From an uncultured Ectothiorhodospiraceae bacterium (GTDB lineage Bacteria > Pseudomonadota > Gammaproteobacteria > HK1): a DNA stretch of 44,574 nucleotides. The first letter of the stretch is position 1. Every line of letters starts with the position of its first letter. The notes under the pieces were generated by a model. The model worked only from the letters and a program-made list of their open reading frames with translations. It did no database searches and was not told the origin of the DNA. This document shows positions 1-44,574 of this stretch, one piece after another. The stretch lies in the NCBI GenBank assembly GCA_964585725.1, contig CAZPFD010000003.1, positions 1 through 44,574 on the forward strand, read 5' to 3'. The position numbers and the translations under genes are program-made.

Positions 1-133
1 TTCGGGGCTTGCGACGAGGAGGCGCATACCCCGGGACCCAGCCTCGGCCCGACGACCCCCCATTTCCCGGAAATCCGCGAAGAATCCCGACGCTCCCCGC
101 CCCTCTCGGAGTCCGGGGGCGTGCCGCGGCGGA

Positions 134-877
134 TCAATGCATGTGCAGCCCGCCGTTGATGGCCAGGTTGGCGCCGGTGATGTAGCCGGACTCCTCGCGC
201 GCCAGGAAGGCGACCAGGTCCGCGACCTCCTCCGGCTCGCCGAGCCTGCCCACCGGCACCTGGGCCACGATCTTGTTCAGCACCTCCTCGGCGACGCTGG
301 CCACCATCTCCGTGGCGATGTAGCCCGGTGAGATGGTATTCACGGTGATCCCTTTCTTCGCCACCTCCTGAGCCAGCGCCATGGTGAAGCCGTGCATGCC
401 CGCCTTGGCGGCCGAGTAGTTCGTCTGCCCGAACTGGCCCTTCTGGCCGTTCACCGACGAGATGTTGATGATGCGTCCGAACCCGCCTTCGAGCATGCCG
501 TTGATGATCACGCGGGTCACGTTGAAAACGCTGTCCAGGTTCGTGCTCATCACCGCGTCCCACTGCTCCTTCTCCATCTTCCGAAACGTGGCGTCGCGGG
601 TGATCCCGGCGCAGTTGACCAGGATGTGCACGGGGCCGAGCTCCTGGGAGAGCTCGTGCGCCATCTTCTGGCAGGCTTCGAAGTCGGCGACGTCACCTTC
701 CACCAGCGTGAACTCGTAGCCGTCCGCGCGCGCCTGCTCCTGCCACTGGGTGGCCTTGTCCTTGCGCGACGCGCGATAGGGTGAAACCACTCGATGTCCG
801 TGGTCCGCGAGACGCCGGCAGATGGCGCTGCCGATGCCGCCCGTTCCCCCGGTAACCAACGCCAGTCTCTGTGTCAT
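134..877 (-). CDS. phaB: acetoacetyl-CoA reductase (NADPH-dependent SDR, PHA synthesis)
   Basis: 247-aa ORF. Rossmann motif TGGTGGIGSAI near the N-terminus, SDR catalytic YSAAK, C-terminal GANLAINGGLHM typical of PhaB. Adjacent to phaR. Confidence 0.85.
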   Translation of the reverse strand: MTQRLALVTGGTGGIGSAICRRLADHGHRVVSPYRASRKDKATQWQEQARADGYEFTLVEGDVADFEACQKMAHELSQELGPVHILVNCAGITRDATFRKMEKEQWDAVMSTNLDSVFNVTRVIINGMLEGGFGRIINISSVNGQKGQFGQTNYSAAKAGMHGFTMALAQEVAKKGITVNTISPGYIATEMVASVAEEVLNKIVAQVPVGRLGEPEEVADLVAFLAREESGYITGANLAINGGLHMH

Positions 878-1093
878 GGCTTCCTCCTCTCCCGCGGTGG
901 GATGTGCGGGACGTCCCTTGTTGTCGGGCCCGCGGCTGCGACGGTGCTCGGCGCGGGCGCTTTGGCGGGATTTTAATCGGGTGGGCGCAAGCCCGCGACC
1001 GTGCGCACACGGACGCGCGACGGCGTCGGCCCGCGGGCAAGCGAACCTCCGCGACAGCCGCCGGCGCGACGACGCCCGGGCGGGTCGGCGCGC

Positions 1094-1633
1094 TCAGGAG
1101 CCGCGTCCGGAACGCTCGTCCCTGCGCTTCGGCTTCGGGGTCGACTGCGGTGTGTCCGGCGGCTCCGCCTCTTTGTCTCGCCGCGAGGGGGCCGCGTGGA
1201 AGAAGCTGTCCTGCATCTCCTTCCAGAGGGCCAGGTTGCGCTCCGTGATGTCGCGCATGACGGTGAACGGATCGCTCACCATCGCGTTCTGCATGCGATC
1301 GCGCAACCGATGCTGCTGCTCGACGAAGAGTTTGAGGCTCTTCTCCAGATAGCTCGTGATCATCCCCTGGAGGGTATCACCGTAGAAGCGAATGATCTGC
1401 TCGAGCGCTTCCGTGGTGAACATCGGCTGCCCGTCTTCCTCCTGCTCGATGATGATCTGGAGCAGAATGGTCCGGGTGATGTCCTCATCGGTCTTTGAAT
1501 CGACGACCTTGAACTCGTTATGGTCGAGCACCAGATGACGAACATCCTCCAGGGTGATGTAGCGGCTGAGCGTGGTGTCGTACAGGCGGCGATTCGGGTA
1601 CTTCTTGATGATTCTGGGCTCACTCACGGCCAA
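1094..1633 (-). CDS. phaR: polyhydroxyalkanoate synthesis repressor PhaR
   Basis: 179 aa. N-terminal IKKYPNRRLYDTTLSRYITLEDV is the PhaR DNA-binding signature. Basic/acidic C-terminal tail. Confidence 0.85.
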   Translation of the reverse strand: MAVSEPRIIKKYPNRRLYDTTLSRYITLEDVRHLVLDHNEFKVVDSKTDEDITRTILLQIIIEQEEDGQPMFTTEALEQIIRFYGDTLQGMITSYLEKSLKLFVEQQHRLRDRMQNAMVSDPFTVMRDITERNLALWKEMQDSFFHAAPSRRDKEAEPPDTPQSTPKPKRRDERSGRGS

Positions 1634-2019
1634 AGGCTCTCGACTGGGTTGGCGGCTGCAATGTCACGGTGACGTCGGCGCGCCCGGCTCCGCCGTCGAG
1701 ACCGCGCTCGCCTTGCGGGCCGCGACGCGTTCGAAGCGGCACCCCGTCATGCTACCGCGTCTGGCGCGAAACTTCCTTCCTTGCCGGCCGCTATAAGCGC
1801 CTCCAGCGCTGCTAGAATGCCATAAAGCCGCCGCCCCCGGCCTCCACCTCCCTGCCTCGCAGGGGCGGCACGGCCGTCTCTCCCGCCGGCGGCGCGGCCA
1901 CGGATGCCCGCCGCCGCGAGCCGGGCTGTGCGGGGAGCGAGCCGTGCGAACAGGCGCTCCCCGCGCCGGTCCTATGAGACAGGGCGCCACCGCGCGGCAG
2001 CAGCAACGGAGCAACGCCG

Positions 2020-4494
2020 ATGCACTGGCTCGTGTGGTTGATAGGAACGATCGTTCTGGCCGCAGCACTGGGCGCGCTGCGCGCGCCGCTGCGCCTGTGG
2101 ACCGCCGCCGCGGGAGCGTGGCTCGTCCTGTGGACGCTGGCGGTGCAGCCGGGGCCGGGCGCCCTGGGCCTGGTTTGGGGGTTGTTCGCGCTGGTGGCGC
2201 TGGGGCTCAACGTGGCGCCGTGCCGGCGGGCGGTGGTGGTTCGGCCCGCGCTGCGGCTGCTGCGCCGGGTGCTGCCCCCGCTCTCCGACACCGAGCGCGA
2301 GGCCATCGACGCGGGCACCGTGTGGTGGGACGGCGAGCTGTTCAGCGGCGACCCCGACTGGCGGCGCCTTCTCTCCGTGCCCCCGGCCGCTCTGACCTCC
2401 GACGAGCAGGCGTTTCTCGACGGCCCGGTCGAGGAGCTCTGCCGGATGATCGACGACTGGAGCATCACCCACGAGCTCGAGGGCATCCCCGACGATCTGT
2501 GGGCCTTCCTCAGGCGCCACCGCTTCTTCGGCATGATCATCCCCAAGGCGTACGGGGGCCTCGAGTTCTCGGCCCTGGCCCACTCCGCCGTGGTGATGAA
2601 GGTGTGCAGCCGCAGTCCCACTGCCGGCGTGATCGTCATGGTCCCCAACTCGCTCGGCCCTGCGGAGCTGCTGCTCGAGTACGGCACGCAGGCGCAGAAG
2701 GACTACTACCTGCCGCGCCTCGCCCGGGGCGAGGAGATACCGTGCTTCGCCCTCACCGGACCGCGCGCGGGCAGCGACGCCGGCGCCATGACCGACACCG
2801 GCGTGGTGTGCCGCGGCACGTTCGGCGGCGAGAAGGATGTCCTCGGCATCCGCCTGAACTGGGACAAGCGCTACATCACGCTGGCCCCGGTGGCGAGCCT
2901 GCTCGGCCTGGCGTTCAAGCTCTACGACCCGGAGCACCTCCTGGGTGATCGGGAAGCGCTGGGCATCACCGTGGCGCTGGTGCCCACGGATGCGCCCGGA
3001 GTCGGCATCGGCGAGCGCCATCGTCCCCTGGGCATGGCCTTCTACAACGGGCCCACGACGGGCAAGGACGTGTTCATCCCCCTCGATGGGATCATCGGGG
3101 GACCCGCCATGGCGGGGAAGGGATGGACCATGCTCATGAACGCGCTGGCCGCCGGACGGTCGATCTCGCTGCCCGCGCTCAGCACGGCCTCCGCCAAGAT
3201 GGCGGCGCGCATGACCGGCGCCTACGCCCGGGTGCGGCACCAGTTCGGCGTGCCCATCGGCGAGTTCGAGGGCGTGCAGGAGGTGCTCGCCCCGATCGCC
3301 GGACAGACCTACCTGATGGATGCCGCCCGCAGCCTCACCGCCGGCGCCGTGGATCGAGGCGAGAAGCCGGCAGTGCTCTCCGCCGTCGTCAAGTATCACC
3401 TGACCGAGCGCATGCGCGACATCATCAACGGCGCCATGGACGTGCACGGCGGCAAGACCATCTGCCAGGGTCCGCGCAACTACCTCGCCCGCGGCTATCT
3501 GGGGTTGCCCGTGGCGATCACCGTCGAGGGCGCGAATATCCTGAGCCGCAGCATGATCATCTTCGGCCAGGGAGCCATCCGCTCCCACCCGTACGTGCTC
3601 CGGGAGATGACTGCCGCCGCCGACGCCGACGAACGCCGCGCGGTGCGCGAGCTCGACGCGGCGTTGTGCGCCCACACCCGCCACGCCCTCGCGAACCTGA
3701 TGCGCACGCCGCTGCTCGCGCTCAGCGGCGCACGCCTCGCCGCGGCACCGGTGGGCGGCCCCGGTGCCCGCTACTACCGCCAGCTCACCCGCCTGAGCGC
3801 CACGCTGGCGCTGCTGACCGACGTGAGCCTGTTGCTCCTCGGCGGCAAGCTCAAGCGCATGGAGGGGCTCTCGGCGCGCCTGGGCGACGTGCTGAGTCAG
3901 CTCTACCTGGCGTCGGCCGCCCTCAAGCGCTTCGAGGACCAGGGCCGCCCCCGCGAGGACGAGCCGCTCTTGCACTGGGCATGCCAGGACGCGCTGGTAC
4001 GCGCACAAGAGGCCCTGGACGGCTTTCTGCGCAACTTTCCCCAGCGTCCCGTGGCGGCGCTGCTGCGCGCGCTGGTGTTTCCGCTCGGCCGGCCTTACAC
4101 ACCGCCCGCCGACCGCCTGGGTGCGCGCCTCGCACGCCTGCTGCAGACCCCGGGCGAGGCGCGCGATCGCCTGACCGCGGGGCTGTTCGTCCCGGACAGC
4201 AGCGACCCGAGCGGCGCTGTAGAGAAAGCGCTCCTGGAGACGGTGGCGGTCGAGCCCGCCGCCCGCAAGCTGAGAGCAGGGCTGAAGGACGGAACGGTGC
4301 AAAGCGAAGAGCCTTACGCGCGCATCGACGAGGCCCTGGGCGCAGGGATCCTCTCCCCGCAGGAAGCCGACCAGCTGCGTGCCGCCGAGAAGGCCCGCGA
4401 CGAAGCGATACGAGTCGATGCGTTCGCACCCGCATCCTTCGGACGCGAGGCAGGATCCCCGGCGGCGCCGCCCCTGCGCGCCGCCCGCCATTAA
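2020..4494 (+). CDS. fadE: large membrane-anchored acyl-CoA dehydrogenase (FadE type)
   Basis: 824 aa. Hydrophobic N-terminus followed by LSDTEREAIDAGTVWWDGELFSGDPDW, which parallels the E. coli FadE N-terminal region. ACAD core follows. Divergent from phaR. Confidence 0.9.
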   Translation: MHWLVWLIGTIVLAAALGALRAPLRLWTAAAGAWLVLWTLAVQPGPGALGLVWGLFALVALGLNVAPCRRAVVVRPALRLLRRVLPPLSDTEREAIDAGTVWWDGELFSGDPDWRRLLSVPPAALTSDEQAFLDGPVEELCRMIDDWSITHELEGIPDDLWAFLRRHRFFGMIIPKAYGGLEFSALAHSAVVMKVCSRSPTAGVIVMVPNSLGPAELLLEYGTQAQKDYYLPRLARGEEIPCFALTGPRAGSDAGAMTDTGVVCRGTFGGEKDVLGIRLNWDKRYITLAPVASLLGLAFKLYDPEHLLGDREALGITVALVPTDAPGVGIGERHRPLGMAFYNGPTTGKDVFIPLDGIIGGPAMAGKGWTMLMNALAAGRSISLPALSTASAKMAARMTGAYARVRHQFGVPIGEFEGVQEVLAPIAGQTYLMDAARSLTAGAVDRGEKPAVLSAVVKYHLTERMRDIINGAMDVHGGKTICQGPRNYLARGYLGLPVAITVEGANILSRSMIIFGQGAIRSHPYVLREMTAAADADERRAVRELDAALCAHTRHALANLMRTPLLALSGARLAAAPVGGPGARYYRQLTRLSATLALLTDVSLLLLGGKLKRMEGLSARLGDVLSQLYLASAALKRFEDQGRPREDEPLLHWACQDALVRAQEALDGFLRNFPQRPVAALLRALVFPLGRPYTPPADRLGARLARLLQTPGEARDRLTAGLFVPDSSDPSGAVEKALLETVAVEPAARKLRAGLKDGTVQSEEPYARIDEALGAGILSPQEADQLRAAEKARDEAIRVDAFAPASFGREAGSPAAPPLRAARH

Positions 4495-4557
4495 GCTCGC
4501 CAGCGCTCGAAACCTTAAACTCTGGACGTCTCAATCACGACGAGCACACGCCACCCG

Positions 4558-6939
4558 ATGCACACGCCTGAAGCTCGCACGCACATCCGCCGGGCGGCGG
4601 TCCTCGGCGCTGGTGTCATGGGCGCTCAGATCGCCGCCCACCTGGCCAACGCCCGCGTGGACGTGGCGCTCTTCGAGCTCCCCGCCGAAGAGGGCGAGAC
4701 GAGCGCACACGCGAAACGCGCCATTGCGGCATTGTCCAGGCTCGAGCCGAGCCCCCTGGCGACGGCCGACCGCGCGCGCCACATCCGAGCCGCAAACTAC
4801 GCCGAGGATCTGCCGCTCCTGGCCGGCTGCGATCTGATCATCGAGGCCATCGCCGAGCGGCTGGATTTGAAGACGGATCTGTATCAGCGCGTGGCCCCCC
4901 ATCTCGGACCGCGGGCGCTGCTGGCGAGCAACACGTCGGGGCTCAGCATCAACCGGCTCTCGGAGGCCCTGCCGCCCGAGATCCGCGAGCGCTTCTGCGG
5001 CGTGCATTTCTTCAACCCGCCGCGCTACATGCATCTGGTGGAGCTCGTGCCCGCATCGGCCACCCGCCCCGAGGTGCTCGGGCAGCTCGAGCGCTTCCTG
5101 GTGTCGACGCTCGGCAAGGGGGTTATCCGCGCCAAGGACACGCCCAACTTCATCGCCAACCGCGTGGGCGTGTTCGCCATGCTCGCGGCGCTGCACCACG
5201 CCGAGCAGCTCGGGATCGCCCCGGACGTGGTGGATGCGCTCACCGGCCCCGCCATCGGACGGCCGAAGACGGCCACCTTTCGGACGGCGGATCTGGTGGG
5301 GCTGGATACGCTCAGCTACGTGGTCAGCACCATGTCGCAGCAGCTACGCGACGATCCCTGGCATCCGCGCTACGGGCTCCCGGCGTGGCTCGAGGAGCTC
5401 GTCGCCCAGGGCGCACTCGGGCGGAAGTCCGGCCGCGGCGTCTACCGCAAAACGCCCGAGGGGATCCAGGTGCTGGATCCGCAGCGCGGCGAATACCGCC
5501 CCGTGCAGCCGCAGGCGGACCCCGCGGTGCAGGCGCTTCTGGAGGCGGGCGGTCCCGGCGCACAGCTCGCCGGGCTGCGCGAGAACGAGCACCCCCAGGC
5601 CCGGTTCCTGTGGTCGTGCTTTCGCGACTTGTTCCACTACGGCGCGGTGCACCTCACGGACATCGCCGAGAGCGTGCGCGACGTGGACCTCGCCCTGCGC
5701 TGGGGCTTCGGATGGCAGCGCGGTCCCTTCGAGCTGTGGCAGCTCGCCGGCTGGCGGCGCGTGTGCGGCTGGCTGCGCGAGGACATCGACGCGGGCCGAG
5801 CCCTGGCCGGCGCGCCCTTGCCGGGCTGGGTGGACGAGGTCGGCGACGAGGGCCCCTACGGCCCGGAAGGGGCGTTCGCCCCGCGGGCGCGCGCCTACCG
5901 CCCGCGCTCACGGCTCGAGGTCTATCGCCGCCAGATCATGCCGGATCCGGTCCCGGGCGAGCCCACGGAACTGGGAGAGACCGTGTTCGAAACCGATGCG
6001 GTGCGGCTGTGGCACACCGCCGACGGCGTGGCGGTGCTGAGCTTCAAGACCAAGATGCACACCATCGGCGATGCCGTGCTGGAGGGCATTCGCGAGGCCG
6101 TTACCGCGGCCGAAGCCGACTTCCGCGCCCTCGTGCTGTGGCACCCGCAGGAGCCGTTCAGTGCCGGCGCCAACCTGAAGGAATTCGCCCCCGTGGTGGA
6201 GGCGGGCGACTTCGAGCGGATCGATGCCGCGGTCGCGAAATTCCAGGCCACCTCGCTCGCCCTGCGCGACGCCATGGTGCCCGTGGTCGCCGCCGCGCGC
6301 GGGCTCGCGCTCGGGGGTGGCTGCGAGCTGCTGCTGCACTGCGACCGGGTGGTGGCGGCGCTCGAAAGCTACGTCGGTCTGGTGGAAGCCGGGGTCGGTC
6401 TGGTGCCGGCCGGCGGCGGCTGCAAGGCGCTGGCGGTGCGCGCGGCCCACGAGGCCAGGGGGGGCGACCCGTTCCCCTTCATCCAGGGCTACTTCAAGCG
6501 CGTGGGCATGGCGGAGGTGGCGCGCAGCGCCGAGCAGGCCAAGGAGTACGGCTACCTGCGGGAGAGCGACCCGGTGGTGTTCAATGCGCACGAGATCCTG
6601 CACGTCGCCAAATGGCAGGCGCTGGCGCTCGCCGAAACTGCGTACAGACCGCCGACACCGCCGCGGGAGACGCCGGTGGCCGGCGCGAGCGGGATCGCCA
6701 CACTGCAGTCGGCACTGGTGAACATGCGCGAGGGTGGCTTCATCTCCGAGCACGATTTCGAGATCGGCGGCTGGATCGCACACGTCCTGTGCGGCGGGGA
6801 CGTGCCCGCGGGAACCCCGGTGGAGGAGGAGTGGCTGCTCGCCCTGGAGCGCAAGGCGTTCGTCGCCCTGCTGCGCACGGCGAAGACCCGCGAGCGCATC
6901 GCGCACACGCTGAAGACGGGCAAGCCGCTCAGAAACTGA
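4558..6939 (+). CDS. bifunctional 3-hydroxyacyl-CoA dehydrogenase / enoyl-CoA hydratase (dehydrogenase-first, FadN-like order)
   Basis: 793 aa. NAD-binding VLGAGVMGAQIAAHLA, 3HCDH motif HFFNPPRYM, C-terminal crotonase-fold segment FSAGANLKEF. Confidence 0.85.
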   Translation: MHTPEARTHIRRAAVLGAGVMGAQIAAHLANARVDVALFELPAEEGETSAHAKRAIAALSRLEPSPLATADRARHIRAANYAEDLPLLAGCDLIIEAIAERLDLKTDLYQRVAPHLGPRALLASNTSGLSINRLSEALPPEIRERFCGVHFFNPPRYMHLVELVPASATRPEVLGQLERFLVSTLGKGVIRAKDTPNFIANRVGVFAMLAALHHAEQLGIAPDVVDALTGPAIGRPKTATFRTADLVGLDTLSYVVSTMSQQLRDDPWHPRYGLPAWLEELVAQGALGRKSGRGVYRKTPEGIQVLDPQRGEYRPVQPQADPAVQALLEAGGPGAQLAGLRENEHPQARFLWSCFRDLFHYGAVHLTDIAESVRDVDLALRWGFGWQRGPFELWQLAGWRRVCGWLREDIDAGRALAGAPLPGWVDEVGDEGPYGPEGAFAPRARAYRPRSRLEVYRRQIMPDPVPGEPTELGETVFETDAVRLWHTADGVAVLSFKTKMHTIGDAVLEGIREAVTAAEADFRALVLWHPQEPFSAGANLKEFAPVVEAGDFERIDAAVAKFQATSLALRDAMVPVVAAARGLALGGGCELLLHCDRVVAALESYVGLVEAGVGLVPAGGGCKALAVRAAHEARGGDPFPFIQGYFKRVGMAEVARSAEQAKEYGYLRESDPVVFNAHEILHVAKWQALALAETAYRPPTPPRETPVAGASGIATLQSALVNMREGGFISEHDFEIGGWIAHVLCGGDVPAGTPVEEEWLLALERKAFVALLRTAKTRERIAHTLKTGKPLRN

Positions 6940-6960
6940 CGGAACCACCGGCCGTCACGG

Positions 6961-7027
6961 GCGCCAGGGGTCAGGTCTTGCAATGCCACATTGGCGATGT
7001 GGCATTGCAAGACCTGACCCCTGGCGC
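6961..7027. repeat. 67-nt near-perfect palindrome (about 31-bp stem) between the dehydrogenase/hydratase gene and the thiolase gene
   Basis: GCGCCAGGGGTCAGGTCTTGCAATGCCACAT..ATGTGGCATTGCAAGACCTGACCCCTGGCGC. I paired 6961 with 7027 inward by hand and found only one G-T wobble next to the apex. Confidence 0.9.
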
Positions 7028-7137
7028 GCCGAAAGACGCGGAGCCTCGGAGCCCTAAGCAAGGGCCGCCGCCGCGGGAGACGAGACAAACTAACCGTTGG
7101 ACGATGATCAGATTGTCACTGGCGAATCAGCAGCTCA

Positions 7138-8340
7138 ATGACGATGGCTAGACAGATCCAAGACGCATACGTGGTCGCCGCCGTGCGCACGCCGGTGGGC
7201 AAGGCCCCGCGCGGCGTGTTCCGCGCCACCCGCCCGGACGACCTGCTGGCCCACGTCATCCGCGGCGCGCTGGCGCGCTGCCCCGGGCTCGAACCCCGCG
7301 CCGTCGACGATGTCATCGCCGGCTGCGCCATGCCGGAGGCCGAGCAGGGGCTGAACGTGGCGCGCGTCGCGCTGCTGCTCGCGGGCCTGCCGGACTCGGT
7401 GCCCGGGGTCACGGTGAACCGCTTCTGCGCCTCCGGGCTGGAGGCGGTTGCGCAGGCGGCCAACCGCATCCGGCTCGGCGAAGCGGACGTCGTCATCGCC
7501 GCCGGCACCGAGAGCATGAGCCTCATCCCCATGGGGGGGCATCGCATGGCCGTCAATCCGCGGGTGTTCCGCGACGAGAACGTGGCCATCGCCTACGGAA
7601 TGGGGATCACGGCGGAGAAGGTCGCCGAGCGCTGGCAGGTCAGCCGCGAGGACCAGGATCGGTTCGCGCTGGAGAGCCACCGCCGCGCCGTGGAGGCCAC
7701 GCGCGACGCACGCTTCGCCGACGAGATCCTTCCCTACCCGGTGGTCGCCGCCCGCCCCGATGCCGCGCGCGGCGAGGTGAGCACCACGACCCGCGAGGTG
7801 GCGCAGGACGAGGGGCCGCGCTCGGATACGTCCCTGGAGGCGCTGGCCAAGCTCTCGCCGGTGTTCGCGCGCAAGGGCAGCGTCACCGCCGGCAACAGCT
7901 CGCAGATGAGCGACGGGGCCGCAGCCGTGGTTCTCGCCGGCGAGAGTGCGCTGAAGACCCATGGGCTCACGCCGCTGGCGCGCTTTCGCGGCTATGCGGT
8001 GATCGGCGTGCCCCCCGAGATCATGGGCATCGGGCCGAAGGAAGCCGTGCCCCGGGCCCTCGCCCGAACCGGGGTCCGCCAGCAGGATCTGGACTGGGTC
8101 GAGCTGAACGAGGCCTTCGCCGCCCAGAGCCTCGCGGTGATCCGCGATCTGGGGCTGGATCCCGAGCGCGTGAACCCCCAGGGCGGCGCCATCGCCCTCG
8201 GCCATCCGCTGGGCGCCACCGGCGCCATCCGCACGGCGACCCTGGTGCACGGGCTGCGCCGCAGCGGCGGGCGCTACGGCATGGTCACCATGTGCGTGGG
8301 AACGGGCATGGGCGCGGCGGGCATCTTCGAGGCGGTGTGA
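7138..8340 (+). CDS. fadA: acetyl-CoA C-acyltransferase (3-ketoacyl-CoA thiolase)
   Basis: 400 aa. Active-site region NRFCASGLEAV, then NEAFAAQ, GGAIALGHPLGATGA and CVGTGMG thiolase signatures. Confidence 0.9.
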   Translation: MTMARQIQDAYVVAAVRTPVGKAPRGVFRATRPDDLLAHVIRGALARCPGLEPRAVDDVIAGCAMPEAEQGLNVARVALLLAGLPDSVPGVTVNRFCASGLEAVAQAANRIRLGEADVVIAAGTESMSLIPMGGHRMAVNPRVFRDENVAIAYGMGITAEKVAERWQVSREDQDRFALESHRRAVEATRDARFADEILPYPVVAARPDAARGEVSTTTREVAQDEGPRSDTSLEALAKLSPVFARKGSVTAGNSSQMSDGAAAVVLAGESALKTHGLTPLARFRGYAVIGVPPEIMGIGPKEAVPRALARTGVRQQDLDWVELNEAFAAQSLAVIRDLGLDPERVNPQGGAIALGHPLGATGAIRTATLVHGLRRSGGRYGMVTMCVGTGMGAAGIFEAV

Positions 8341-8371
8341 CCGGCGCCGCCGGACGGCGTAGAGGGCAACG

Positions 8372-10345
8372 ATGGAGAGTCTGTGGAACGACGCCGAGGC
8401 CGCCCGCTTCGAGGGCGAGATCGGCTTGCGCGTGTACACCTCGCGGCTGCTCGGTCGCGAGCCGTCGCTGGTCCTGCACGGCGGCGGCAACACCTCCGTG
8501 AAGATCCGGGAGACGAATCTGCTCGGCGAGGAGGAGACCATCCTCTACGTCAAGGGCAGCGGCTGGGATCTGGAGACCATCGAGGCGGCCGGTTTCTCGC
8601 CCGTGCGCCTGGAGCATCTGCGCAGGCTGCTGCACCTGCGGTCGCTGTCGGACTCCGAGATGGTGAATCAGCTGCGCACGCACATGACCCGCGCCTCGGC
8701 CCCGACGCCCTCGGTGGAGGCGCTCCTGCACGCATTGCTGCCGCATCGCTACGTGGACCACACGCACGCCGACGCGGTGCTCACCCTGACCAATACACCG
8801 AGCGGGCCGGAGCACGCGCGGGAGGTGTACGGCGACGACGTGGTCGTCATCCCCTACACGATGCCGGGCTTCGAGCTCGCACGCCTGTGCGCGCAGCGCA
8901 TCCCCGAGGACATGCACGAGCGCACTCTCGGCATCGTCCTCATGAACCACGGGATCTTCTCTTTCGGCGACACCGCGCGAGAGTCCTACGAGCGCATGAT
9001 CGAGCTCGTGACCCGCGCCGAAAGCTACCTCGCGGCCCGCGACGCCTGGAACCTGCCCGAGCCGAGACCCGAACCGAAGCCGCAAGCGCAGGGGCGGGAG
9101 ATCGCCGCGCTGCGCCGCGCGATCTCCGACACCGCGGGCGCGCCCATGATCCTCTCGGTGCACGGCGAGGCGCGCAGCATGGGCTTCGTGCAGCGCGGGG
9201 ATCTGGATCGCATCGCCCGGCAAGGCCCCGTCACGCCCGATCACGTCATCCGCACCAAGCGCCTGCCGCTTCTGGGCCGCGATGTGCGCGCCTACGCCGC
9301 AGACTACGAGGCCTACTTTCACGAGCAGAGCCGGCGTGCGGACCGCGGCCTGGCCATGCTCGACCCGGGGCCGCGGGTGGTGCTCGACCCCGAGCTTGGC
9401 GTATGCACGGCGGGGCGCACGGCCAGGGACGCAAGGGTCGTAGCGGACATCTACCGCCACACCATGGACGTGATCGAGCGCGCCGAGCGCCTCGAGCGCT
9501 ATCAGGCGCTGTCCGCTGAGGACATCTTCGACGTCGAGTACTGGGATCTCGAGCAGGCCAAGCTGCGCCGCGGCGGCGAGCCGCCGCCGTTCGCGGGCGA
9601 GGTGGCGCTGGTCACGGGCGCGGCCTCGGGCATCGGGAAGGCGTGCACCGAGGCCCTGCTGGCGCGCGGAGCGGCCGTAGCCGGATGCGACCTGAGCGCG
9701 AGCGTGTGCGCGCTCCGTGAGGATCCCGGCTTCCTGGGCCTCACCTGCGACGTGACCCGGCCGGAGCAGATGCACGACGCGCTGGAGCGGACCGTGCGCG
9801 CCTTCGGGGGCCTGGACATGGTGATCCTCAACGCCGGCGTGTTTCCCGCCACTCACGCCATCGCCTCGATGCCCGTGGAGGAGTGGCGCGCCGCCATGGC
9901 GGTCAACGCCGAGGCCAACCTGCTGCTCATGCAGGCGACCCACCCACTGCTCAAGCTGAGCCCGCGCGGCGGGCGCGTGGTGATCATCGGCTCCAAGAAC
10001 GTTCCCGCCCCCGGCCCCGGAGCGGCGGCCTACTCCGCCTCCAAGGCCGCCCTCAACCAGCTCGCCCGAATCGCCGCTCTCGAGTGGGGCCGCGACCGCA
10101 TCCGCGTCAACGTCGTGCACCCGAACGCCGTCTTCGACACCGCCATCTGGACCGAAGAGGTGCTGGCTTCGCGCGCGGCGCAGTACGGGCTCACCGCGGA
10201 GGAGTACCGGCGCAAGAACGTCCTGGGCGTGGAGGTGACCAGCCGCCACGTGGCGGAGCTCGCCGCGGAGATGTGCGGTCCGTTGTTCTCGCGCACGACG
10301 GGGGCGCAGCTGCCCGTGGACGGCGGCAACGAGCGCGTGATCTAG
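8372..10345 (+). CDS. bifunctional class II aldolase/adducin-domain protein fused to a short-chain dehydrogenase
   Basis: 657 aa. The N-terminal ~400 aa are aldolase-like. The C-terminal SDR has VTGAASGIGKA and YSASKAA. Confidence 0.8.
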   Translation: MESLWNDAEAARFEGEIGLRVYTSRLLGREPSLVLHGGGNTSVKIRETNLLGEEETILYVKGSGWDLETIEAAGFSPVRLEHLRRLLHLRSLSDSEMVNQLRTHMTRASAPTPSVEALLHALLPHRYVDHTHADAVLTLTNTPSGPEHAREVYGDDVVVIPYTMPGFELARLCAQRIPEDMHERTLGIVLMNHGIFSFGDTARESYERMIELVTRAESYLAARDAWNLPEPRPEPKPQAQGREIAALRRAISDTAGAPMILSVHGEARSMGFVQRGDLDRIARQGPVTPDHVIRTKRLPLLGRDVRAYAADYEAYFHEQSRRADRGLAMLDPGPRVVLDPELGVCTAGRTARDARVVADIYRHTMDVIERAERLERYQALSAEDIFDVEYWDLEQAKLRRGGEPPPFAGEVALVTGAASGIGKACTEALLARGAAVAGCDLSASVCALREDPGFLGLTCDVTRPEQMHDALERTVRAFGGLDMVILNAGVFPATHAIASMPVEEWRAAMAVNAEANLLLMQATHPLLKLSPRGGRVVIIGSKNVPAPGPGAAAYSASKAALNQLARIAALEWGRDRIRVNVVHPNAVFDTAIWTEEVLASRAAQYGLTAEEYRRKNVLGVEVTSRHVAELAAEMCGPLFSRTTGAQLPVDGGNERVI

Positions 10346-10452
10346 CCCGCATCTCGCATCGGCTCGCGCCGTAGCGTATCGCCGCGCCCCTGCCCGTCCG
10401 CATCACGGAAAGCCCACGGTGGTCTAAAGCGGGGCGATCGCGTGCCGAGAAA

Positions 10453-10468
10453 TGTGAAATGCTTCACA
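10453..10468. promoter_or_regulatory. candidate CRP/Vfr-family (cAMP receptor protein) binding site
   Basis: TGTGA-AATGCT-TCACA is a perfect match to both consensus half-sites with the canonical 6-nt spacer. Left flank is AAA. It lies 32-77 nt upstream of the possible FHA gene starts, in the only AT-rich patch of this intergenic region. Confidence 0.5.
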
Positions 10469-10499
10469 GATTCACGGATTCCGTCCATGGGAATCTACG

Positions 10500-10952
10500 T
10501 TGTTTCTCCAGCCCGGAAGCGCTGCGACAGGGATCACGGACTCGATGACCACTGGCCCTACGGCTGCCTCGTTTGATTTCAACGAAGACGGTTTCGGCCG
10601 GTTGCCCAAGGGCGAACCGGTGGCCGTCTCGCTCAGACCGAACGAGGCGCTCCCCGTGGTCCTCGCCGACCACAAGTGCCACCTGGTCATGGACGGCGGT
10701 CTGGCTCTGCTCGATACCACCGGCCGGCGCCGTGCGCTGCGCGCCGGGAAGAACATCGTCGGCCGCGACCGCCAGTGCGACGTGGTCATCGAGCAGGACT
10801 TCAAGAACGTCTCGCGCAAGCACCTGCTCATAGAAACCGTGGGCGAGTCCCTCGTGCGGCTCACCGACATCTCGTCGCTCGGAACCCTGGTCCCCTGCGA
10901 GTACCTGGCTTCAGGCGACGCGCGAGCCCGTGCCCGAGGCGTAGCGCTCTAA
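10500..10952 (+). CDS. FHA domain-containing protein
   Basis: FHA core GKNIVGRDRQCDVVIEQDFKNVSRKHLLIE...LTDISSLGTLV (GR, SxxH and S-x-G-T motifs). The track start at 10500 is TTG. The first ATG is at 10545 (MTTGPT...), so the start is uncertain. Confidence 0.7.
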   Translation: MFLQPGSAATGITDSMTTGPTAASFDFNEDGFGRLPKGEPVAVSLRPNEALPVVLADHKCHLVMDGGLALLDTTGRRRALRAGKNIVGRDRQCDVVIEQDFKNVSRKHLLIETVGESLVRLTDISSLGTLVPCEYLASGDARARARGVAL

Positions 10953-11284
10953 TCCATGTGCAGGACCCGGCGCGTACCCTCGCGCTCGAAGACCGCTTGG
11001 CGCTCCCCCACCTCGATCAGGCGATATCCGTTGAGCTCCTCCCCCATCTTCACGATCACCCCGCCCACATTGGCCATGGACTCGCTCCCGTCGACCACGG
11101 TGGCGCGCAGCTGCGTCGATCCCACGGACGCGGCGGGCGCACGCGCCCCGCCGCCGGAACCCGCATCCGCCAAGGCGGCGGGCCGAGCGAAGGGATCGTG
11201 CTCCAGCACCACCGGCTGCTCCTCTGCGCCGGCCGCCGTGGCGCCGAGCAACAACGCAAGCGCTACCCTCAACTGCGCCGTCAT
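10949..11284 (-). CDS. small secreted pilus-assembly protein (MshK/PilP-like)
   Basis: 111 aa. Sec signal MTAQLRVALALLLGATAAGA. C-terminal beta-rich LRATVVDG..ANVGGVIVKMGEELNGYRLIEVGERQAVFE resembles the PilP/MshK/GspC-HR fold pattern. Start overlaps the pilO-like gene by 4 nt. Confidence 0.5.
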   Translation of the reverse strand: MTAQLRVALALLLGATAAGAEEQPVVLEHDPFARPAALADAGSGGGARAPAASVGSTQLRATVVDGSESMANVGGVIVKMGEELNGYRLIEVGERQAVFEREGTRRVLHMD

Positions 11285-11859
11285 TCCTCCTCGCCCTCGT
11301 GCGGGCGATAGGACACCACCCGCAGATTCATGTTGAGCTGTGGGCGCGCTGCCCCCTCCGCGATGTGAAACTCCTTCACTACCATCGGGTGCAAGGCGTC
11401 CTCCGCCTGCTGAAGCCAGCCGAAGAGCTGCATGTACGAGCCGGTGACCTCGACGTCGAACGGGATCTCTTCGAACATCAGCACCCGACCGATCGGTCCG
11501 GGTTTGACTCCGACGAGCTGCACTCCGTGCTTCGTAGCCAGCCGGTCGAGCTGACCGATGATGTAGGAGACCATTTCACTCGACTGGAGCTGCGGCGTCT
11601 GTCCGTACAGGGTCTGCCTCAACTGTTCCACTTCCCGCTCGAGTTGACGCACGTGTGCGTCATTAACCACGCGCCGCTGGGAGCGAATCTCCATGGCGGA
11701 GTCGTCGGCGAGACGGTGCAGCCGCACGTATTCCTTGAGCGGTGCCTCGAGCAGGTAGAAGTACGCCGCCGTCACCGTGACCCCCACCACGGAGACGAGC
11801 ATCAGCAGGAGCATCCGCGGCTCGAGACCTTCGAGGATTCGATCGGCGTTCCGGGCCAT
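11281..11859 (-). CDS. PilO/MshJ/GspM-like pilus assembly protein
   Basis: 192 aa. One TM helix (MLLLMLVSVVGVTVTAAYFYLL), a coiled-coil segment, then a ferredoxin-like C-terminus. Positioned after the pilN-like gene. Confidence 0.65.
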   Translation of the reverse strand: MARNADRILEGLEPRMLLLMLVSVVGVTVTAAYFYLLEAPLKEYVRLHRLADDSAMEIRSQRRVVNDAHVRQLEREVEQLRQTLYGQTPQLQSSEMVSYIIGQLDRLATKHGVQLVGVKPGPIGRVLMFEEIPFDVEVTGSYMQLFGWLQQAEDALHPMVVKEFHIAEGAARPQLNMNLRVVSYRPHEGEEE

Positions 11860-11860
11860 C

Positions 11861-12499
11861 TCAGCTCCCGATCACCACCGCCAGAGTGAAGTCGACGACC
11901 TGCAGCGATTCGTACGCGTGCATCCGCGTGTTGAGAACCTTCACCTCCTCGATCACTGGCTGCGCGTTCAGACGCTGGACGAACTCGGCAAGCGCCGAGT
12001 GGTCGCTCGCCTGTGCCCTGATCTCCATGTGCGTGGCCATCTGCCACGTCCTGGTCTCCGAGGTGCGCTCTCCGGCGGGCACGGTGATGAAGTAGCCGGT
12101 GTTGACGGTCCGCGGATCGGCGGCTACGAACTCGCCCGCGCGCCGGAACGTCCAATTCAAGAACCACACCTGGTTATCGAGCGCCCTGTCCACCGCCACG
12201 AAGATGGCGCGCGGCTCGGCGCCGCTGCGCAGCGCCTCGAGCGCTCGCGCCTTCTGCTCCAGCACTTCCCTGGTCGCTCGAAGCTCCTCGAGCGTCGCCT
12301 TTCGCTCCGCTACGAGCGCCCGGTCGGCATCCAGCTCCTCGAGCTCCGCCGTGCGCACCGTGACGCCGAAAGCGAGAAGCGCCTTGGCGACGATCAAACA
12401 GACGAGAACGGCGCCGTACATCCCGGCGAAGAGCTTGAGCCACCGTTTGGTGCGCCGCAAGCGCCGATAGCTGAGTGGGACCAGATCAATCTCAGCCAT
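11861..12499 (-). CDS. PilN-like fimbrial assembly protein
   Basis: 212 aa. N-terminal IDLVPLSYRR resembles the PilN INLLP motif. A single TM helix and coiled coil follow. Overlaps the pilM-like gene by 8 nt. Confidence 0.65.
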   Translation of the reverse strand: MAEIDLVPLSYRRLRRTKRWLKLFAGMYGAVLVCLIVAKALLAFGVTVRTAELEELDADRALVAERKATLEELRATREVLEQKARALEALRSGAEPRAIFVAVDRALDNQVWFLNWTFRRAGEFVAADPRTVNTGYFITVPAGERTSETRTWQMATHMEIRAQASDHSALAEFVQRLNAQPVIEEVKVLNTRMHAYESLQVVDFTLAVVIGS

Positions 12500-13652
12500 T
12501 CTCCGCCCGTCCCCGAAGGGCGCAACCTGCGGCTATGGCGAATCCGGTGACCGGCTCGCTTTCAGGAAGCTCCGTGTGTTCGCTGGCCGGACCGAACGCA
12601 GCCAACGGGTTCAGGATCCGAACCGGCAAGGACAGCATACCGTTGATCAGCGCCTCTACGCCCGGCCATCGGGCGATGCTGCCGAGCAGGTACACCGTAT
12701 CCACCGATCCTCCGCGTGTCTGCGACGCCGTGTACATCAAGACCTTGGTGACCTCCTCGGCCAGCTCGAGCAGCATTGGCTTGACGATCTCGGTCATCGT
12801 GCGGGCGATCTCGGTCGGCGTCACCACATCCTCGTCGCCGTCTGACGCGCGTTCCGATGACAACCCGTACTGATATACGAGATCACGCACCGACGCCGGG
12901 CTCAGCTCCAGCGTGTCTCCGATGCTCGTGGTGATGATCGCCTCGCCGAAGTTCACCTCGCGGTCCAGTATCAAGCGGCGCCCGGAGATGACCGTGAGAT
13001 AAGTCTTCTCTCGGCCGAAGTTGATGACCAGAACCGTATCGAACGTCTCACGGGAATGCATGTACGCAACCAGCCGGTGTATAGCCACCGGCCCTATCTC
13101 GAGGGCGCTCACATTGAGGCCGGCGCTCTCCATCAGGTGCAGGTAGGCGAGAACGTCGGCTCGGCGCACCAGTGCGAGCAGTGCTCCCCTTTCTCCGTCG
13201 ATCTCACTGCGCGTGGAAACGGGCACGTAGTCCATCAGCCATTCGTCCACGGGACCCTCGACGCGATCCATCGCCTGCCTCATGATGGCCTCCGACTCCC
13301 CGAGATTCGACTGGGGCTTGTAGTTGAGTAGGCTGAGCTTGAGCTGCTCGGGCGGCATACAGGTGACGACGTCCCGTCCTGCAAAAGGGTGCCTGGCCAG
13401 AGCTTCCTTCACCAGCGCGCTGAAGGCCCGAGGATTGGATGTCACCTCATCGCGTGCGGTGCGATAGTGGAGGGATGCGGCGGCCCGCACGCGCAGCCGC
13501 TCGTCGCTGGACTCGAGCTGTAGCATATGCAGCCGCTCGTGACCGAGCTCCAGCCCTATCGGACCGCAGCGGTGTCGCGCCGCATTTCCGCGCGCGGCGA
13601 GCCGAACGAATGGACCGTATACACGCCCCAGAGCCTGCGCCGCGGTGCTCAT
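12492..13652 (-). CDS. PilM/MshI-like actin-fold pilus assembly ATPase-like protein
   Basis: 386 aa. Pattern typical of PilM (GLELGHERLHMLQLE..., LNVSALEIGPVAIHRL, VINFGREKTYLTV, VYLLGSIARWPGV). First gene of a pilMNO(P)-like operon. Confidence 0.75.
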   Translation of the reverse strand: MSTAAQALGRVYGPFVRLAARGNAARHRCGPIGLELGHERLHMLQLESSDERLRVRAAASLHYRTARDEVTSNPRAFSALVKEALARHPFAGRDVVTCMPPEQLKLSLLNYKPQSNLGESEAIMRQAMDRVEGPVDEWLMDYVPVSTRSEIDGERGALLALVRRADVLAYLHLMESAGLNVSALEIGPVAIHRLVAYMHSRETFDTVLVINFGREKTYLTVISGRRLILDREVNFGEAIITTSIGDTLELSPASVRDLVYQYGLSSERASDGDEDVVTPTEIARTMTEIVKPMLLELAEEVTKVLMYTASQTRGGSVDTVYLLGSIARWPGVEALINGMLSLPVRILNPLAAFGPASEHTELPESEPVTGFAIAAGCALRGRAENG

Positions 13653-13861
13653 CGGCCAACGCCCCCGCCGTCCGGCCGGGGCGCATGCACGCGCCGCGGC
13701 GCGGCGCTCTCCCCCGCGCTGGACCCTCTCTCTATCGGATATGTGGGGCGCAGAGGCGCAGGAGCGACGGAGCCGCGCTCACTGCGCACGCGCACCACAC
13801 TCTTGGCCGCCGGGTACGAGAACTGGCTCACGAGTGCATGATGCACGAGACACCATCCCCG

Positions 13862-15061
13862 TCATCCAGCTGCGGTTCGCATGGCCGCGTCGGGATCGGC
13901 CAGCTTGCAGGAAACGAAATGGACTTCGCCCCGGTGGTTCGACTTTCTGGCCTTGGCTTCGTACAGCACCTGATCGGCCGCTCTGTAAAGGACGTCCTCC
14001 GACGCCGGGACGCTGGGGGCCACGGTCACCAATCCCACGCTCACGCTGATCTCCGGGCCTTGCGCACCAACGCCCGGCTCGGGCGGACATCCGAGATGCT
14101 GGCGCAGCTTGGCGAATCCGCTGCCGACGACAGTCTCCGGGTCCGTTGCCGTGAACAGCAGGGCGAACTCGTCTCCACCCATCCGCACCAGATATCCCTG
14201 GTCACCCAGCGGTTCCTGGAAGGCGGTGACCACCGCCTTCAGGATCTTGTCTCCGTACTCATGACCATAGGTGTCGTTCAGCGGTTTGAAGTCGTCGACG
14301 TCGAGCAGGGCGTAGTGATAAGCGCGGTTGTCCGCACGCCACCGGTCGACGGTGGATGCGAAGTTGCTCATCAGGTATCGCCGATTCCACGCGCCGGTGA
14401 GGGGATCCTTGTTGGAGAGCATGGTCATCCGCTTGTGGGCATTCTCCAACTCATAGCGAGCGACGATATCGCTCTTGCGGACGCTCGCGTTTCGGGTTAC
14501 GAGCGCCAGACTGATGATGCCTGCACCCGCCATGACGAGCTGCAACGCCCACAAAGCCTCCCTGTCGAAGCGTGCGGCGTTCCCCGCAGTGGAGAAGGTG
14601 AACACGGCATAGATGAGCATCGTTACTGCAAATGCTTCACGCAGCCCCCACGGAACCATCGGAATGACCATGAACAGCAAGGCGACCCCTGCAAACAACG
14701 AGAGACTGAACGTACCGGTCTTGTGCGCCAGGAGCACGAATGCGGTTCCGCATACGACCAGCAGGCTCATGCCGAGCAGATAGAGCGAGTTCAGATCCTT
14801 CAACAGGCGGGCCGAGACGAAGACATGGGCGGCCAGCAGCGCCAGCAGCATGGAGGTATAGAGATAGGTGTATCCGAATCCGAGGCCTGCGTAGAGCACC
14901 GATTGCCCGCATAGAAGGAGCAGTGCCACCGCGCTCATGGCCGCGAGACCCTTGCGGGTCTCTTCGATCATCATGTAGTGCGCATAGCTGCTCAGCTCCT
15001 GCGCGCCGAAGCGAGTCGTTGACCAGACGTGATGGAGGCTCTCTACGAACTTACGGTACAT
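13862..15061 (-). CDS. membrane-bound diguanylate cyclase (GGDEF)
   Basis: Start chosen at ATG 15061 (MYRKF...). The track ORF extends to 15259. About six hydrophobic helices, then DPLTGAWNRRY...DVDDFKPLNDTYGH...RMGGDEFALLF with an intact GGDEF. Confidence 0.85.
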   Translation of the reverse strand: MYRKFVESLHHVWSTTRFGAQELSSYAHYMMIEETRKGLAAMSAVALLLLCGQSVLYAGLGFGYTYLYTSMLLALLAAHVFVSARLLKDLNSLYLLGMSLLVVCGTAFVLLAHKTGTFSLSLFAGVALLFMVIPMVPWGLREAFAVTMLIYAVFTFSTAGNAARFDREALWALQLVMAGAGIISLALVTRNASVRKSDIVARYELENAHKRMTMLSNKDPLTGAWNRRYLMSNFASTVDRWRADNRAYHYALLDVDDFKPLNDTYGHEYGDKILKAVVTAFQEPLGDQGYLVRMGGDEFALLFTATDPETVVGSGFAKLRQHLGCPPEPGVGAQGPEISVSVGLVTVAPSVPASEDVLYRAADQVLYEAKARKSNHRGEVHFVSCKLADPDAAMRTAAG

Positions 15062-15332
15062 CTTGTTCTGGCCGGGCCCGGGAGGTGCCGATCGTTCCCA
15101 GCATATCGGCGCACACCTTGAAATCTTGACGTGTGCGGTTTGCTCCAGTCTCTGTGGATGCGGTGGGAGGCGACCTAAAGTTGAAACTCTCGTCTGACGA
15201 TAAGTTTCGCGGGTACGGCCCGATGCGAACGCACGTCCGATTGCGGACGAGATCGGCACGCAGGAAAATAACGAGTATCAGCCCGGTGCCCGGCGAGGGA
15301 CTCGCCGGACCTCACACACGCCGATCCGCAAG

Positions 15333-15704
15333 ATGAGGAAGATCCTTCTTGTAGAGGACGACATCATGAGCCGGGATCTTCTGGCGCGCCGCCTCAGAAG
15401 CAGAGGATTCGAAGTTGTAACTGCTGGAGACGGTGCACGCGCTCTCGAGCTGGCTCGCGAGTCCCGCCCCGACCTCATCGTTATGGACATGAGTTTGCCG
15501 GTGAAGGACGGCTGGGATACCGTGCGCGAGCTCAAGAGTCGCGGCAGCACAAAGGACATTCCGATAGTCGCGCTCACGGGTTACGACCGTATCGGTGACC
15601 GCGAACAGGCGCTCCAGGCGGGCTGTACGGAGTTCGAGAGCAAGCCCGTTTCTTTCAAACGCCTCATCGCCAAGATCGGCGCCATCCTGGACCTTCCGGA
15701 GTAG
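15333..15704 (+). CDS. stand-alone response regulator receiver protein (CheY-like)
   Basis: 123 aa. ILLVEDD, DLIVMDMSLPVKDG (phospho-acceptor Asp), IVALTGY and ESKPVSF receiver signatures. Confidence 0.85.
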   Translation: MRKILLVEDDIMSRDLLARRLRSRGFEVVTAGDGARALELARESRPDLIVMDMSLPVKDGWDTVRELKSRGSTKDIPIVALTGYDRIGDREQALQAGCTEFESKPVSFKRLIAKIGAILDLPE

Positions 15705-15707
15705 AGG

Positions 15708-17306
15708 GTGCCCTCCGCCGCGGGCAAGCGCCAGCCGGAGCCGAACCGTGAGTCCCTGCTGGTCCAGCTCCAGCATGGGTTGCGCACACCCATCAACGCC
15801 ATCATCGGCTACAGTCGTCTTCTGCTCGAAGACGGCTCCTCGTACGCACGCCGCGTTCGGGATCTGCAACGCATACATTCCGCAGGCAAGCGCCTTCTCA
15901 ATCTAGTGGACGAAGTGCTCGACTGGGACAACCTTCGAGACCCTCAATTCGACGTCCGATCGCCTGCATTCGCGCACCGTGTCCAACACGACCTCAAGGA
16001 TCCGCTGAACGTCATTGTCGGCTACACGGAGATGCTGCTCGAGGAAGCGGACGACGCCGAGCTCGATCGCTTGTCCGAGGATCTGCACAACATTCTCACG
16101 GCGGCAGGCCAGCTTCGTCGCACCATCGATGAGCTGGGGTTTGTGATCGCCGGCGACGCGGCCCCCGGCCAGTCCCGCCAGCTGTCCTCGGCCGCTGCGC
16201 TGGCCTACGACGCGGTCAGGAGCCTGCGCAGCCTGACGGCTCACCAGGATCAGCAGGCACGCGGGGCGCGGGTGCTGATCGTCGACGACAACGACAGCAA
16301 CCGCGATCTCATCTCGCGCCACCTGATGCGCCACGGCTACCGGGTGGAAACGGCGCAAGACGGCCAACAGGCCGTGCACATGCTTCAGGAGCACCCCTAC
16401 GACGTGGTGCTGCTCGACGTGATCATGCCGCACATGAACGGCTACGAGGCGCTGGCGCTCATCAAGAGCGACGAGAATCTGTCGCACATCCCGGTGATCA
16501 TGATCTCCGCCTACGACGATCTGGAGAGCATCGCCCGCTGCATAGAGCTCGGCGCGGACGAGTATCTGCCCAAGCTCTTCAATCCCGTGCTGCTGAGAGC
16601 GCGCGTGGCCGCCTGCCTGGAGAAGAAGCGTCTTCGCGATCGGGAACGAGTGTTTCTGCGTACCATTCGGGCCGAGCAGGAGAAGTCGGAGAAGCTTCTG
16701 CTGAATATCCTTCCCGAGCCCATCGCGCAGCGCCTGAAGCAGGGCGAGTCGAGGATAGCCGACCAGTTCGCGGAGGTGACGGTGCTCTTCTGCGATCTGG
16801 TCGATTTCACGGGCTTCGGCTCCAGACACGAGGCGAGCACGGTGGTCGATCGGCTGAACGAGGTATTCCACACTTTCGACGATCTGGTGGAGGCCAACGG
16901 CCTTGAGAAGGTCAAGACTATCGGGGATTCGTACATGCTGGTGGGTGGGCTGCCGGTGCCGAGGGCCGATCATGCGGCGGCGGTCGCGGACGTCGCGCTC
17001 GCGATGATGGGGGTCGTCGAGCGCCTGAACCGGACCCATGGAGAGCCGATACAGGCCCGTGTCGGGATTCACACCGGACCGGTGGTGGCGGGGGTAATCG
17101 GTCGCACCAAGTTCACCTACGATCTGTGGGGGGACACCGTCAACGTCGCGAGCCGCATGGAGTCGCACGGCATCGCGGGACGGATACAGGTCTCTGAGAG
17201 CACGTACGTACGTCTTCGGGACGAGTTTGCTTTCCGCAAGAGAGGCACGGTGAACGTCAAGGGGAAGGGCCGGATGAAGACGTATCTGCTCCTCGGCAGA
17301 AGATAG
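15708..17306 (+). CDS. DHp-DHp-REC-class III adenylate cyclase hybrid signalling protein (no HATPase domain)
   Basis: GTG start 3 nt after the upstream stop, with GGAG upstream. Two HisKA-like H-boxes (LQHGLRTPINAIIGYSRLL; VQHDLKDPLNVIVGYTEML). REC domain (VLIVDDNDSNRD, VVLLDVIMPHMNG). Cyclase domain (VLFCDLVDFTGF, KTIGDSYML, YDLWGDTVNVASRMES). Confidence 0.85.
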   Translation: MPSAAGKRQPEPNRESLLVQLQHGLRTPINAIIGYSRLLLEDGSSYARRVRDLQRIHSAGKRLLNLVDEVLDWDNLRDPQFDVRSPAFAHRVQHDLKDPLNVIVGYTEMLLEEADDAELDRLSEDLHNILTAAGQLRRTIDELGFVIAGDAAPGQSRQLSSAAALAYDAVRSLRSLTAHQDQQARGARVLIVDDNDSNRDLISRHLMRHGYRVETAQDGQQAVHMLQEHPYDVVLLDVIMPHMNGYEALALIKSDENLSHIPVIMISAYDDLESIARCIELGADEYLPKLFNPVLLRARVAACLEKKRLRDRERVFLRTIRAEQEKSEKLLLNILPEPIAQRLKQGESRIADQFAEVTVLFCDLVDFTGFGSRHEASTVVDRLNEVFHTFDDLVEANGLEKVKTIGDSYMLVGGLPVPRADHAAAVADVALAMMGVVERLNRTHGEPIQARVGIHTGPVVAGVIGRTKFTYDLWGDTVNVASRMESHGIAGRIQVSESTYVRLRDEFAFRKRGTVNVKGKGRMKTYLLLGRR

Positions 17307-17337
17307 AAGCCGCGCCGGACGGGCCGGGTCCCACCCG

Positions 17338-19077
17338 TCAGTTGTCTTCCAGATAGAGAACCTGCTGCGTGTCATGGTCGCTGATGACGTGCTCGCACGT
17401 CATCGGGTTCACGGCGATTCCCTGGATCTGCGAGGCACCAAAGGACGCTTCAGCGTCGTACTGACCGAGCAGATTGCCTTCGAAGTCCAAAAAAAAGACG
17501 ATGCCTTGTTTGTCCGCAACCATCAGCTTGTCGGTACCTGCCAGATGCGTGACGCCCCAGGGCTCCGGAGCCAAGCCTGAGACGTCGATCGACTGCTGAA
17601 GGTTCCCATCCTGGTCGACGATATGGACGCCGGCGTTGCTCGCGCCGAGGCCGTCCTTGTCGCCGCTGATCGCCAGATGATTCTCGTAGACGCCGCTCGC
17701 CGTACGGCCGATGTAGGTGATGCCGACGGGACGTTGGGTGAAGGCGCTGGTGGAGAAGAAGCTCTGGACTGCGCCCGCGAGGTCCAGGAAGTACACGCGC
17801 CTCTCGTTCTCCTCCGTGACCGCGAGGTGATCGCGCCAGGCACCGGCTTGGATGTACGCGGCGTCGCGGACGTGATCGGTGGGGGTATCGAGCGTGCTCA
17901 GAGCCGTCCCCGACCTGTCGACCATGCGAAGCTTCTTGTCACCAGTGTCGACCAGCAGCCACGCACCATCCAGCGGTGCGCTCGTCCCGTTGAAGGCGAC
18001 GCAGTCCGCCAGAAACGCGACTCCCCAGACGTCGCCGGCCCCGAGAGCGGACGTGGAGAACGAGCCGCTCTCCTGGTCGGGGACGAAGTCGGCGCTGCAC
18101 ACGGGGGCCGGCGGCTGCGGAAAGTCGCAGGTTCCGCATTCGCACCGGTAAGTGAGCGTGAGCTTGGGTCTGAGAGCGCATTGGGCGCTGTCGCCGCTGT
18201 AGTGGCGCTTCTCTTTGTTGCCGGGGTCGGGCTGCGCGCGCAGGATCAAGCCTTGATTGGGGTAAGCGCCGTCCACCCAGCCCTGAACCGCGGCGAGGAC
18301 GTCCAGGCTCTTCCAGCCGACGCTCGAGGCCGAGTACGAGTCGAGAGCCGTCGCCGCGTAGTCGCCCCCTGGGGTCGTCCAGTTGTTGAGACCGTCGTAT
18401 TCCTGCCAGGTCGCCCCGCTGTTTGCGGTTCCCGTACCTTCCACCCAGTCGCGCACCATTCGGTGCACCTCCACCGTAGCCGGATCACCGGTGTTCTGAT
18501 GAAGGTACAGCTCGAGCTGCGCCGACTCCACGCTTGCACCGGGTGCAAGACCGGACAGGTCGAAGCGCAGTAGACTGCGCCGGTCGCCGCCCGGAGGGCC
18601 CTCCGGGTCGATGCGGAGGTCTGCGTCAGCTCCGTAGTTGGCGTCCGACTGCTCGGAGCTCAGGTACGTGTCCCTTCCCGTCGTCCGTCCGGGCTGCAAG
18701 GTGATGGTGCGCGGTGCGTCGAAAACGGCAACGTTCTCCTTGCGCACGGTGCGCTGCGTCCCGTCCGCGAGCTGCCCGCTCGCCGTGATCTCCACCGGGG
18801 AGCCGTCGGCGGGGGTGATGGCCGCGCTGTAGGCATGCGGGCCGAAGTCGGTCGCGCCCAGGCTCGGGTAGCCCGTGCATGCGCTCTGATTCGCGAGCCA
18901 GCGCTGGTGTTGCAGGCCCGCCTCCGCCACATAGCGGGCCTGGTCGATCCCGGTCTCGGTCGCCGCGCGGCGCACGTGCATCGCGCCCTCCCGGCTCAGC
19001 AGAAATGCGACGCTCGCGATGAGCGCGAGGCCCAGCACCACCGGGAGCAGCAGGAACCCGCCCTGTCGCCCGCTCAC
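17338..19077 (-). CDS. large GspK/PilX-like minor pseudopilin with DNRLRE-like beta-sandwich and C-terminal beta-propeller-like repeats
   Basis: 579 aa. N-terminus RQGGFLLLPVVLGLALIASVAFLL resembles the PilX_N/GspK hydrophobic segment (no Glu5). Residues ~124-312 read DTYLSSEQSDANYG...RRSLLRFDLSGLAPGASVESAQLELYLH...WVEG..GATWQEY. The C-terminal ~250 aa have repeating strand patterns. Overlaps the upstream pilin gene by 4 nt. Confidence 0.6.
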   Translation of the reverse strand: MSGRQGGFLLLPVVLGLALIASVAFLLSREGAMHVRRAATETGIDQARYVAEAGLQHQRWLANQSACTGYPSLGATDFGPHAYSAAITPADGSPVEITASGQLADGTQRTVRKENVAVFDAPRTITLQPGRTTGRDTYLSSEQSDANYGADADLRIDPEGPPGGDRRSLLRFDLSGLAPGASVESAQLELYLHQNTGDPATVEVHRMVRDWVEGTGTANSGATWQEYDGLNNWTTPGGDYAATALDSYSASSVGWKSLDVLAAVQGWVDGAYPNQGLILRAQPDPGNKEKRHYSGDSAQCALRPKLTLTYRCECGTCDFPQPPAPVCSADFVPDQESGSFSTSALGAGDVWGVAFLADCVAFNGTSAPLDGAWLLVDTGDKKLRMVDRSGTALSTLDTPTDHVRDAAYIQAGAWRDHLAVTEENERRVYFLDLAGAVQSFFSTSAFTQRPVGITYIGRTASGVYENHLAISGDKDGLGASNAGVHIVDQDGNLQQSIDVSGLAPEPWGVTHLAGTDKLMVADKQGIVFFLDFEGNLLGQYDAEASFGASQIQGIAVNPMTCEHVISDHDTQQVLYLEDN

Positions 19078-20009
19078 GGCCCGCCTCCGCTGCGTACGCG
19101 CGCGTGCAAGCTCACCACCCGCCCATCGTCGGTGAGCTCCAGCGTGATGTCGACCAGCGTCGCACGTTCACCGGGCGCGCGCGGCAAGCGTTCGACTCGA
19201 AACAAGGCCACACCCTCGGCGAGGGCCCGCTCGGTATAGTCGCTGCCGTCGCCGGCGCCGACATTGGGCATTCGCTCCAGCAGCACGTCGCCGTCCAGCC
19301 GGTAGACGACGTAGTCGAGCCAATCCTCGCTGACCAGCCCGTCCTCGTCGTCGTCGTCGCTGCTGCCTTCGTCGGTCTGTCCGTCCTCGTCGTCGTCGAC
19401 CCCGGCGATGCCCGGCTGTCCGTCGGCGTTGGCGTCGCGGTCCATGTCCTCGTCCACCGCCCCGTCGCCGTCGTCGTCGATCCCGTTGCGGGGATCCTCG
19501 TTCTGAGCGCCGTCCTCATCGTTGTCCTTCCAGTTGGCGTCGTCGACGAAGCCGTTTCCGTTGTCGTCGACTCCACAGATCCCGGGGCAGAAGTCGTTGT
19601 TGTTGTCGCGGCCCGGGTCCTCGTCGATGCGCTCGCGCTCGCCGGGATCCTTGATGCCGTTGTCGTTGTCGTCGAAGAAGTCCTTGTCGTTGTTGGCGTC
19701 GGCGAAGCCGTCGCCGTCGCGGTCGAGCGTCGGATCGAGAGTCACCGCGAGCACATCGCGCACCGACTCGCTGTAGGGCGTGGCTGGGTTCTCCGGGAAC
19801 GGCAGATGGAGCCGGCCGGCCCTCACGGCATCGAGCATGCGCTGCAGGGCGAACTGGGCCTCGCGGTTGAGCGCGTTCCGCGCCTGCGCCTCGGCCCGCG
19901 CTTCCAGGGCGCGGCCCACGATGGCGCCCAACGACAGCGCCAGGATGGCCGCGATGGCCACGGCGACCAGCAGCTCCATCAAAGTGAAACCGCTAGCCCG
20001 CATTTTCAC
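19074..20009 (-). CDS. prepilin-type N-terminal methylation domain protein with Asp-rich thrombospondin type-3-like Ca-binding repeats
   Basis: 311 aa. Leader and cleavage motif MKMRASG|FTLMELLVAVAIAA. Residues ~96-224 are DxDxDG-type repeats (DRDGDGFADANNDKD, DDNGNGFVDD, DDDGDGAVDEDMDRDANADG, DDDEDGQTDE). Confidence 0.75.
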   Translation of the reverse strand: MKMRASGFTLMELLVAVAIAAILALSLGAIVGRALEARAEAQARNALNREAQFALQRMLDAVRAGRLHLPFPENPATPYSESVRDVLAVTLDPTLDRDGDGFADANNDKDFFDDNDNGIKDPGERERIDEDPGRDNNNDFCPGICGVDDNGNGFVDDANWKDNDEDGAQNEDPRNGIDDDGDGAVDEDMDRDANADGQPGIAGVDDDEDGQTDEGSSDDDDEDGLVSEDWLDYVVYRLDGDVLLERMPNVGAGDGSDYTERALAEGVALFRVERLPRAPGERATLVDITLELTDDGRVVSLHARVRSGGGP

Positions 20010-20060
20010 CGGCGCGCGCAGCCTTGGCGCAAGCGGCGGCTCGCGGCGCGTGGAGGAGCG

Positions 20061-20501
20061 TCAACGGCTGGTGAGGGTTTCGAACGCGTGCGCGGTGCCT
20101 TCGATCTCGACCCGCAGCCACAGCAGATCATCGTCGACGCCGGTGAACGGGTCGTCGTCGCCATCGGCGTTATCCCCGTCATAGCGGGAGAGAAACACGA
20201 GCCGGCGCCGGTCCGCGCCGGCGGAGTCGGAGTAGGAGGTAGGTGTCGACGGATTGCCGGCGGCGCTGGCGGCAGTGCTCAGGTCGGCCACGGGCTCCGC
20301 CAGCACGTCCTCGACCTTGGCCATCAGATGGTAGTGATCAGCGATGTGCGACTCGTGCACGCCGCTCGCAGTAAGGCCCCCGTTCAGCGCCGTCAGTGCC
20401 GGGGCAATGCTGATCGCAACCAGCACCGTCGCCACCAGCACCTCCACGTAGGAGAGACCGGTTTGGCGAAGCATGCTCCGGCGGCTCGGATGGGGCGTCA
20501 T
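20061..20501 (-). CDS. minor pseudopilin (GspI-like size)
   Basis: Start chosen at ATG 20501 (ATGA overlap with the upstream stop). Alternative ATG at 20474. Prepilin motif QTG|LSYVEVLVATVLVAISIA. The track ORF extension to 20645 overlaps the gspH-like gene. Confidence 0.65.
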   Translation of the reverse strand: MTPHPSRRSMLRQTGLSYVEVLVATVLVAISIAPALTALNGGLTASGVHESHIADHYHLMAKVEDVLAEPVADLSTAASAAGNPSTPTSYSDSAGADRRRLVFLSRYDGDNADGDDDPFTGVDDDLLWLRVEIEGTAHAFETLTSR

Positions 20502-21034
20502 TGCACCGTGATGCGTCCCACGACCGGCGTCACCGTGATCGTGTGGGCGGCTCCATCGTCGTTTACAGTGACAGTCCCGCTGACCAGCGGGTCGAGATCG
20601 CTCGGGGCGACCGGCTCGCCGCGTTCGTCGAAGGCTACGGCCCACTCCTCGCTGCCGCCGCCCTGATACAGGAACGACGCCACGACCTCCACGCCGCCGG
20701 TGAAGAACCCCTCCGTTACGTCGATATCGTAGATTCTCTTGCTCATCGGGTGGCGAACTTCAAAATGTTCGGTCGGAGGTACGGTTCCCGTATCCAGCCA
20801 GAACACCCGCACGCGTCGCTTGTTCGCCGTCACGCGCACGCCATGGTGTATCCCGGTGCGGCGCGCCTCGCTGCGTGCAAAACGCAGGGCCTCGACGACC
20901 TCGCTCGACGCGAGCGTCAATTTGTTGCCCTTCGACGTCGAAAGCCCCGGCAGGGCGACCAGGGCCACGACGCTCAGAATCAGCGCGACCAGCAGCAGCT
21001 CGGCGAGGGTGAATCCCCTGCACCGCGTGCGCAT
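20498..21034 (-). CDS. GspH/FimT-like minor pseudopilin
   Basis: 178 aa. MRTRCRG|FTLAELLLVALILSVVALVALP, followed by ASSEVVEALRFARSEARR, typical of GspH/FimT. Confidence 0.75.
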   Translation of the reverse strand: MRTRCRGFTLAELLLVALILSVVALVALPGLSTSKGNKLTLASSEVVEALRFARSEARRTGIHHGVRVTANKRRVRVFWLDTGTVPPTEHFEVRHPMSKRIYDIDVTEGFFTGGVEVVASFLYQGGGSEEWAVAFDERGEPVAPSDLDPLVSGTVTVNDDGAAHTITVTPVVGRITVQ

Positions 21035-21071
21035 CGACGATGACCGGCATCCGCCGCCGGGCGAGCGACCC

Positions 21072-21641
21072 CTACAGATCCTCGGTCAGGGTCCCGTCGC
21101 TCAGCGTCTGACCGTCGTTGGCGATGAACCGGCCGGTCTTGAGGTAGAACTTCCAACCCGTATTGTCGTTGGGCGTCCCATCGGCGGCCGCTACCGTGAT
21201 ATCGTCCTCGGCGATGTCGACGGTCACGTCCTGGTCCAGGGTTTCATCCATCGTGAACGGGTTCGGCGGCAGGGCGCTGGTCTTGATATAGGGCCCGAAG
21301 CGATGCGTCGCATCCTTCACCGCGCTCACCGCGCCCGATTTGTCGGTGTACTGCGTGAGCTGCTTGACGAAGGCGGCGGCTGCCTCCGCTGCCGAGCCGA
21401 CGGGACCCGACCCGTCCTCTTTAATAGCCCCCGGGTAGTTGGCGTTGTGCTGGTGGTAATAAAGTTCGACGGCATCCCGCAGCTGCGCCAGATCCGTCTT
21501 CACGGTCGCAACCTTGGCGTCCTCGGTGGAGGCACCGAACTGCGGCACGACGATAGCCGCCAGAATCGCCAGAATGATCACGACGATCAGCAGCTCGACG
21601 AGCGTGAATCCTCGGTGCTTGACCCGCATTCTGTGGCTCAT
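21072..21641 (-). CDS. major (pseudo)pilin, GspG-like
   Basis: Start at ATG 21641 (MSHRMRVKHRG|FTLVELLIVVIILAILAAIVVPQF). Alternative ATG at 21629. TVKTDLAQLRDAVELYYHQHNANYPG resembles the GspG core. The track ORF extension to 22001 is unsupported. Confidence 0.8.
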   Translation of the reverse strand: MSHRMRVKHRGFTLVELLIVVIILAILAAIVVPQFGASTEDAKVATVKTDLAQLRDAVELYYHQHNANYPGAIKEDGSGPVGSAAEAAAAFVKQLTQYTDKSGAVSAVKDATHRFGPYIKTSALPPNPFTMDETLDQDVTVDIAEDDITVAAADGTPNDNTGWKFYLKTGRFIANDGQTLSDGTLTEDL

Positions 21642-21745
21642 GGTCCTTAACATCCGCTGAGTTGGCATGGGAACGAGACTATGCATTCCTGCGGGCATAT
21701 CGGAACACCGGTACCAAACTTTAGCCAAGGGCCCCTTGGAATTCC

Positions 21746-22045
21746 TCATAGCACCCCAACCAGAAGCAGCGCCAGGCCGCCCGTCAACAGCGCCGCCCCG
21801 AACGAGCGGGGGTTGCGCCGTATGAATCCGTCCCAGTGGAAGGTGTGCTCCAGCACCGGCCGGTTGAGGGCGTCCTCGATGAGGTGTTCGCAGCGCCAGC
21901 CCAAGCGCAGGGCGAACAGATACCCCGGGCTGAACGGCGCATTCATGATCTCCTCGATGCGAGACACCGCATCGGGAGCCAGCAGGAACAAGGCCCCCCA
22001 CGATGCGGCGAGTAATCCCACGATGGGAATCAACGCCTCATGCAT
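21746..22045 (-). CDS. small hypothetical membrane protein
   Basis: Good GC3 codon bias. GGAG lies 8 nt upstream of ATG 22045 (the track start at 22063 is TTG). Hydrophobic helices at both ends (IPIVGLLAASWGALFLL; GAALLTGGLALLLVGVL). No family recognised. Confidence 0.4.
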   Translation of the reverse strand: MHEALIPIVGLLAASWGALFLLAPDAVSRIEEIMNAPFSPGYLFALRLGWRCEHLIEDALNRPVLEHTFHWDGFIRRNPRSFGAALLTGGLALLLVGVL

Positions 22046-22172
22046 CCCGATCGCTCCGATCAACGCTCTCTACCCATTTCCTGACGAACGCCGTTCCCCA
22101 TGCGTTGGAACGGCGCCTGAGTTAGAGACGGACCACGCCGCTGAAACTTGAGGCTTTCCTCGCCTGCGCGCC

Positions 22173-23294
22173 TCACCCCACCGCGCGTGAGAGCTTGAAG
22201 ATAGGCAGTATAAGAGAGGCGACCACCAGGCCCACGACGACTCCCATCACCAGGAGCATGACCGGTTCGACCATCCTCGAGAGGTTGGCCAGCTTGCGCA
22301 TGAGCTCCCTCTCGTAGAAGGTGGCGATTCGCGTCATGACCACCGACAGGTTTCCGGACTCATCGCCCGTTGCGATCATCTGTCGGACCAACGGTGGCAC
22401 GAAGACCGTATCCTGGAACGCCCCGGAAATACCCTTTCCTTCGTGCACCTGGCGCTGCACGCGTTCCAGGAACCGGCGAAACTCGGCGTTGTTCACAATC
22501 TCGTGGCAGGCGCGCAATGCGTCCGGGACGCTGACGCCGTTGGCGATGGACAGACCCATCACACGCAGAAACTGCGACAAGTATATTTGTGCGAATACGT
22601 CTCTCAGTACCGGGACGCGCAGCTTCAAGCGGTCGATCGCGGCGGCTCCTTCCGGCCGGCTGATCCATCGATATGCGAGGATGGCTGCGGCTATGACGCC
22701 GCTCAGAACGAACGCCCAGTATTCTCGCAGAAACTCGCTCGCGGCCATCAAGAAGATCGTCGTGAACGGAAGCTGATCGGCGATGTCTGAAAAAAGGTCG
22801 GCAAACTTGGGGAACACGACCACCAGAACGAAGAGCACGACAGCCACCGAGAACACCGCCAGAAAGGCCGGGTAGTAGAAGGTGCTGAGGAGGGAAGCGC
22901 GAAGCTGCATGTTCTTCTCCTCCATCTCCGTCAGCCGCTGCAGGACGGCAATCAGGATGCCGCTGCGCTCCCCCGCCTCGATGAGATTCACGTAACTGCG
23001 TGAAAAGATCCGCGGATGGCGCCCTATGGCTTGCGAGAAGGAGAGACCGGATGCGATGTCCTCTCGGAGCGTTTGCACGACTTCGCGCAAACGGACGTTG
23101 TCGGTCTGCTGCGCGAGGGAGTCGAGACCCGAGTGAAGGGACGTGCCCGTCTCGAGCATCAGGGTGAGCCGCTCGAGGAAGAACATTCGATCCCGGGCGG
23201 AGACGCGCCGCGGCCCGATGCGCAGCTCGCGAAACGCAGGCCGGACCTGCCTGGCCTCGTCTTGGCGCTGGGCGGTTTTGAACTCGATCGCCAT
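22173..23294 (-). CDS. type II secretion / type IV pilus platform protein (GspF/PilC family)
   Basis: 373 aa from ATG 23294, 5 nt after the ATPase stop. Duplicated T2SSF pattern (FFLERLTLMLETGTSLHSGL...; FLRVMGLSIANGVSVPDAL...). The 935-aa track ORF is an upstream extension that runs across the ATPase gene in another frame. Confidence 0.9.
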   Translation of the reverse strand: MAIEFKTAQRQDEARQVRPAFRELRIGPRRVSARDRMFFLERLTLMLETGTSLHSGLDSLAQQTDNVRLREVVQTLREDIASGLSFSQAIGRHPRIFSRSYVNLIEAGERSGILIAVLQRLTEMEEKNMQLRASLLSTFYYPAFLAVFSVAVVLFVLVVVFPKFADLFSDIADQLPFTTIFLMAASEFLREYWAFVLSGVIAAAILAYRWISRPEGAAAIDRLKLRVPVLRDVFAQIYLSQFLRVMGLSIANGVSVPDALRACHEIVNNAEFRRFLERVQRQVHEGKGISGAFQDTVFVPPLVRQMIATGDESGNLSVVMTRIATFYERELMRKLANLSRMVEPVMLLVMGVVVGLVVASLILPIFKLSRAVG

Positions 23295-23299
23295 GGCGG

Positions 23300-25363
23300 T
23301 CAGCTGTGGATCACGCGCGTGACCTCGTCGATGGTGGTCTTGCCATCGAAAGCCTTGCCGATGCCGTCGGAGTACAGGGATTTGATGCCGCGCTTTGCTA
23401 TGTGCCGCGCCAGCGCATCCCGCGACGGGCTCGAGACCATGAGCCGCTGAGTTTCGGCGTCGCACTCGAAAATCTCGTGGATGGCGATGCGGCCCTTGTA
23501 CCCGGAGTCGTAGCACGACGGACAGCCGCGCCCGCGGACGAGGCGCATCTTCTCCGATACTTCGAGGCCGCGCTGAGCCAGTGACTCGGGCGATGCCACG
23601 TAGGAGGTCTTGCACTCCGAACAGACGGTTCGCACCAACCGCTGGGACATCACGCCTATGAGCGCGGACGAAAGCAGGAAAGGCTCTACCCCCATGTCGA
23701 GCAACCGTGTGATGACCCCGGCCGCGTCGTTGGTGTGCAGCGTGGACAGCACGAGGTGACCGGTGAGGGCGGCCTGCACGGCGATCTGAGCGGTCTCCCG
23801 CTCGCGTATCTCTCCGACCATGACGACGTCCGGATCCTGGCGAAGCACGTGCTTGAGCATCTTGGCGAAACCGAGCCCGATATCGTCCTTGATCTGGTTC
23901 TGGTTCACGAGATCGAGCTGGTACTCCACTGGATCCTCGATGGTGACGATGCTCTTCTCGATGCTGTTCAGATAGCTGAGGCCCGCATAGAGCGTCGTCG
24001 TCTTGCCGCTGCCGGTCGGGCCGGTGACGAGTATGAGTCCGTGCGTGTAGGCGAGGAGGCGTCTGAACGTCGCCAGGTTCTGTTCGCTCAGCCCGAGCCG
24101 GTCGATGTCCATCACCGAGCGTGCCTTGTCCAGCACTCGCAGGACGACCTTCTCGCCGAAGATGCCCGGAAGCGAGCTGAAGCGCAGATCGATGGTGCGC
24201 CCCTGGGTGTAGACCTGCATTCGCCCGTCCTGGGGCATGCGGCGCTCGGCGATGTCGAGATTGGCCATGACCTTGAGGCGCGATACCAGCGATGGGTGGA
24301 TCTCGATGGGCAGCTCCATCGTCTGATAAAGCACGCCGTCGATACGGAATCGGATGCGACAGCGAGAGCGAGACGGCTCGACGTGGATATCGCTGGCGCC
24401 GTCTCGAATCGCTCTTTGCACCAGGCCATTGACCAGGTTGATGACCGGGCTTCCGGAAGCCATCTCGTCGATGGCGGAGAAGTCCCCCGGTATCCGGCCA
24501 TCGACCAGCTCGAAGTCCGTTTCCGAGTCGAGCTGGCCGATGTATTCGGAGAGGTTGTAGTCGTCCTTGGCGGGCGCGCCTATGACGTCGAGGATGTCCT
24601 CCGTGCACGCGAGAACGGGGCGGGTCTTGCAGCCGGTGAGCTCCTCCACCGTGTCGAAGCTGGGGATGGCGTGGGGGTCGGCGCACGCGAGATAAAGCGC
24701 GCCGCGCACCTTGAACAGAGGCGCGAGCCGAAGTCGCTTGGCGATGTCGGGGCTGAGCAGCTCGACCACCTCCGGATCGAACAGCCCGGGGCGAAGGCGA
24801 ACAAAGGGGAGCATGAACTGCTCGCTCAGCACGGTCAGCAGCTCCGCCTCCTTGAGCAATCCCCGCTCGAGCAGAATGTTTCCGAGCCGCTTGCCGGTGG
24901 TGCGCTGAACGTCCAGAGCGTCGTTGACGGCCTCCTCGTTGAGGAGGCCGCGCTCTATCAGCCGCTCCCCGAGCTTCCAAGGCTGCTCCGGGCCGAGCGG
25001 CTGCATGCCGGCGTCGGTTCCGGAGCCGAGCTCCTTTTGGTCGGAGAGCGTGATGTAATGCTGCAGTCCCGTGAGCCTGAAGACATCACGGACGGTGGCG
25101 TTTGCGTGTGCGATCTTCAAGTCACCGCCGATGCGGGTTACGCGATCCTGGGTATCCAGCAGCACCTCCAGCGCCGCGCTGTTGACCAGCGTCACGTTCA
25201 CGAAATCCAGAACCAGATGGATGTCGCCGGCCTTGATGCAGGCGTCCATGGTCTCGGTCAGATTGGCGAGATCACTGCGATCGGTGAGTGATCCCGGAGG
25301 GGCCAGGTAGGTGACAAGCCCGATGCGGGAATGGACGACCTCAGACACGGGCCCTCCCCGCAT
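23300..25363 (-). CDS. STAS-MshEN-GspE/PilB-family secretion ATPase
   Basis: 687 aa. Walker A GPTGSGKTTT, Asp/Walker B DPDVVMVGEIRE, tetra-Cys CSECK...CPSCYDSGYKGR. Residues ~10-110 are SpoIIAA/STAS-like (HLVLDFVNVTLVNSAALEVLLD...VRDVFRLTGL). Residues 130-182 are two 24-aa MshEN motifs. Confidence 0.9.
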   Translation of the reverse strand: MRGGPVSEVVHSRIGLVTYLAPPGSLTDRSDLANLTETMDACIKAGDIHLVLDFVNVTLVNSAALEVLLDTQDRVTRIGGDLKIAHANATVRDVFRLTGLQHYITLSDQKELGSGTDAGMQPLGPEQPWKLGERLIERGLLNEEAVNDALDVQRTTGKRLGNILLERGLLKEAELLTVLSEQFMLPFVRLRPGLFDPEVVELLSPDIAKRLRLAPLFKVRGALYLACADPHAIPSFDTVEELTGCKTRPVLACTEDILDVIGAPAKDDYNLSEYIGQLDSETDFELVDGRIPGDFSAIDEMASGSPVINLVNGLVQRAIRDGASDIHVEPSRSRCRIRFRIDGVLYQTMELPIEIHPSLVSRLKVMANLDIAERRMPQDGRMQVYTQGRTIDLRFSSLPGIFGEKVVLRVLDKARSVMDIDRLGLSEQNLATFRRLLAYTHGLILVTGPTGSGKTTTLYAGLSYLNSIEKSIVTIEDPVEYQLDLVNQNQIKDDIGLGFAKMLKHVLRQDPDVVMVGEIRERETAQIAVQAALTGHLVLSTLHTNDAAGVITRLLDMGVEPFLLSSALIGVMSQRLVRTVCSECKTSYVASPESLAQRGLEVSEKMRLVRGRGCPSCYDSGYKGRIAIHEIFECDAETQRLMVSSPSRDALARHIAKRGIKSLYSDGIGKAFDGKTTIDEVTRVIHS

Positions 25364-25381
25364 TTCCGGTCGGATGCTCGC

Positions 25382-27652
25382 TCATCGCCGCGGGCCCTCG
25401 CGCTCGCCGCCTTCCACACGCTCTCTCAACTCGGCAGCTTCCGCCGGGAGTTGACCGGGTGGCGCTGCCGGGTTGGCGTCGCCGACGCCGAATAGATACT
25501 CCGCCAGAGGGCGCGGCCTTCCTATGGCGAACCCCTGCACGAAGTCGACGCCGACGTCGCGCAGGCGACCCAGCATCCACGTTTCTTCCACGAACTCGGC
25601 GATCGTTTGAAGACGCATCACGTGTCCGATGCGGTTGATGGCGTCGACCATCACGTAATTGATGGGATCCTCGATCCCGCGGATCAGCGAGCCGTCGATC
25701 TTCAGATAGTCCATCGGAAGCTGCTTGAGACTCGAGAAGGAGCTGACGCCCTCGCCGAAGTCATCCAAAGAGAAACGGCAACCGCGCTCACCGAGAACCT
25801 GCATGAAGCGAACCGCGGCACCCAGGTTGGAGATGGCGGCCGTTTCGGTGATCTCGAAGCATATGCGCTCGGGTGCGACCCCCGAATCCTCGAGGGCGCG
25901 CATGGCGAACTTGAGAAATTCTTCCTCCGAGAACGATTGGCGGGAGATGTTGATGGCGCATTGCAGCTCGAAACCGGTGGCGGCCAGCGCCTCGAGGGTG
26001 TTGCGGATGACCCAACGATCCACCGCCGGCATGGACCGGTAGCGCTCGGCGGCCGGGATGAATCGAGTGGGGGCGGTGATTCGGCCGGCTTCGTCCAGCA
26101 TGCGCACCAAGACCTCGCAATGCGGCACCGCAGGGGCGCCCTCGGACAAAGGCTTTATCGGCTGCGCATAGAGCTGAAGACGATCCTCCTCCAGTGCGCG
26201 CTGGATTCGGGGCACCCATTGCATCTCCTGGTGGAACGCGGCGTACGTGGCGTCGTCGCGACGGTGCAGGTAGGCGCGGTTGTATCCCTGCTGCTTGGCG
26301 ATGCGGCACGCGGTATCCGCAGTGCTGAGGATCTCCGACACCGGACCGGAGTCGGCGGTGACGGTTGCGACACCCACGCCTGCGCTGATGTCGAAGGGTT
26401 TGCCATCCCAATGGAAACGGTGCTGGTTGATGGCCCTGATGAGCTTCCGTGCAATGAGGACAGCCCGTTTGGCCGGACAGTCTTTCAGCAGGACGGCGTA
26501 CTCGTCGTCCCCCAGGCGCGCCAGCACGTCGTCGCTGCGCATTCGCGCCTCCAGGAGCGATGCCACCTGCCGCAGCAGCTCGTCTCCGGCGGCGGATCCG
26601 CAGGTGTCGTTCACGATCTTGAAGCCGTCGAGATCGAGAAACAGCAGGGCGTGCTCTGCATCCGCACTGCGAGCGAGGAGCACGCTCTCGGTCAGGCGCT
26701 GCTCGAAGCCGCGTCGATTCAGCAGACCCGTGAGCGCGTCGCGGCTCGCCTGCAAGACGGTCGCGGCCTGCTCGGCGAGAACCTCCAGCAGCTTCCTGTC
26801 ACCGTTGCTGAAGTCCGCCCGCCCCGGGAGGTTCACGATGGCGATGAGCCCGAGTACATCGGATCGTGTCGCCAGAATGGGCGAGACCAGCAGCTTCACG
26901 GGGAAGGGCGAAGAGGCGTGCTGCCAGGGCGAGTCCGCCGCATCGTTGGCGACGATGCTGGCCCGCGCGTCCTTCACGCGGCGATACAGCGGGTGACGCA
27001 GCGCAGGCCATACCTCCCACAGCCAGGCGGAGTCGGACTCGCCTTCGTCGCGCTGGCGCTTGATCTCCAGCTTGTCCCCCGGAACCGCGAGAACGGCGCC
27101 GTCCACGCCGAGGTAGGCGATGCAGTCCTCCACCAGCCGGGTCAGCACCTGGCGTCCGTGCTCGGGCTCGTACTTGTGAACCTGCTCCTCCGTCGTGTAG
27201 ACGAGATTGAGCTCCTCGCAGCGCGCCGTGAGCTCGGCCGCCATGCTGTCCAGCTCCAGATTCAACCGGTACTCCTGAAGCAGGCACGACCCGATGCCGG
27301 CGAGGGCGCATTCCAGCCCCTGCTCTGCGGGCGGCCCCGCGGGCTGCGCGCCGGAGTCCACGAGCACCGCGATGGCCGCGACCTGCTCCTCCGGCTCGGC
27401 CTCCAGCGCTTTCACCAGGAGCCGCTTGCCCGACCCGATGTCGCGCGCGAGCGCGGTGCCCCTCTCCATCGCTTGCGAAACGCACAGAGCCGCCTCGAGC
27501 TCGGACCTACAAGGGGTATCCGCCACCCACACGGGCCGTCCCGTCCGGTCGCAGACGGCGAACCCGATCACTTTCCCCAAGGCGGGATCGATGAGCAGCT
27601 CGCAGAGGCGTCGATACTTGTCCGGGTCCAGCGCGCCGAGCGGACGATCCAT
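25382..27652 (-). CDS. GAF-GGDEF(degenerate)-EAL protein, probable c-di-GMP phosphodiesterase
   Basis: Start at ATG 27652 (ATGA overlap with the receiver gene stop). The track ORF extends further. GGDEF position reads LGDDEY. EAL domain has EVLVR, AINIS, EITE, DDFGEGVSS, KIDGSLI and QGF. Confidence 0.85.
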   Translation of the reverse strand: MDRPLGALDPDKYRRLCELLIDPALGKVIGFAVCDRTGRPVWVADTPCRSELEAALCVSQAMERGTALARDIGSGKRLLVKALEAEPEEQVAAIAVLVDSGAQPAGPPAEQGLECALAGIGSCLLQEYRLNLELDSMAAELTARCEELNLVYTTEEQVHKYEPEHGRQVLTRLVEDCIAYLGVDGAVLAVPGDKLEIKRQRDEGESDSAWLWEVWPALRHPLYRRVKDARASIVANDAADSPWQHASSPFPVKLLVSPILATRSDVLGLIAIVNLPGRADFSNGDRKLLEVLAEQAATVLQASRDALTGLLNRRGFEQRLTESVLLARSADAEHALLFLDLDGFKIVNDTCGSAAGDELLRQVASLLEARMRSDDVLARLGDDEYAVLLKDCPAKRAVLIARKLIRAINQHRFHWDGKPFDISAGVGVATVTADSGPVSEILSTADTACRIAKQQGYNRAYLHRRDDATYAAFHQEMQWVPRIQRALEEDRLQLYAQPIKPLSEGAPAVPHCEVLVRMLDEAGRITAPTRFIPAAERYRSMPAVDRWVIRNTLEALAATGFELQCAINISRQSFSEEEFLKFAMRALEDSGVAPERICFEITETAAISNLGAAVRFMQVLGERGCRFSLDDFGEGVSSFSSLKQLPMDYLKIDGSLIRGIEDPINYVMVDAINRIGHVMRLQTIAEFVEETWMLGRLRDVGVDFVQGFAIGRPRPLAEYLFGVGDANPAAPPGQLPAEAAELRERVEGGEREGPRR

Positions 27653-28050
27653 CACGCGCAGGGAGCTCCTTCGGCGGGTGGGCCCGCGAAGTGCTCGTCG
27701 AGGCGGGCGTGCAGCCGGCGCAAGCTCAACGGCTTCTCGAGCAGCTCGGTATTGGGGAGAAAACGCACCCACTCGCGCGCCGCGAGCTCGGGACGCGCGG
27801 TGATGACCAGCGTGAGCGGCTGAGCGCCGGGAAACTCGCGGTGCATCGCCTCGCAAAGAGCGCGACCGTCCAGGCGCGGCATCTCGATGTCAGTGATGAC
27901 GACATGAAAGCTCTCCTCCCTCAGCTTGCGCAACGCCTGCTCGCCGTTGGAGGCCGTCTCCACCGTGTAACCCTTGCCTTCGAGCCCGAGCCGTATCACC
28001 CGCACGACGTGAGGTTGATCGTCCACGAGAAGTATCCGCCGGCTGGTCAA
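27652..28050 (-). CDS. stand-alone response regulator receiver protein
   Basis: 132 aa. ILLVDDQPHVV, VVITDIEMPRLDG, LTLVITA. Start overlaps the kinase stop by 4 nt. Confidence 0.85.
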   Translation of the reverse strand: MTSRRILLVDDQPHVVRVIRLGLEGKGYTVETASNGEQALRKLREESFHVVITDIEMPRLDGRALCEAMHREFPGAQPLTLVITARPELAAREWVRFLPNTELLEKPLSLRRLHARLDEHFAGPPAEGAPCA

Positions 28051-29876
28051 ACGGCTTCTCTCAGCAGGATGGGCGTTTTCTTGAGCTCGATCGTGAACTC
28101 ACTCCCCTGACCCGGCGCGCTTTCCAGCCTGATCCGCCCCTGATGCAGCTCGACGATCTCCTTGGCGAGCGCGAGACCCAGGCCGTGGCCCGTCCTCTCA
28201 CGCACGTCTTCGCGATCGGAGCGGAAGAACTTGCTGAATATGCTTGCCTGATCCTCGGGAGCGATCCCGATCCCCGTGTCGCGCACGGAAATGAGGATGT
28301 GATCCTCCGTTTCGGTGGCGGACAGCAAGACCTGGCCGTTGGGCCGGTTGTATTTGACCGCGTTGGTCAGCAGATTGTTGATTGCAATCCGAAGCAGTCT
28401 CTTGTCGACGTGCACGGCGCTCAGCTGATTGGGCACGTCGAGCTTCATATCGAGCCCCCGATCGGCGGCGCTGCGCGCGACGTTGTCGAACGCGTCCTTG
28501 AGCAGATCCCCCAACCTGATGCGCTGGCGCTCCAGAGAGACGCTGCCCATCTCGATCTCCGCGATATTGAGCATGTTGTTGATCAACATGCCGACCAGCT
28601 CCACTTCGTCCTTGATGACGTTGCCAGCCTCCACGCGCACGGCATCCGAGTCCTTGTCCCCATCGAGCAGCATCTCGCCGTACATGCCGATGACGTGCAG
28701 CGGCGTCTTCAGCTCGTGGGCCAGGCGGGCCACAAACTCCTTGCGCGCCTTCTTGGCCAGCGACTCCGCGGTGACGTCGTGGAACACGATCATGGTGCCG
28801 TAGATTCGGGAACCGCCGCTCGGCGAGAACAGCGGATAGGCGCTCACCGCGATCTCCCTGTCGGGCGCATGCTCCGGGATCATCCGAATGCTCCCCATCT
28901 CGTTGCGGCGCGCGGTGCTGCGCATGAAGTTCGAGACAAAGGCGAGAAGCTCGGGTGACTTGCACCACTCGTTCGGTTTGAGTCCGGCGATAGTGTCGGC
29001 CTCGATGCCGATCAGCGCGCTCAGCTTGCGGTTCGCGAAAGTGACGGCGCCCGACTCGTCCATTACCACCACCCCCTCGGGCAGGGACTGGAGCACGGAC
29101 TCGATGCGCGCCTTCTGGTACGAAAGGACCTTGGCCGAAGCCACCTTCTCGGAGTGCTCGGACTCGAGCGCGCAGATGCGGGCCTCCGCCGCTTTCACGA
29201 TGCGGTTGAAATGCCGGATGAACTCCCCGATCTCGCCCGAGGCCTCCAGCTCCACCGTGCGCACCACGTTGTCGTCGACGATCGACTGAATGCGATCGCT
29301 CGCCTCGCGCAGGGGCTGCACCTCGCGCTTGACCAGGTAGTAATAGAGGGGCGCGAGCAGGAATACCGGCAGGGCCAGCCATGCGAAGTACGGCAGTTCC
29401 TGGCTCACGAGGGCCCAGCCGGGCTCGACGTACCCCACGCGTACGTATCCCTGCAGCTCGCCGCCGTCGAGCACGGGGGCGTGAAACTCGCGGAACTCGC
29501 GCCCACCGCGGACGTCGGCGATCTCGCGTTCTCCGAACCAGGACGAGGGTTCGCCCGGCAACGCCAGCGCGGGAACGATCACACCCGGCGCCGTAACCTC
29601 GAGCAGGTCCTCGCCGTCGGGGCGCGACACCACGGCGTAGGCGAAGTCGGGGTTTCCCTGAGTGGACTTGACCAGCGCCAGCGGGCCTTGCTCGCCCTCA
29701 TCCGGGATGAGCTGCGCCAGGGACATGCTGGAGAGCAGGCGCGCCAGGCTCACCCCCTGAACGCGAATCTGAGAGAGCCGAGAGGAACGGTGGGACTCGA
29801 ACGAGACACCGATGATGAGCGCGATCACGAGCAGTGACGACGCGACCATCATCAGGCCAAGACGCTCGCTTTTCAT
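28047..29876 (-). CDS. sensor histidine kinase (periplasmic sensor-HAMP-PAS-HisKA-HATPase)
   Basis: 609 aa. Two TM helices flank a periplasmic region of about 150 aa. H-box LAHELKTPLHVIGMYGEML, N-box NNLLTNAVKYN, G1 DTGIGI, G2 GHGLGLALAKEIV. Confidence 0.85.
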   Translation of the reverse strand: MKSERLGLMMVASSLLVIALIIGVSFESHRSSRLSQIRVQGVSLARLLSSMSLAQLIPDEGEQGPLALVKSTQGNPDFAYAVVSRPDGEDLLEVTAPGVIVPALALPGEPSSWFGEREIADVRGGREFREFHAPVLDGGELQGYVRVGYVEPGWALVSQELPYFAWLALPVFLLAPLYYYLVKREVQPLREASDRIQSIVDDNVVRTVELEASGEIGEFIRHFNRIVKAAEARICALESEHSEKVASAKVLSYQKARIESVLQSLPEGVVVMDESGAVTFANRKLSALIGIEADTIAGLKPNEWCKSPELLAFVSNFMRSTARRNEMGSIRMIPEHAPDREIAVSAYPLFSPSGGSRIYGTMIVFHDVTAESLAKKARKEFVARLAHELKTPLHVIGMYGEMLLDGDKDSDAVRVEAGNVIKDEVELVGMLINNMLNIAEIEMGSVSLERQRIRLGDLLKDAFDNVARSAADRGLDMKLDVPNQLSAVHVDKRLLRIAINNLLTNAVKYNRPNGQVLLSATETEDHILISVRDTGIGIAPEDQASIFSKFFRSDREDVRERTGHGLGLALAKEIVELHQGRIRLESAPGQGSEFTIELKKTPILLREAV

Positions 29877-30073
29877 TGCCGGATGACCAGATTGTTCGTG
29901 TCCCGCGGGGGCGCGGGGAGCCCGGGGCTGTAAGCCGTTGTATCGGAACCTGCTAGGCGAGCTTTAGACGGCCCCCGGCGGCGGGCCCACGCCGCGCTGA
30001 TTCAGAGGCGCAGGCCGCTGGCCGATAACAGCCGCGCGCCGTAGCGACCCAGACTCGCGGAGCCCGGCGCCGG

Positions 30074-30550
30074 ATGGGAACAAGGGGTGACCGTAAGGTG
30101 TCGTGCTGGCGCGCAGCCGCTCTGGGAATCCTGGCCGCATTCGCACCGGCGGCAGTCGGAGACGGCGTGTATCGCTGGACCGACGAGAGCGGCCGGGTGC
30201 ACTACGGCGACCGGCCGCCCCAGGGGGAGGGCACGCCGGTGGAGCTCGACGCGGCTCACGAGCCGACATCCGAGAGCTCCGGCGCCGAGGCGCATCCCAT
30301 CCCCCGCGAGAGGCTGTTGCGCGCGTTCGAGAAGGAGCGGCGTGAACGCAGGGAACGCGCTCGCCGGCGGGCGCTCGAGCAGGAAGCGCGCGCCCAGCGT
30401 TGCGCCACGGCTCGCGACAATCTGCACGAGATACAGAGCGCGCGCTATCTCTACGAGGGCGAGGGCGAACAACGCCTCGTGCTGAGCGAGGAGGAGCGCC
30501 GGGACGTCACCGAGCAGTGGCGCGAAGCGGTCCGGCGCTGGTGCGACTAG
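30074..30550 (+). CDS. DUF4124 domain-containing secreted protein
   Basis: Signal-like AALGILAAFAPAAVG followed by GVYRWTDESGRVHYGDRPP (DUF4124 signature). Charged coiled C-terminus. Exact start uncertain. Confidence 0.6.
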   Translation: MGTRGDRKVSCWRAAALGILAAFAPAAVGDGVYRWTDESGRVHYGDRPPQGEGTPVELDAAHEPTSESSGAEAHPIPRERLLRAFEKERRERRERARRRALEQEARAQRCATARDNLHEIQSARYLYEGEGEQRLVLSEEERRDVTEQWREAVRRWCD

Positions 30551-32847
30551 TTTCGGCGACCCACGCTCTCTCCCGCGGACTGAATCTGCGCCTGCACCAC
30601 GGCGACGGCGCTCATGTTGAACAGCCCCCGTACGCTGATGGACTGGGTCACCACGTGCGCCGGCCGCGCCACACCCACGAGGATGGGTCCGATGGAGACG
30701 CCGCCGCCCAGCATCTTGAGCAGGTTGTAGGCGATGTGGGCCGCGTCCACGTTGGGCATCACCAGCAGATTGGCCGCCCCTCTCAGGCGCGACCCGGGAT
30801 AGGCGGCCTCGCGCAGCTCCTCGGACAACGCCGCGTCCGCGTGCATCTCCCCGTCGATCTCGAGCTCGGGCGCGCGCTCCTGCAGGAGCCGCACCGCCGC
30901 GCGCATCTTGCGGGCGGACGCGGTGTCGTGGGTGCCGAAGTTGGAATGCGACAGCAGCGCCAGCTTCGGGGTGATGCCGAAACGGCGCACCTCGTCGGCG
31001 GCGAGCAGCGCCATCTCCGCCACCTCCTCGGCGCCGGGCTCGGGGGACACGTGAGTGTCGCAGATGAAATAGGTTCCCTCGGGGAGGATGAGACAGGTGA
31101 GCGCGGAGACGTCGCGGATGCCCTCGCGCTTGCCCACGACATCCATGATGTGATGCAGATGGCTGCGAAAGCGGCCCACCGTGCCGCACAGCATCGCGTC
31201 GGCCTCCCGGCGGTGCAGCATCAGCGCCGCCACCGCGGTGCTGTCCGAGCGCACCACCGCCTTGGCGACCTCCGGCGAGATCCCCTTGCGGCCCATGATG
31301 CCGTGGTACTCGCTCCAGTAGTCCCGGAAGCGCGGATCGTCGAGAATGTTGACCAGCTCGAAGTCCCGGTCCGGCCTCATGCGCAGCCCCAGAGTGCGGA
31401 TACGGTCCTTGATCACCGCAGGGCGGCCCACGAGGATGGGGTAGGCGAGCCCCTCGTCCACCACCTGCTGCGCCGCCTGCAGCACCCGCCGTTCCTCCCC
31501 TTCCGCGTACACCAGCCGCTTGGCCGTGGCCTCGCGCGAGCGCTCGAAGATCGGCTTCATCACCAGCCCCGAGCGCCACACGAACTGGTTCAGGCGCTGG
31601 CGATACGCCTCCATGTCTTCGATGGGCCGAGTGGCCACGCCGCTGTCCATCGCCGCCCGGGCGACCGCCGGCGCCAGCTGCGTGATGAGCCGCGGGTCGA
31701 AAGGTTTGGGAATCAGGTACTCGGGGCCGAAGCGGGTGCGCTTGCCGCCGTAAGCCTTGGTGACGAGCTCAGAGGGCTCGGCCTGGGCCAGGTCGGCCAG
31801 GGCCAGAGAGCACGCCGCCTTCATCTCCTCGTTGATGTCGGTGGCTCCCACATCCAGCGCACCCCGGAAGATGAACGGGAAGCACAGGACGTTGTTGACC
31901 TGGTTCGGATAGTCCGAGCGGCCCGTGGCGATGACCGCATCCGGGCGCACCGCCTGCGCCTCCTCGGGGAGTATCTCGGGGATCGGATTGGCGAGGGCCA
32001 GGATGAGCGGCTTCGCCGCCATGCGCTTGACCATCCCGGCCTTCAACACCCCGGGCGCGGACAGCCCGAGGAAGATGTCCGCCCCCTCGATGACCTCCCC
32101 CAGCGTGCGCGCGGCGGTATCCTGCGCGTAGCGCGCCTTCCACGGATCCATGAGCTCCTCGCGCCCCTCATAGACCACCCCCGCGAGATCGGTGGCGATG
32201 ATGTTCTCGCGCGGGAGCCCGATGGTGACGAGCTGGTCGAGGCAGGCGATGGCCGCCGCCCCCGCGCCCGCGGTCACCAGCTTGACATCCTTGATGTCCT
32301 TGCCGACCACGCGCAGCCCGTTGACCACGGCGGCAGCCACGATGATCGCGGTGCCGTGCTGGTCATCGTGAAAGACCGGAATGTTCATGCGCTCGCGGAG
32401 CGCACGCTCGATCTCGAAGCACTCGGGCGCTTTGATATCCTCGAGGTTGATACCGCCGAAGGTCGGCTCCAGGCTCGCGACCACGTCGATGAAGCGTCCC
32501 GGATCGGGCTCGTTCACTTCGATGTCGAACACGTCGATACCGGAGAACTTCTTGAACAGAACCGCCTTGCCCTCCATCACGGGCTTGGCGGCGAACGGAC
32601 CGATGTTGCCGAGCCCGAGGACGGCCGAGCCGTTGGTGACCACCGCCACCAGGTTGCTGCGCGCGGTGAGGGTGGCGATCTCCTGCGGATCGCGCACGAT
32701 GGCGTTGCACGCGGCAGCGACCCCGGGCGAGTAAGCGAGGGAGAGATCGCGTTGAGTGGTGAGGGGCTTGGTGGCCACGACGGCGAGCTTGCCGGGGAGC
32801 GGCAGGCGGTGGTACTGAAGGGCGCTCTCCTCGAATTCGTTGGACAT
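30547..32847 (-). CDS. maeB: NADP-dependent malic enzyme (malic enzyme plus PTA-like domain)
   Basis: 766 aa. [24 protein letters not shown], dinucleotide site [12 protein letters not shown], and a C-terminal phosphate-acetyltransferase-like ~330 aa. Confidence 0.92.
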
Positions 32848-33297
32848 GAATCGTCATCCGCGATGGTCGGTCCGGTGGTTGCTTCCTTCGGGCTGCGAGG
32901 TGCAGAACACACCTTGCAAAGCGGGAGGTTTGCCGATCATGCACGCCTATCGAGGCGACGTCCACACCCGCGCCGCTGCTGCGGGTGAGAAACCCCGCCC
33001 GGGAGTCTCATAGTCGCGTGCCGCGCGCTCCCCCCGCTCGCCGTTCGCGGGCTCGCACCACACACAGCCCCCATCGCAGCCGCGCCGCTGCGAGATGTCC
33101 GGCCGCCCGATCGCGCGCCGGAGCCCCCTTCGAGCCCATGCGCAATCGGGTAAAATCGCAACGGGGTTGCCGGCGGGTCTCAACGCCCCGCCACGGCAGT
33201 GGATGCTGCTCGGGGTGCGGAGACCACCATCGGGCGTTCGATGCGGAGGGTTTCGGGCCGTGCTTCGCTGGCCGATGGGCGCAATACCGTCACGCAC

Positions 33298-34011
33298 ATG
33301 AGCAAGCGCCGCGACAAGCTGCCGCGGACGTCGTCCAGCGGCGAAGTGGAGGCTTTCCTGCGCAAGGTGGCAGCGACCCCGGCAACCCGACCCGCCGGGC
33401 GCCGGGGGCGCCTCGTCTTCGCCATGGACGCCACGGCCAGCCGAGAGCCCACCTGGGACCGCGCGAGCCACATCCAGGCCGAGATGTTCGAGCAGACCGC
33501 GGCCCTCGGCGGGCTCGACATCCAGCTCTGCTACTACCGGGGATTTCGCGAGTTCGATGCGAGCGGCTGGTTCGCTCGCGCGCCGGAGCTGCACGACTAC
33601 ATGCGCGGCGTCGGCTGCGTGGCGGGGATGACGCAGATCGCGCGGGTGCTCGGACACGTCGTCGCCGAAACCGAACGCCGCCGCGTCAATGCGCTGGTGT
33701 TCGTGGGTGATTGCATGGAGGAGGACATCGACGAGCTGTGCCGTCTGGCAGGTGAGCTCGGCTTGCGCGGGGTTCCAGCTTTCGTGTTTCAGGAGGGTCA
33801 TGACCCCATCGCGGAGCGCGCGTTTCGGCAGATCGCACAGCTCACGCGAGGCGCTTATTGCCGCTTCGACGCATCGAGCCCGCAGCAGCTCAAGGACCTG
33901 CTGAGCGCGGTGGCGGTATACGCCGCCGGCGGCCGCCGCGCGCTCGAGGACTTCGGGCACCGTAGAGGCGGTGTCGCGGGACAGCTCACCCACCAGATGA
34001 AGAAAGGGTGA
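33298..34011 (+). CDS. VWA domain-containing protein
   Basis: Start chosen at ATG 33298 ([10 protein letters not shown]...). [16 protein letters not shown] is a MIDAS-like DxTxS motif. [10 protein letters not shown] follows. Confidence 0.65.
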
Positions 34012-34015
34012 GCTC

Positions 34016-34753
34016 TTGCATCTGGTGATCCTTCTCGGTCTGCTGATCGGCGCTCTGATCCTCATCAGCTGGATCAAGCGGGCGCCCCCGCAACAGCGCG
34101 AGCGCGCGCTGAAGCGCCTGCTTCTGGGCGGGGGGCTGGCGCTGCTGGTGCTGCTCACGGTGACCGGCCGGCTGCACTGGATCTTCGCCGCCGTCGGTGC
34201 GGCAGTGCCGATGGCGCTGCGGCTGTTTCAGGTGCTGCAAACCGCGCAGCTGTTCAAGAATCTGAAATCCAGGCACAAAGCGGCGCAAGGACCGAGTGCC
34301 GGGCAGACCTCTGAGATCGAGACCCGTTTCCTGCGCATGTGCCTGCACCACGACACGGGCGCCCTGTCCGGCGAGGTCCGCGAGGGACGGTTCCAGGGAC
34401 GCGCGCTGGACGCCCTGGAGCTGGAGCAGCTTCTCGAGCTGCTGGCGCAGTGCCGCCTCGAGGACGCACAGTCGGCGACGGTGCTCGCGACCTATCTGGA
34501 TCGCACCTTCGGCGACGAATGGCGCGAGCGCGCGGAGGAAGCCGAGCGGGAGACGGCCGGCGAAGAGGCCGCGCAGGGGCCGATGACGCGTGCGGAAGCC
34601 TGCGAGATCCTGGGGCTCGGGCCCGACGCCGGCCGCGACGAGGTGCTCAAAGCCCACCGCACGCTCATGCAGAAGCTGCATCCGGACCGCGGCGGCTCCA
34701 ACTATCTCGCCGCCAAGATCAATCAGGCCAAGGATCTGCTCCTCGGCACCTGA
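34016..34753 (+). CDS. membrane-anchored J-domain protein (C-terminal DnaJ domain)
   Basis: 245 aa. Two or three N-terminal hydrophobic helices. C-terminal [48 protein letters not shown] carries the HPD tripeptide. Starts 4 nt after the VWA gene. Confidence 0.75.
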
Positions 34754-34760
34754 TTATTTT

Positions 34761-34926
34761 GAAAGATCAACCACAGAGTACACAGAGGGGCTCACAGAGA
34801 ACACAGAGGGAAAGAAAAAACGAAAACTCCGAAGAAGCACTCCAGCTAATCTGCTCAATCACTCTCTATATTCTCTTCTCTGTGTACCTCTGTGCGATCC
34901 TCTGTGTACTCTGTGGTTGATCTTTC
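34761..34926. repeat. 166-bp MITE/REP-like palindromic element with 28-bp perfect terminal inverted repeats
   Basis: Left arm is GAAAGATCAACCACAGAGTACACAGAGG (34761-34788). The exact reverse complement is at 34899-34926. The arms extend imperfectly to about 54 bp. Each arm holds 4 copies of CACAGAG. The core is AT-rich. The element fills the gap between two convergent stop codons. Confidence 0.6.
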
Positions 34927-34935
34927 GGCGCTTGG

Positions 34936-35646
34936 TCAGGGGGCGAAGGCGACGGTGACGCGACGGTTGTGCCGGCCCTTCTTCTCGATCTTGCTCACCA
35001 CCACGGGGCCGATCTCCGCGGTGGAGGCTACGTGCGTGCCGCCGCACGGTTGCAGATCCACACCCTCGATCTCCATGATGCGGACCTGTCCCTGGCCGCT
35101 CGGCGGGCGTACCGACATGGTGCGCACGAGCCCCGGGTTCGCTTCCAGCTCCTGGTCCGTGATCCAGCGCGAACGCACGGCGTGGCCCTCGCGCACGATG
35201 CGGTTCAGCTCGCTCTCCACCTGCTCCTTGTCCAGAAGCCGGTCCGGCAGATCGAAGTCGATGCGACCGCTGCCGTCGCGCACCGAGCCCCCGGTCACCC
35301 CGCCCGGCACCACCCCGCACAGCACGTGCAGCAGGGTGTGCATGCGCATCAGCCGATAGCGGCGCTCCCAGTCTATCTCGGCCACGACTGCCCGCCCGAC
35401 GAGCTCCTGCGACACCGGCTGAGCGGGAACATGAAGGATCTCGCCCGGCTTCGAGCCCTTGCGGGTGTCGACGATGGCCACCTCTCCGCCGTCCGACAGA
35501 CGCAGCCGCCCCGTGTCCCCCGGCTGTCCGCCCCCGAGCGGGTAGAACACCGTACGGTCGAGCTGCACCCCGGTCTCATCGACGGCAGTGATATGCGCCT
35601 CGCACGTGCGCGCATAGGCGTCCTTCCGAAACACCTCCTCGGTCAT
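34936..35646 (-). CDS. alaX: alanyl-tRNA editing protein (AlaX-M type)
   Basis: 236 aa. HTLLHVL (HxxxH) and CGGTHV zinc/editing motifs of the AlaRS/ThrRS second additional domain. Confidence 0.85.
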   Translation of the reverse strand: MTEEVFRKDAYARTCEAHITAVDETGVQLDRTVFYPLGGGQPGDTGRLRLSDGGEVAIVDTRKGSKPGEILHVPAQPVSQELVGRAVVAEIDWERRYRLMRMHTLLHVLCGVVPGGVTGGSVRDGSGRIDFDLPDRLLDKEQVESELNRIVREGHAVRSRWITDQELEANPGLVRTMSVRPPSGQGQVRIMEIEGVDLQPCGGTHVASTAEIGPVVVSKIEKKGRHNRRVTVAFAP

Positions 35647-35955
35647 GCTTCACCTCTCGCGGGGGACGGATTCATTCTTCCTTCAGGACCTAGCGGATGC
35701 CGACGAGCTTTCAATGATAAACCTGGACCCGATCGGAGACGAAACGCAACATCCATGTCTCAACGCTCGCAGGAGGGGGTCGCGGGTAATCAGCAACTCG
35801 TATGCGCTCGCCGCGATCAGAATACTCGGGAGGAGTCGGGATGCGCCCCGCTCGGCGTTGGAGACGAGAGATGCTCTCCGCCGCAGCGGCGCTCGTTCTG
35901 ACTGAATGCGGCGTTCGCCCGTGAGGCGGCGAACGAAAGGCGGGCGAGGCCCGGA

Positions 35956-36192
35956 TCAGGTGGCTTCGGTCGCCTGCTGGCGGCGGTACTGAGCGATCAT
36001 GGCCGCCATCTTGTCCTTCGCCAGCAGCTTCTGTTTCTTCAAGGTACCTAGAGTGTAATCGTCGCAGGGCGAAACACCATGTTCAGCGTCTCGCACCTTC
36101 TCTTTGAGCTCGGTGTGCCGCTTGTACAGCTCCTGAAATTGCCGGTCGCTCCTCAAGAGCTCCTGCACGATACTCTGGTCGTACTCGAACAT
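35956..36192 (-). CDS. DUF465 (YdcH-like) protein
   Basis: Start at ATG 36192 (MFEYDQSIVQELLRSDRQFQELYKRHTELKEKV...). 78 aa. The track ORF has a 24-codon upstream extension. Confidence 0.7.
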   Translation of the reverse strand: MFEYDQSIVQELLRSDRQFQELYKRHTELKEKVRDAEHGVSPCDDYTLGTLKKQKLLAKDKMAAMIAQYRRQQATEAT

Positions 36193-36424
36193 GGAAACCT
36201 CGCCTGAGTGTTGGCGTCCCCACACGAAGACCCTGCGAAAGGCTGCCCCGAACAGAGGCATCAAGGCTACCCTAGCTCAAAAGCCGCTGCTCGACAACTG
36301 GCCGGCGCCGGGGGGTTCGCGGGGGACGCGGCCCGGGGCTCGGACCGCATTTCCCGCCCGGAGACTGCCGCGGGTATGCCGCGGTGGCGGCCGCCCGCCC
36401 GCACCCGTGTCGCCCGCGTACGCT

Positions 36425-37249
36425 TCAGAACACCCCTCGAAAGCCGACGCGCCATTCGCGCCTGGATAGGGTGATCTGCGGCATCACGGACCAATGCTCG
36501 CGCCCCTCGAGAAACGCCGAGTGAAACAACGCGCCGACGAAGTGCCCGAGGGCCGCGCCCGCCAGCGCGTCGGAGGGGAAGTGCTTCCGAGCCTCGACCC
36601 GGGCCCAGGCGGCCGCCGCCGCCATTCCCCCGAAGCCCCATCGCAGCACCTCGCGCCGGCGACTTGCAGGCATCAGCGCCTCGATCTCGCGGATGCCGAG
36701 GGTGGCGAACAGGGCCGAGTCCGAAGCATGCTGCGATGGGAAGCTGCGGTGGTCGCTCGCGTCGGGGCGTTCGCGCCCGGTGGCTCGCTTGAGCCCCTGC
36801 GTGATACCGACATTCACGGCCGCGGACGCGGCGCCCACCGCCAGCGTCCGCACGCGCCCGGGACGCTCGTCCCGGTCCGGGGCATCCGAGCCCGTGAGAA
36901 CGCTCATGCCGTAACCGCCCACCGCGGTCCAGCGCAGGACGTCGCTGGCGGTGTCGGCAGCCTCGTTGGACCCGAACAGCGGCGTCTCGTCCGCTGCCCA
37001 GTCCGATAGCTCCTCGTCCGCGTCCCCGATCTGCAACAGACCCGCGCCGAGAAGCGGACCCCAGGTGGCCGGCGAGCGCGCCGCCTGAACCGCTGCGGCG
37101 CCCAGATCCTGCCAGCCAGGCCACCACGATGATTGCGGTGGCTCGCCGGGGACCGGTGTCGCAGCGCAGCTCGTCAGCGCAAGGAACCACGACACCACCA
37201 CCACCAGCCCGGCGGATGCTCGGGCGGCGGCGCACGGTACCGGGCGCAC
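36425..37249 (-). CDS. PAP2-family phosphatase, probable lipoprotein
   Basis: PAP2 motifs LKRATGRERP, PSQH and RVEARKHFPSDALAG. Proposed in-frame GTG start at 37249 gives the signal/lipobox LVVVVSWFLALTSC. The remainder of the 457-aa track ORF overlaps lysR and is discarded. Confidence 0.6.
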   Translation of the reverse strand: MRPVPCAAARASAGLVVVVSWFLALTSCAATPVPGEPPQSSWWPGWQDLGAAAVQAARSPATWGPLLGAGLLQIGDADEELSDWAADETPLFGSNEAADTASDVLRWTAVGGYGMSVLTGSDAPDRDERPGRVRTLAVGAASAAVNVGITQGLKRATGRERPDASDHRSFPSQHASDSALFATLGIREIEALMPASRRREVLRWGFGGMAAAAAWARVEARKHFPSDALAGAALGHFVGALFHSAFLEGREHWSVMPQITLSRREWRVGFRGVF

Positions 37250-37298
37250 GACCCTCGTGCCGGCGCCGAAGCCGCCCGCGGCGGCACGAGGCGCCCGC

Positions 37299-38171
37299 TC
37301 AGGCACCGAGCAACCCCGCTCCGGCGTCCGCCTGCCCGAAGACCCTGCGCATGTGCTCGGCCAGAAAGTCCACGGCCGACTCGTGGCCGGTGCCGCGGTG
37401 CAGGGCAATGGTGGCCGCCGGCAGCGGTGGGAAACCCTCATCCGCCCGCAGCACACGCACGCCCGGCGGCAGCGTGCCGCGCCCCAACACCCCGACGGCG
37501 AGACCCGCGGCCAGCGCGGCCTGGATGGCACCCACGCTCGGGCTCGTGTAGGCGATGCGGTAGCGGCGCCCGGCGTGATCCAGGGTGCGCAGCGCCCAGT
37601 CGCGGAACCAGCAGCCGGGCTGGAACAGCGCGAGGGGTACCGGATCGGACTCGTGCACCCGGTGGCGCTCCGAGGCGGCCCACACCGTGGGCTCCTGGCG
37701 CAGGATCTCGCCGCTCTCCTCCCCGGGGTCGCAGGTGACCAGGGCCAGGTCCAGCTCGCCCCCGTGCAGCGCGGAGACCAGGGCACGGCTGTCCTCACAG
37801 CGCACCTCGACCTGCACCCGGGGGTAGGTTTCCGCGAAGCGACCGAGCAGGCTCGGGACGAAGCACATGACGTAGTCGTCGGGGATCCCCAGGCGGACGA
37901 CCCCGAACAATCCCGGCTCGCGCAGCGCCCACAGCGCCTCGTCCTGGAGGTGGAGGATGCGACGGCTGTAGCCCAGCAGGGTCTCGCCGGCGGGGGTCAG
38001 AGCGACGCTCCTTCCTCCCCGCCGGAACAGGCGCCGCCCCACGGTCGCCTCCAGGCGCCTGATCTGCATGCTCACCGCGGACTGCGTGCGGTGCACGGTG
38101 CGCGCCGCCGCGGTGAATCCGCCCGTATCCACCACCGCGACGAAGGTCCTGAGCAGATCGGTATCCAACAT
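37299..38171 (-). CDS. LysR-family transcriptional regulator
   Basis: MLDTDLLRTFVAVVDTGGFTAAARTVHRTQSAVSMQIRRLE is the helix-turn-helix region, followed by a LysR substrate-binding domain. ATG at 38171 is preferred over the TTG track start at 38180. Confidence 0.85.
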   Translation of the reverse strand: MLDTDLLRTFVAVVDTGGFTAAARTVHRTQSAVSMQIRRLEATVGRRLFRRGGRSVALTPAGETLLGYSRRILHLQDEALWALREPGLFGVVRLGIPDDYVMCFVPSLLGRFAETYPRVQVEVRCEDSRALVSALHGGELDLALVTCDPGEESGEILRQEPTVWAASERHRVHESDPVPLALFQPGCWFRDWALRTLDHAGRRYRIAYTSPSVGAIQAALAAGLAVGVLGRGTLPPGVRVLRADEGFPPLPAATIALHRGTGHESAVDFLAEHMRRVFGQADAGAGLLGA

Positions 38172-38179
38172 GGCCGACA

Positions 38180-38194
38180 ATCATATTATTTGAT
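38180..38194. promoter_or_regulatory. candidate LysR-type box (ATC-N9-GAT, T-N11-A)
   Basis: ATCATATTATTTGAT lies in the AT-rich 96-bp divergent intergenic region between lysR and the permease gene. Further dyads follow (TGATG-N5-CATCA, TCATCA-N16-TGATGA). Confidence 0.35.
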
Positions 38195-38276
38195 GTCGTT
38201 CATCATAAAGATTCGTTGGACTGATGATCAATCCCGCCCCATATTCGCCGGTCGAGAACGAAGCAAGGACACGCAG

Positions 38277-39326
38277 ATGGCCACACCTGCCCGGACCACG
38301 GTGCGCCGCAGCCCTGCCGCTCGCGTGGATCCGGTGTGGGCGGCCCTGGGCCTGCTGTTCGCGACCCTGGCGCTGGTGGCACCGGGGCAGGCACTGGACA
38401 GCGCTCGCTTCACCGCCGGGAGCCTCCTCGCGCTGGGCCCCATTCTGGCGATGGCCGCGGCCCTGGTGGCCTGGCTGCGGGCGAGCGGTGCCGACGCTCG
38501 TGTGGCCCGCGTCTTCATCGGGCGCCCGGGGACCACCATCGGTCTGGCCTCGGTGGTGGGGACCTTCTCCCCCCTGTGCGGGATCGAGGTGATTCCCCTG
38601 GTCTCGGCCCTGCTCACCATGGGTGTTCCGCTGCCGCCCGTGATCGCGTTCTGGCTGGCTTCGCCGGTGACCGACCCGGCGATGCTGGTGGTCACCGCGG
38701 CTGCGCTGGGGATCGACTTCGCCGTCGCCAAGACCCTGGCTGCGGCGGCGCTCGGGCTGGCCGGAGGGCTTCTCACCCGCGCGCTTCAGGACCGCGGGAT
38801 CTTCGCCTCGCCCCTGCGCGCGCAGGCCCGGTTCTCCGGCCTCGGCCCCGCATGCAATGACGATGCCCCGGCCGCCATGGACGCGCGGATCTGGCGCCAT
38901 CCGGGGCGCCGCCGCACCTTCCTGCGCACCGCGAGCGCAACGGCGCTGCTGATGCTCCGATGGATGGCTCTGGCGTTCGCCGTGGAGAGCCTGATGCTCG
39001 CGTGGGTGCCGGCGGCGCGTATCGCCCAGTGGCTGGGCCATGACGCGTGGGCCATCCCGCTCGCGGTGCTGGTGGGCGCGCCGGCCTACGTGAACGGCTA
39101 CGCCGCCTTGCCCCTGACCGCGGGTCTGCTCGAGCTGGGAATGACGCCGGGCGCCGCCATGGCCTTCCTGATCGCGGGCGGCGTCACCAGCCTGCCCGCG
39201 GCCATGGCCGTGTACGCCTTCGTGCGCGTGCCGGTGTTCGTGTGGTATCTGGCCCTCGCCGTGCTCGGCTCGGGGGCCGCCGGTTTCGCGTTCGAAGCCT
39301 ACGTCTCGCTGCTCACCCCGTCCTGA
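38277..39326 (+). CDS. predicted permease (multi-pass membrane protein, UPF0718/ArsP-like)
   Basis: Start at ATG 38277 with AAGGA 7 nt upstream. 349 aa and highly hydrophobic. The upstream part of the 689-aa track ORF is antisense to lysR. Confidence 0.7.
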   Translation: MATPARTTVRRSPAARVDPVWAALGLLFATLALVAPGQALDSARFTAGSLLALGPILAMAAALVAWLRASGADARVARVFIGRPGTTIGLASVVGTFSPLCGIEVIPLVSALLTMGVPLPPVIAFWLASPVTDPAMLVVTAAALGIDFAVAKTLAAAALGLAGGLLTRALQDRGIFASPLRAQARFSGLGPACNDDAPAAMDARIWRHPGRRRTFLRTASATALLMLRWMALAFAVESLMLAWVPAARIAQWLGHDAWAIPLAVLVGAPAYVNGYAALPLTAGLLELGMTPGAAMAFLIAGGVTSLPAAMAVYAFVRVPVFVWYLALAVLGSGAAGFAFEAYVSLLTPS

Positions 39327-39492
39327 TCCACGTGGTCTTGAGCTGCGTGTATTTCTCCAGCGCATGCAGCGACTCGTCGCGGCCGAACCCCGACTGCTTG
39401 TAGCCGCCGAAGGGCACGGTGATGTCGCTCTCGTCGTAGTTGTTGACCCAGACCGTTCCCGCACGCAGCGCTCGCCTGAACCCCGGAGCGGG
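39313..39492 (-). pseudogene. 3' remnant of an aldehyde dehydrogenase gene (PuuC-like C-terminus)
   Basis: My translation of the minus strand gives FRRALRAGTVWVNNYDESDITVPFGGYKQSGFGRDESLHALEKYTQLKTTWIRTG*. This is the conserved ALDH C-terminal block. An in-frame TAG at 39493-39495 and the methyltransferase stop at 39508 leave no room for the other ~440 codons. Confidence 0.6.
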
Positions 39493-39507
39493 CTATTGCG
39501 ATCGCAT

Positions 39508-40377
39508 TCACTGTGGATTGCGGGCGCTGATCTTCCACGAGCTCGAGCTCATGACGATCCCTTCCGGGGTCTCGTAGCGCGCGAGCTCCGCTCGCAGGGC
39601 GCCGGCGATCTCCTCGTGTCGCTGCTCGGCCGTTTCGCCTGCCTCCCGGTACACCTCGCCGGCGGGTCCGAGCGCGAGCTGGAAGTCGACCGCGTCTTCC
39701 GGCGTTCTGCCGACGAGCAAAGGCGCGTCGATGCGCTCGAAGTCGATGTCGGCGTAGCCCGCGATCTCCAGCTGCTTCCTGACGACGTCCGGGTCGGCCA
39801 TCGAGAACGGGCCGGGCCCGCAGCTCCGGGCGTCCTCGCCCGGCGGCGGCAGGTACTGCAGGACGATCTCCTTGGGCAGCCCCAGCCAGGGATTGTCGTC
39901 GATCGTGCGCCATACGATCATGGTCATCACGCCTCCGGGCTTGAGCGCGGTGCGCATGTTCCTCAGTGCGGCGACCGGGTTCTCGAAGAACTGTGTGCCG
40001 AAGCGCGAGAAACAGAAGTCGTGCTCCGGCTCGAAGGGATAGGTCTGTACGTCGGCTTCCAGGAAGCGCACGTTCTCCAGCCCTTCGGCTGCCGCATCGG
40101 CGCGCCCGTACGCGAGGAAAGCGTCGCAGCAATCGATGCCCAGCACCGAGCCCCTGGGTCCGACTCGCCGGGCCAGCTCCATGGCCGTGTCGCCGAAGCC
40201 GCATCCCACATCGACGACGCGGTCGCCTTCCTTCACCTGCAGCGAAGGGAACACCTTCTCGCTGTGGTGGGTCAGCCCGTCGACCAGGATGTGTCGGAAT
40301 CGCACGAACTTGGGGACCAGGACCTCGTTCCAGAAATCCACGTATTCGTTGCCGCTCGAAGTAGCAGTTTCGGACAT
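39508..40377 (-). CDS. class I SAM-dependent methyltransferase
   Basis: Start at ATG 40377 preceded by GGAGGTGGAG. SAM motif I is VVDVGCGFGDTAMELA. 289 aa. Confidence 0.8.
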   Translation of the reverse strand: MSETATSSGNEYVDFWNEVLVPKFVRFRHILVDGLTHHSEKVFPSLQVKEGDRVVDVGCGFGDTAMELARRVGPRGSVLGIDCCDAFLAYGRADAAAEGLENVRFLEADVQTYPFEPEHDFCFSRFGTQFFENPVAALRNMRTALKPGGVMTMIVWRTIDDNPWLGLPKEIVLQYLPPPGEDARSCGPGPFSMADPDVVRKQLEIAGYADIDFERIDAPLLVGRTPEDAVDFQLALGPAGEVYREAGETAEQRHEEIAGALRAELARYETPEGIVMSSSSWKISARNPQ

Positions 40378-40587
40378 CTCCACCTCCAACCATGAGCGCG
40401 GCTCGGGCGAGCGAGTGTCTCGCGTCGCGGGCGCCCGCGACCACATGCGGCGCGCCACGCGGGCGTCCGCAAAGCACGGGGTTGTCCCGCGGCACCCGAG
40501 CCAAGGAAACCGAGGCCGCACTCGACCCGCGGGCTCGGGCGCGCCAGGTCATGCCCATCGTAGCTCCGAGAGCGCGACCTGCGATAG

Positions 40588-41865
<1,278 letters not shown>

Positions 41866-41991
41866 CCTCGCCGGCGGCGGCGCAGAGCGTGCTCCCTCGC
41901 TTGCACCGCCGGGGTGCTACGGGATCACCTTTGCCAGCCGATGTAGAGTGCAGCGGCCGATGATGAACACTCCCGTGCGAGCCACCTGCCG

Positions 41992-42654
41992 ATGGAAATG
42001 ACACAGCTTTTGGCGCCGGTAGCGCTGTTCGGCGCCGCCGGCCTGCTGTTGCTGATGCACTCCGCGAGCAGGGTGCGCCGGCGGCGCATGCTGGCCGCGT
42101 CGGGCAGCGGGCTGAGCGGCCTGTGCCTGCTCGCCCTGGGTGGGCTCGCAGCGGCGGTGGCGCTCAACCTGCATACCTACCAGCGCCTGACCCACGAGCA
42201 GGACGTGGCCACGCTCGCCTTTCGCGAGCGCGGACCCGAGCATTTCCAGGTCACCGTCGAGTACGCGGACAAGCGCCCGACCCAGCGTTATGCGCTGCAC
42301 GGCGACGAGTGGCAGCTCGACGCCCGCATCATCAAATGGCGCGGCACCGCGAACCTGCTGGGCCTGGACACCCTCTATCGCGTCGAGCGTTTGAGCGGTC
42401 GTTACCGCGACGTCGCCCGGGAGCGCACGGAGCGGCGCTCGGTCTTCGCCCTGGCCCCGCAGCCGGGACTGGACCTGTGGTCCGCGGCGCGCCGCTACGA
42501 GCGATGGCTGCCCTGGGTGGACGCGAGCTACGGCAGCGCCACCTACCTGCCCATGGCCGACGGCGCCCGCTACCAGGTGCGCGTGACGCAGTCGGGCCTG
42601 GTCGCACGCCCCGCCAACGCCGCCGCCCAACGCGCCGTCGCCGGCTGGCGGTAG
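41992..42654 (+). CDS. hypothetical membrane-anchored protein
   Basis: 220 aa. Two N-terminal hydrophobic helices, then a soluble domain (YALHGDEWQLDARIIKWRG...). Coding-like GC3 bias. No family recognised. Confidence 0.5.
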   Translation: MEMTQLLAPVALFGAAGLLLLMHSASRVRRRRMLAASGSGLSGLCLLALGGLAAAVALNLHTYQRLTHEQDVATLAFRERGPEHFQVTVEYADKRPTQRYALHGDEWQLDARIIKWRGTANLLGLDTLYRVERLSGRYRDVARERTERRSVFALAPQPGLDLWSAARRYERWLPWVDASYGSATYLPMADGARYQVRVTQSGLVARPANAAAQRAVAGWR

Positions 42655-42735
42655 CCACCCCGCGGCGCGTGCGCGCGCTCGGCCTATCCCGAGCGCTTCG
42701 GTCGCCGCCCTCAAATCACCTCCTCGGCAACTCGC

Positions 42736-44070
42736 TCAGACATCCGCCGCCCATCGGGCCAGGGACCTGTCCAGGCCATCGCGTGTCTGATAGTAAGCGC
42801 CTACCAAAGGCACGAACCAGGGATGCCCCGTGTAGAGGAACCGTGTCCGGAAGGACATGCCGTCGAAGGCACAGGCTCGGTTGCTGCGCCCGAGGATCTT
42901 GAGCGCGGTCTGGTGGCCCAGGTAACCCATCATGGCGACACCGCTGCCATTGCAGCCGAGGCAGTAGTGGATCGGCCCCTCGCGCCCCATGTGCGGCAGC
43001 CCGTCGAAGGTCATGGCCACGTTCCCGCACCACGCATGGGTGATCCGCACGCCGCGAAGCTGTGGAAAGACCGCGCACAGATAGTCGCAGACGTCGCTGG
43101 CGCCCCGGCGCAGGTCACGGTGCGCGAAGTGCGGGCGCCCGCCGAACAGCACGCGCGTGCCGTCGGGCGAGGGCCGGAAATAGTAGAGCATGCGCTTGGT
43201 GTCGGCGATCATGCGCAGGGCGGGGAAGAGCGCACGCACGCGCGCCTCGCCGATGGGCTCGGTGGCCACGATGTAGCTCGCGGCCGGCACCACACGCCGC
43301 CGGTGCCAGGGCGTAACCTTGCCGGTATAGCCGTTGGTGGCGATGATCGCCTCGCGCGCGCTCACCACACCCTTGGGCGTGACCACGGCCACGCCCTCGC
43401 CCCGACTCTCGATCCGGCGCACCGGCGCGTGGGCATGAAGCCCGGCGCCATAGCGCCGGCACGCGTCCAGGAGCCCACGGTGGTAGCGGGCCGGATGCAG
43501 GCCGCCGGCCCGCGCCACGCGCATGCCGCCGTAGTAATAGTCGCTCGCGATGTCCTCGTGCTGGCGCGCGCGGGGCACCATCTCCATGCCGAGATCGAGG
43601 ACGCGGCCGAGACGCTCGGCACGCCGCGCCAGCGCCTCGTACGCCCGGGGGCTGTGGGCGCCGACGAAGCGGCCCACACGGCCGTAGTCGCAGTCGATGC
43701 TCTCGCGGGCGATGATCTCTTCGAGGAACTGGTACGAGGCCAGGCCGTCCTCGAGCAGCGCACGCGCCTTGTCCGCGCCGTAGCGCGCGACCAGATCCGT
43801 GCCCTTGGCCACATTGATGCCCCCCGATACCATGCCGCCGTTGCGCGTGCTGGCGCCGAACCCCAAAGCGTCCGCTTCGAGCACGCTGACGCGGATGCCG
43901 CTGCGCGCGAGCTCGAGCGCCGCGCAGAGCCCGGCGTACCCGCTGCCCACCACGGCGACGTCGGTGTCCTCGGGCACGGGATCGGTTCCCTCCGCGACCG
44001 GGGCCGCCGCCTCCCACCAGTACGGGCCGGGCTTGAACTCGGGGGCGAAGATGGTGCTCGCTGGTGTCAT
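42736..44070 (-). CDS. FAD-dependent oxidoreductase (DAO family, gamma-glutamylputrescine oxidase-like)
   Basis: Start at ATG 44070 (MTPASTIFAPEFKPGPYWWE). Dinucleotide-binding motif DVAVVGSGYAGLCAALELARSG. 444 aa. Confidence 0.8.
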   Translation of the reverse strand: MTPASTIFAPEFKPGPYWWEAAAPVAEGTDPVPEDTDVAVVGSGYAGLCAALELARSGIRVSVLEADALGFGASTRNGGMVSGGINVAKGTDLVARYGADKARALLEDGLASYQFLEEIIARESIDCDYGRVGRFVGAHSPRAYEALARRAERLGRVLDLGMEMVPRARQHEDIASDYYYGGMRVARAGGLHPARYHRGLLDACRRYGAGLHAHAPVRRIESRGEGVAVVTPKGVVSAREAIIATNGYTGKVTPWHRRRVVPAASYIVATEPIGEARVRALFPALRMIADTKRMLYYFRPSPDGTRVLFGGRPHFAHRDLRRGASDVCDYLCAVFPQLRGVRITHAWCGNVAMTFDGLPHMGREGPIHYCLGCNGSGVAMMGYLGHQTALKILGRSNRACAFDGMSFRTRFLYTGHPWFVPLVGAYYQTRDGLDRSLARWAADV

Positions 44071-44137
44071 GGGCGGTCGCCGCGCGCAGGGCTCGAGAAC
44101 CACATTCTCACACAGGCGGCCTACCGTGCGCCCATCC

Positions 44138-44574
44138 ATGAGCGACCGAAGCGCGCTTGCGCGCCCCGTCCTCGCGGGCGCGGCGCTCGTCCTGCTCGCC
44201 GGGTGCGCGCTGGCGCCGCGCTATGATGGTCCCATGAGCGATCACTACGACGGCACGCGCTTTCACAATCCGGATCCGATCGAACGCGGGTTCTTCGATT
44301 TCCTGCGCTGGCAGATGACCCGCGACCCCGGCGAGTGGGAGCTGCAGCTGGAGGCGGCGCCGGCACCGCCTCCGCCGCGGACGGTGCCCTCGGAGCAGGT
44401 GCGCGTGACCCTGATCAACCACGCCACGGTGCTCGTGCAGACGGCGGGGCTCAACGTGCTCACGGACCCCCACTGGTCGGAGCGGGCGAGCCCCCTCGCC
44501 TGGATCGGCCCCCGGCGTCATCGTCCGCCCGGGGTGCGCTTCGACGACTTGCCTCCGATCCACGCGGTGCTGAT
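44138..44574 (+). CDS. MBL-fold metallo-hydrolase lipoprotein (3' end truncated by window edge)
   Basis: Hand translation from ATG 44138 gives MSDRSALARPVLAGAALVLLAGC (lipobox), then HYDGTRFHNPDP...VRVTLINHATVLVQTAGLNVLTDPHWSERASP, typical of the N-terminal part of NAPE-PLD-like MBL-fold hydrolases. Absent from the track because no stop codon lies in the window. Confidence 0.6.
   Translation, partial: MSDRSALARPVLAGAALVLLAGCALAPRYDGPMSDHYDGTRFHNPDPIERGFFDFLRWQMTRDPGEWELQLEAAPAPPPPRTVPSEQVRVTLINHATVLVQTAGLNVLTDPHWSERASPLAWIGPRRHRPPGVRFDDLPPIHAVL

What the first reader, a model, noticed from the sequence alone, without database searches (positions are those of the whole stretch)
10453..29876. 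Self-contained type IV filament locus (MSHA/T2SS hybrid) without a secretin, carrying its own c-di-GMP, cAMP and phosphorelay genes
Structural genes lie in two minus-strand units. One runs HK-REC-(GAF-GGDEF*-EAL)-(STAS-MshEN-GspE)-GspF-small membrane protein-GspG-like-GspH-like-GspI-like-TSP3 pilin-giant GspK/PilX-like. The other is PilM-PilN-PilO-MshK/PilP-like. Between them sit a membrane GGDEF cyclase and a REC plus DHp-DHp-REC-adenylate cyclase pair. An FHA gene closes the locus. Both flanks are housekeeping genes (the beta-oxidation operon and maeB), so the locus boundaries are inside the window. No secretin (GspD/PilQ/MshL), prepilin peptidase, GspC/L or PilT-like retraction ATPase is present. 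In MSHA loci mshL normally follows mshK, but here a convergent FHA gene follows it. The pseudopilin set looks T2SS-like, whereas the inner-membrane module and the ATPase N-domain look MSHA/T4aP-like. The density of signalling genes is unusual: three cyclic-nucleotide enzymes, three receivers, STAS and FHA. I cannot tell from sequence alone whether this architecture is already catalogued.
Basis: partly seen in the sequence, partly recalled or inferred. Interest (0 to 1): 0.8.

Follow-up and report, generated by a model that had tools for sequence, protein, structure and literature searches.

The report
Pilus-machine locus that lost its secretin
This is an intact gene cluster for a type IV filament (pilus-like) machine of a widespread but unnamed family; its small lineage has lost the outer-membrane pore gene that every other sampled family member carries, yet the remaining genes are still kept by selection.

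Summary
Nineteen intact genes lie at 10500-29876 with the stated domains. No secretin, prepilin peptidase, GspC/L or PilT is in the window, and both flanks are housekeeping genes.

The locus is not a one-off hybrid. It belongs to a conserved, apparently unnamed type IV filament family found in Gammaproteobacteria (including cultured Oceanimonas), Myxococcota, Nitrospirae and Desulfobacterales. The family order is HK, REC, c-di-GMP phosphodiesterase, STAS-MshEN-ATPase, GspF, G-H-I pseudopilins, Asp-rich GspJ-like pilin, DNRLRE/CBM96 GspK-like protein, membrane GGDEF, PilMNOP, short secretin.

All 12 distinct canonical loci that reach past the PilP-like gene have a secretin there. The window and its relatives (65-85% PilM identity) form one nested clade (199/200 bootstraps) that lacks it. 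No remnant is detectable. The clade has instead a convergent FHA gene, a REC plus DHp-DHp-REC-cyclase pair and a small membrane protein. Every gene tested shows dN/dS below 1 (0.07-0.43; FHA up to 0.61), so this is not recent decay.

Most likely it is a c-di-GMP-gated filament machine that now uses a secretin encoded elsewhere. A periplasm-confined filament is the more novel alternative. I rate it a new variant of a known kind, of moderate-to-high interest.

The parts
28047..29876 (-). Sensor histidine kinase: two TM segments with an extracytoplasmic domain, then PAS, HisKA, HATPase_c. First gene of the long operon.
   Evidence: Pfam. A weak sCache/HAMP hint in the N-terminal part. It is the first gene in all 12 related loci that reach upstream of the ATPase.
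27652..28050 (-). Stand-alone receiver domain (REC1)
   Evidence: Response_reg E=1e-20. Conserved in most family loci.
25382..27652 (-). GAF-GGDEF(degenerate, GDDEY)-EAL protein, a predicted c-di-GMP phosphodiesterase
   Evidence: Pfam. Motifs read. Some relatives have a GAF-HD-type phosphodiesterase in this position.
23300..25363 (-). STAS-MshEN-T2SSE extension ATPase with both 24-residue c-di-GMP-binding motifs
   Evidence: Pfam. NCBIfam c-di-GMP_motif 56.4>38. Motif definition from PMC5013675. Ser62 aligns with the SpoIIAA phospho-Ser. At least 120 clusters of full-length homologues, almost all with a recorded STAS hit.
22173..23294 (-). GspF/PilC-type inner-membrane platform protein
   Evidence: T2SSF E=2e-52. 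GspF model 301.5 bits against a cut-off of 424.
21746..22045 (-). 99-aa protein with hydrophobic N- and C-terminal segments; seen only in the secretin-less clade
   Evidence: No family hit. Present in L027-L030. dN/dS 0.33-0.43.
21072..21641 (-). GspG-like major (pseudo)pilin, 189 aa, with Gly-1/Phe+1/Glu+5
   Evidence: N_methyl. Best NCBIfam hit GspG at 50 bits, below cut-off.
20498..21034 (-). GspH-like minor pilin
   Evidence: N_methyl and a weak GspH hit. Best NCBIfam hit GspH.
20061..20474 (-). GspI-like small minor pilin, assigned by position, size and prepilin motif
   Evidence: Sequence G|LSYVE. Conserved in all family loci. No significant family hit.
19074..20009 (-). Asp-rich GspJ-like minor pilin, 311 aa, with an Asp-rich insert of about 140 aa
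   Evidence: N_methyl. AF2 model pLDDT 93. The top three PDB fold matches are EpsJ/XcpW-type, E 0.03-0.05. 196 clusters at E<=1e-10 in 1.84 billion representatives.
17338..19077 (-). GspK-like cap candidate: pilin-like N-terminus without Glu5, DNRLRE/CBM96 beta-sandwich, and an unassigned C-terminal domain of about 270 aa
   Evidence: CBM96 E=3e-14. DNRLRE_dom 111 bits against a cut-off of 34. Orthologues of 503-1392 aa sit at the same position. AF2 single-sequence model failed.
15708..17306 (+). HisKA-HisKA-REC-class III nucleotidyl cyclase; clade-specific
   Evidence: Pfam. Absent from all canonical loci. Present in L027-L030 and L032. dN/dS 0.08-0.12.
15333..15704 (+). Stand-alone receiver (REC2), co-directional with the cyclase
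   Evidence: Response_reg E=1e-25. A lone opposite-strand REC sits at this position in sister loci L031 and L035.
13862..15061 (-). Multi-pass membrane diguanylate cyclase with an intact GGDEF motif and no RxxD I-site
   Evidence: GGDEF E=4e-29. Sequence. Common at this position across the family.
12492..13652 (-). PilM-like actin-fold assembly protein
   Evidence: PilM_2 E=7e-24.
11861..12499 (-). PilN-like protein; its N-terminus EIDLVP resembles the PilM-binding INLLP motif
   Evidence: PilN 22.5 bits against a cut-off of 22.8. Sequence. The INLLP comparison rests on my own knowledge.
11281..11859 (-). PilO/GspM-like protein
   Evidence: PilO E=3e-8. A weak GspM_XpsM hit.
10949..11284 (-). 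PilP/MshK-like periplasmic protein with a signal peptide. In canonical loci it is the gene directly before the secretin.
   Evidence: 37-46% identity to the pre-secretin gene of canonical loci. dN/dS 0.20-0.23. Only a faint T2SSB hit.
10500..10952 (+). Small FHA-domain protein, convergent with the PilP-like gene; their stop codons overlap. It occupies the place of the secretin. The real start is probably near 10575, giving 125 aa as in relatives.
   Evidence: FHA 29.2 bits against a cut-off of 20.7. Conserved in L027-L029 even where the outer flank differs. dN/dS 0.23-0.61.

Best explanation
**What is shown.**
- The locus encodes a complete inner-membrane and periplasmic type IV filament assembly machine of a conserved, so far unnamed family.
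- The family order is HK, REC, c-di-GMP phosphodiesterase, STAS-MshEN-ATPase, GspF, pseudopilins G-H-I, Asp-rich J-like pilin, DNRLRE/CBM96 K-like protein, membrane diguanylate cyclase, PilM-N-O-P, short secretin.
- The window belongs to one nested sub-lineage that lost the terminal secretin gene in a single event.
- That sub-lineage gained a REC plus DHp-DHp-REC-cyclase pair, a small membrane protein and an adjacent FHA gene.
- It has kept all remaining genes under purifying selection.

**What is inferred.**
- The membrane GGDEF cyclase and the GAF-GGDEF*-EAL phosphodiesterase set a local c-di-GMP level, under control of the kinase and receiver.
- c-di-GMP binds the two MshEN motifs of the ATPase and licenses polymerisation of the GspG-like pilin on the GspF/PilMNOP platform.
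- The filament is primed by an H-I-J-K-type tip complex whose K-like member carries a carbohydrate-binding-type domain.
- The STAS domain, whose conserved Ser aligns with the SpoIIAA phosphorylation site, adds a second switch.
- In this clade the class III cyclase adds a cNMP input, possibly read by the GAF domain of the phosphodiesterase.
- The PilP-like secretin adaptor is still conserved, so the filament most likely leaves the cell through a secretin encoded elsewhere in the genome. The prepilin peptidase must likewise be supplied in trans.
For: **Family and synteny.**
- The same gene order appears in L001-L017, L031, L034 and L035, from Gammaproteobacteria (Methylobacter, Methylomonas, Oceanimonas, Ectothiorhodospiraceae, Thiodiazotropha), Myxococcota, Deltaproteobacteria and Nitrospirae; a short Desulfobacterales contig (L016) carries the marker pilin only.
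- Full-length homologues of the ATPase, almost all with a recorded STAS hit, form at least 120 clusters at 54-91% identity.
- The marker pilin has 196 clusters at E<=1e-10.

**Secretin.**
- A secretin directly follows the PilP-like gene in all 12 distinct canonical loci that reach that point.
- Where the genes beyond it could be identified (five loci) they are housekeeping or unrelated.

**Derived loss.**
- On a PilM neighbour-joining tree the window, L028, L029 and L032 are monophyletic in 199 of 200 bootstraps.
- They are sister to the secretin-bearing L031 and L035 in 177 of 200.
- No secretin remnant is detectable in any clade locus.

**Still functional.**
- dN/dS is 0.07-0.33 against L028 and 0.09-0.43 against L029 for all machine genes.
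- The aligned machine genes contain no internal stops.

**c-di-GMP gating.**
- Both 24-residue MshEN motifs are present and the NF053729 model passes its cut-off.
- The membrane cyclase has an intact GGDEF. The other protein has a degenerate GGDEF and an intact EAL.

**Tip complex.**
- The order is G-H-I-J-K.
- The AF2 model of the Asp-rich pilin has pLDDT 93, and its top three fold hits are GspJ-type.
- The K-like protein lacks Glu5 and carries a DNRLRE/CBM96 domain.

**STAS.** Ser62 aligns with the SpoIIAA phospho-Ser and is conserved in at least 80% of 120 family ATPases.
Against: - No whole genome of the clade could be scanned, so a trans-acting secretin is assumed, not shown.
- No family-type orphan secretin was found. 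The two closest candidates tested (P0260, P0266) sit in canonical loci.
- No expression or filament data exist for any family member.
- Whether the family makes a surface pilus or a T2SS-like endopilus is undecided. The pseudopilin set and the lack of a retraction ATPase fit a T2SS as well.
- The GspJ fold matches are weak (E 0.03-0.05, TM 0.18-0.32).
- dS against L029 is near saturation for several genes.
- The relatives are MAG or metagenome contigs.
- The roles proposed for STAS, GAF, FHA and the cyclase are inferred from domain identity alone.
Confidence: 0.6

Rival explanations
1. Secretin-independent machine. In this clade the filament never crosses the outer membrane. It works as a periplasm-confined endopilus, acting as a piston, scaffold or envelope sensor, driven by the same ATPase. 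The newly acquired cyclase, REC and FHA genes rewire its control.
For: - The secretin loss is old enough to span 65-85% PilM identity, and every machine gene stays under purifying selection.
- The loss coincides with four clade-specific gains: cyclase, small membrane protein, FHA, and REC next to the cyclase.
- No remnant and no family-type orphan secretin was found.
Against: - The PilP-like protein, whose homologues (PilP, GspC HR domain) bridge to the secretin (my own knowledge), is retained with dN/dS of about 0.2.
- The K-like protein keeps a large ligand-binding-type domain that makes most sense outside the cell.
- T2SS and T4P secretins are often encoded away from the rest of the machine (my own knowledge).
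- The genomes could not be scanned.
Confidence: 0.17
2. The family, and this locus, is a T2SS-like protein secretion system rather than an adhesive pilus. The G-H-I-J-K set forms a short endopilus that pushes substrates through a secretin. The DNRLRE/CBM96 protein is only the cap, or a substrate-recognition element.
For: - The order G-H-I-J-K, the K-like protein without Glu5, and GspJ-type fold matches.
- Best NCBIfam hits are GspG, GspH and GspF, and GspM_XpsM for the PilO-like protein.
- No retraction ATPase in any locus examined.
Against: - All T2SS equivalog cut-offs are missed.
- PilM/N/O/P stand in place of GspL/M/C.
- The family secretins are short (435-487 aa) and fail the GspD model.
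- The K-like proteins vary from 503 to 1392 aa with adhesin-type modules (CBM96, Laminin_G_3), which resembles tip adhesins.
- c-di-GMP-activated MshE-type ATPases are best known from adhesive pili (PMC5013675).
Confidence: 0.15
3. A decaying remnant. After the secretin was deleted the locus became useless and is eroding.
For: - The cognate secretin is missing.
- Island GC is lower than the flanks.
- Related loci show disruptions: an IS in GspF of L001 and a split GspF call in L027.
Against: - All 19 ORFs are intact and match the lengths of relatives.
- dN/dS is 0.07-0.43 across three diverged lineages with dS of 0.45 or more.
- The arrangement is conserved in at least four independent contigs.
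Confidence: 0.04
4. It is a known, named system, either a bona fide MSHA locus or a canonical T2SS, whose secretin was simply moved.
For: - An MshE-type c-di-GMP motif in the ATPase.
- A GGDEF-EAL gene in the locus, as MshH is in MSHA loci.
- A single-locus organisation without a prepilin peptidase, as in MSH systems (PMC6668835).
Against: - Only 38% identity to Aeromonas MshE.
- No MshM or MshN, and a different gene order from the verified MSHA locus L033.
- Family secretins score 129-144 against the MshL cut-off of 250, whereas the Aeromonas MshL scores 279.
- All PilB, GspE, GspF, PilM, PilQ and GspD equivalog cut-offs are missed.
- No open-access paper joins a STAS domain with an MshEN, PilB or GspE ATPase.
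Confidence: 0.04

Closest known systems
MSHA (MSH) pilus system of Vibrio, Aeromonas and Shewanella
   Same: - A single locus without a prepilin peptidase or a retraction ATPase.
- An extension ATPase with an N-terminal MshEN c-di-GMP receptor.
- A GGDEF-EAL protein encoded in the locus.
- PilM/N/O/P-equivalent genes (MshI/J/K) followed by a secretin.
- A very large last 'pilin-like' protein with lectin-type modules, comparable to MshQ.
   Different: - The gene order is reversed: here ATPase and pilins come first, then the MNOP genes and secretin.
- No MshM or MshN.
- The ATPase has an extra N-terminal STAS domain and is only 38% identical to Aeromonas MshE.
- Family secretins fail the MshL model.
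- The pilin set follows the T2SS order G-H-I-J-K.
- A dedicated histidine kinase and receiver are present.
- In the window clade the secretin is absent.
Type II secretion system (Gsp/Xcp/Eps)
   Same: - ATPase, GspF, then G-H-I-J-K gene order.
- A K-like member without Glu5.
- The J-like fold of the Asp-rich pilin.
- No retraction ATPase.
- The best, though sub-threshold, NCBIfam hits of several components are Gsp models.
   Different: - No GspC or GspL; separate PilM, PilN, PilO and PilP-like genes instead.
- Short secretin of 435-487 aa in canonical members, none in the window.
- The J- and K-like proteins carry large inserts: Asp-rich loops and DNRLRE/CBM96 plus variable C-terminal domains.
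- The ATPase is STAS-fused with an intact c-di-GMP motif.
- Its own two-component and c-di-GMP genes are encoded in the locus.
Type IVa pilus alignment subcomplex (PilMNOPQ)
   Same: - PilM_2, PilN and PilO domains in the order M-N-O-P, followed by a secretin in canonical members.
- A PilN N-terminal motif resembling the PilM-binding peptide.
- PilB of Geobacter, Thermus and Myxococcus are the best solved-structure matches of the ATPase.
   Different: - A single locus.
- No PilT or PilU.
- No PilQ-type AMIN domains.
- No FimU-PilVWXE/PilY1 set.
- The PilB and PilM NCBIfam cut-offs are missed.
'Generic' type IV filament systems of Denise et al. 2019 (PMC6668835)
   Same: The locus contains the three components that define that catch-all class: ATPase, inner-membrane platform and major pilin. 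The class treats the secretin and prepilin peptidase as optional.
   Different: 'Generic' is a residual class, not a described system. I found no description of this family's composition (STAS-MshEN ATPase, Asp-rich J-like pilin, DNRLRE K-like protein, dedicated signalling genes).

Membership tests
MSH (MSHA-type pilus) | MshL-type secretin (NCBIfam TIGR02519 equivalog; mandatory in the MacSyFinder MSH model) | tested here: not met
   The window has no secretin. Canonical family secretins score 129-144 bits against a cut-off of 250.2, whereas the Aeromonas MshL control scores 279.
MSH (MSHA-type pilus) | MshM (mandatory) and MshN present in the locus | tested here: not met
   No such genes in the window or in canonical loci, where the system ends with the secretin. 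Model definition from PMC6668835.
MSH (MSHA-type pilus) | MshE-type ATPase with the 53-residue c-di-GMP-binding MshEN motif | tested here: met
   NF053729 scores 56.4 bits against a cut-off of 38. Both 24-residue motifs can be read in the sequence. However, identity to Aeromonas MshE is only 38%.
Type II secretion system | GspE and GspF equivalogs (TIGR02533, TIGR02120) | tested here: not met
   GspE 557.8 against a cut-off of 630.25; GspF 301.5 against 424.
Type II secretion system | GspC, GspL, GspM and a GspD secretin | tested here: not met
   No GspC, GspL or GspD in the window. The PilO-like protein scores 27.8 against the GspM_XpsM cut-off of 60. Family secretins score 161-184 against the GspD cut-off of 351.
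Type II secretion system | Pseudopilin set G-H-I-J-K, with K lacking Glu5 | tested here: inconclusive
   Order, sizes and prepilin motifs fit. GspG and GspH are the best but sub-threshold hits. The J-like fold is supported only weakly. The K-like model failed.
Type IVa pilus | PilB and PilM equivalog/subfamily models (TIGR02538, TIGR01175) | tested here: not met
   PilB 560.2 against a cut-off of 675.65. PilM 94.1 against 133. The Pfam PilM_2 domain itself is met.
Type IVa pilus | PilT-type retraction ATPase and PilQ secretin | tested here: not met
   None in the window. None in the annotated related loci. The rest of the genome is not testable.
Unnamed STAS-MshEN-ATPase type IV filament family (defined here by synteny) | STAS-MshEN-T2SSE ATPase preceded by a PAS histidine kinase and followed by GspF | tested here: met
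Unnamed STAS-MshEN-ATPase type IV filament family (defined here by synteny) | Five-member pilin set ending in the Asp-rich 300-330-aa pilin and a DNRLRE/CBM96 protein | tested here: met
Unnamed STAS-MshEN-ATPase type IV filament family (defined here by synteny) | PilM-N-O-P-like genes followed directly by a short secretin as the last gene | tested here: not met
   PilMNOP are present, but the secretin is absent in the window and in L027-L029. It is present in 12 of 12 distinct canonical loci that reach that point.
'Generic' TFF system (Denise et al. 2019) | ATPase, inner-membrane platform and major pilin clustered, fitting no specific model | tested here: met
   The components are present. The definition is from PMC6668835. 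MacSyFinder itself was not run.

The most novel reading that the evidence does not exclude
A whole sub-lineage of a type IV filament family has dispensed with any outer-membrane secretin. It runs the machine as a periplasm-confined filament under combined c-di-GMP, cNMP and phosphorelay control. This would be a new functional mode for a complete TFF assembly platform in a diderm bacterium.

Independently of that, the parent family would be a new named class of type IV filament system. Its features are the STAS-MshEN ATPase, the Asp-rich J-like pilin, the DNRLRE/CBM96 K-like tip protein and a dedicated TCS plus DGC/PDE.
Probability: 0.15. Interest if true: 0.85.

Novelty: new variant of a known kind. 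Interest (0 to 1): 0.6.

Why it matters
[quoted passage not shown] This family has about 200 clusters at 50% identity for its marker pilin and spans several phyla, including cultured Oceanimonas and Oceanisphaera. I found no description of it in the searchable literature.
- **Unusual regulation.** It joins a c-di-GMP receptor and a STAS switch on the motor ATPase itself. It also encodes its own kinase, receiver, cyclase and phosphodiesterase, so it is a compact case of local second-messenger control of a nanomachine.
- **A natural experiment.** The secretin-less clade shows the same machine kept by selection after loss of its cognate pore. That makes two questions directly testable. Can TFF machines share secretins? 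Can an assembly platform have a function that never reaches the cell surface?

Tried and rejected
1. Exact look-ups of the window ATPase and of its 91% relative P0001 found no record. I reached the close relatives through PilM instead.
2. I looked for a relocated family-type secretin. The profile search returned more than 2000 secretins, and the top 120 were all strong. The two hits closest to the sister lineage (P0260, P0266) lie in canonical loci.
4. The AF2 single-sequence model of the CBM96 protein was unusable (pLDDT 39). No PDB sequence relative exists. Relaxed Pfam scans of its C-terminal 274 residues and N-terminal 139 residues found nothing.
5. The TSP_3 label was not supported by Pfam at E<=5, and no thrombospondin appears among the top 50 fold matches.
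6. A plasmid search found no family member. The best hit was 42% identical and none covered the STAS domain. It did supply a verified Aeromonas MSHA locus as a control.
7. The promoter and terminator scan gave nothing beyond chance.
8. There are no tRNA genes and no flanking direct repeats at the island ends.
9. I did not build a reference-anchored ATPase/GspF phylogeny because I lacked enough reference sequences. HMM cut-offs and pairwise identities were used instead.
10. The 'dead locus' and 'annotated MSHA with moved mshL' readings were rejected on the evidence above.

Full report
**1. What is in the window**

The window is GC-rich (about 70% in the flanks). I called genes by codon-position GC and checked each with Pfam and NCBIfam.

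Between 10500 and 29876 there are 19 intact genes.

The long minus-strand unit runs as follows:
- PAS-HisKA-HATPase kinase (28047-29876)
- REC (27652-28050)
- GAF-GGDEF-EAL (25382-27652)
- STAS-MshEN-T2SSE ATPase (23300-25363)
- T2SSF platform (22173-23294)
- 99-aa two-TM protein (21746-22045)
- GspG-like pilin (21072-21641)
- GspH-like pilin (20498-21034)
- GspI-like pilin (20061-20474)
- 311-aa Asp-rich pilin (19074-20009)
- 579-aa protein with a pilin-like N-terminus and a DNRLRE/CBM96 domain (17338-19077)

Gaps within this unit range from -4 to 127 bp.

On the plus strand lie REC (15333-15704) and HisKA-HisKA-REC-Guanylate_cyc (15708-17306).

A second minus-strand unit holds a multi-pass membrane GGDEF (13862-15061), PilM (12492-13652), PilN (11861-12499), PilO (11281-11859) and a 111-aa PilP-like protein (10949-11284).

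A convergent FHA gene (10500-10952) overlaps the PilP-like stop codon.

The flanks are beta-oxidation genes on the left and DUF4124 plus a malic enzyme on the right. No gene anywhere in the window matches Secretin, Peptidase_A24 or a second T2SSE/PilT-type ATPase, and none matches a GspC or GspL family model. The island has 64.5% GC against 69-70.5% in the flanks, and a lower GC3. There are no tRNA genes and no flanking repeats.

Two labels need correction:
- The 'TSP3' pilin gives no TSP_3 hit even at E<=5.
- The PilP/MshK-like gene has no significant family hit of its own.

**2. It belongs to a conserved, widespread family**

A search with the ATPase returned at least 120 clusters of full-length homologues at 54-91% identity, almost all with a recorded STAS hit. 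The named ones come from Gammaproteobacteria, Ectothiorhodospiraceae, Thiodiazotropha and Myxococcota MAGs.

Neighbourhoods of four of them show the same order as the window: HK, (REC), (GAF-GGDEF-EAL or GAF-HD), ATPase, GspF, pilins, 315-328-aa pilin, CBM96 protein of 503-1392 aa, (GGDEF), PilM and onward.

The Asp-rich pilin is 47-59% identical between these loci. Used as a marker, it recovered further loci from GTDB genomes:
- Methylobacter
- Methylomonas
- Oceanimonas marisflavi 102-Na3 (a cultured isolate)
- Deltaproteobacteria
- Nitrospirae
- Desulfobacterales
- Myxococcota

In 1.84 billion 50%-identity representatives the pilin has 196 relatives at E<=1e-10.

**3. The secretin**

I ran tblastn of all island proteins, plus the secretins of L002 and L003, against every locus. 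I added the later neighbourhoods.

Every canonical locus that reaches past the PilP-like gene has a short secretin immediately downstream (435-487 aa where the start was clear). There are 12 such distinct loci: L002/L012, L003, L007, L008, L009, L010, L013, L014, L015, L031, L034 and L035/L036.

Where the genes after the secretin could be identified (L007, L008, L013, L031, L034) they are housekeeping or unrelated (tRNA synthetases, pseudouridine synthase, aminotransferase, LysR, poly(A) polymerase). The secretin is therefore the last gene of the system there. The canonical system has no prepilin peptidase, PilT, MshM or MshN.

In the window, family secretins find nothing (tblastn at E<=10 and an HMM on the six-frame translation). 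There is also no room for a remnant, because the FHA and PilP-like genes overlap.

**4. The loss is shared by a clade and is not decay**

PilM relatives at 85% identity (two MAGs, GCA_011774245.1 and GCA_012974725.1), 68% (Logan contig L032) and 65-67% (JGI and Logan contigs L029 and L030) have exactly the window's variant. The shared features are:
- a CBM96 protein of 574-583 aa
- the opposite-strand REC plus cyclase pair
- the 399-aa GGDEF protein
- PilMNOP
- a convergent FHA of 125-130 aa
- no secretin
- the small membrane protein after GspF

L029 then continues into the same aldolase-SDR and thiolase genes as the window. In the two MAGs an integrase/TIR/terminase island is inserted beyond the FHA gene.

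The cyclase, the FHA gene and the small membrane protein are absent from all canonical loci. The nearest secretin-bearing lineage (L031 and L035, 46-49% PilM identity) already has a lone opposite-strand REC at the same spot, but no cyclase.

On a PilM neighbour-joining tree the secretin-less loci are monophyletic in 199 of 200 bootstraps. They are sister to L031 plus L035 in 177 of 200, nested among secretin-bearing lineages. The loss is therefore one derived event.

Nei-Gojobori dN/dS values are shown below.

| Comparison | dN/dS, machine genes | dS | Note |
|---|---|---|---|
| window vs L028 | 0.07-0.33 (15 genes) | 0.45-0.95 | PilP-like 0.20 |
| window vs L029 | 0.09-0.43 | 0.67-2.1 | FHA 0.61; PilP-like 0.23 |

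There are no internal stops in the aligned machine genes. The locus is under purifying selection, so the 'dead locus' and 'recent decay' readings are rejected.

**5. Is it a named system?**

No component reaches an NCBIfam equivalog cut-off.

| Component | Model | Score | Cut-off |
|---|---|---|---|
| ATPase | PilB | 560 | 676 |
| ATPase | GspE | 558 | 630 |
| Platform | GspF | 301 | 424 |
| PilM-like | PilM | 94 | 133 |
| Family secretins | PilQ | 172-183 | 284 |
| Family secretins | GspD | 161-184 | 351 |
| Family secretins | MshL | 129-144 | 250 |

As a control I used a verified Aeromonas caviae MSHA locus (L033), whose MshL scores 279 against the cut-off of 250. Its MshE is only 38% identical to the window ATPase, and its gene order differs. 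The best solved-structure relatives of the ATPase are Geobacter PilB (466 bits) and, lower, Vibrio EpsE (421 bits).

[quoted passage not shown] MshM is absent here. By that paper's definitions the family would fall in the residual 'generic' class.

Full-text searches found no paper that joins a STAS domain with an MshEN, PilB or GspE ATPase, and none that links DNRLRE with a pilin system. The search covers open-access papers only.

**6. How it most likely works**

*Shown from sequence:*
- The ATPase has both 24-residue MshEN motifs: KLGERLIERGLLNEEAVNDALDVQ, a five-residue spacer, then RLGNILLERGLLKEAELLTVLSEQ.
- These fit the published motif and its relaxed form (PMC5013675).
- The NCBIfam c-di-GMP motif model passes its cut-off, and the motifs are conserved across the family.
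- The membrane cyclase has an intact GGDEF motif.
- The GAF protein has GDDEY in place of GGDEF but intact EAL signatures (EVL, EITE, DDFG, KID).
- Some relatives replace that protein with a GAF-HD type. A c-di-GMP phosphodiesterase upstream of the ATPase is therefore the conserved feature.
- STAS Ser62 aligns with the residue that differs between the two SpoIIAA entries matched (DSSG in 1th8, DASG in 1tid). From my own knowledge this is the phospho-Ser, Ser58.
- That Ser is conserved in at least 80% of 120 family ATPases.
- Four pilins have Gly-1 and Glu+5. The 579-aa protein has G|FLLLP without Glu5, as GspK does.
- The AF2 model of the Asp-rich pilin (42-sequence alignment, pLDDT 93, pTM 0.87) shows a pilin helix, a C-terminal sheet and an Asp-rich insert of about 140 residues without regular secondary structure.
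- Its three best PDB matches are all GspJ-type (EpsJ 3cfi_B, XcpW 6utu_B and 9a1f_S). They are weak: E 0.03-0.05, probability 0.90-0.96.

*Inferred:*
- The kinase and receiver tune a local cyclase/phosphodiesterase pair.
- c-di-GMP, and possibly STAS phosphorylation or partner binding, licenses the ATPase.
- The GspG-like pilin is polymerised on the GspF/PilMNOP platform beneath an H-I-J-K tip.
- The K-like member of that tip carries a carbohydrate-binding-type module, so the filament is probably adhesive or ligand-binding.
- In the window's clade a class III cyclase adds a cNMP input. It has a Lys in KTIGD, which suggests ATP as substrate; I did not test this. The GAF domain of the phosphodiesterase could read that signal.
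- The roles of the FHA gene and the small membrane protein are unknown.

**7. What the missing secretin means**

The PilP-like protein is retained under constraint; its homologues bridge to the secretin (my own knowledge). The K-like protein keeps its large extracellular-type domain. Secretins of other TFF systems are often encoded apart from the rest of the machine (my own knowledge).

The most likely reading is therefore that the clade uses a secretin encoded elsewhere, either relocated or borrowed from a T2SS or T4P. The prepilin peptidase must be supplied in trans, as in all family members.

The alternative is a filament confined to the periplasm. The data do not exclude it, and it would be the more novel outcome.

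**8. Verdict**

The locus is a secretin-less, signalling-enriched variant of a widespread, apparently undescribed type IV filament family. It is not a unique hybrid, not a decayed locus and not a known named system. I rate it a new variant of a known kind, with interest 0.6.

Limits of the evidence:
- The relatives are mostly MAG or metagenome contigs.
- The tree is neighbour-joining on a single protein.
- dS is near saturation in the more distant comparison.
- All functional statements rest on domain identity and synteny.

Noticed in passing
L027:13437-20732 and L028:13419-20714: In the two closest MAGs an island sits directly beyond the FHA gene, where the window and L029 have aldolase-SDR and thiolase. 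It carries an integrase, a 654-aa TIR_2 protein, a Terminase_2 gene and hypothetical genes. It could be a defence or prophage remnant, and it marks this junction as a recombination hot spot.
   Followed up: no
L001:13202-14578; L027:310-1378; L017:10001-10950: Some family loci are disrupted. A DDE transposase splits GspF in L001. GspF is called as two pieces in L027. The Asp-rich pilin of L017 is broken over several frames. Each could be real decay or an assembly error.
   Followed up: no
L031:9508-9879 and L035:5043-5408: The nearest secretin-bearing lineage has a lone opposite-strand REC gene between the membrane GGDEF and PilM. It looks like an intermediate state before the window clade acquired the HisKA-HisKA-REC-cyclase beside it.
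   Followed up: partly
Proteins P0256, P0268, P0271, P0276, P0280 (OmpA fusion); P0260 / L034:2063-4243 (SH3 fusion): Some family secretins carry N-terminal OmpA-like or SH3 peptidoglycan-binding-type domains. This suggests variable anchoring of the pore to the cell wall.
   Followed up: no
L012:17699-18868: A second, divergent PilM-like gene follows the secretin directly in the Ectothiorhodospiraceae locus. A 527-aa protein without family hits comes after it.
   Followed up: no
window:19350-19770 (residues about 90-232 of the Asp-rich pilin): The Asp-rich insert of about 140 residues is predicted with high confidence (pLDDT above 89) yet has almost no regular secondary structure. It holds about nine DxDxDG-like loops, and many Asp positions are invariant across 42 homologues. 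It is probably a multi-calcium-binding module inside a GspJ-like pilin.
   Followed up: partly
window:15708-16250: The cyclase protein carries two HisKA (DHp) domains, each with the conserved His, but no HATPase_c domain. It may act as a phosphotransfer or phosphatase module rather than as a kinase.
   Followed up: no
window:37089-39326(+) and 37299-38180(-): A long plus-strand ORF overlaps a minus-strand LysR-type regulator. Only its C-terminal part matches an ArsP_1 permease. The true permease gene probably starts after the LysR gene, so the 5' part of the ORF is spurious.
   Followed up: no
window:1094-1663(-): A PhaR-type PHB accumulation regulator and an SDR reductase lie upstream of the beta-oxidation genes. 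This is ordinary housekeeping context.
   Followed up: no

Follow-up and report, generated by a model that had tools for sequence, protein, structure and literature searches.

Genes at the locus

In the window (the whole stretch of DNA that was analysed, 44,574 nucleotides in length) the gene of a pilus assembly ATPase lies between a group of signalling genes and a cluster of genes for pilus components (Table 1). The stop codon of the c-di-GMP enzyme gene is 18 nt before the ATG of the ATPase gene. The N-termini of the pilins were inspected, and the major pilin was found to start at about position 21629. The order of the genes in the pilin cluster is the same in relatives, and the pilin-like CBM96 protein is interpreted as a candidate tip adhesin. 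In relatives a secretin gene follows the PilMNO and PilP-position genes; no secretin was found in the window.

Table 1. Genes, domains and motifs of the STAS-ATPase locus (positions in the window, residues numbered from the ATG at 25363)
Feature	Position	Strand	Basis
Membrane PAS-HisKA-HATPase_c histidine kinase, first gene of the operon	28047..29876	-	Pfam, synteny
Single-domain response regulator, 4-nt overlap with the kinase gene	27652..28050	-	Pfam Response_reg
c-di-GMP enzyme, unknown N-terminal domain-GAF-GGDEF-EAL	25382..27652	-	Pfam
STAS-linker-MshEN-linker-T2SSE assembly ATPase, 687 aa from the ATG at 25363	23300..25363	-	ORF, domain matches
STAS fold, residues 10-105	25049..25336	-	Pfam, AF2 pLDDT 92, Foldseek TM 0.80 to SpoIIAA
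STAS strands 10-14, 17-21, 49-53, 81-85; helices 29-44, 62-77, 89-98	within 25049..25336	-	
Ser62 codon (AGC), N-terminus of helix 2	25178..25180	-	Profile alignment to 1auz
Flexible linker, residues 106-129	24977..25048	-	pLDDT ~43 (full-length AF2); variable, gapped columns
Complete MshEN domain, residues 130-262	24578..24976	-	Pfam PF05157, AF2 pLDDT >90
Two tandem 24-residue c-di-GMP-binding motifs, residues 130-153 and 159-182	24818..24976	-	NF053729, consensus match
T2SSE ATPase core, residues 303-683	23315..24457	-	Pfam PF00437, 449 bits
Walker A 448-456, Walker B/Asp box 513-521, His box 539-546	within 23315..24457	-	
Tetracysteine motif C581/C584/C614/C617	within 23315..24457	-	Located by motif position
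T2SSF/PilC-type platform protein, immediately downstream of the ATPase	22173..23291	-	Pfam T2SSF, 181 bits
Major pilin, three minor pilins, CBM96 pilin-like protein	17338..21629	-	Pfam N_methyl, GspH, CBM96
Pilin-like CBM96 protein	17338-19077	-	Pfam CBM96
PilM, PilN, PilO, 111-aa PilP-position gene	10949..13652	-	Pfam PilM_2, PilN, PilO
FHA ORF	10500-10952		

The ATPase gene can also be read from a GTG at 25348, which yields a product of 682 aa. This GTG is preceded by the Shine-Dalgarno sequence GGGGAGGG, and an NCBI protein (P0001) that is 91% identical to the ATPase begins at the equivalent position (MSEVV); for these two reasons the GTG appears to be the likelier start. Either start leaves the STAS domain whole. 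A start codon downstream of the STAS segment, which the first-pass annotation had named as the circumstance that would speak against the fusion, was rejected: residues 9-38 are conserved in 121 homologues, therefore the STAS domain is translated, and GC3 in codons 1-110 is 0.77. The next in-frame methionine, M39, is situated inside helix 1, which also counts against a STAS-free product.

The N-terminal domain of the ATPase is a STAS domain

The first-pass annotation had assigned the first ~110 residues of the ATPase to the STAS family; its segment 25034-25336 corresponds to residues 10-110, and the peptide quoted there to residues 47-106 of the minus-strand ORF 23300-25363. This assignment was confirmed by the profile searches and the fold prediction that had been proposed as checks. 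Both Pfam models scored above their gathering cut-offs: the full protein and the isolated domain reached 37.6 and 41.5 bits, respectively, with PF01740 (STAS; cut-off 22.6), and 31.3 and 35.4 bits with PF13466 (STAS_2; cut-off 29.2). The scores with two narrower models were below the cut-offs. With TIGR00377 (anti-sigma-factor antagonist; cut-off 53.45) the full protein scored 42.2 bits and the domain 45.6 bits, and with TIGR02886 (cut-off 114.75) the scores were 34.5-37 bits. A profile built from 42 family members matched SpoIIAA (1auz, E 3.5e-9) and RsbV in the PDB. Residues 1-112 were modelled by AlphaFold2 with a pLDDT of 92 and a pTM of 0.82, and the best Foldseek matches of the model were SpoIIAA (1thn_B, TM 0.80, rmsd 1.6) and RsbV; nearly all of the 30 PDB matches with E ≤ 1e-3 were STAS proteins. 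The N-terminal domain of the ATPase is thus a genuine STAS domain of the SpoIIAA/RsbV type. Residues G15, T18, L20, P22, C42, D53, L65, G79, G80 and T98 hardly vary within the family, and such conservation suggests that the domain is very probably regulatory.

In the AlphaFold2 model of the full-length protein three well-folded modules are separated by low-confidence linkers (overall pTM 0.53). The STAS domain (10-105) and the MshEN domain (130-262) have pLDDT values above 90, and residues 111-129 between them a value of about 43. The length and the composition of this linker differ among homologues. According to the model, the STAS domain is tethered to the ATPase by a disordered segment of about 20 residues.

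An intact MshEN domain follows the STAS domain

It had been assumed in the first-pass annotation that the STAS domain occupies the place of an N1E or MshEN domain. This proved to be incorrect, as an intact MshEN domain with both c-di-GMP motifs follows the STAS domain. The NCBIfam model of the c-di-GMP motifs (NF053729) matched residues 130-182 with 56.4 bits (cut-off 38), the Pfam MshEN match spans residues 183-261, and the motif region aligned with MshE (5htl) with an E value of 1e-13. The published MshEN consensus consists of two tandem copies of RLGxx(L/V/I)(L/V/I)xxG(L/V/I)(L/V/I)xxxxLxxxLxxQ separated by a 5-residue spacer (PMC5013675). Both motifs of the ATPase fit this consensus, including the spacer, with K in place of R in the first position of motif 1, and the motif residues are invariant or nearly so across the family. 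The MshEN domain is complete and is predicted from its sequence to bind c-di-GMP.

Residues 118-684 could be aligned end to end with the entire 588-aa Geobacter PilB (5tsg/5zfr, E ~1e-135); among the solved PilB, GspE and PilF chains there is none that extends over residues 1-117. The scores of the protein were below the cut-offs of both the PilB (TIGR02538, 560.2 against 675.65) and the GspE (TIGR02533, 557.8 against 630.25) equivalogs.

Fused and split forms

How widespread such fusions are was another question raised by the first-pass annotation. Searching with the full-length ATPase, from which all cluster counts given here derive, showed that the fusion is not rare: it is common to at least 120 protein clusters from Gammaproteobacteria, Burkholderiales and Myxococcota. 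The best 120 clusters are 53-91% identical to the query, have lengths of 636-704 aa and match over 93-100% of the full-length query, and nearly all of them carry precomputed STAS matches. When only the 130-residue N-terminus was used as query, a word-indexed homologue search returned nothing. An exhaustive phmmer search with the N-terminus yielded 822 matches (77 with E ≤ 1e-10), for the most part short fragments at contig ends that are of little use for counting architectures. The layout is widespread and already visible in databases, where the 91%-identical protein is named "STAS domain-containing protein". A literature search for STAS in combination with MshE, MshEN, PilB or GspE retrieved no paper describing the fusion. 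The domain itself had thus been detected before; the novelty lies in its biological interpretation.

In at least seven Planctomycetota genomes a separate STAS gene of about 111 aa was found immediately upstream of an orthologous MshEN-T2SSE gene, and at one of these loci (L009) there is a 4-nt overlap between the two. A neighbor-joining tree, without bootstrap, was built from 80 PilB-like ATPases; the 80 loci, located by generic Walker-type patterns of the full-length alignment, are a sample and not a census. Apart from one locus (L071), which has no detected STAS, the split and the fused forms made up one clade of this tree, with the fused forms as a subclade inside it. At the 66 other PilB-like loci of the sample no STAS gene was found near the ATPase gene on the same strand. 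The two forms, split in Planctomycetota and fused in Proteobacteria and Myxococcota, are a gene-fusion pair, and together they predict a direct partnership between STAS domain and ATPase.

Signalling genes at related loci

A homologous membrane PAS histidine kinase is encoded directly upstream in all 14 related loci listed as well as in the window, and its H-box is conserved in 15 of 15. The response regulator and the GAF c-di-GMP enzyme occur together in nine of the 14 loci listed and in the window, and are jointly missing from the other five. At these five loci the kinase gene directly precedes the STAS or STAS-ATPase gene, and no receiver domain was detectable in the flanks covered by the analysis. 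In relatives the position of the c-di-GMP enzyme is taken by GAF-GGDEF-EAL or GAF-HD-GYP proteins. The synteny of the kinase ties it functionally to the operon as a whole and not to the STAS domain in particular.

Ser62 and the components of a phosphorylation switch

The first-pass annotation had correctly placed a serine at the phosphorylation site: by profile alignment to 1auz, Ser62 occupies the position of phosphorylated Ser58 in SpoIIAA. Among the 121 fused homologues, however, this column contains serine in 105 and glycine in 16, and never Thr, Asp or Glu; the change from serine to glycine took place at least 11 times independently. Such a pattern is more consistent with an N-cap constraint on the helix than with an obligatory phospho-acceptor. 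Serine is kept in 87% of the fused forms and in 7/7 split forms among the loci listed, where it is part of a canonical D-S motif (D-S-x-G/A-L).

An RsbW-like kinase and a PP2C/SpoIIE phosphatase were absent from the likely genes called and scanned in the 44.5-kb window, in agreement with the first-pass annotation, which had reported neither of them there while noting an FHA protein. Nor was an RsbW-type kinase or PP2C phosphatase found in the Pfam tables of five fully tabulated related loci, or between the kinase and the ATPase genes at nine other related loci. The FHA gene was rejected as a phospho-reader partner; it has no counterpart in any related locus and is therefore unlikely to be part of the system. 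A degenerate histidine kinase that would phosphorylate serine was likewise unsupported, the H, N, G1 and G2 boxes being canonical in 15 of 15 kinases. The control by partner switching or phosphorylation that had been suggested in the first-pass annotation was, with no such kinase or phosphatase among the genes covered and the serine repeatedly replaced by glycine, not borne out. Phosphorylation of the STAS domain by an unlinked kinase is possible, because the serine is mostly kept and the closest structures are those of phosphorylatable antagonists with their kinases.

A model for the STAS-ATPase and its alternatives

In our preferred reading, which we hold with about even confidence, the STAS domain is a tethered module through which interacting proteins act on a c-di-GMP-gated pilus ATPase, and not an obligate phospho-switch. 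The gene product would be the ATPase that drives assembly in an MSHA/T4P-like adhesive filament system comprising the platform protein, the pilins, the carbohydrate-binding pilin-like protein and PilMNO besides the ATPase itself. The ATPase would have two regulatory heads in series, the MshEN domain and, tethered in front of it, the STAS domain, which most likely gates or positions the ATPase in response to co-encoded signalling proteins. Of the candidate partners, the membrane PAS histidine kinase is always there, joined at some loci by the single-domain response regulator and the GAF c-di-GMP synthase/phosphodiesterase. c-di-GMP acting through MshEN and a second signal acting through STAS may jointly set the engagement of the hexameric motor with the platform and the polymerisation of pilin, and the fused proteobacterial form would have no need for phosphorylation of the SpoIIAA-equivalent serine. 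The domains with their identities and order, the flexible tether, the conservation, the relation of split to fused forms and the conserved gene neighbourhood are results of the analysis; partner binding by the STAS domain, the identity of the partner and the direction of the effect are what we infer in this model.

Classical partner switching, in which Ser62 would be phosphorylated by an RsbW/SpoIIAB-type kinase and dephosphorylated by a PP2C phosphatase, both from other parts of the genome, so as to turn the ATPase on or off, seems unlikely to us. It would agree with the match of Ser62 to Ser58 of SpoIIAA, the retention of serine in most fused and all listed split forms, the nature of the top fold matches, SpoIIAA and RsbV in complex with their kinases, and the precedent of HmpU-W, which governs type IV pilus-dependent motility in Nostoc (PMC6495340). 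However, partner-switching genes normally adjoin one another, and neither a HATPase_c_2-only kinase nor a SpoIIE/PP2C phosphatase was among the genes scanned in the window, in the Pfam tables of the five related loci or between the kinase and the ATPase at the other nine. The recurrent loss of the serine to glycine, never to Thr, Asp or Glu, and the TIGR00377 score of 42-46 bits below the cut-off argue in the same direction, and Ser or Thr in this position is widely conserved in STAS proteins without demonstrated phosphorylation (PMC7367683). We also considered a purely structural role, in which the STAS domain would anchor or orient the ATPase on PilM or the T2SSF protein, or help the hexamer to assemble, with no signalling input. 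The extreme N-terminus, where the STAS domain sits on its flexible tether, is the usual site of docking domains in secretion ATPases; GspE, whose N1E domain binds GspL, offers an analogy, PilM and T2SSF are present in nearly all of the STAS-associated loci listed, and MlaF depends on MlaB to stay stably attached to its membrane complex (PMC7367683). Yet MshEN and the rest of the PilB-like N-terminus are still there, the 66 PilB-like loci mentioned above have no such STAS gene nearby, and the most constant, clade-specific neighbour is a sensor kinase and not a structural component, which makes a docking function quite improbable.

There are reports of STAS domains that bind nucleotides or other small ligands. 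That the domain senses a nucleotide, an anion or a lipid and signals allosterically to the ATPase is nevertheless very improbable: the STAS domains of SLC26/SulP transporters do appear among the fold matches (Foldseek ranks 28-49), but with TM values of 0.55-0.65 this likeness is much weaker than that to the antagonist type (TM 0.80), and the split/fused relationship as well as the operon context favour protein partners. No ligand-binding motif was identified in the STAS domain. Finally, we find it rather doubtful that the STAS domain is the direct receiving end of the histidine-kinase pathway, binding either the catalytic (GHKL) domain of the kinase or the phosphorylated single-domain receiver. 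The GHKL option is modelled on the binding of SpoIIAB by SpoIIAA. If this were the case, a two-component sensor would be wired onto a pilus motor without a transcription step. Free STAS outputs that govern pilus-dependent behaviour, such as HmpV in Nostoc, would then, by extension, have their missing direct effectors in PilB/MshE-type ATPases.

Returning to the preferred reading of a tethered protein-interaction input, pilus assembly is probably subject, through the STAS domain, to a further control input that is independent of the classical phosphorylation switch. The change between motile and attached life is governed in large part by c-di-GMP-gated assembly ATPases, MshE and PilB among them, and the STAS-ATPase clade suggests that such motors can bear a second, independent regulatory head. 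The STAS-ATPases also suggest a candidate class of effectors for STAS outputs with undefined targets, and offer a tractable case for asking if a SpoIIAA-type STAS domain can work without kinase and phosphatase.

Comparison with known systems

The ATPase differs from MshE of Vibrio cholerae in the additional STAS domain of about 105 residues and the linker in front, and the gene order in the window is different from that of the msh operon. Features shared with MshE and other MshEN-T2SSE proteins are the two tandem 24-residue c-di-GMP motifs with their 5-residue spacer, the T2SSE core with Walker A/B, His box and zinc tetracysteine motif, and the location of the gene in a pilin/platform/PilMNO cluster beside c-di-GMP enzymes (PMC5013675). 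The combination with STAS is unmentioned in the main text of that paper. The resemblance to PilB (Geobacter metallireducens 5tsg/5zfr; Thermus PilF) extends over the whole of PilB, with which residues 118-684 align, whereas residues 1-117 are extra and the scores stay under the PilB and GspE equivalog cut-offs.

With SpoIIAA and RsbV the N-terminal domain shares the fold (TM 0.78-0.81), profile E values of 1e-8 to 1e-9 and the serine at the phosphorylation site. In contrast to these free-standing proteins it is fused to an ATPase, its C-terminal helix is replaced by the linker, no cognate kinase, phosphatase or sigma factor is encoded near it, the serine is glycine in 13% of the homologues, and the TIGR00377 cut-off is not reached.

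MlaB, which was ranked 27th by Foldseek, is likewise a STAS protein devoted to one ATPase: it binds MlaF, and MlaF requires it (PMC7367683). Along with HsbA and BgrV (see below) MlaB is a precedent, in favour of the preferred reading, for STAS proteins that work through direct contact. Thr52 of MlaB, the equivalent of the phosphorylation site, is at the MlaF interface, and there is no evidence that it is phosphorylated (PMC7367683). The differences are that MlaB is a separate protein, that MlaF is an ABC ATPase and not a T2SSE hexamer, and that the structural similarity is lower (TM ~0.6). The STAS proteins HsbA and BgrV control the diguanylate cyclases HsbD and BgrR (PMC8457831), and in the HmpU-W system the effector of the STAS output protein is undefined (PMC6495340). 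In these systems the STAS protein is free and has a dedicated kinase and phosphatase, whereas here it is fused to or encoded beside the pilus ATPase with no linked kinase or phosphatase; common to all of them is the use of STAS as a non-sigma output in c-di-GMP or pilus regulation (PMC8457831, PMC6495340).

An N-terminal STAS domain in front of a complete MshEN-ATPase

The peptide on which the first-pass annotation based its claim of a STAS domain on a GspE-family secretion ATPase corresponds to residues 47-106 of the STAS-ATPase, and the coordinates that it gave to residues 10-110. The Pfam search that it proposed yielded 37.6 bits with the STAS model (cut-off 22.6) and 31.3 bits with STAS_2 (cut-off 29.2); the NCBIfam anti-sigma-antagonist model TIGR00377 was not reached (42-46 bits vs a cut-off of 53.45). 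A profile built from 42 family N-termini matched SpoIIAA and RsbV in the PDB with E values from 3.5e-9 to 1e-5, and its alignment paired Ser62 with SpoIIAA Ser58. Residues 1-112 were modeled by AlphaFold2 with a pLDDT of 92, and the top Foldseek matches of this model were SpoIIAA (1thn_B, TM 0.80) and RsbV, followed at lower ranks by MlaB and transporter STAS domains. Because of these Pfam scores, profile matches and structural results, the STAS assignment is solid.

Judged from the sequence, ATG 25363 is probably five codons too early and GTG 25348, which follows the strong Shine-Dalgarno sequence GGGGAGGG and at which the nearest NCBI homologue (91% identical) begins, the true start; the entire STAS domain is kept with either codon. 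A start downstream of the STAS domain, which would have removed it from the protein, is not credible because residues 9-38 are strongly conserved among 121 homologues (G15 in 116/121, P22 in 118/121) and GC3 over codons 1-110 is 0.77.

The assumption that STAS replaces MshEN had to be abandoned: MshEN is intact behind it, with both c-di-GMP motifs matched, and residues 118-684 aligned end to end with complete Geobacter PilB (5tsg/5zfr). Residues 130-233 aligned with MshE-N (5htl), and in the PDB comparison residues 1-117 were covered by no solved PilB, GspE or PilF chain. Residues 130-153 (KLGERLIERGLLNEEAVNDALDVQ) and 159-182 (RLGNILLERGLLKEAELLTVLSEQ) fit the pair of 24-residue c-di-GMP-binding motifs, separated by 5 residues, that PMC5013675 describes for V. 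cholerae MshE. Walker A, Walker B, the His box and the tetracysteine motif were all located. In the full-length AlphaFold2 model (overall pTM 0.53) STAS (10-105) and MshEN (130-262) each have pLDDT above 90, the linker between them (111-129) has about 43, and another disordered linker (264-301) leads into the ATPase; the protein is thus predicted to be beads on a string with two regulatory heads.

No paper describing the fusion was found in the literature searched for STAS with MshE, MshEN, PilB or GspE. The main text of a survey of MshEN domains gives ATPase, glycosyltransferase "and other domains" as fusion partners; STAS is not named there. Public annotation already shows the STAS-MshEN-T2SSE combination.

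Genomic context

The STAS-ATPase gene lies within a tightly packed minus-strand operon (Table).

Table. Genes of the filament locus and domains of the STAS-ATPase
Feature	Position	Strand	Remark
PAS-HisKA-HATPase_c kinase, membrane	28047-29876	minus	
Single-domain receiver	27652-28050	minus	
GAF-GGDEF-EAL enzyme	25382-27652	minus	
STAS-ATPase ORF	23300-25363	minus	687 aa
MshE-type c-di-GMP motif domain	residues 130-182		NCBIfam, 56.4 bits (cut-off 38)
MshEN	residues 183-261		Pfam
T2SSE	residues 303-683		Pfam, 449 bits
T2SSF platform	22173-23291	minus	
Major pilin, three minor pilins	between T2SSF and CBM96 genes	minus	
Pilin-like CBM96 protein	17338-19077	minus	579 aa
HisKA-receiver-adenylate/guanylate cyclase	15708-17306	plus	
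Receiver	15333-15704	plus	
GGDEF protein	13862-15259	minus	
PilM, PilN, PilO, small gene	10949-13652		after operon
FHA ORF	10500-10952	opposite to PilM-N-O	29 bits

The CBM96 protein, encoded after the minor pilins, has a hydrophobic N-terminal segment and a CBM96/disaggregatase-repeat domain, varies from 503 to 1531 aa in relatives, and looks like a carbohydrate-binding tip adhesin. Extra signaling genes lie between its gene and pilM (13862-17306), where several relatives have a GGDEF gene alone. No secretin gene was found anywhere in the window, so that the secretin is either encoded elsewhere or the system is incomplete. In relatives the secretin follows PilM-N-O and the small gene; the window has at that place (10345-11284) the non-conserved FHA ORF instead. 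This ORF, reported in the first-pass annotation, is real, and no homologue of it was present in any related locus.

A PAS kinase homologue was found directly upstream in all 14 STAS-associated loci listed (134-675 bits); the kinases in the vicinity of other PilB genes reached 25-105 bits and were mostly downstream of the platform gene. The H, N, G1 and G2 boxes were canonical in 15/15 kinase sequences. Nine related loci and the window have both the receiver and the GAF c-di-GMP enzyme; five loci (L002, L005, L006, L007, L009) have neither, and there the kinase gene is immediately followed by STAS or STAS-ATPase, with no receiver domain detected in the flanks examined at E <= 0.01. Kinase, STAS and c-di-GMP-binding ATPase thus form the invariant signaling core. 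The N-terminal ~170 residues of the GAF enzyme, ahead of GAF, had no Pfam match and are common to the GGDEF-EAL and HD-GYP versions in fused loci (70-124 bits); this domain could be a contact point for the receiver or STAS.

Fused and split forms

With the full-length query, at least the best 120 clusters at 90% identity were all 636-704 aa long (53-91% identity, query coverage 93-100%), almost all of these 120 having precomputed STAS, MshEN and T2SSE matches; the fusion family is larger than this. Source proteins, named among others "STAS domain-containing protein", "PilB" and "TadA", came from MAGs of Gammaproteobacteria, Ectothiorhodospiraceae, Candidatus Thiodiazotropha and Myxococcota, and an Ideonella (Burkholderiales) fusion was among the loci listed in a scan of species-representative genomes. 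Five loci with gene tables share the order kinase, optional receiver plus GAF-GGDEF-EAL or GAF-HD-GYP, STAS-ATPase, T2SSF, four pilins, CBM96 protein, optional GGDEF, PilMNO and secretin. At one locus (L001, 12057-14903; in a 2.9-Mb ENA contig) a DDE transposase gene splits the T2SSF beside the STAS-ATPase into fragments of 347 and 75 aa.

At least seven Planctomycetota genomes of the Phycisphaerae, Pirellulales and Tepidisphaerales (L005, L006, L007, L009, L010, L013, L059) encode the ATPase without STAS, and directly upstream, on the same strand, a separate STAS gene of ~111 aa, which in L009 runs 4 nt into the ATPase gene. Three split STAS proteins scored 48-71 bits with Pfam STAS. In these free proteins the canonical D-S-x-G/A-L motif is retained, as is a C-terminal helix, in place of which the fused proteins have the linker; both c-di-GMP motifs are kept in the one split ATPase sequence inspected (L007). 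In a neighbor-joining tree of the MshEN-ATPase region of 80 listed PilB-like proteins, which carries no bootstrap support, the STAS-associated ATPases formed one clade, broken only by L071, a locus with no detected STAS, and with the fused proteins as a subclade. Of the 71 other loci listed, 66 lie outside the clade, and at none of these 66 was there a STAS gene close by on the strand of the ATPase; four more were too short to be placed. The L071 ATPase (10001-12700), from Tepidisphaerales, falls with the clade and has no detectable STAS; its match begins at query residue 97 and extends over 2.7 kb, so that its N-terminus may be extended by a different or diverged segment. The split and fused pair is a classic gene-fusion ("Rosetta stone") pattern, which argues that STAS and ATPase cooperate physically.

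Possible role of the STAS domain

In our preferred reading, to which we give about an even chance, STAS serves as a tethered protein-interaction input to the assembly ATPase. It would connect the ATPase with the co-encoded kinase pathway, and together with c-di-GMP sensing by MshEN would gate or position the ATPase assembling an adhesive, MSHA-like filament; the partner contacted and the sign of the effect are what we infer. A purely structural docking role is quite improbable, and sensing of a small ligand very improbable.

Classical partner switching, with the kinase and phosphatase encoded at unlinked sites, is rather unlikely. Among the likely window genes scanned (44.5 kb; called by codon-position GC content) there was, as first noted, no RsbW-type kinase or PP2C/SpoIIE phosphatase; the full Pfam tables available for five loci list no RsbW-only or SpoIIE gene, and at the other nine loci none occurs between kinase and ATPase. 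Of 121 fused sequences, 105 have Ser and 16 have Gly at position 62, with at least 11 independent changes between the two (Fitch parsimony, neighbor-joining tree), and no other residue occurs there. Either of the two makes a good helix N-cap. As the hydroxyl was lost repeatedly and never replaced by Thr, Asp or Glu, the pattern argues against Ser62 as an obligatory phospho-acceptor in the fused form. Ser or Thr is broadly conserved at this position in STAS proteins, and Thr52 of MlaB, for which there is no evidence of phosphorylation, is located in the interface with MlaF (PMC7367683).

In Nostoc, the HmpU-W partner-switching system governs pilus-dependent motility via HmpV, a STAS protein with an undefined effector (PMC6495340); the STAS/ATPase fusion pair makes a PilB-type ATPase a testable candidate target for HmpV-class proteins. 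As a tethered input, STAS would act on the ATPase in a manner unlike the SpoIIAA phosphorylation cycle, and may rather resemble MlaB acting on MlaF, or HsbA and BgrV acting on diguanylate cyclases (PMC8457831).
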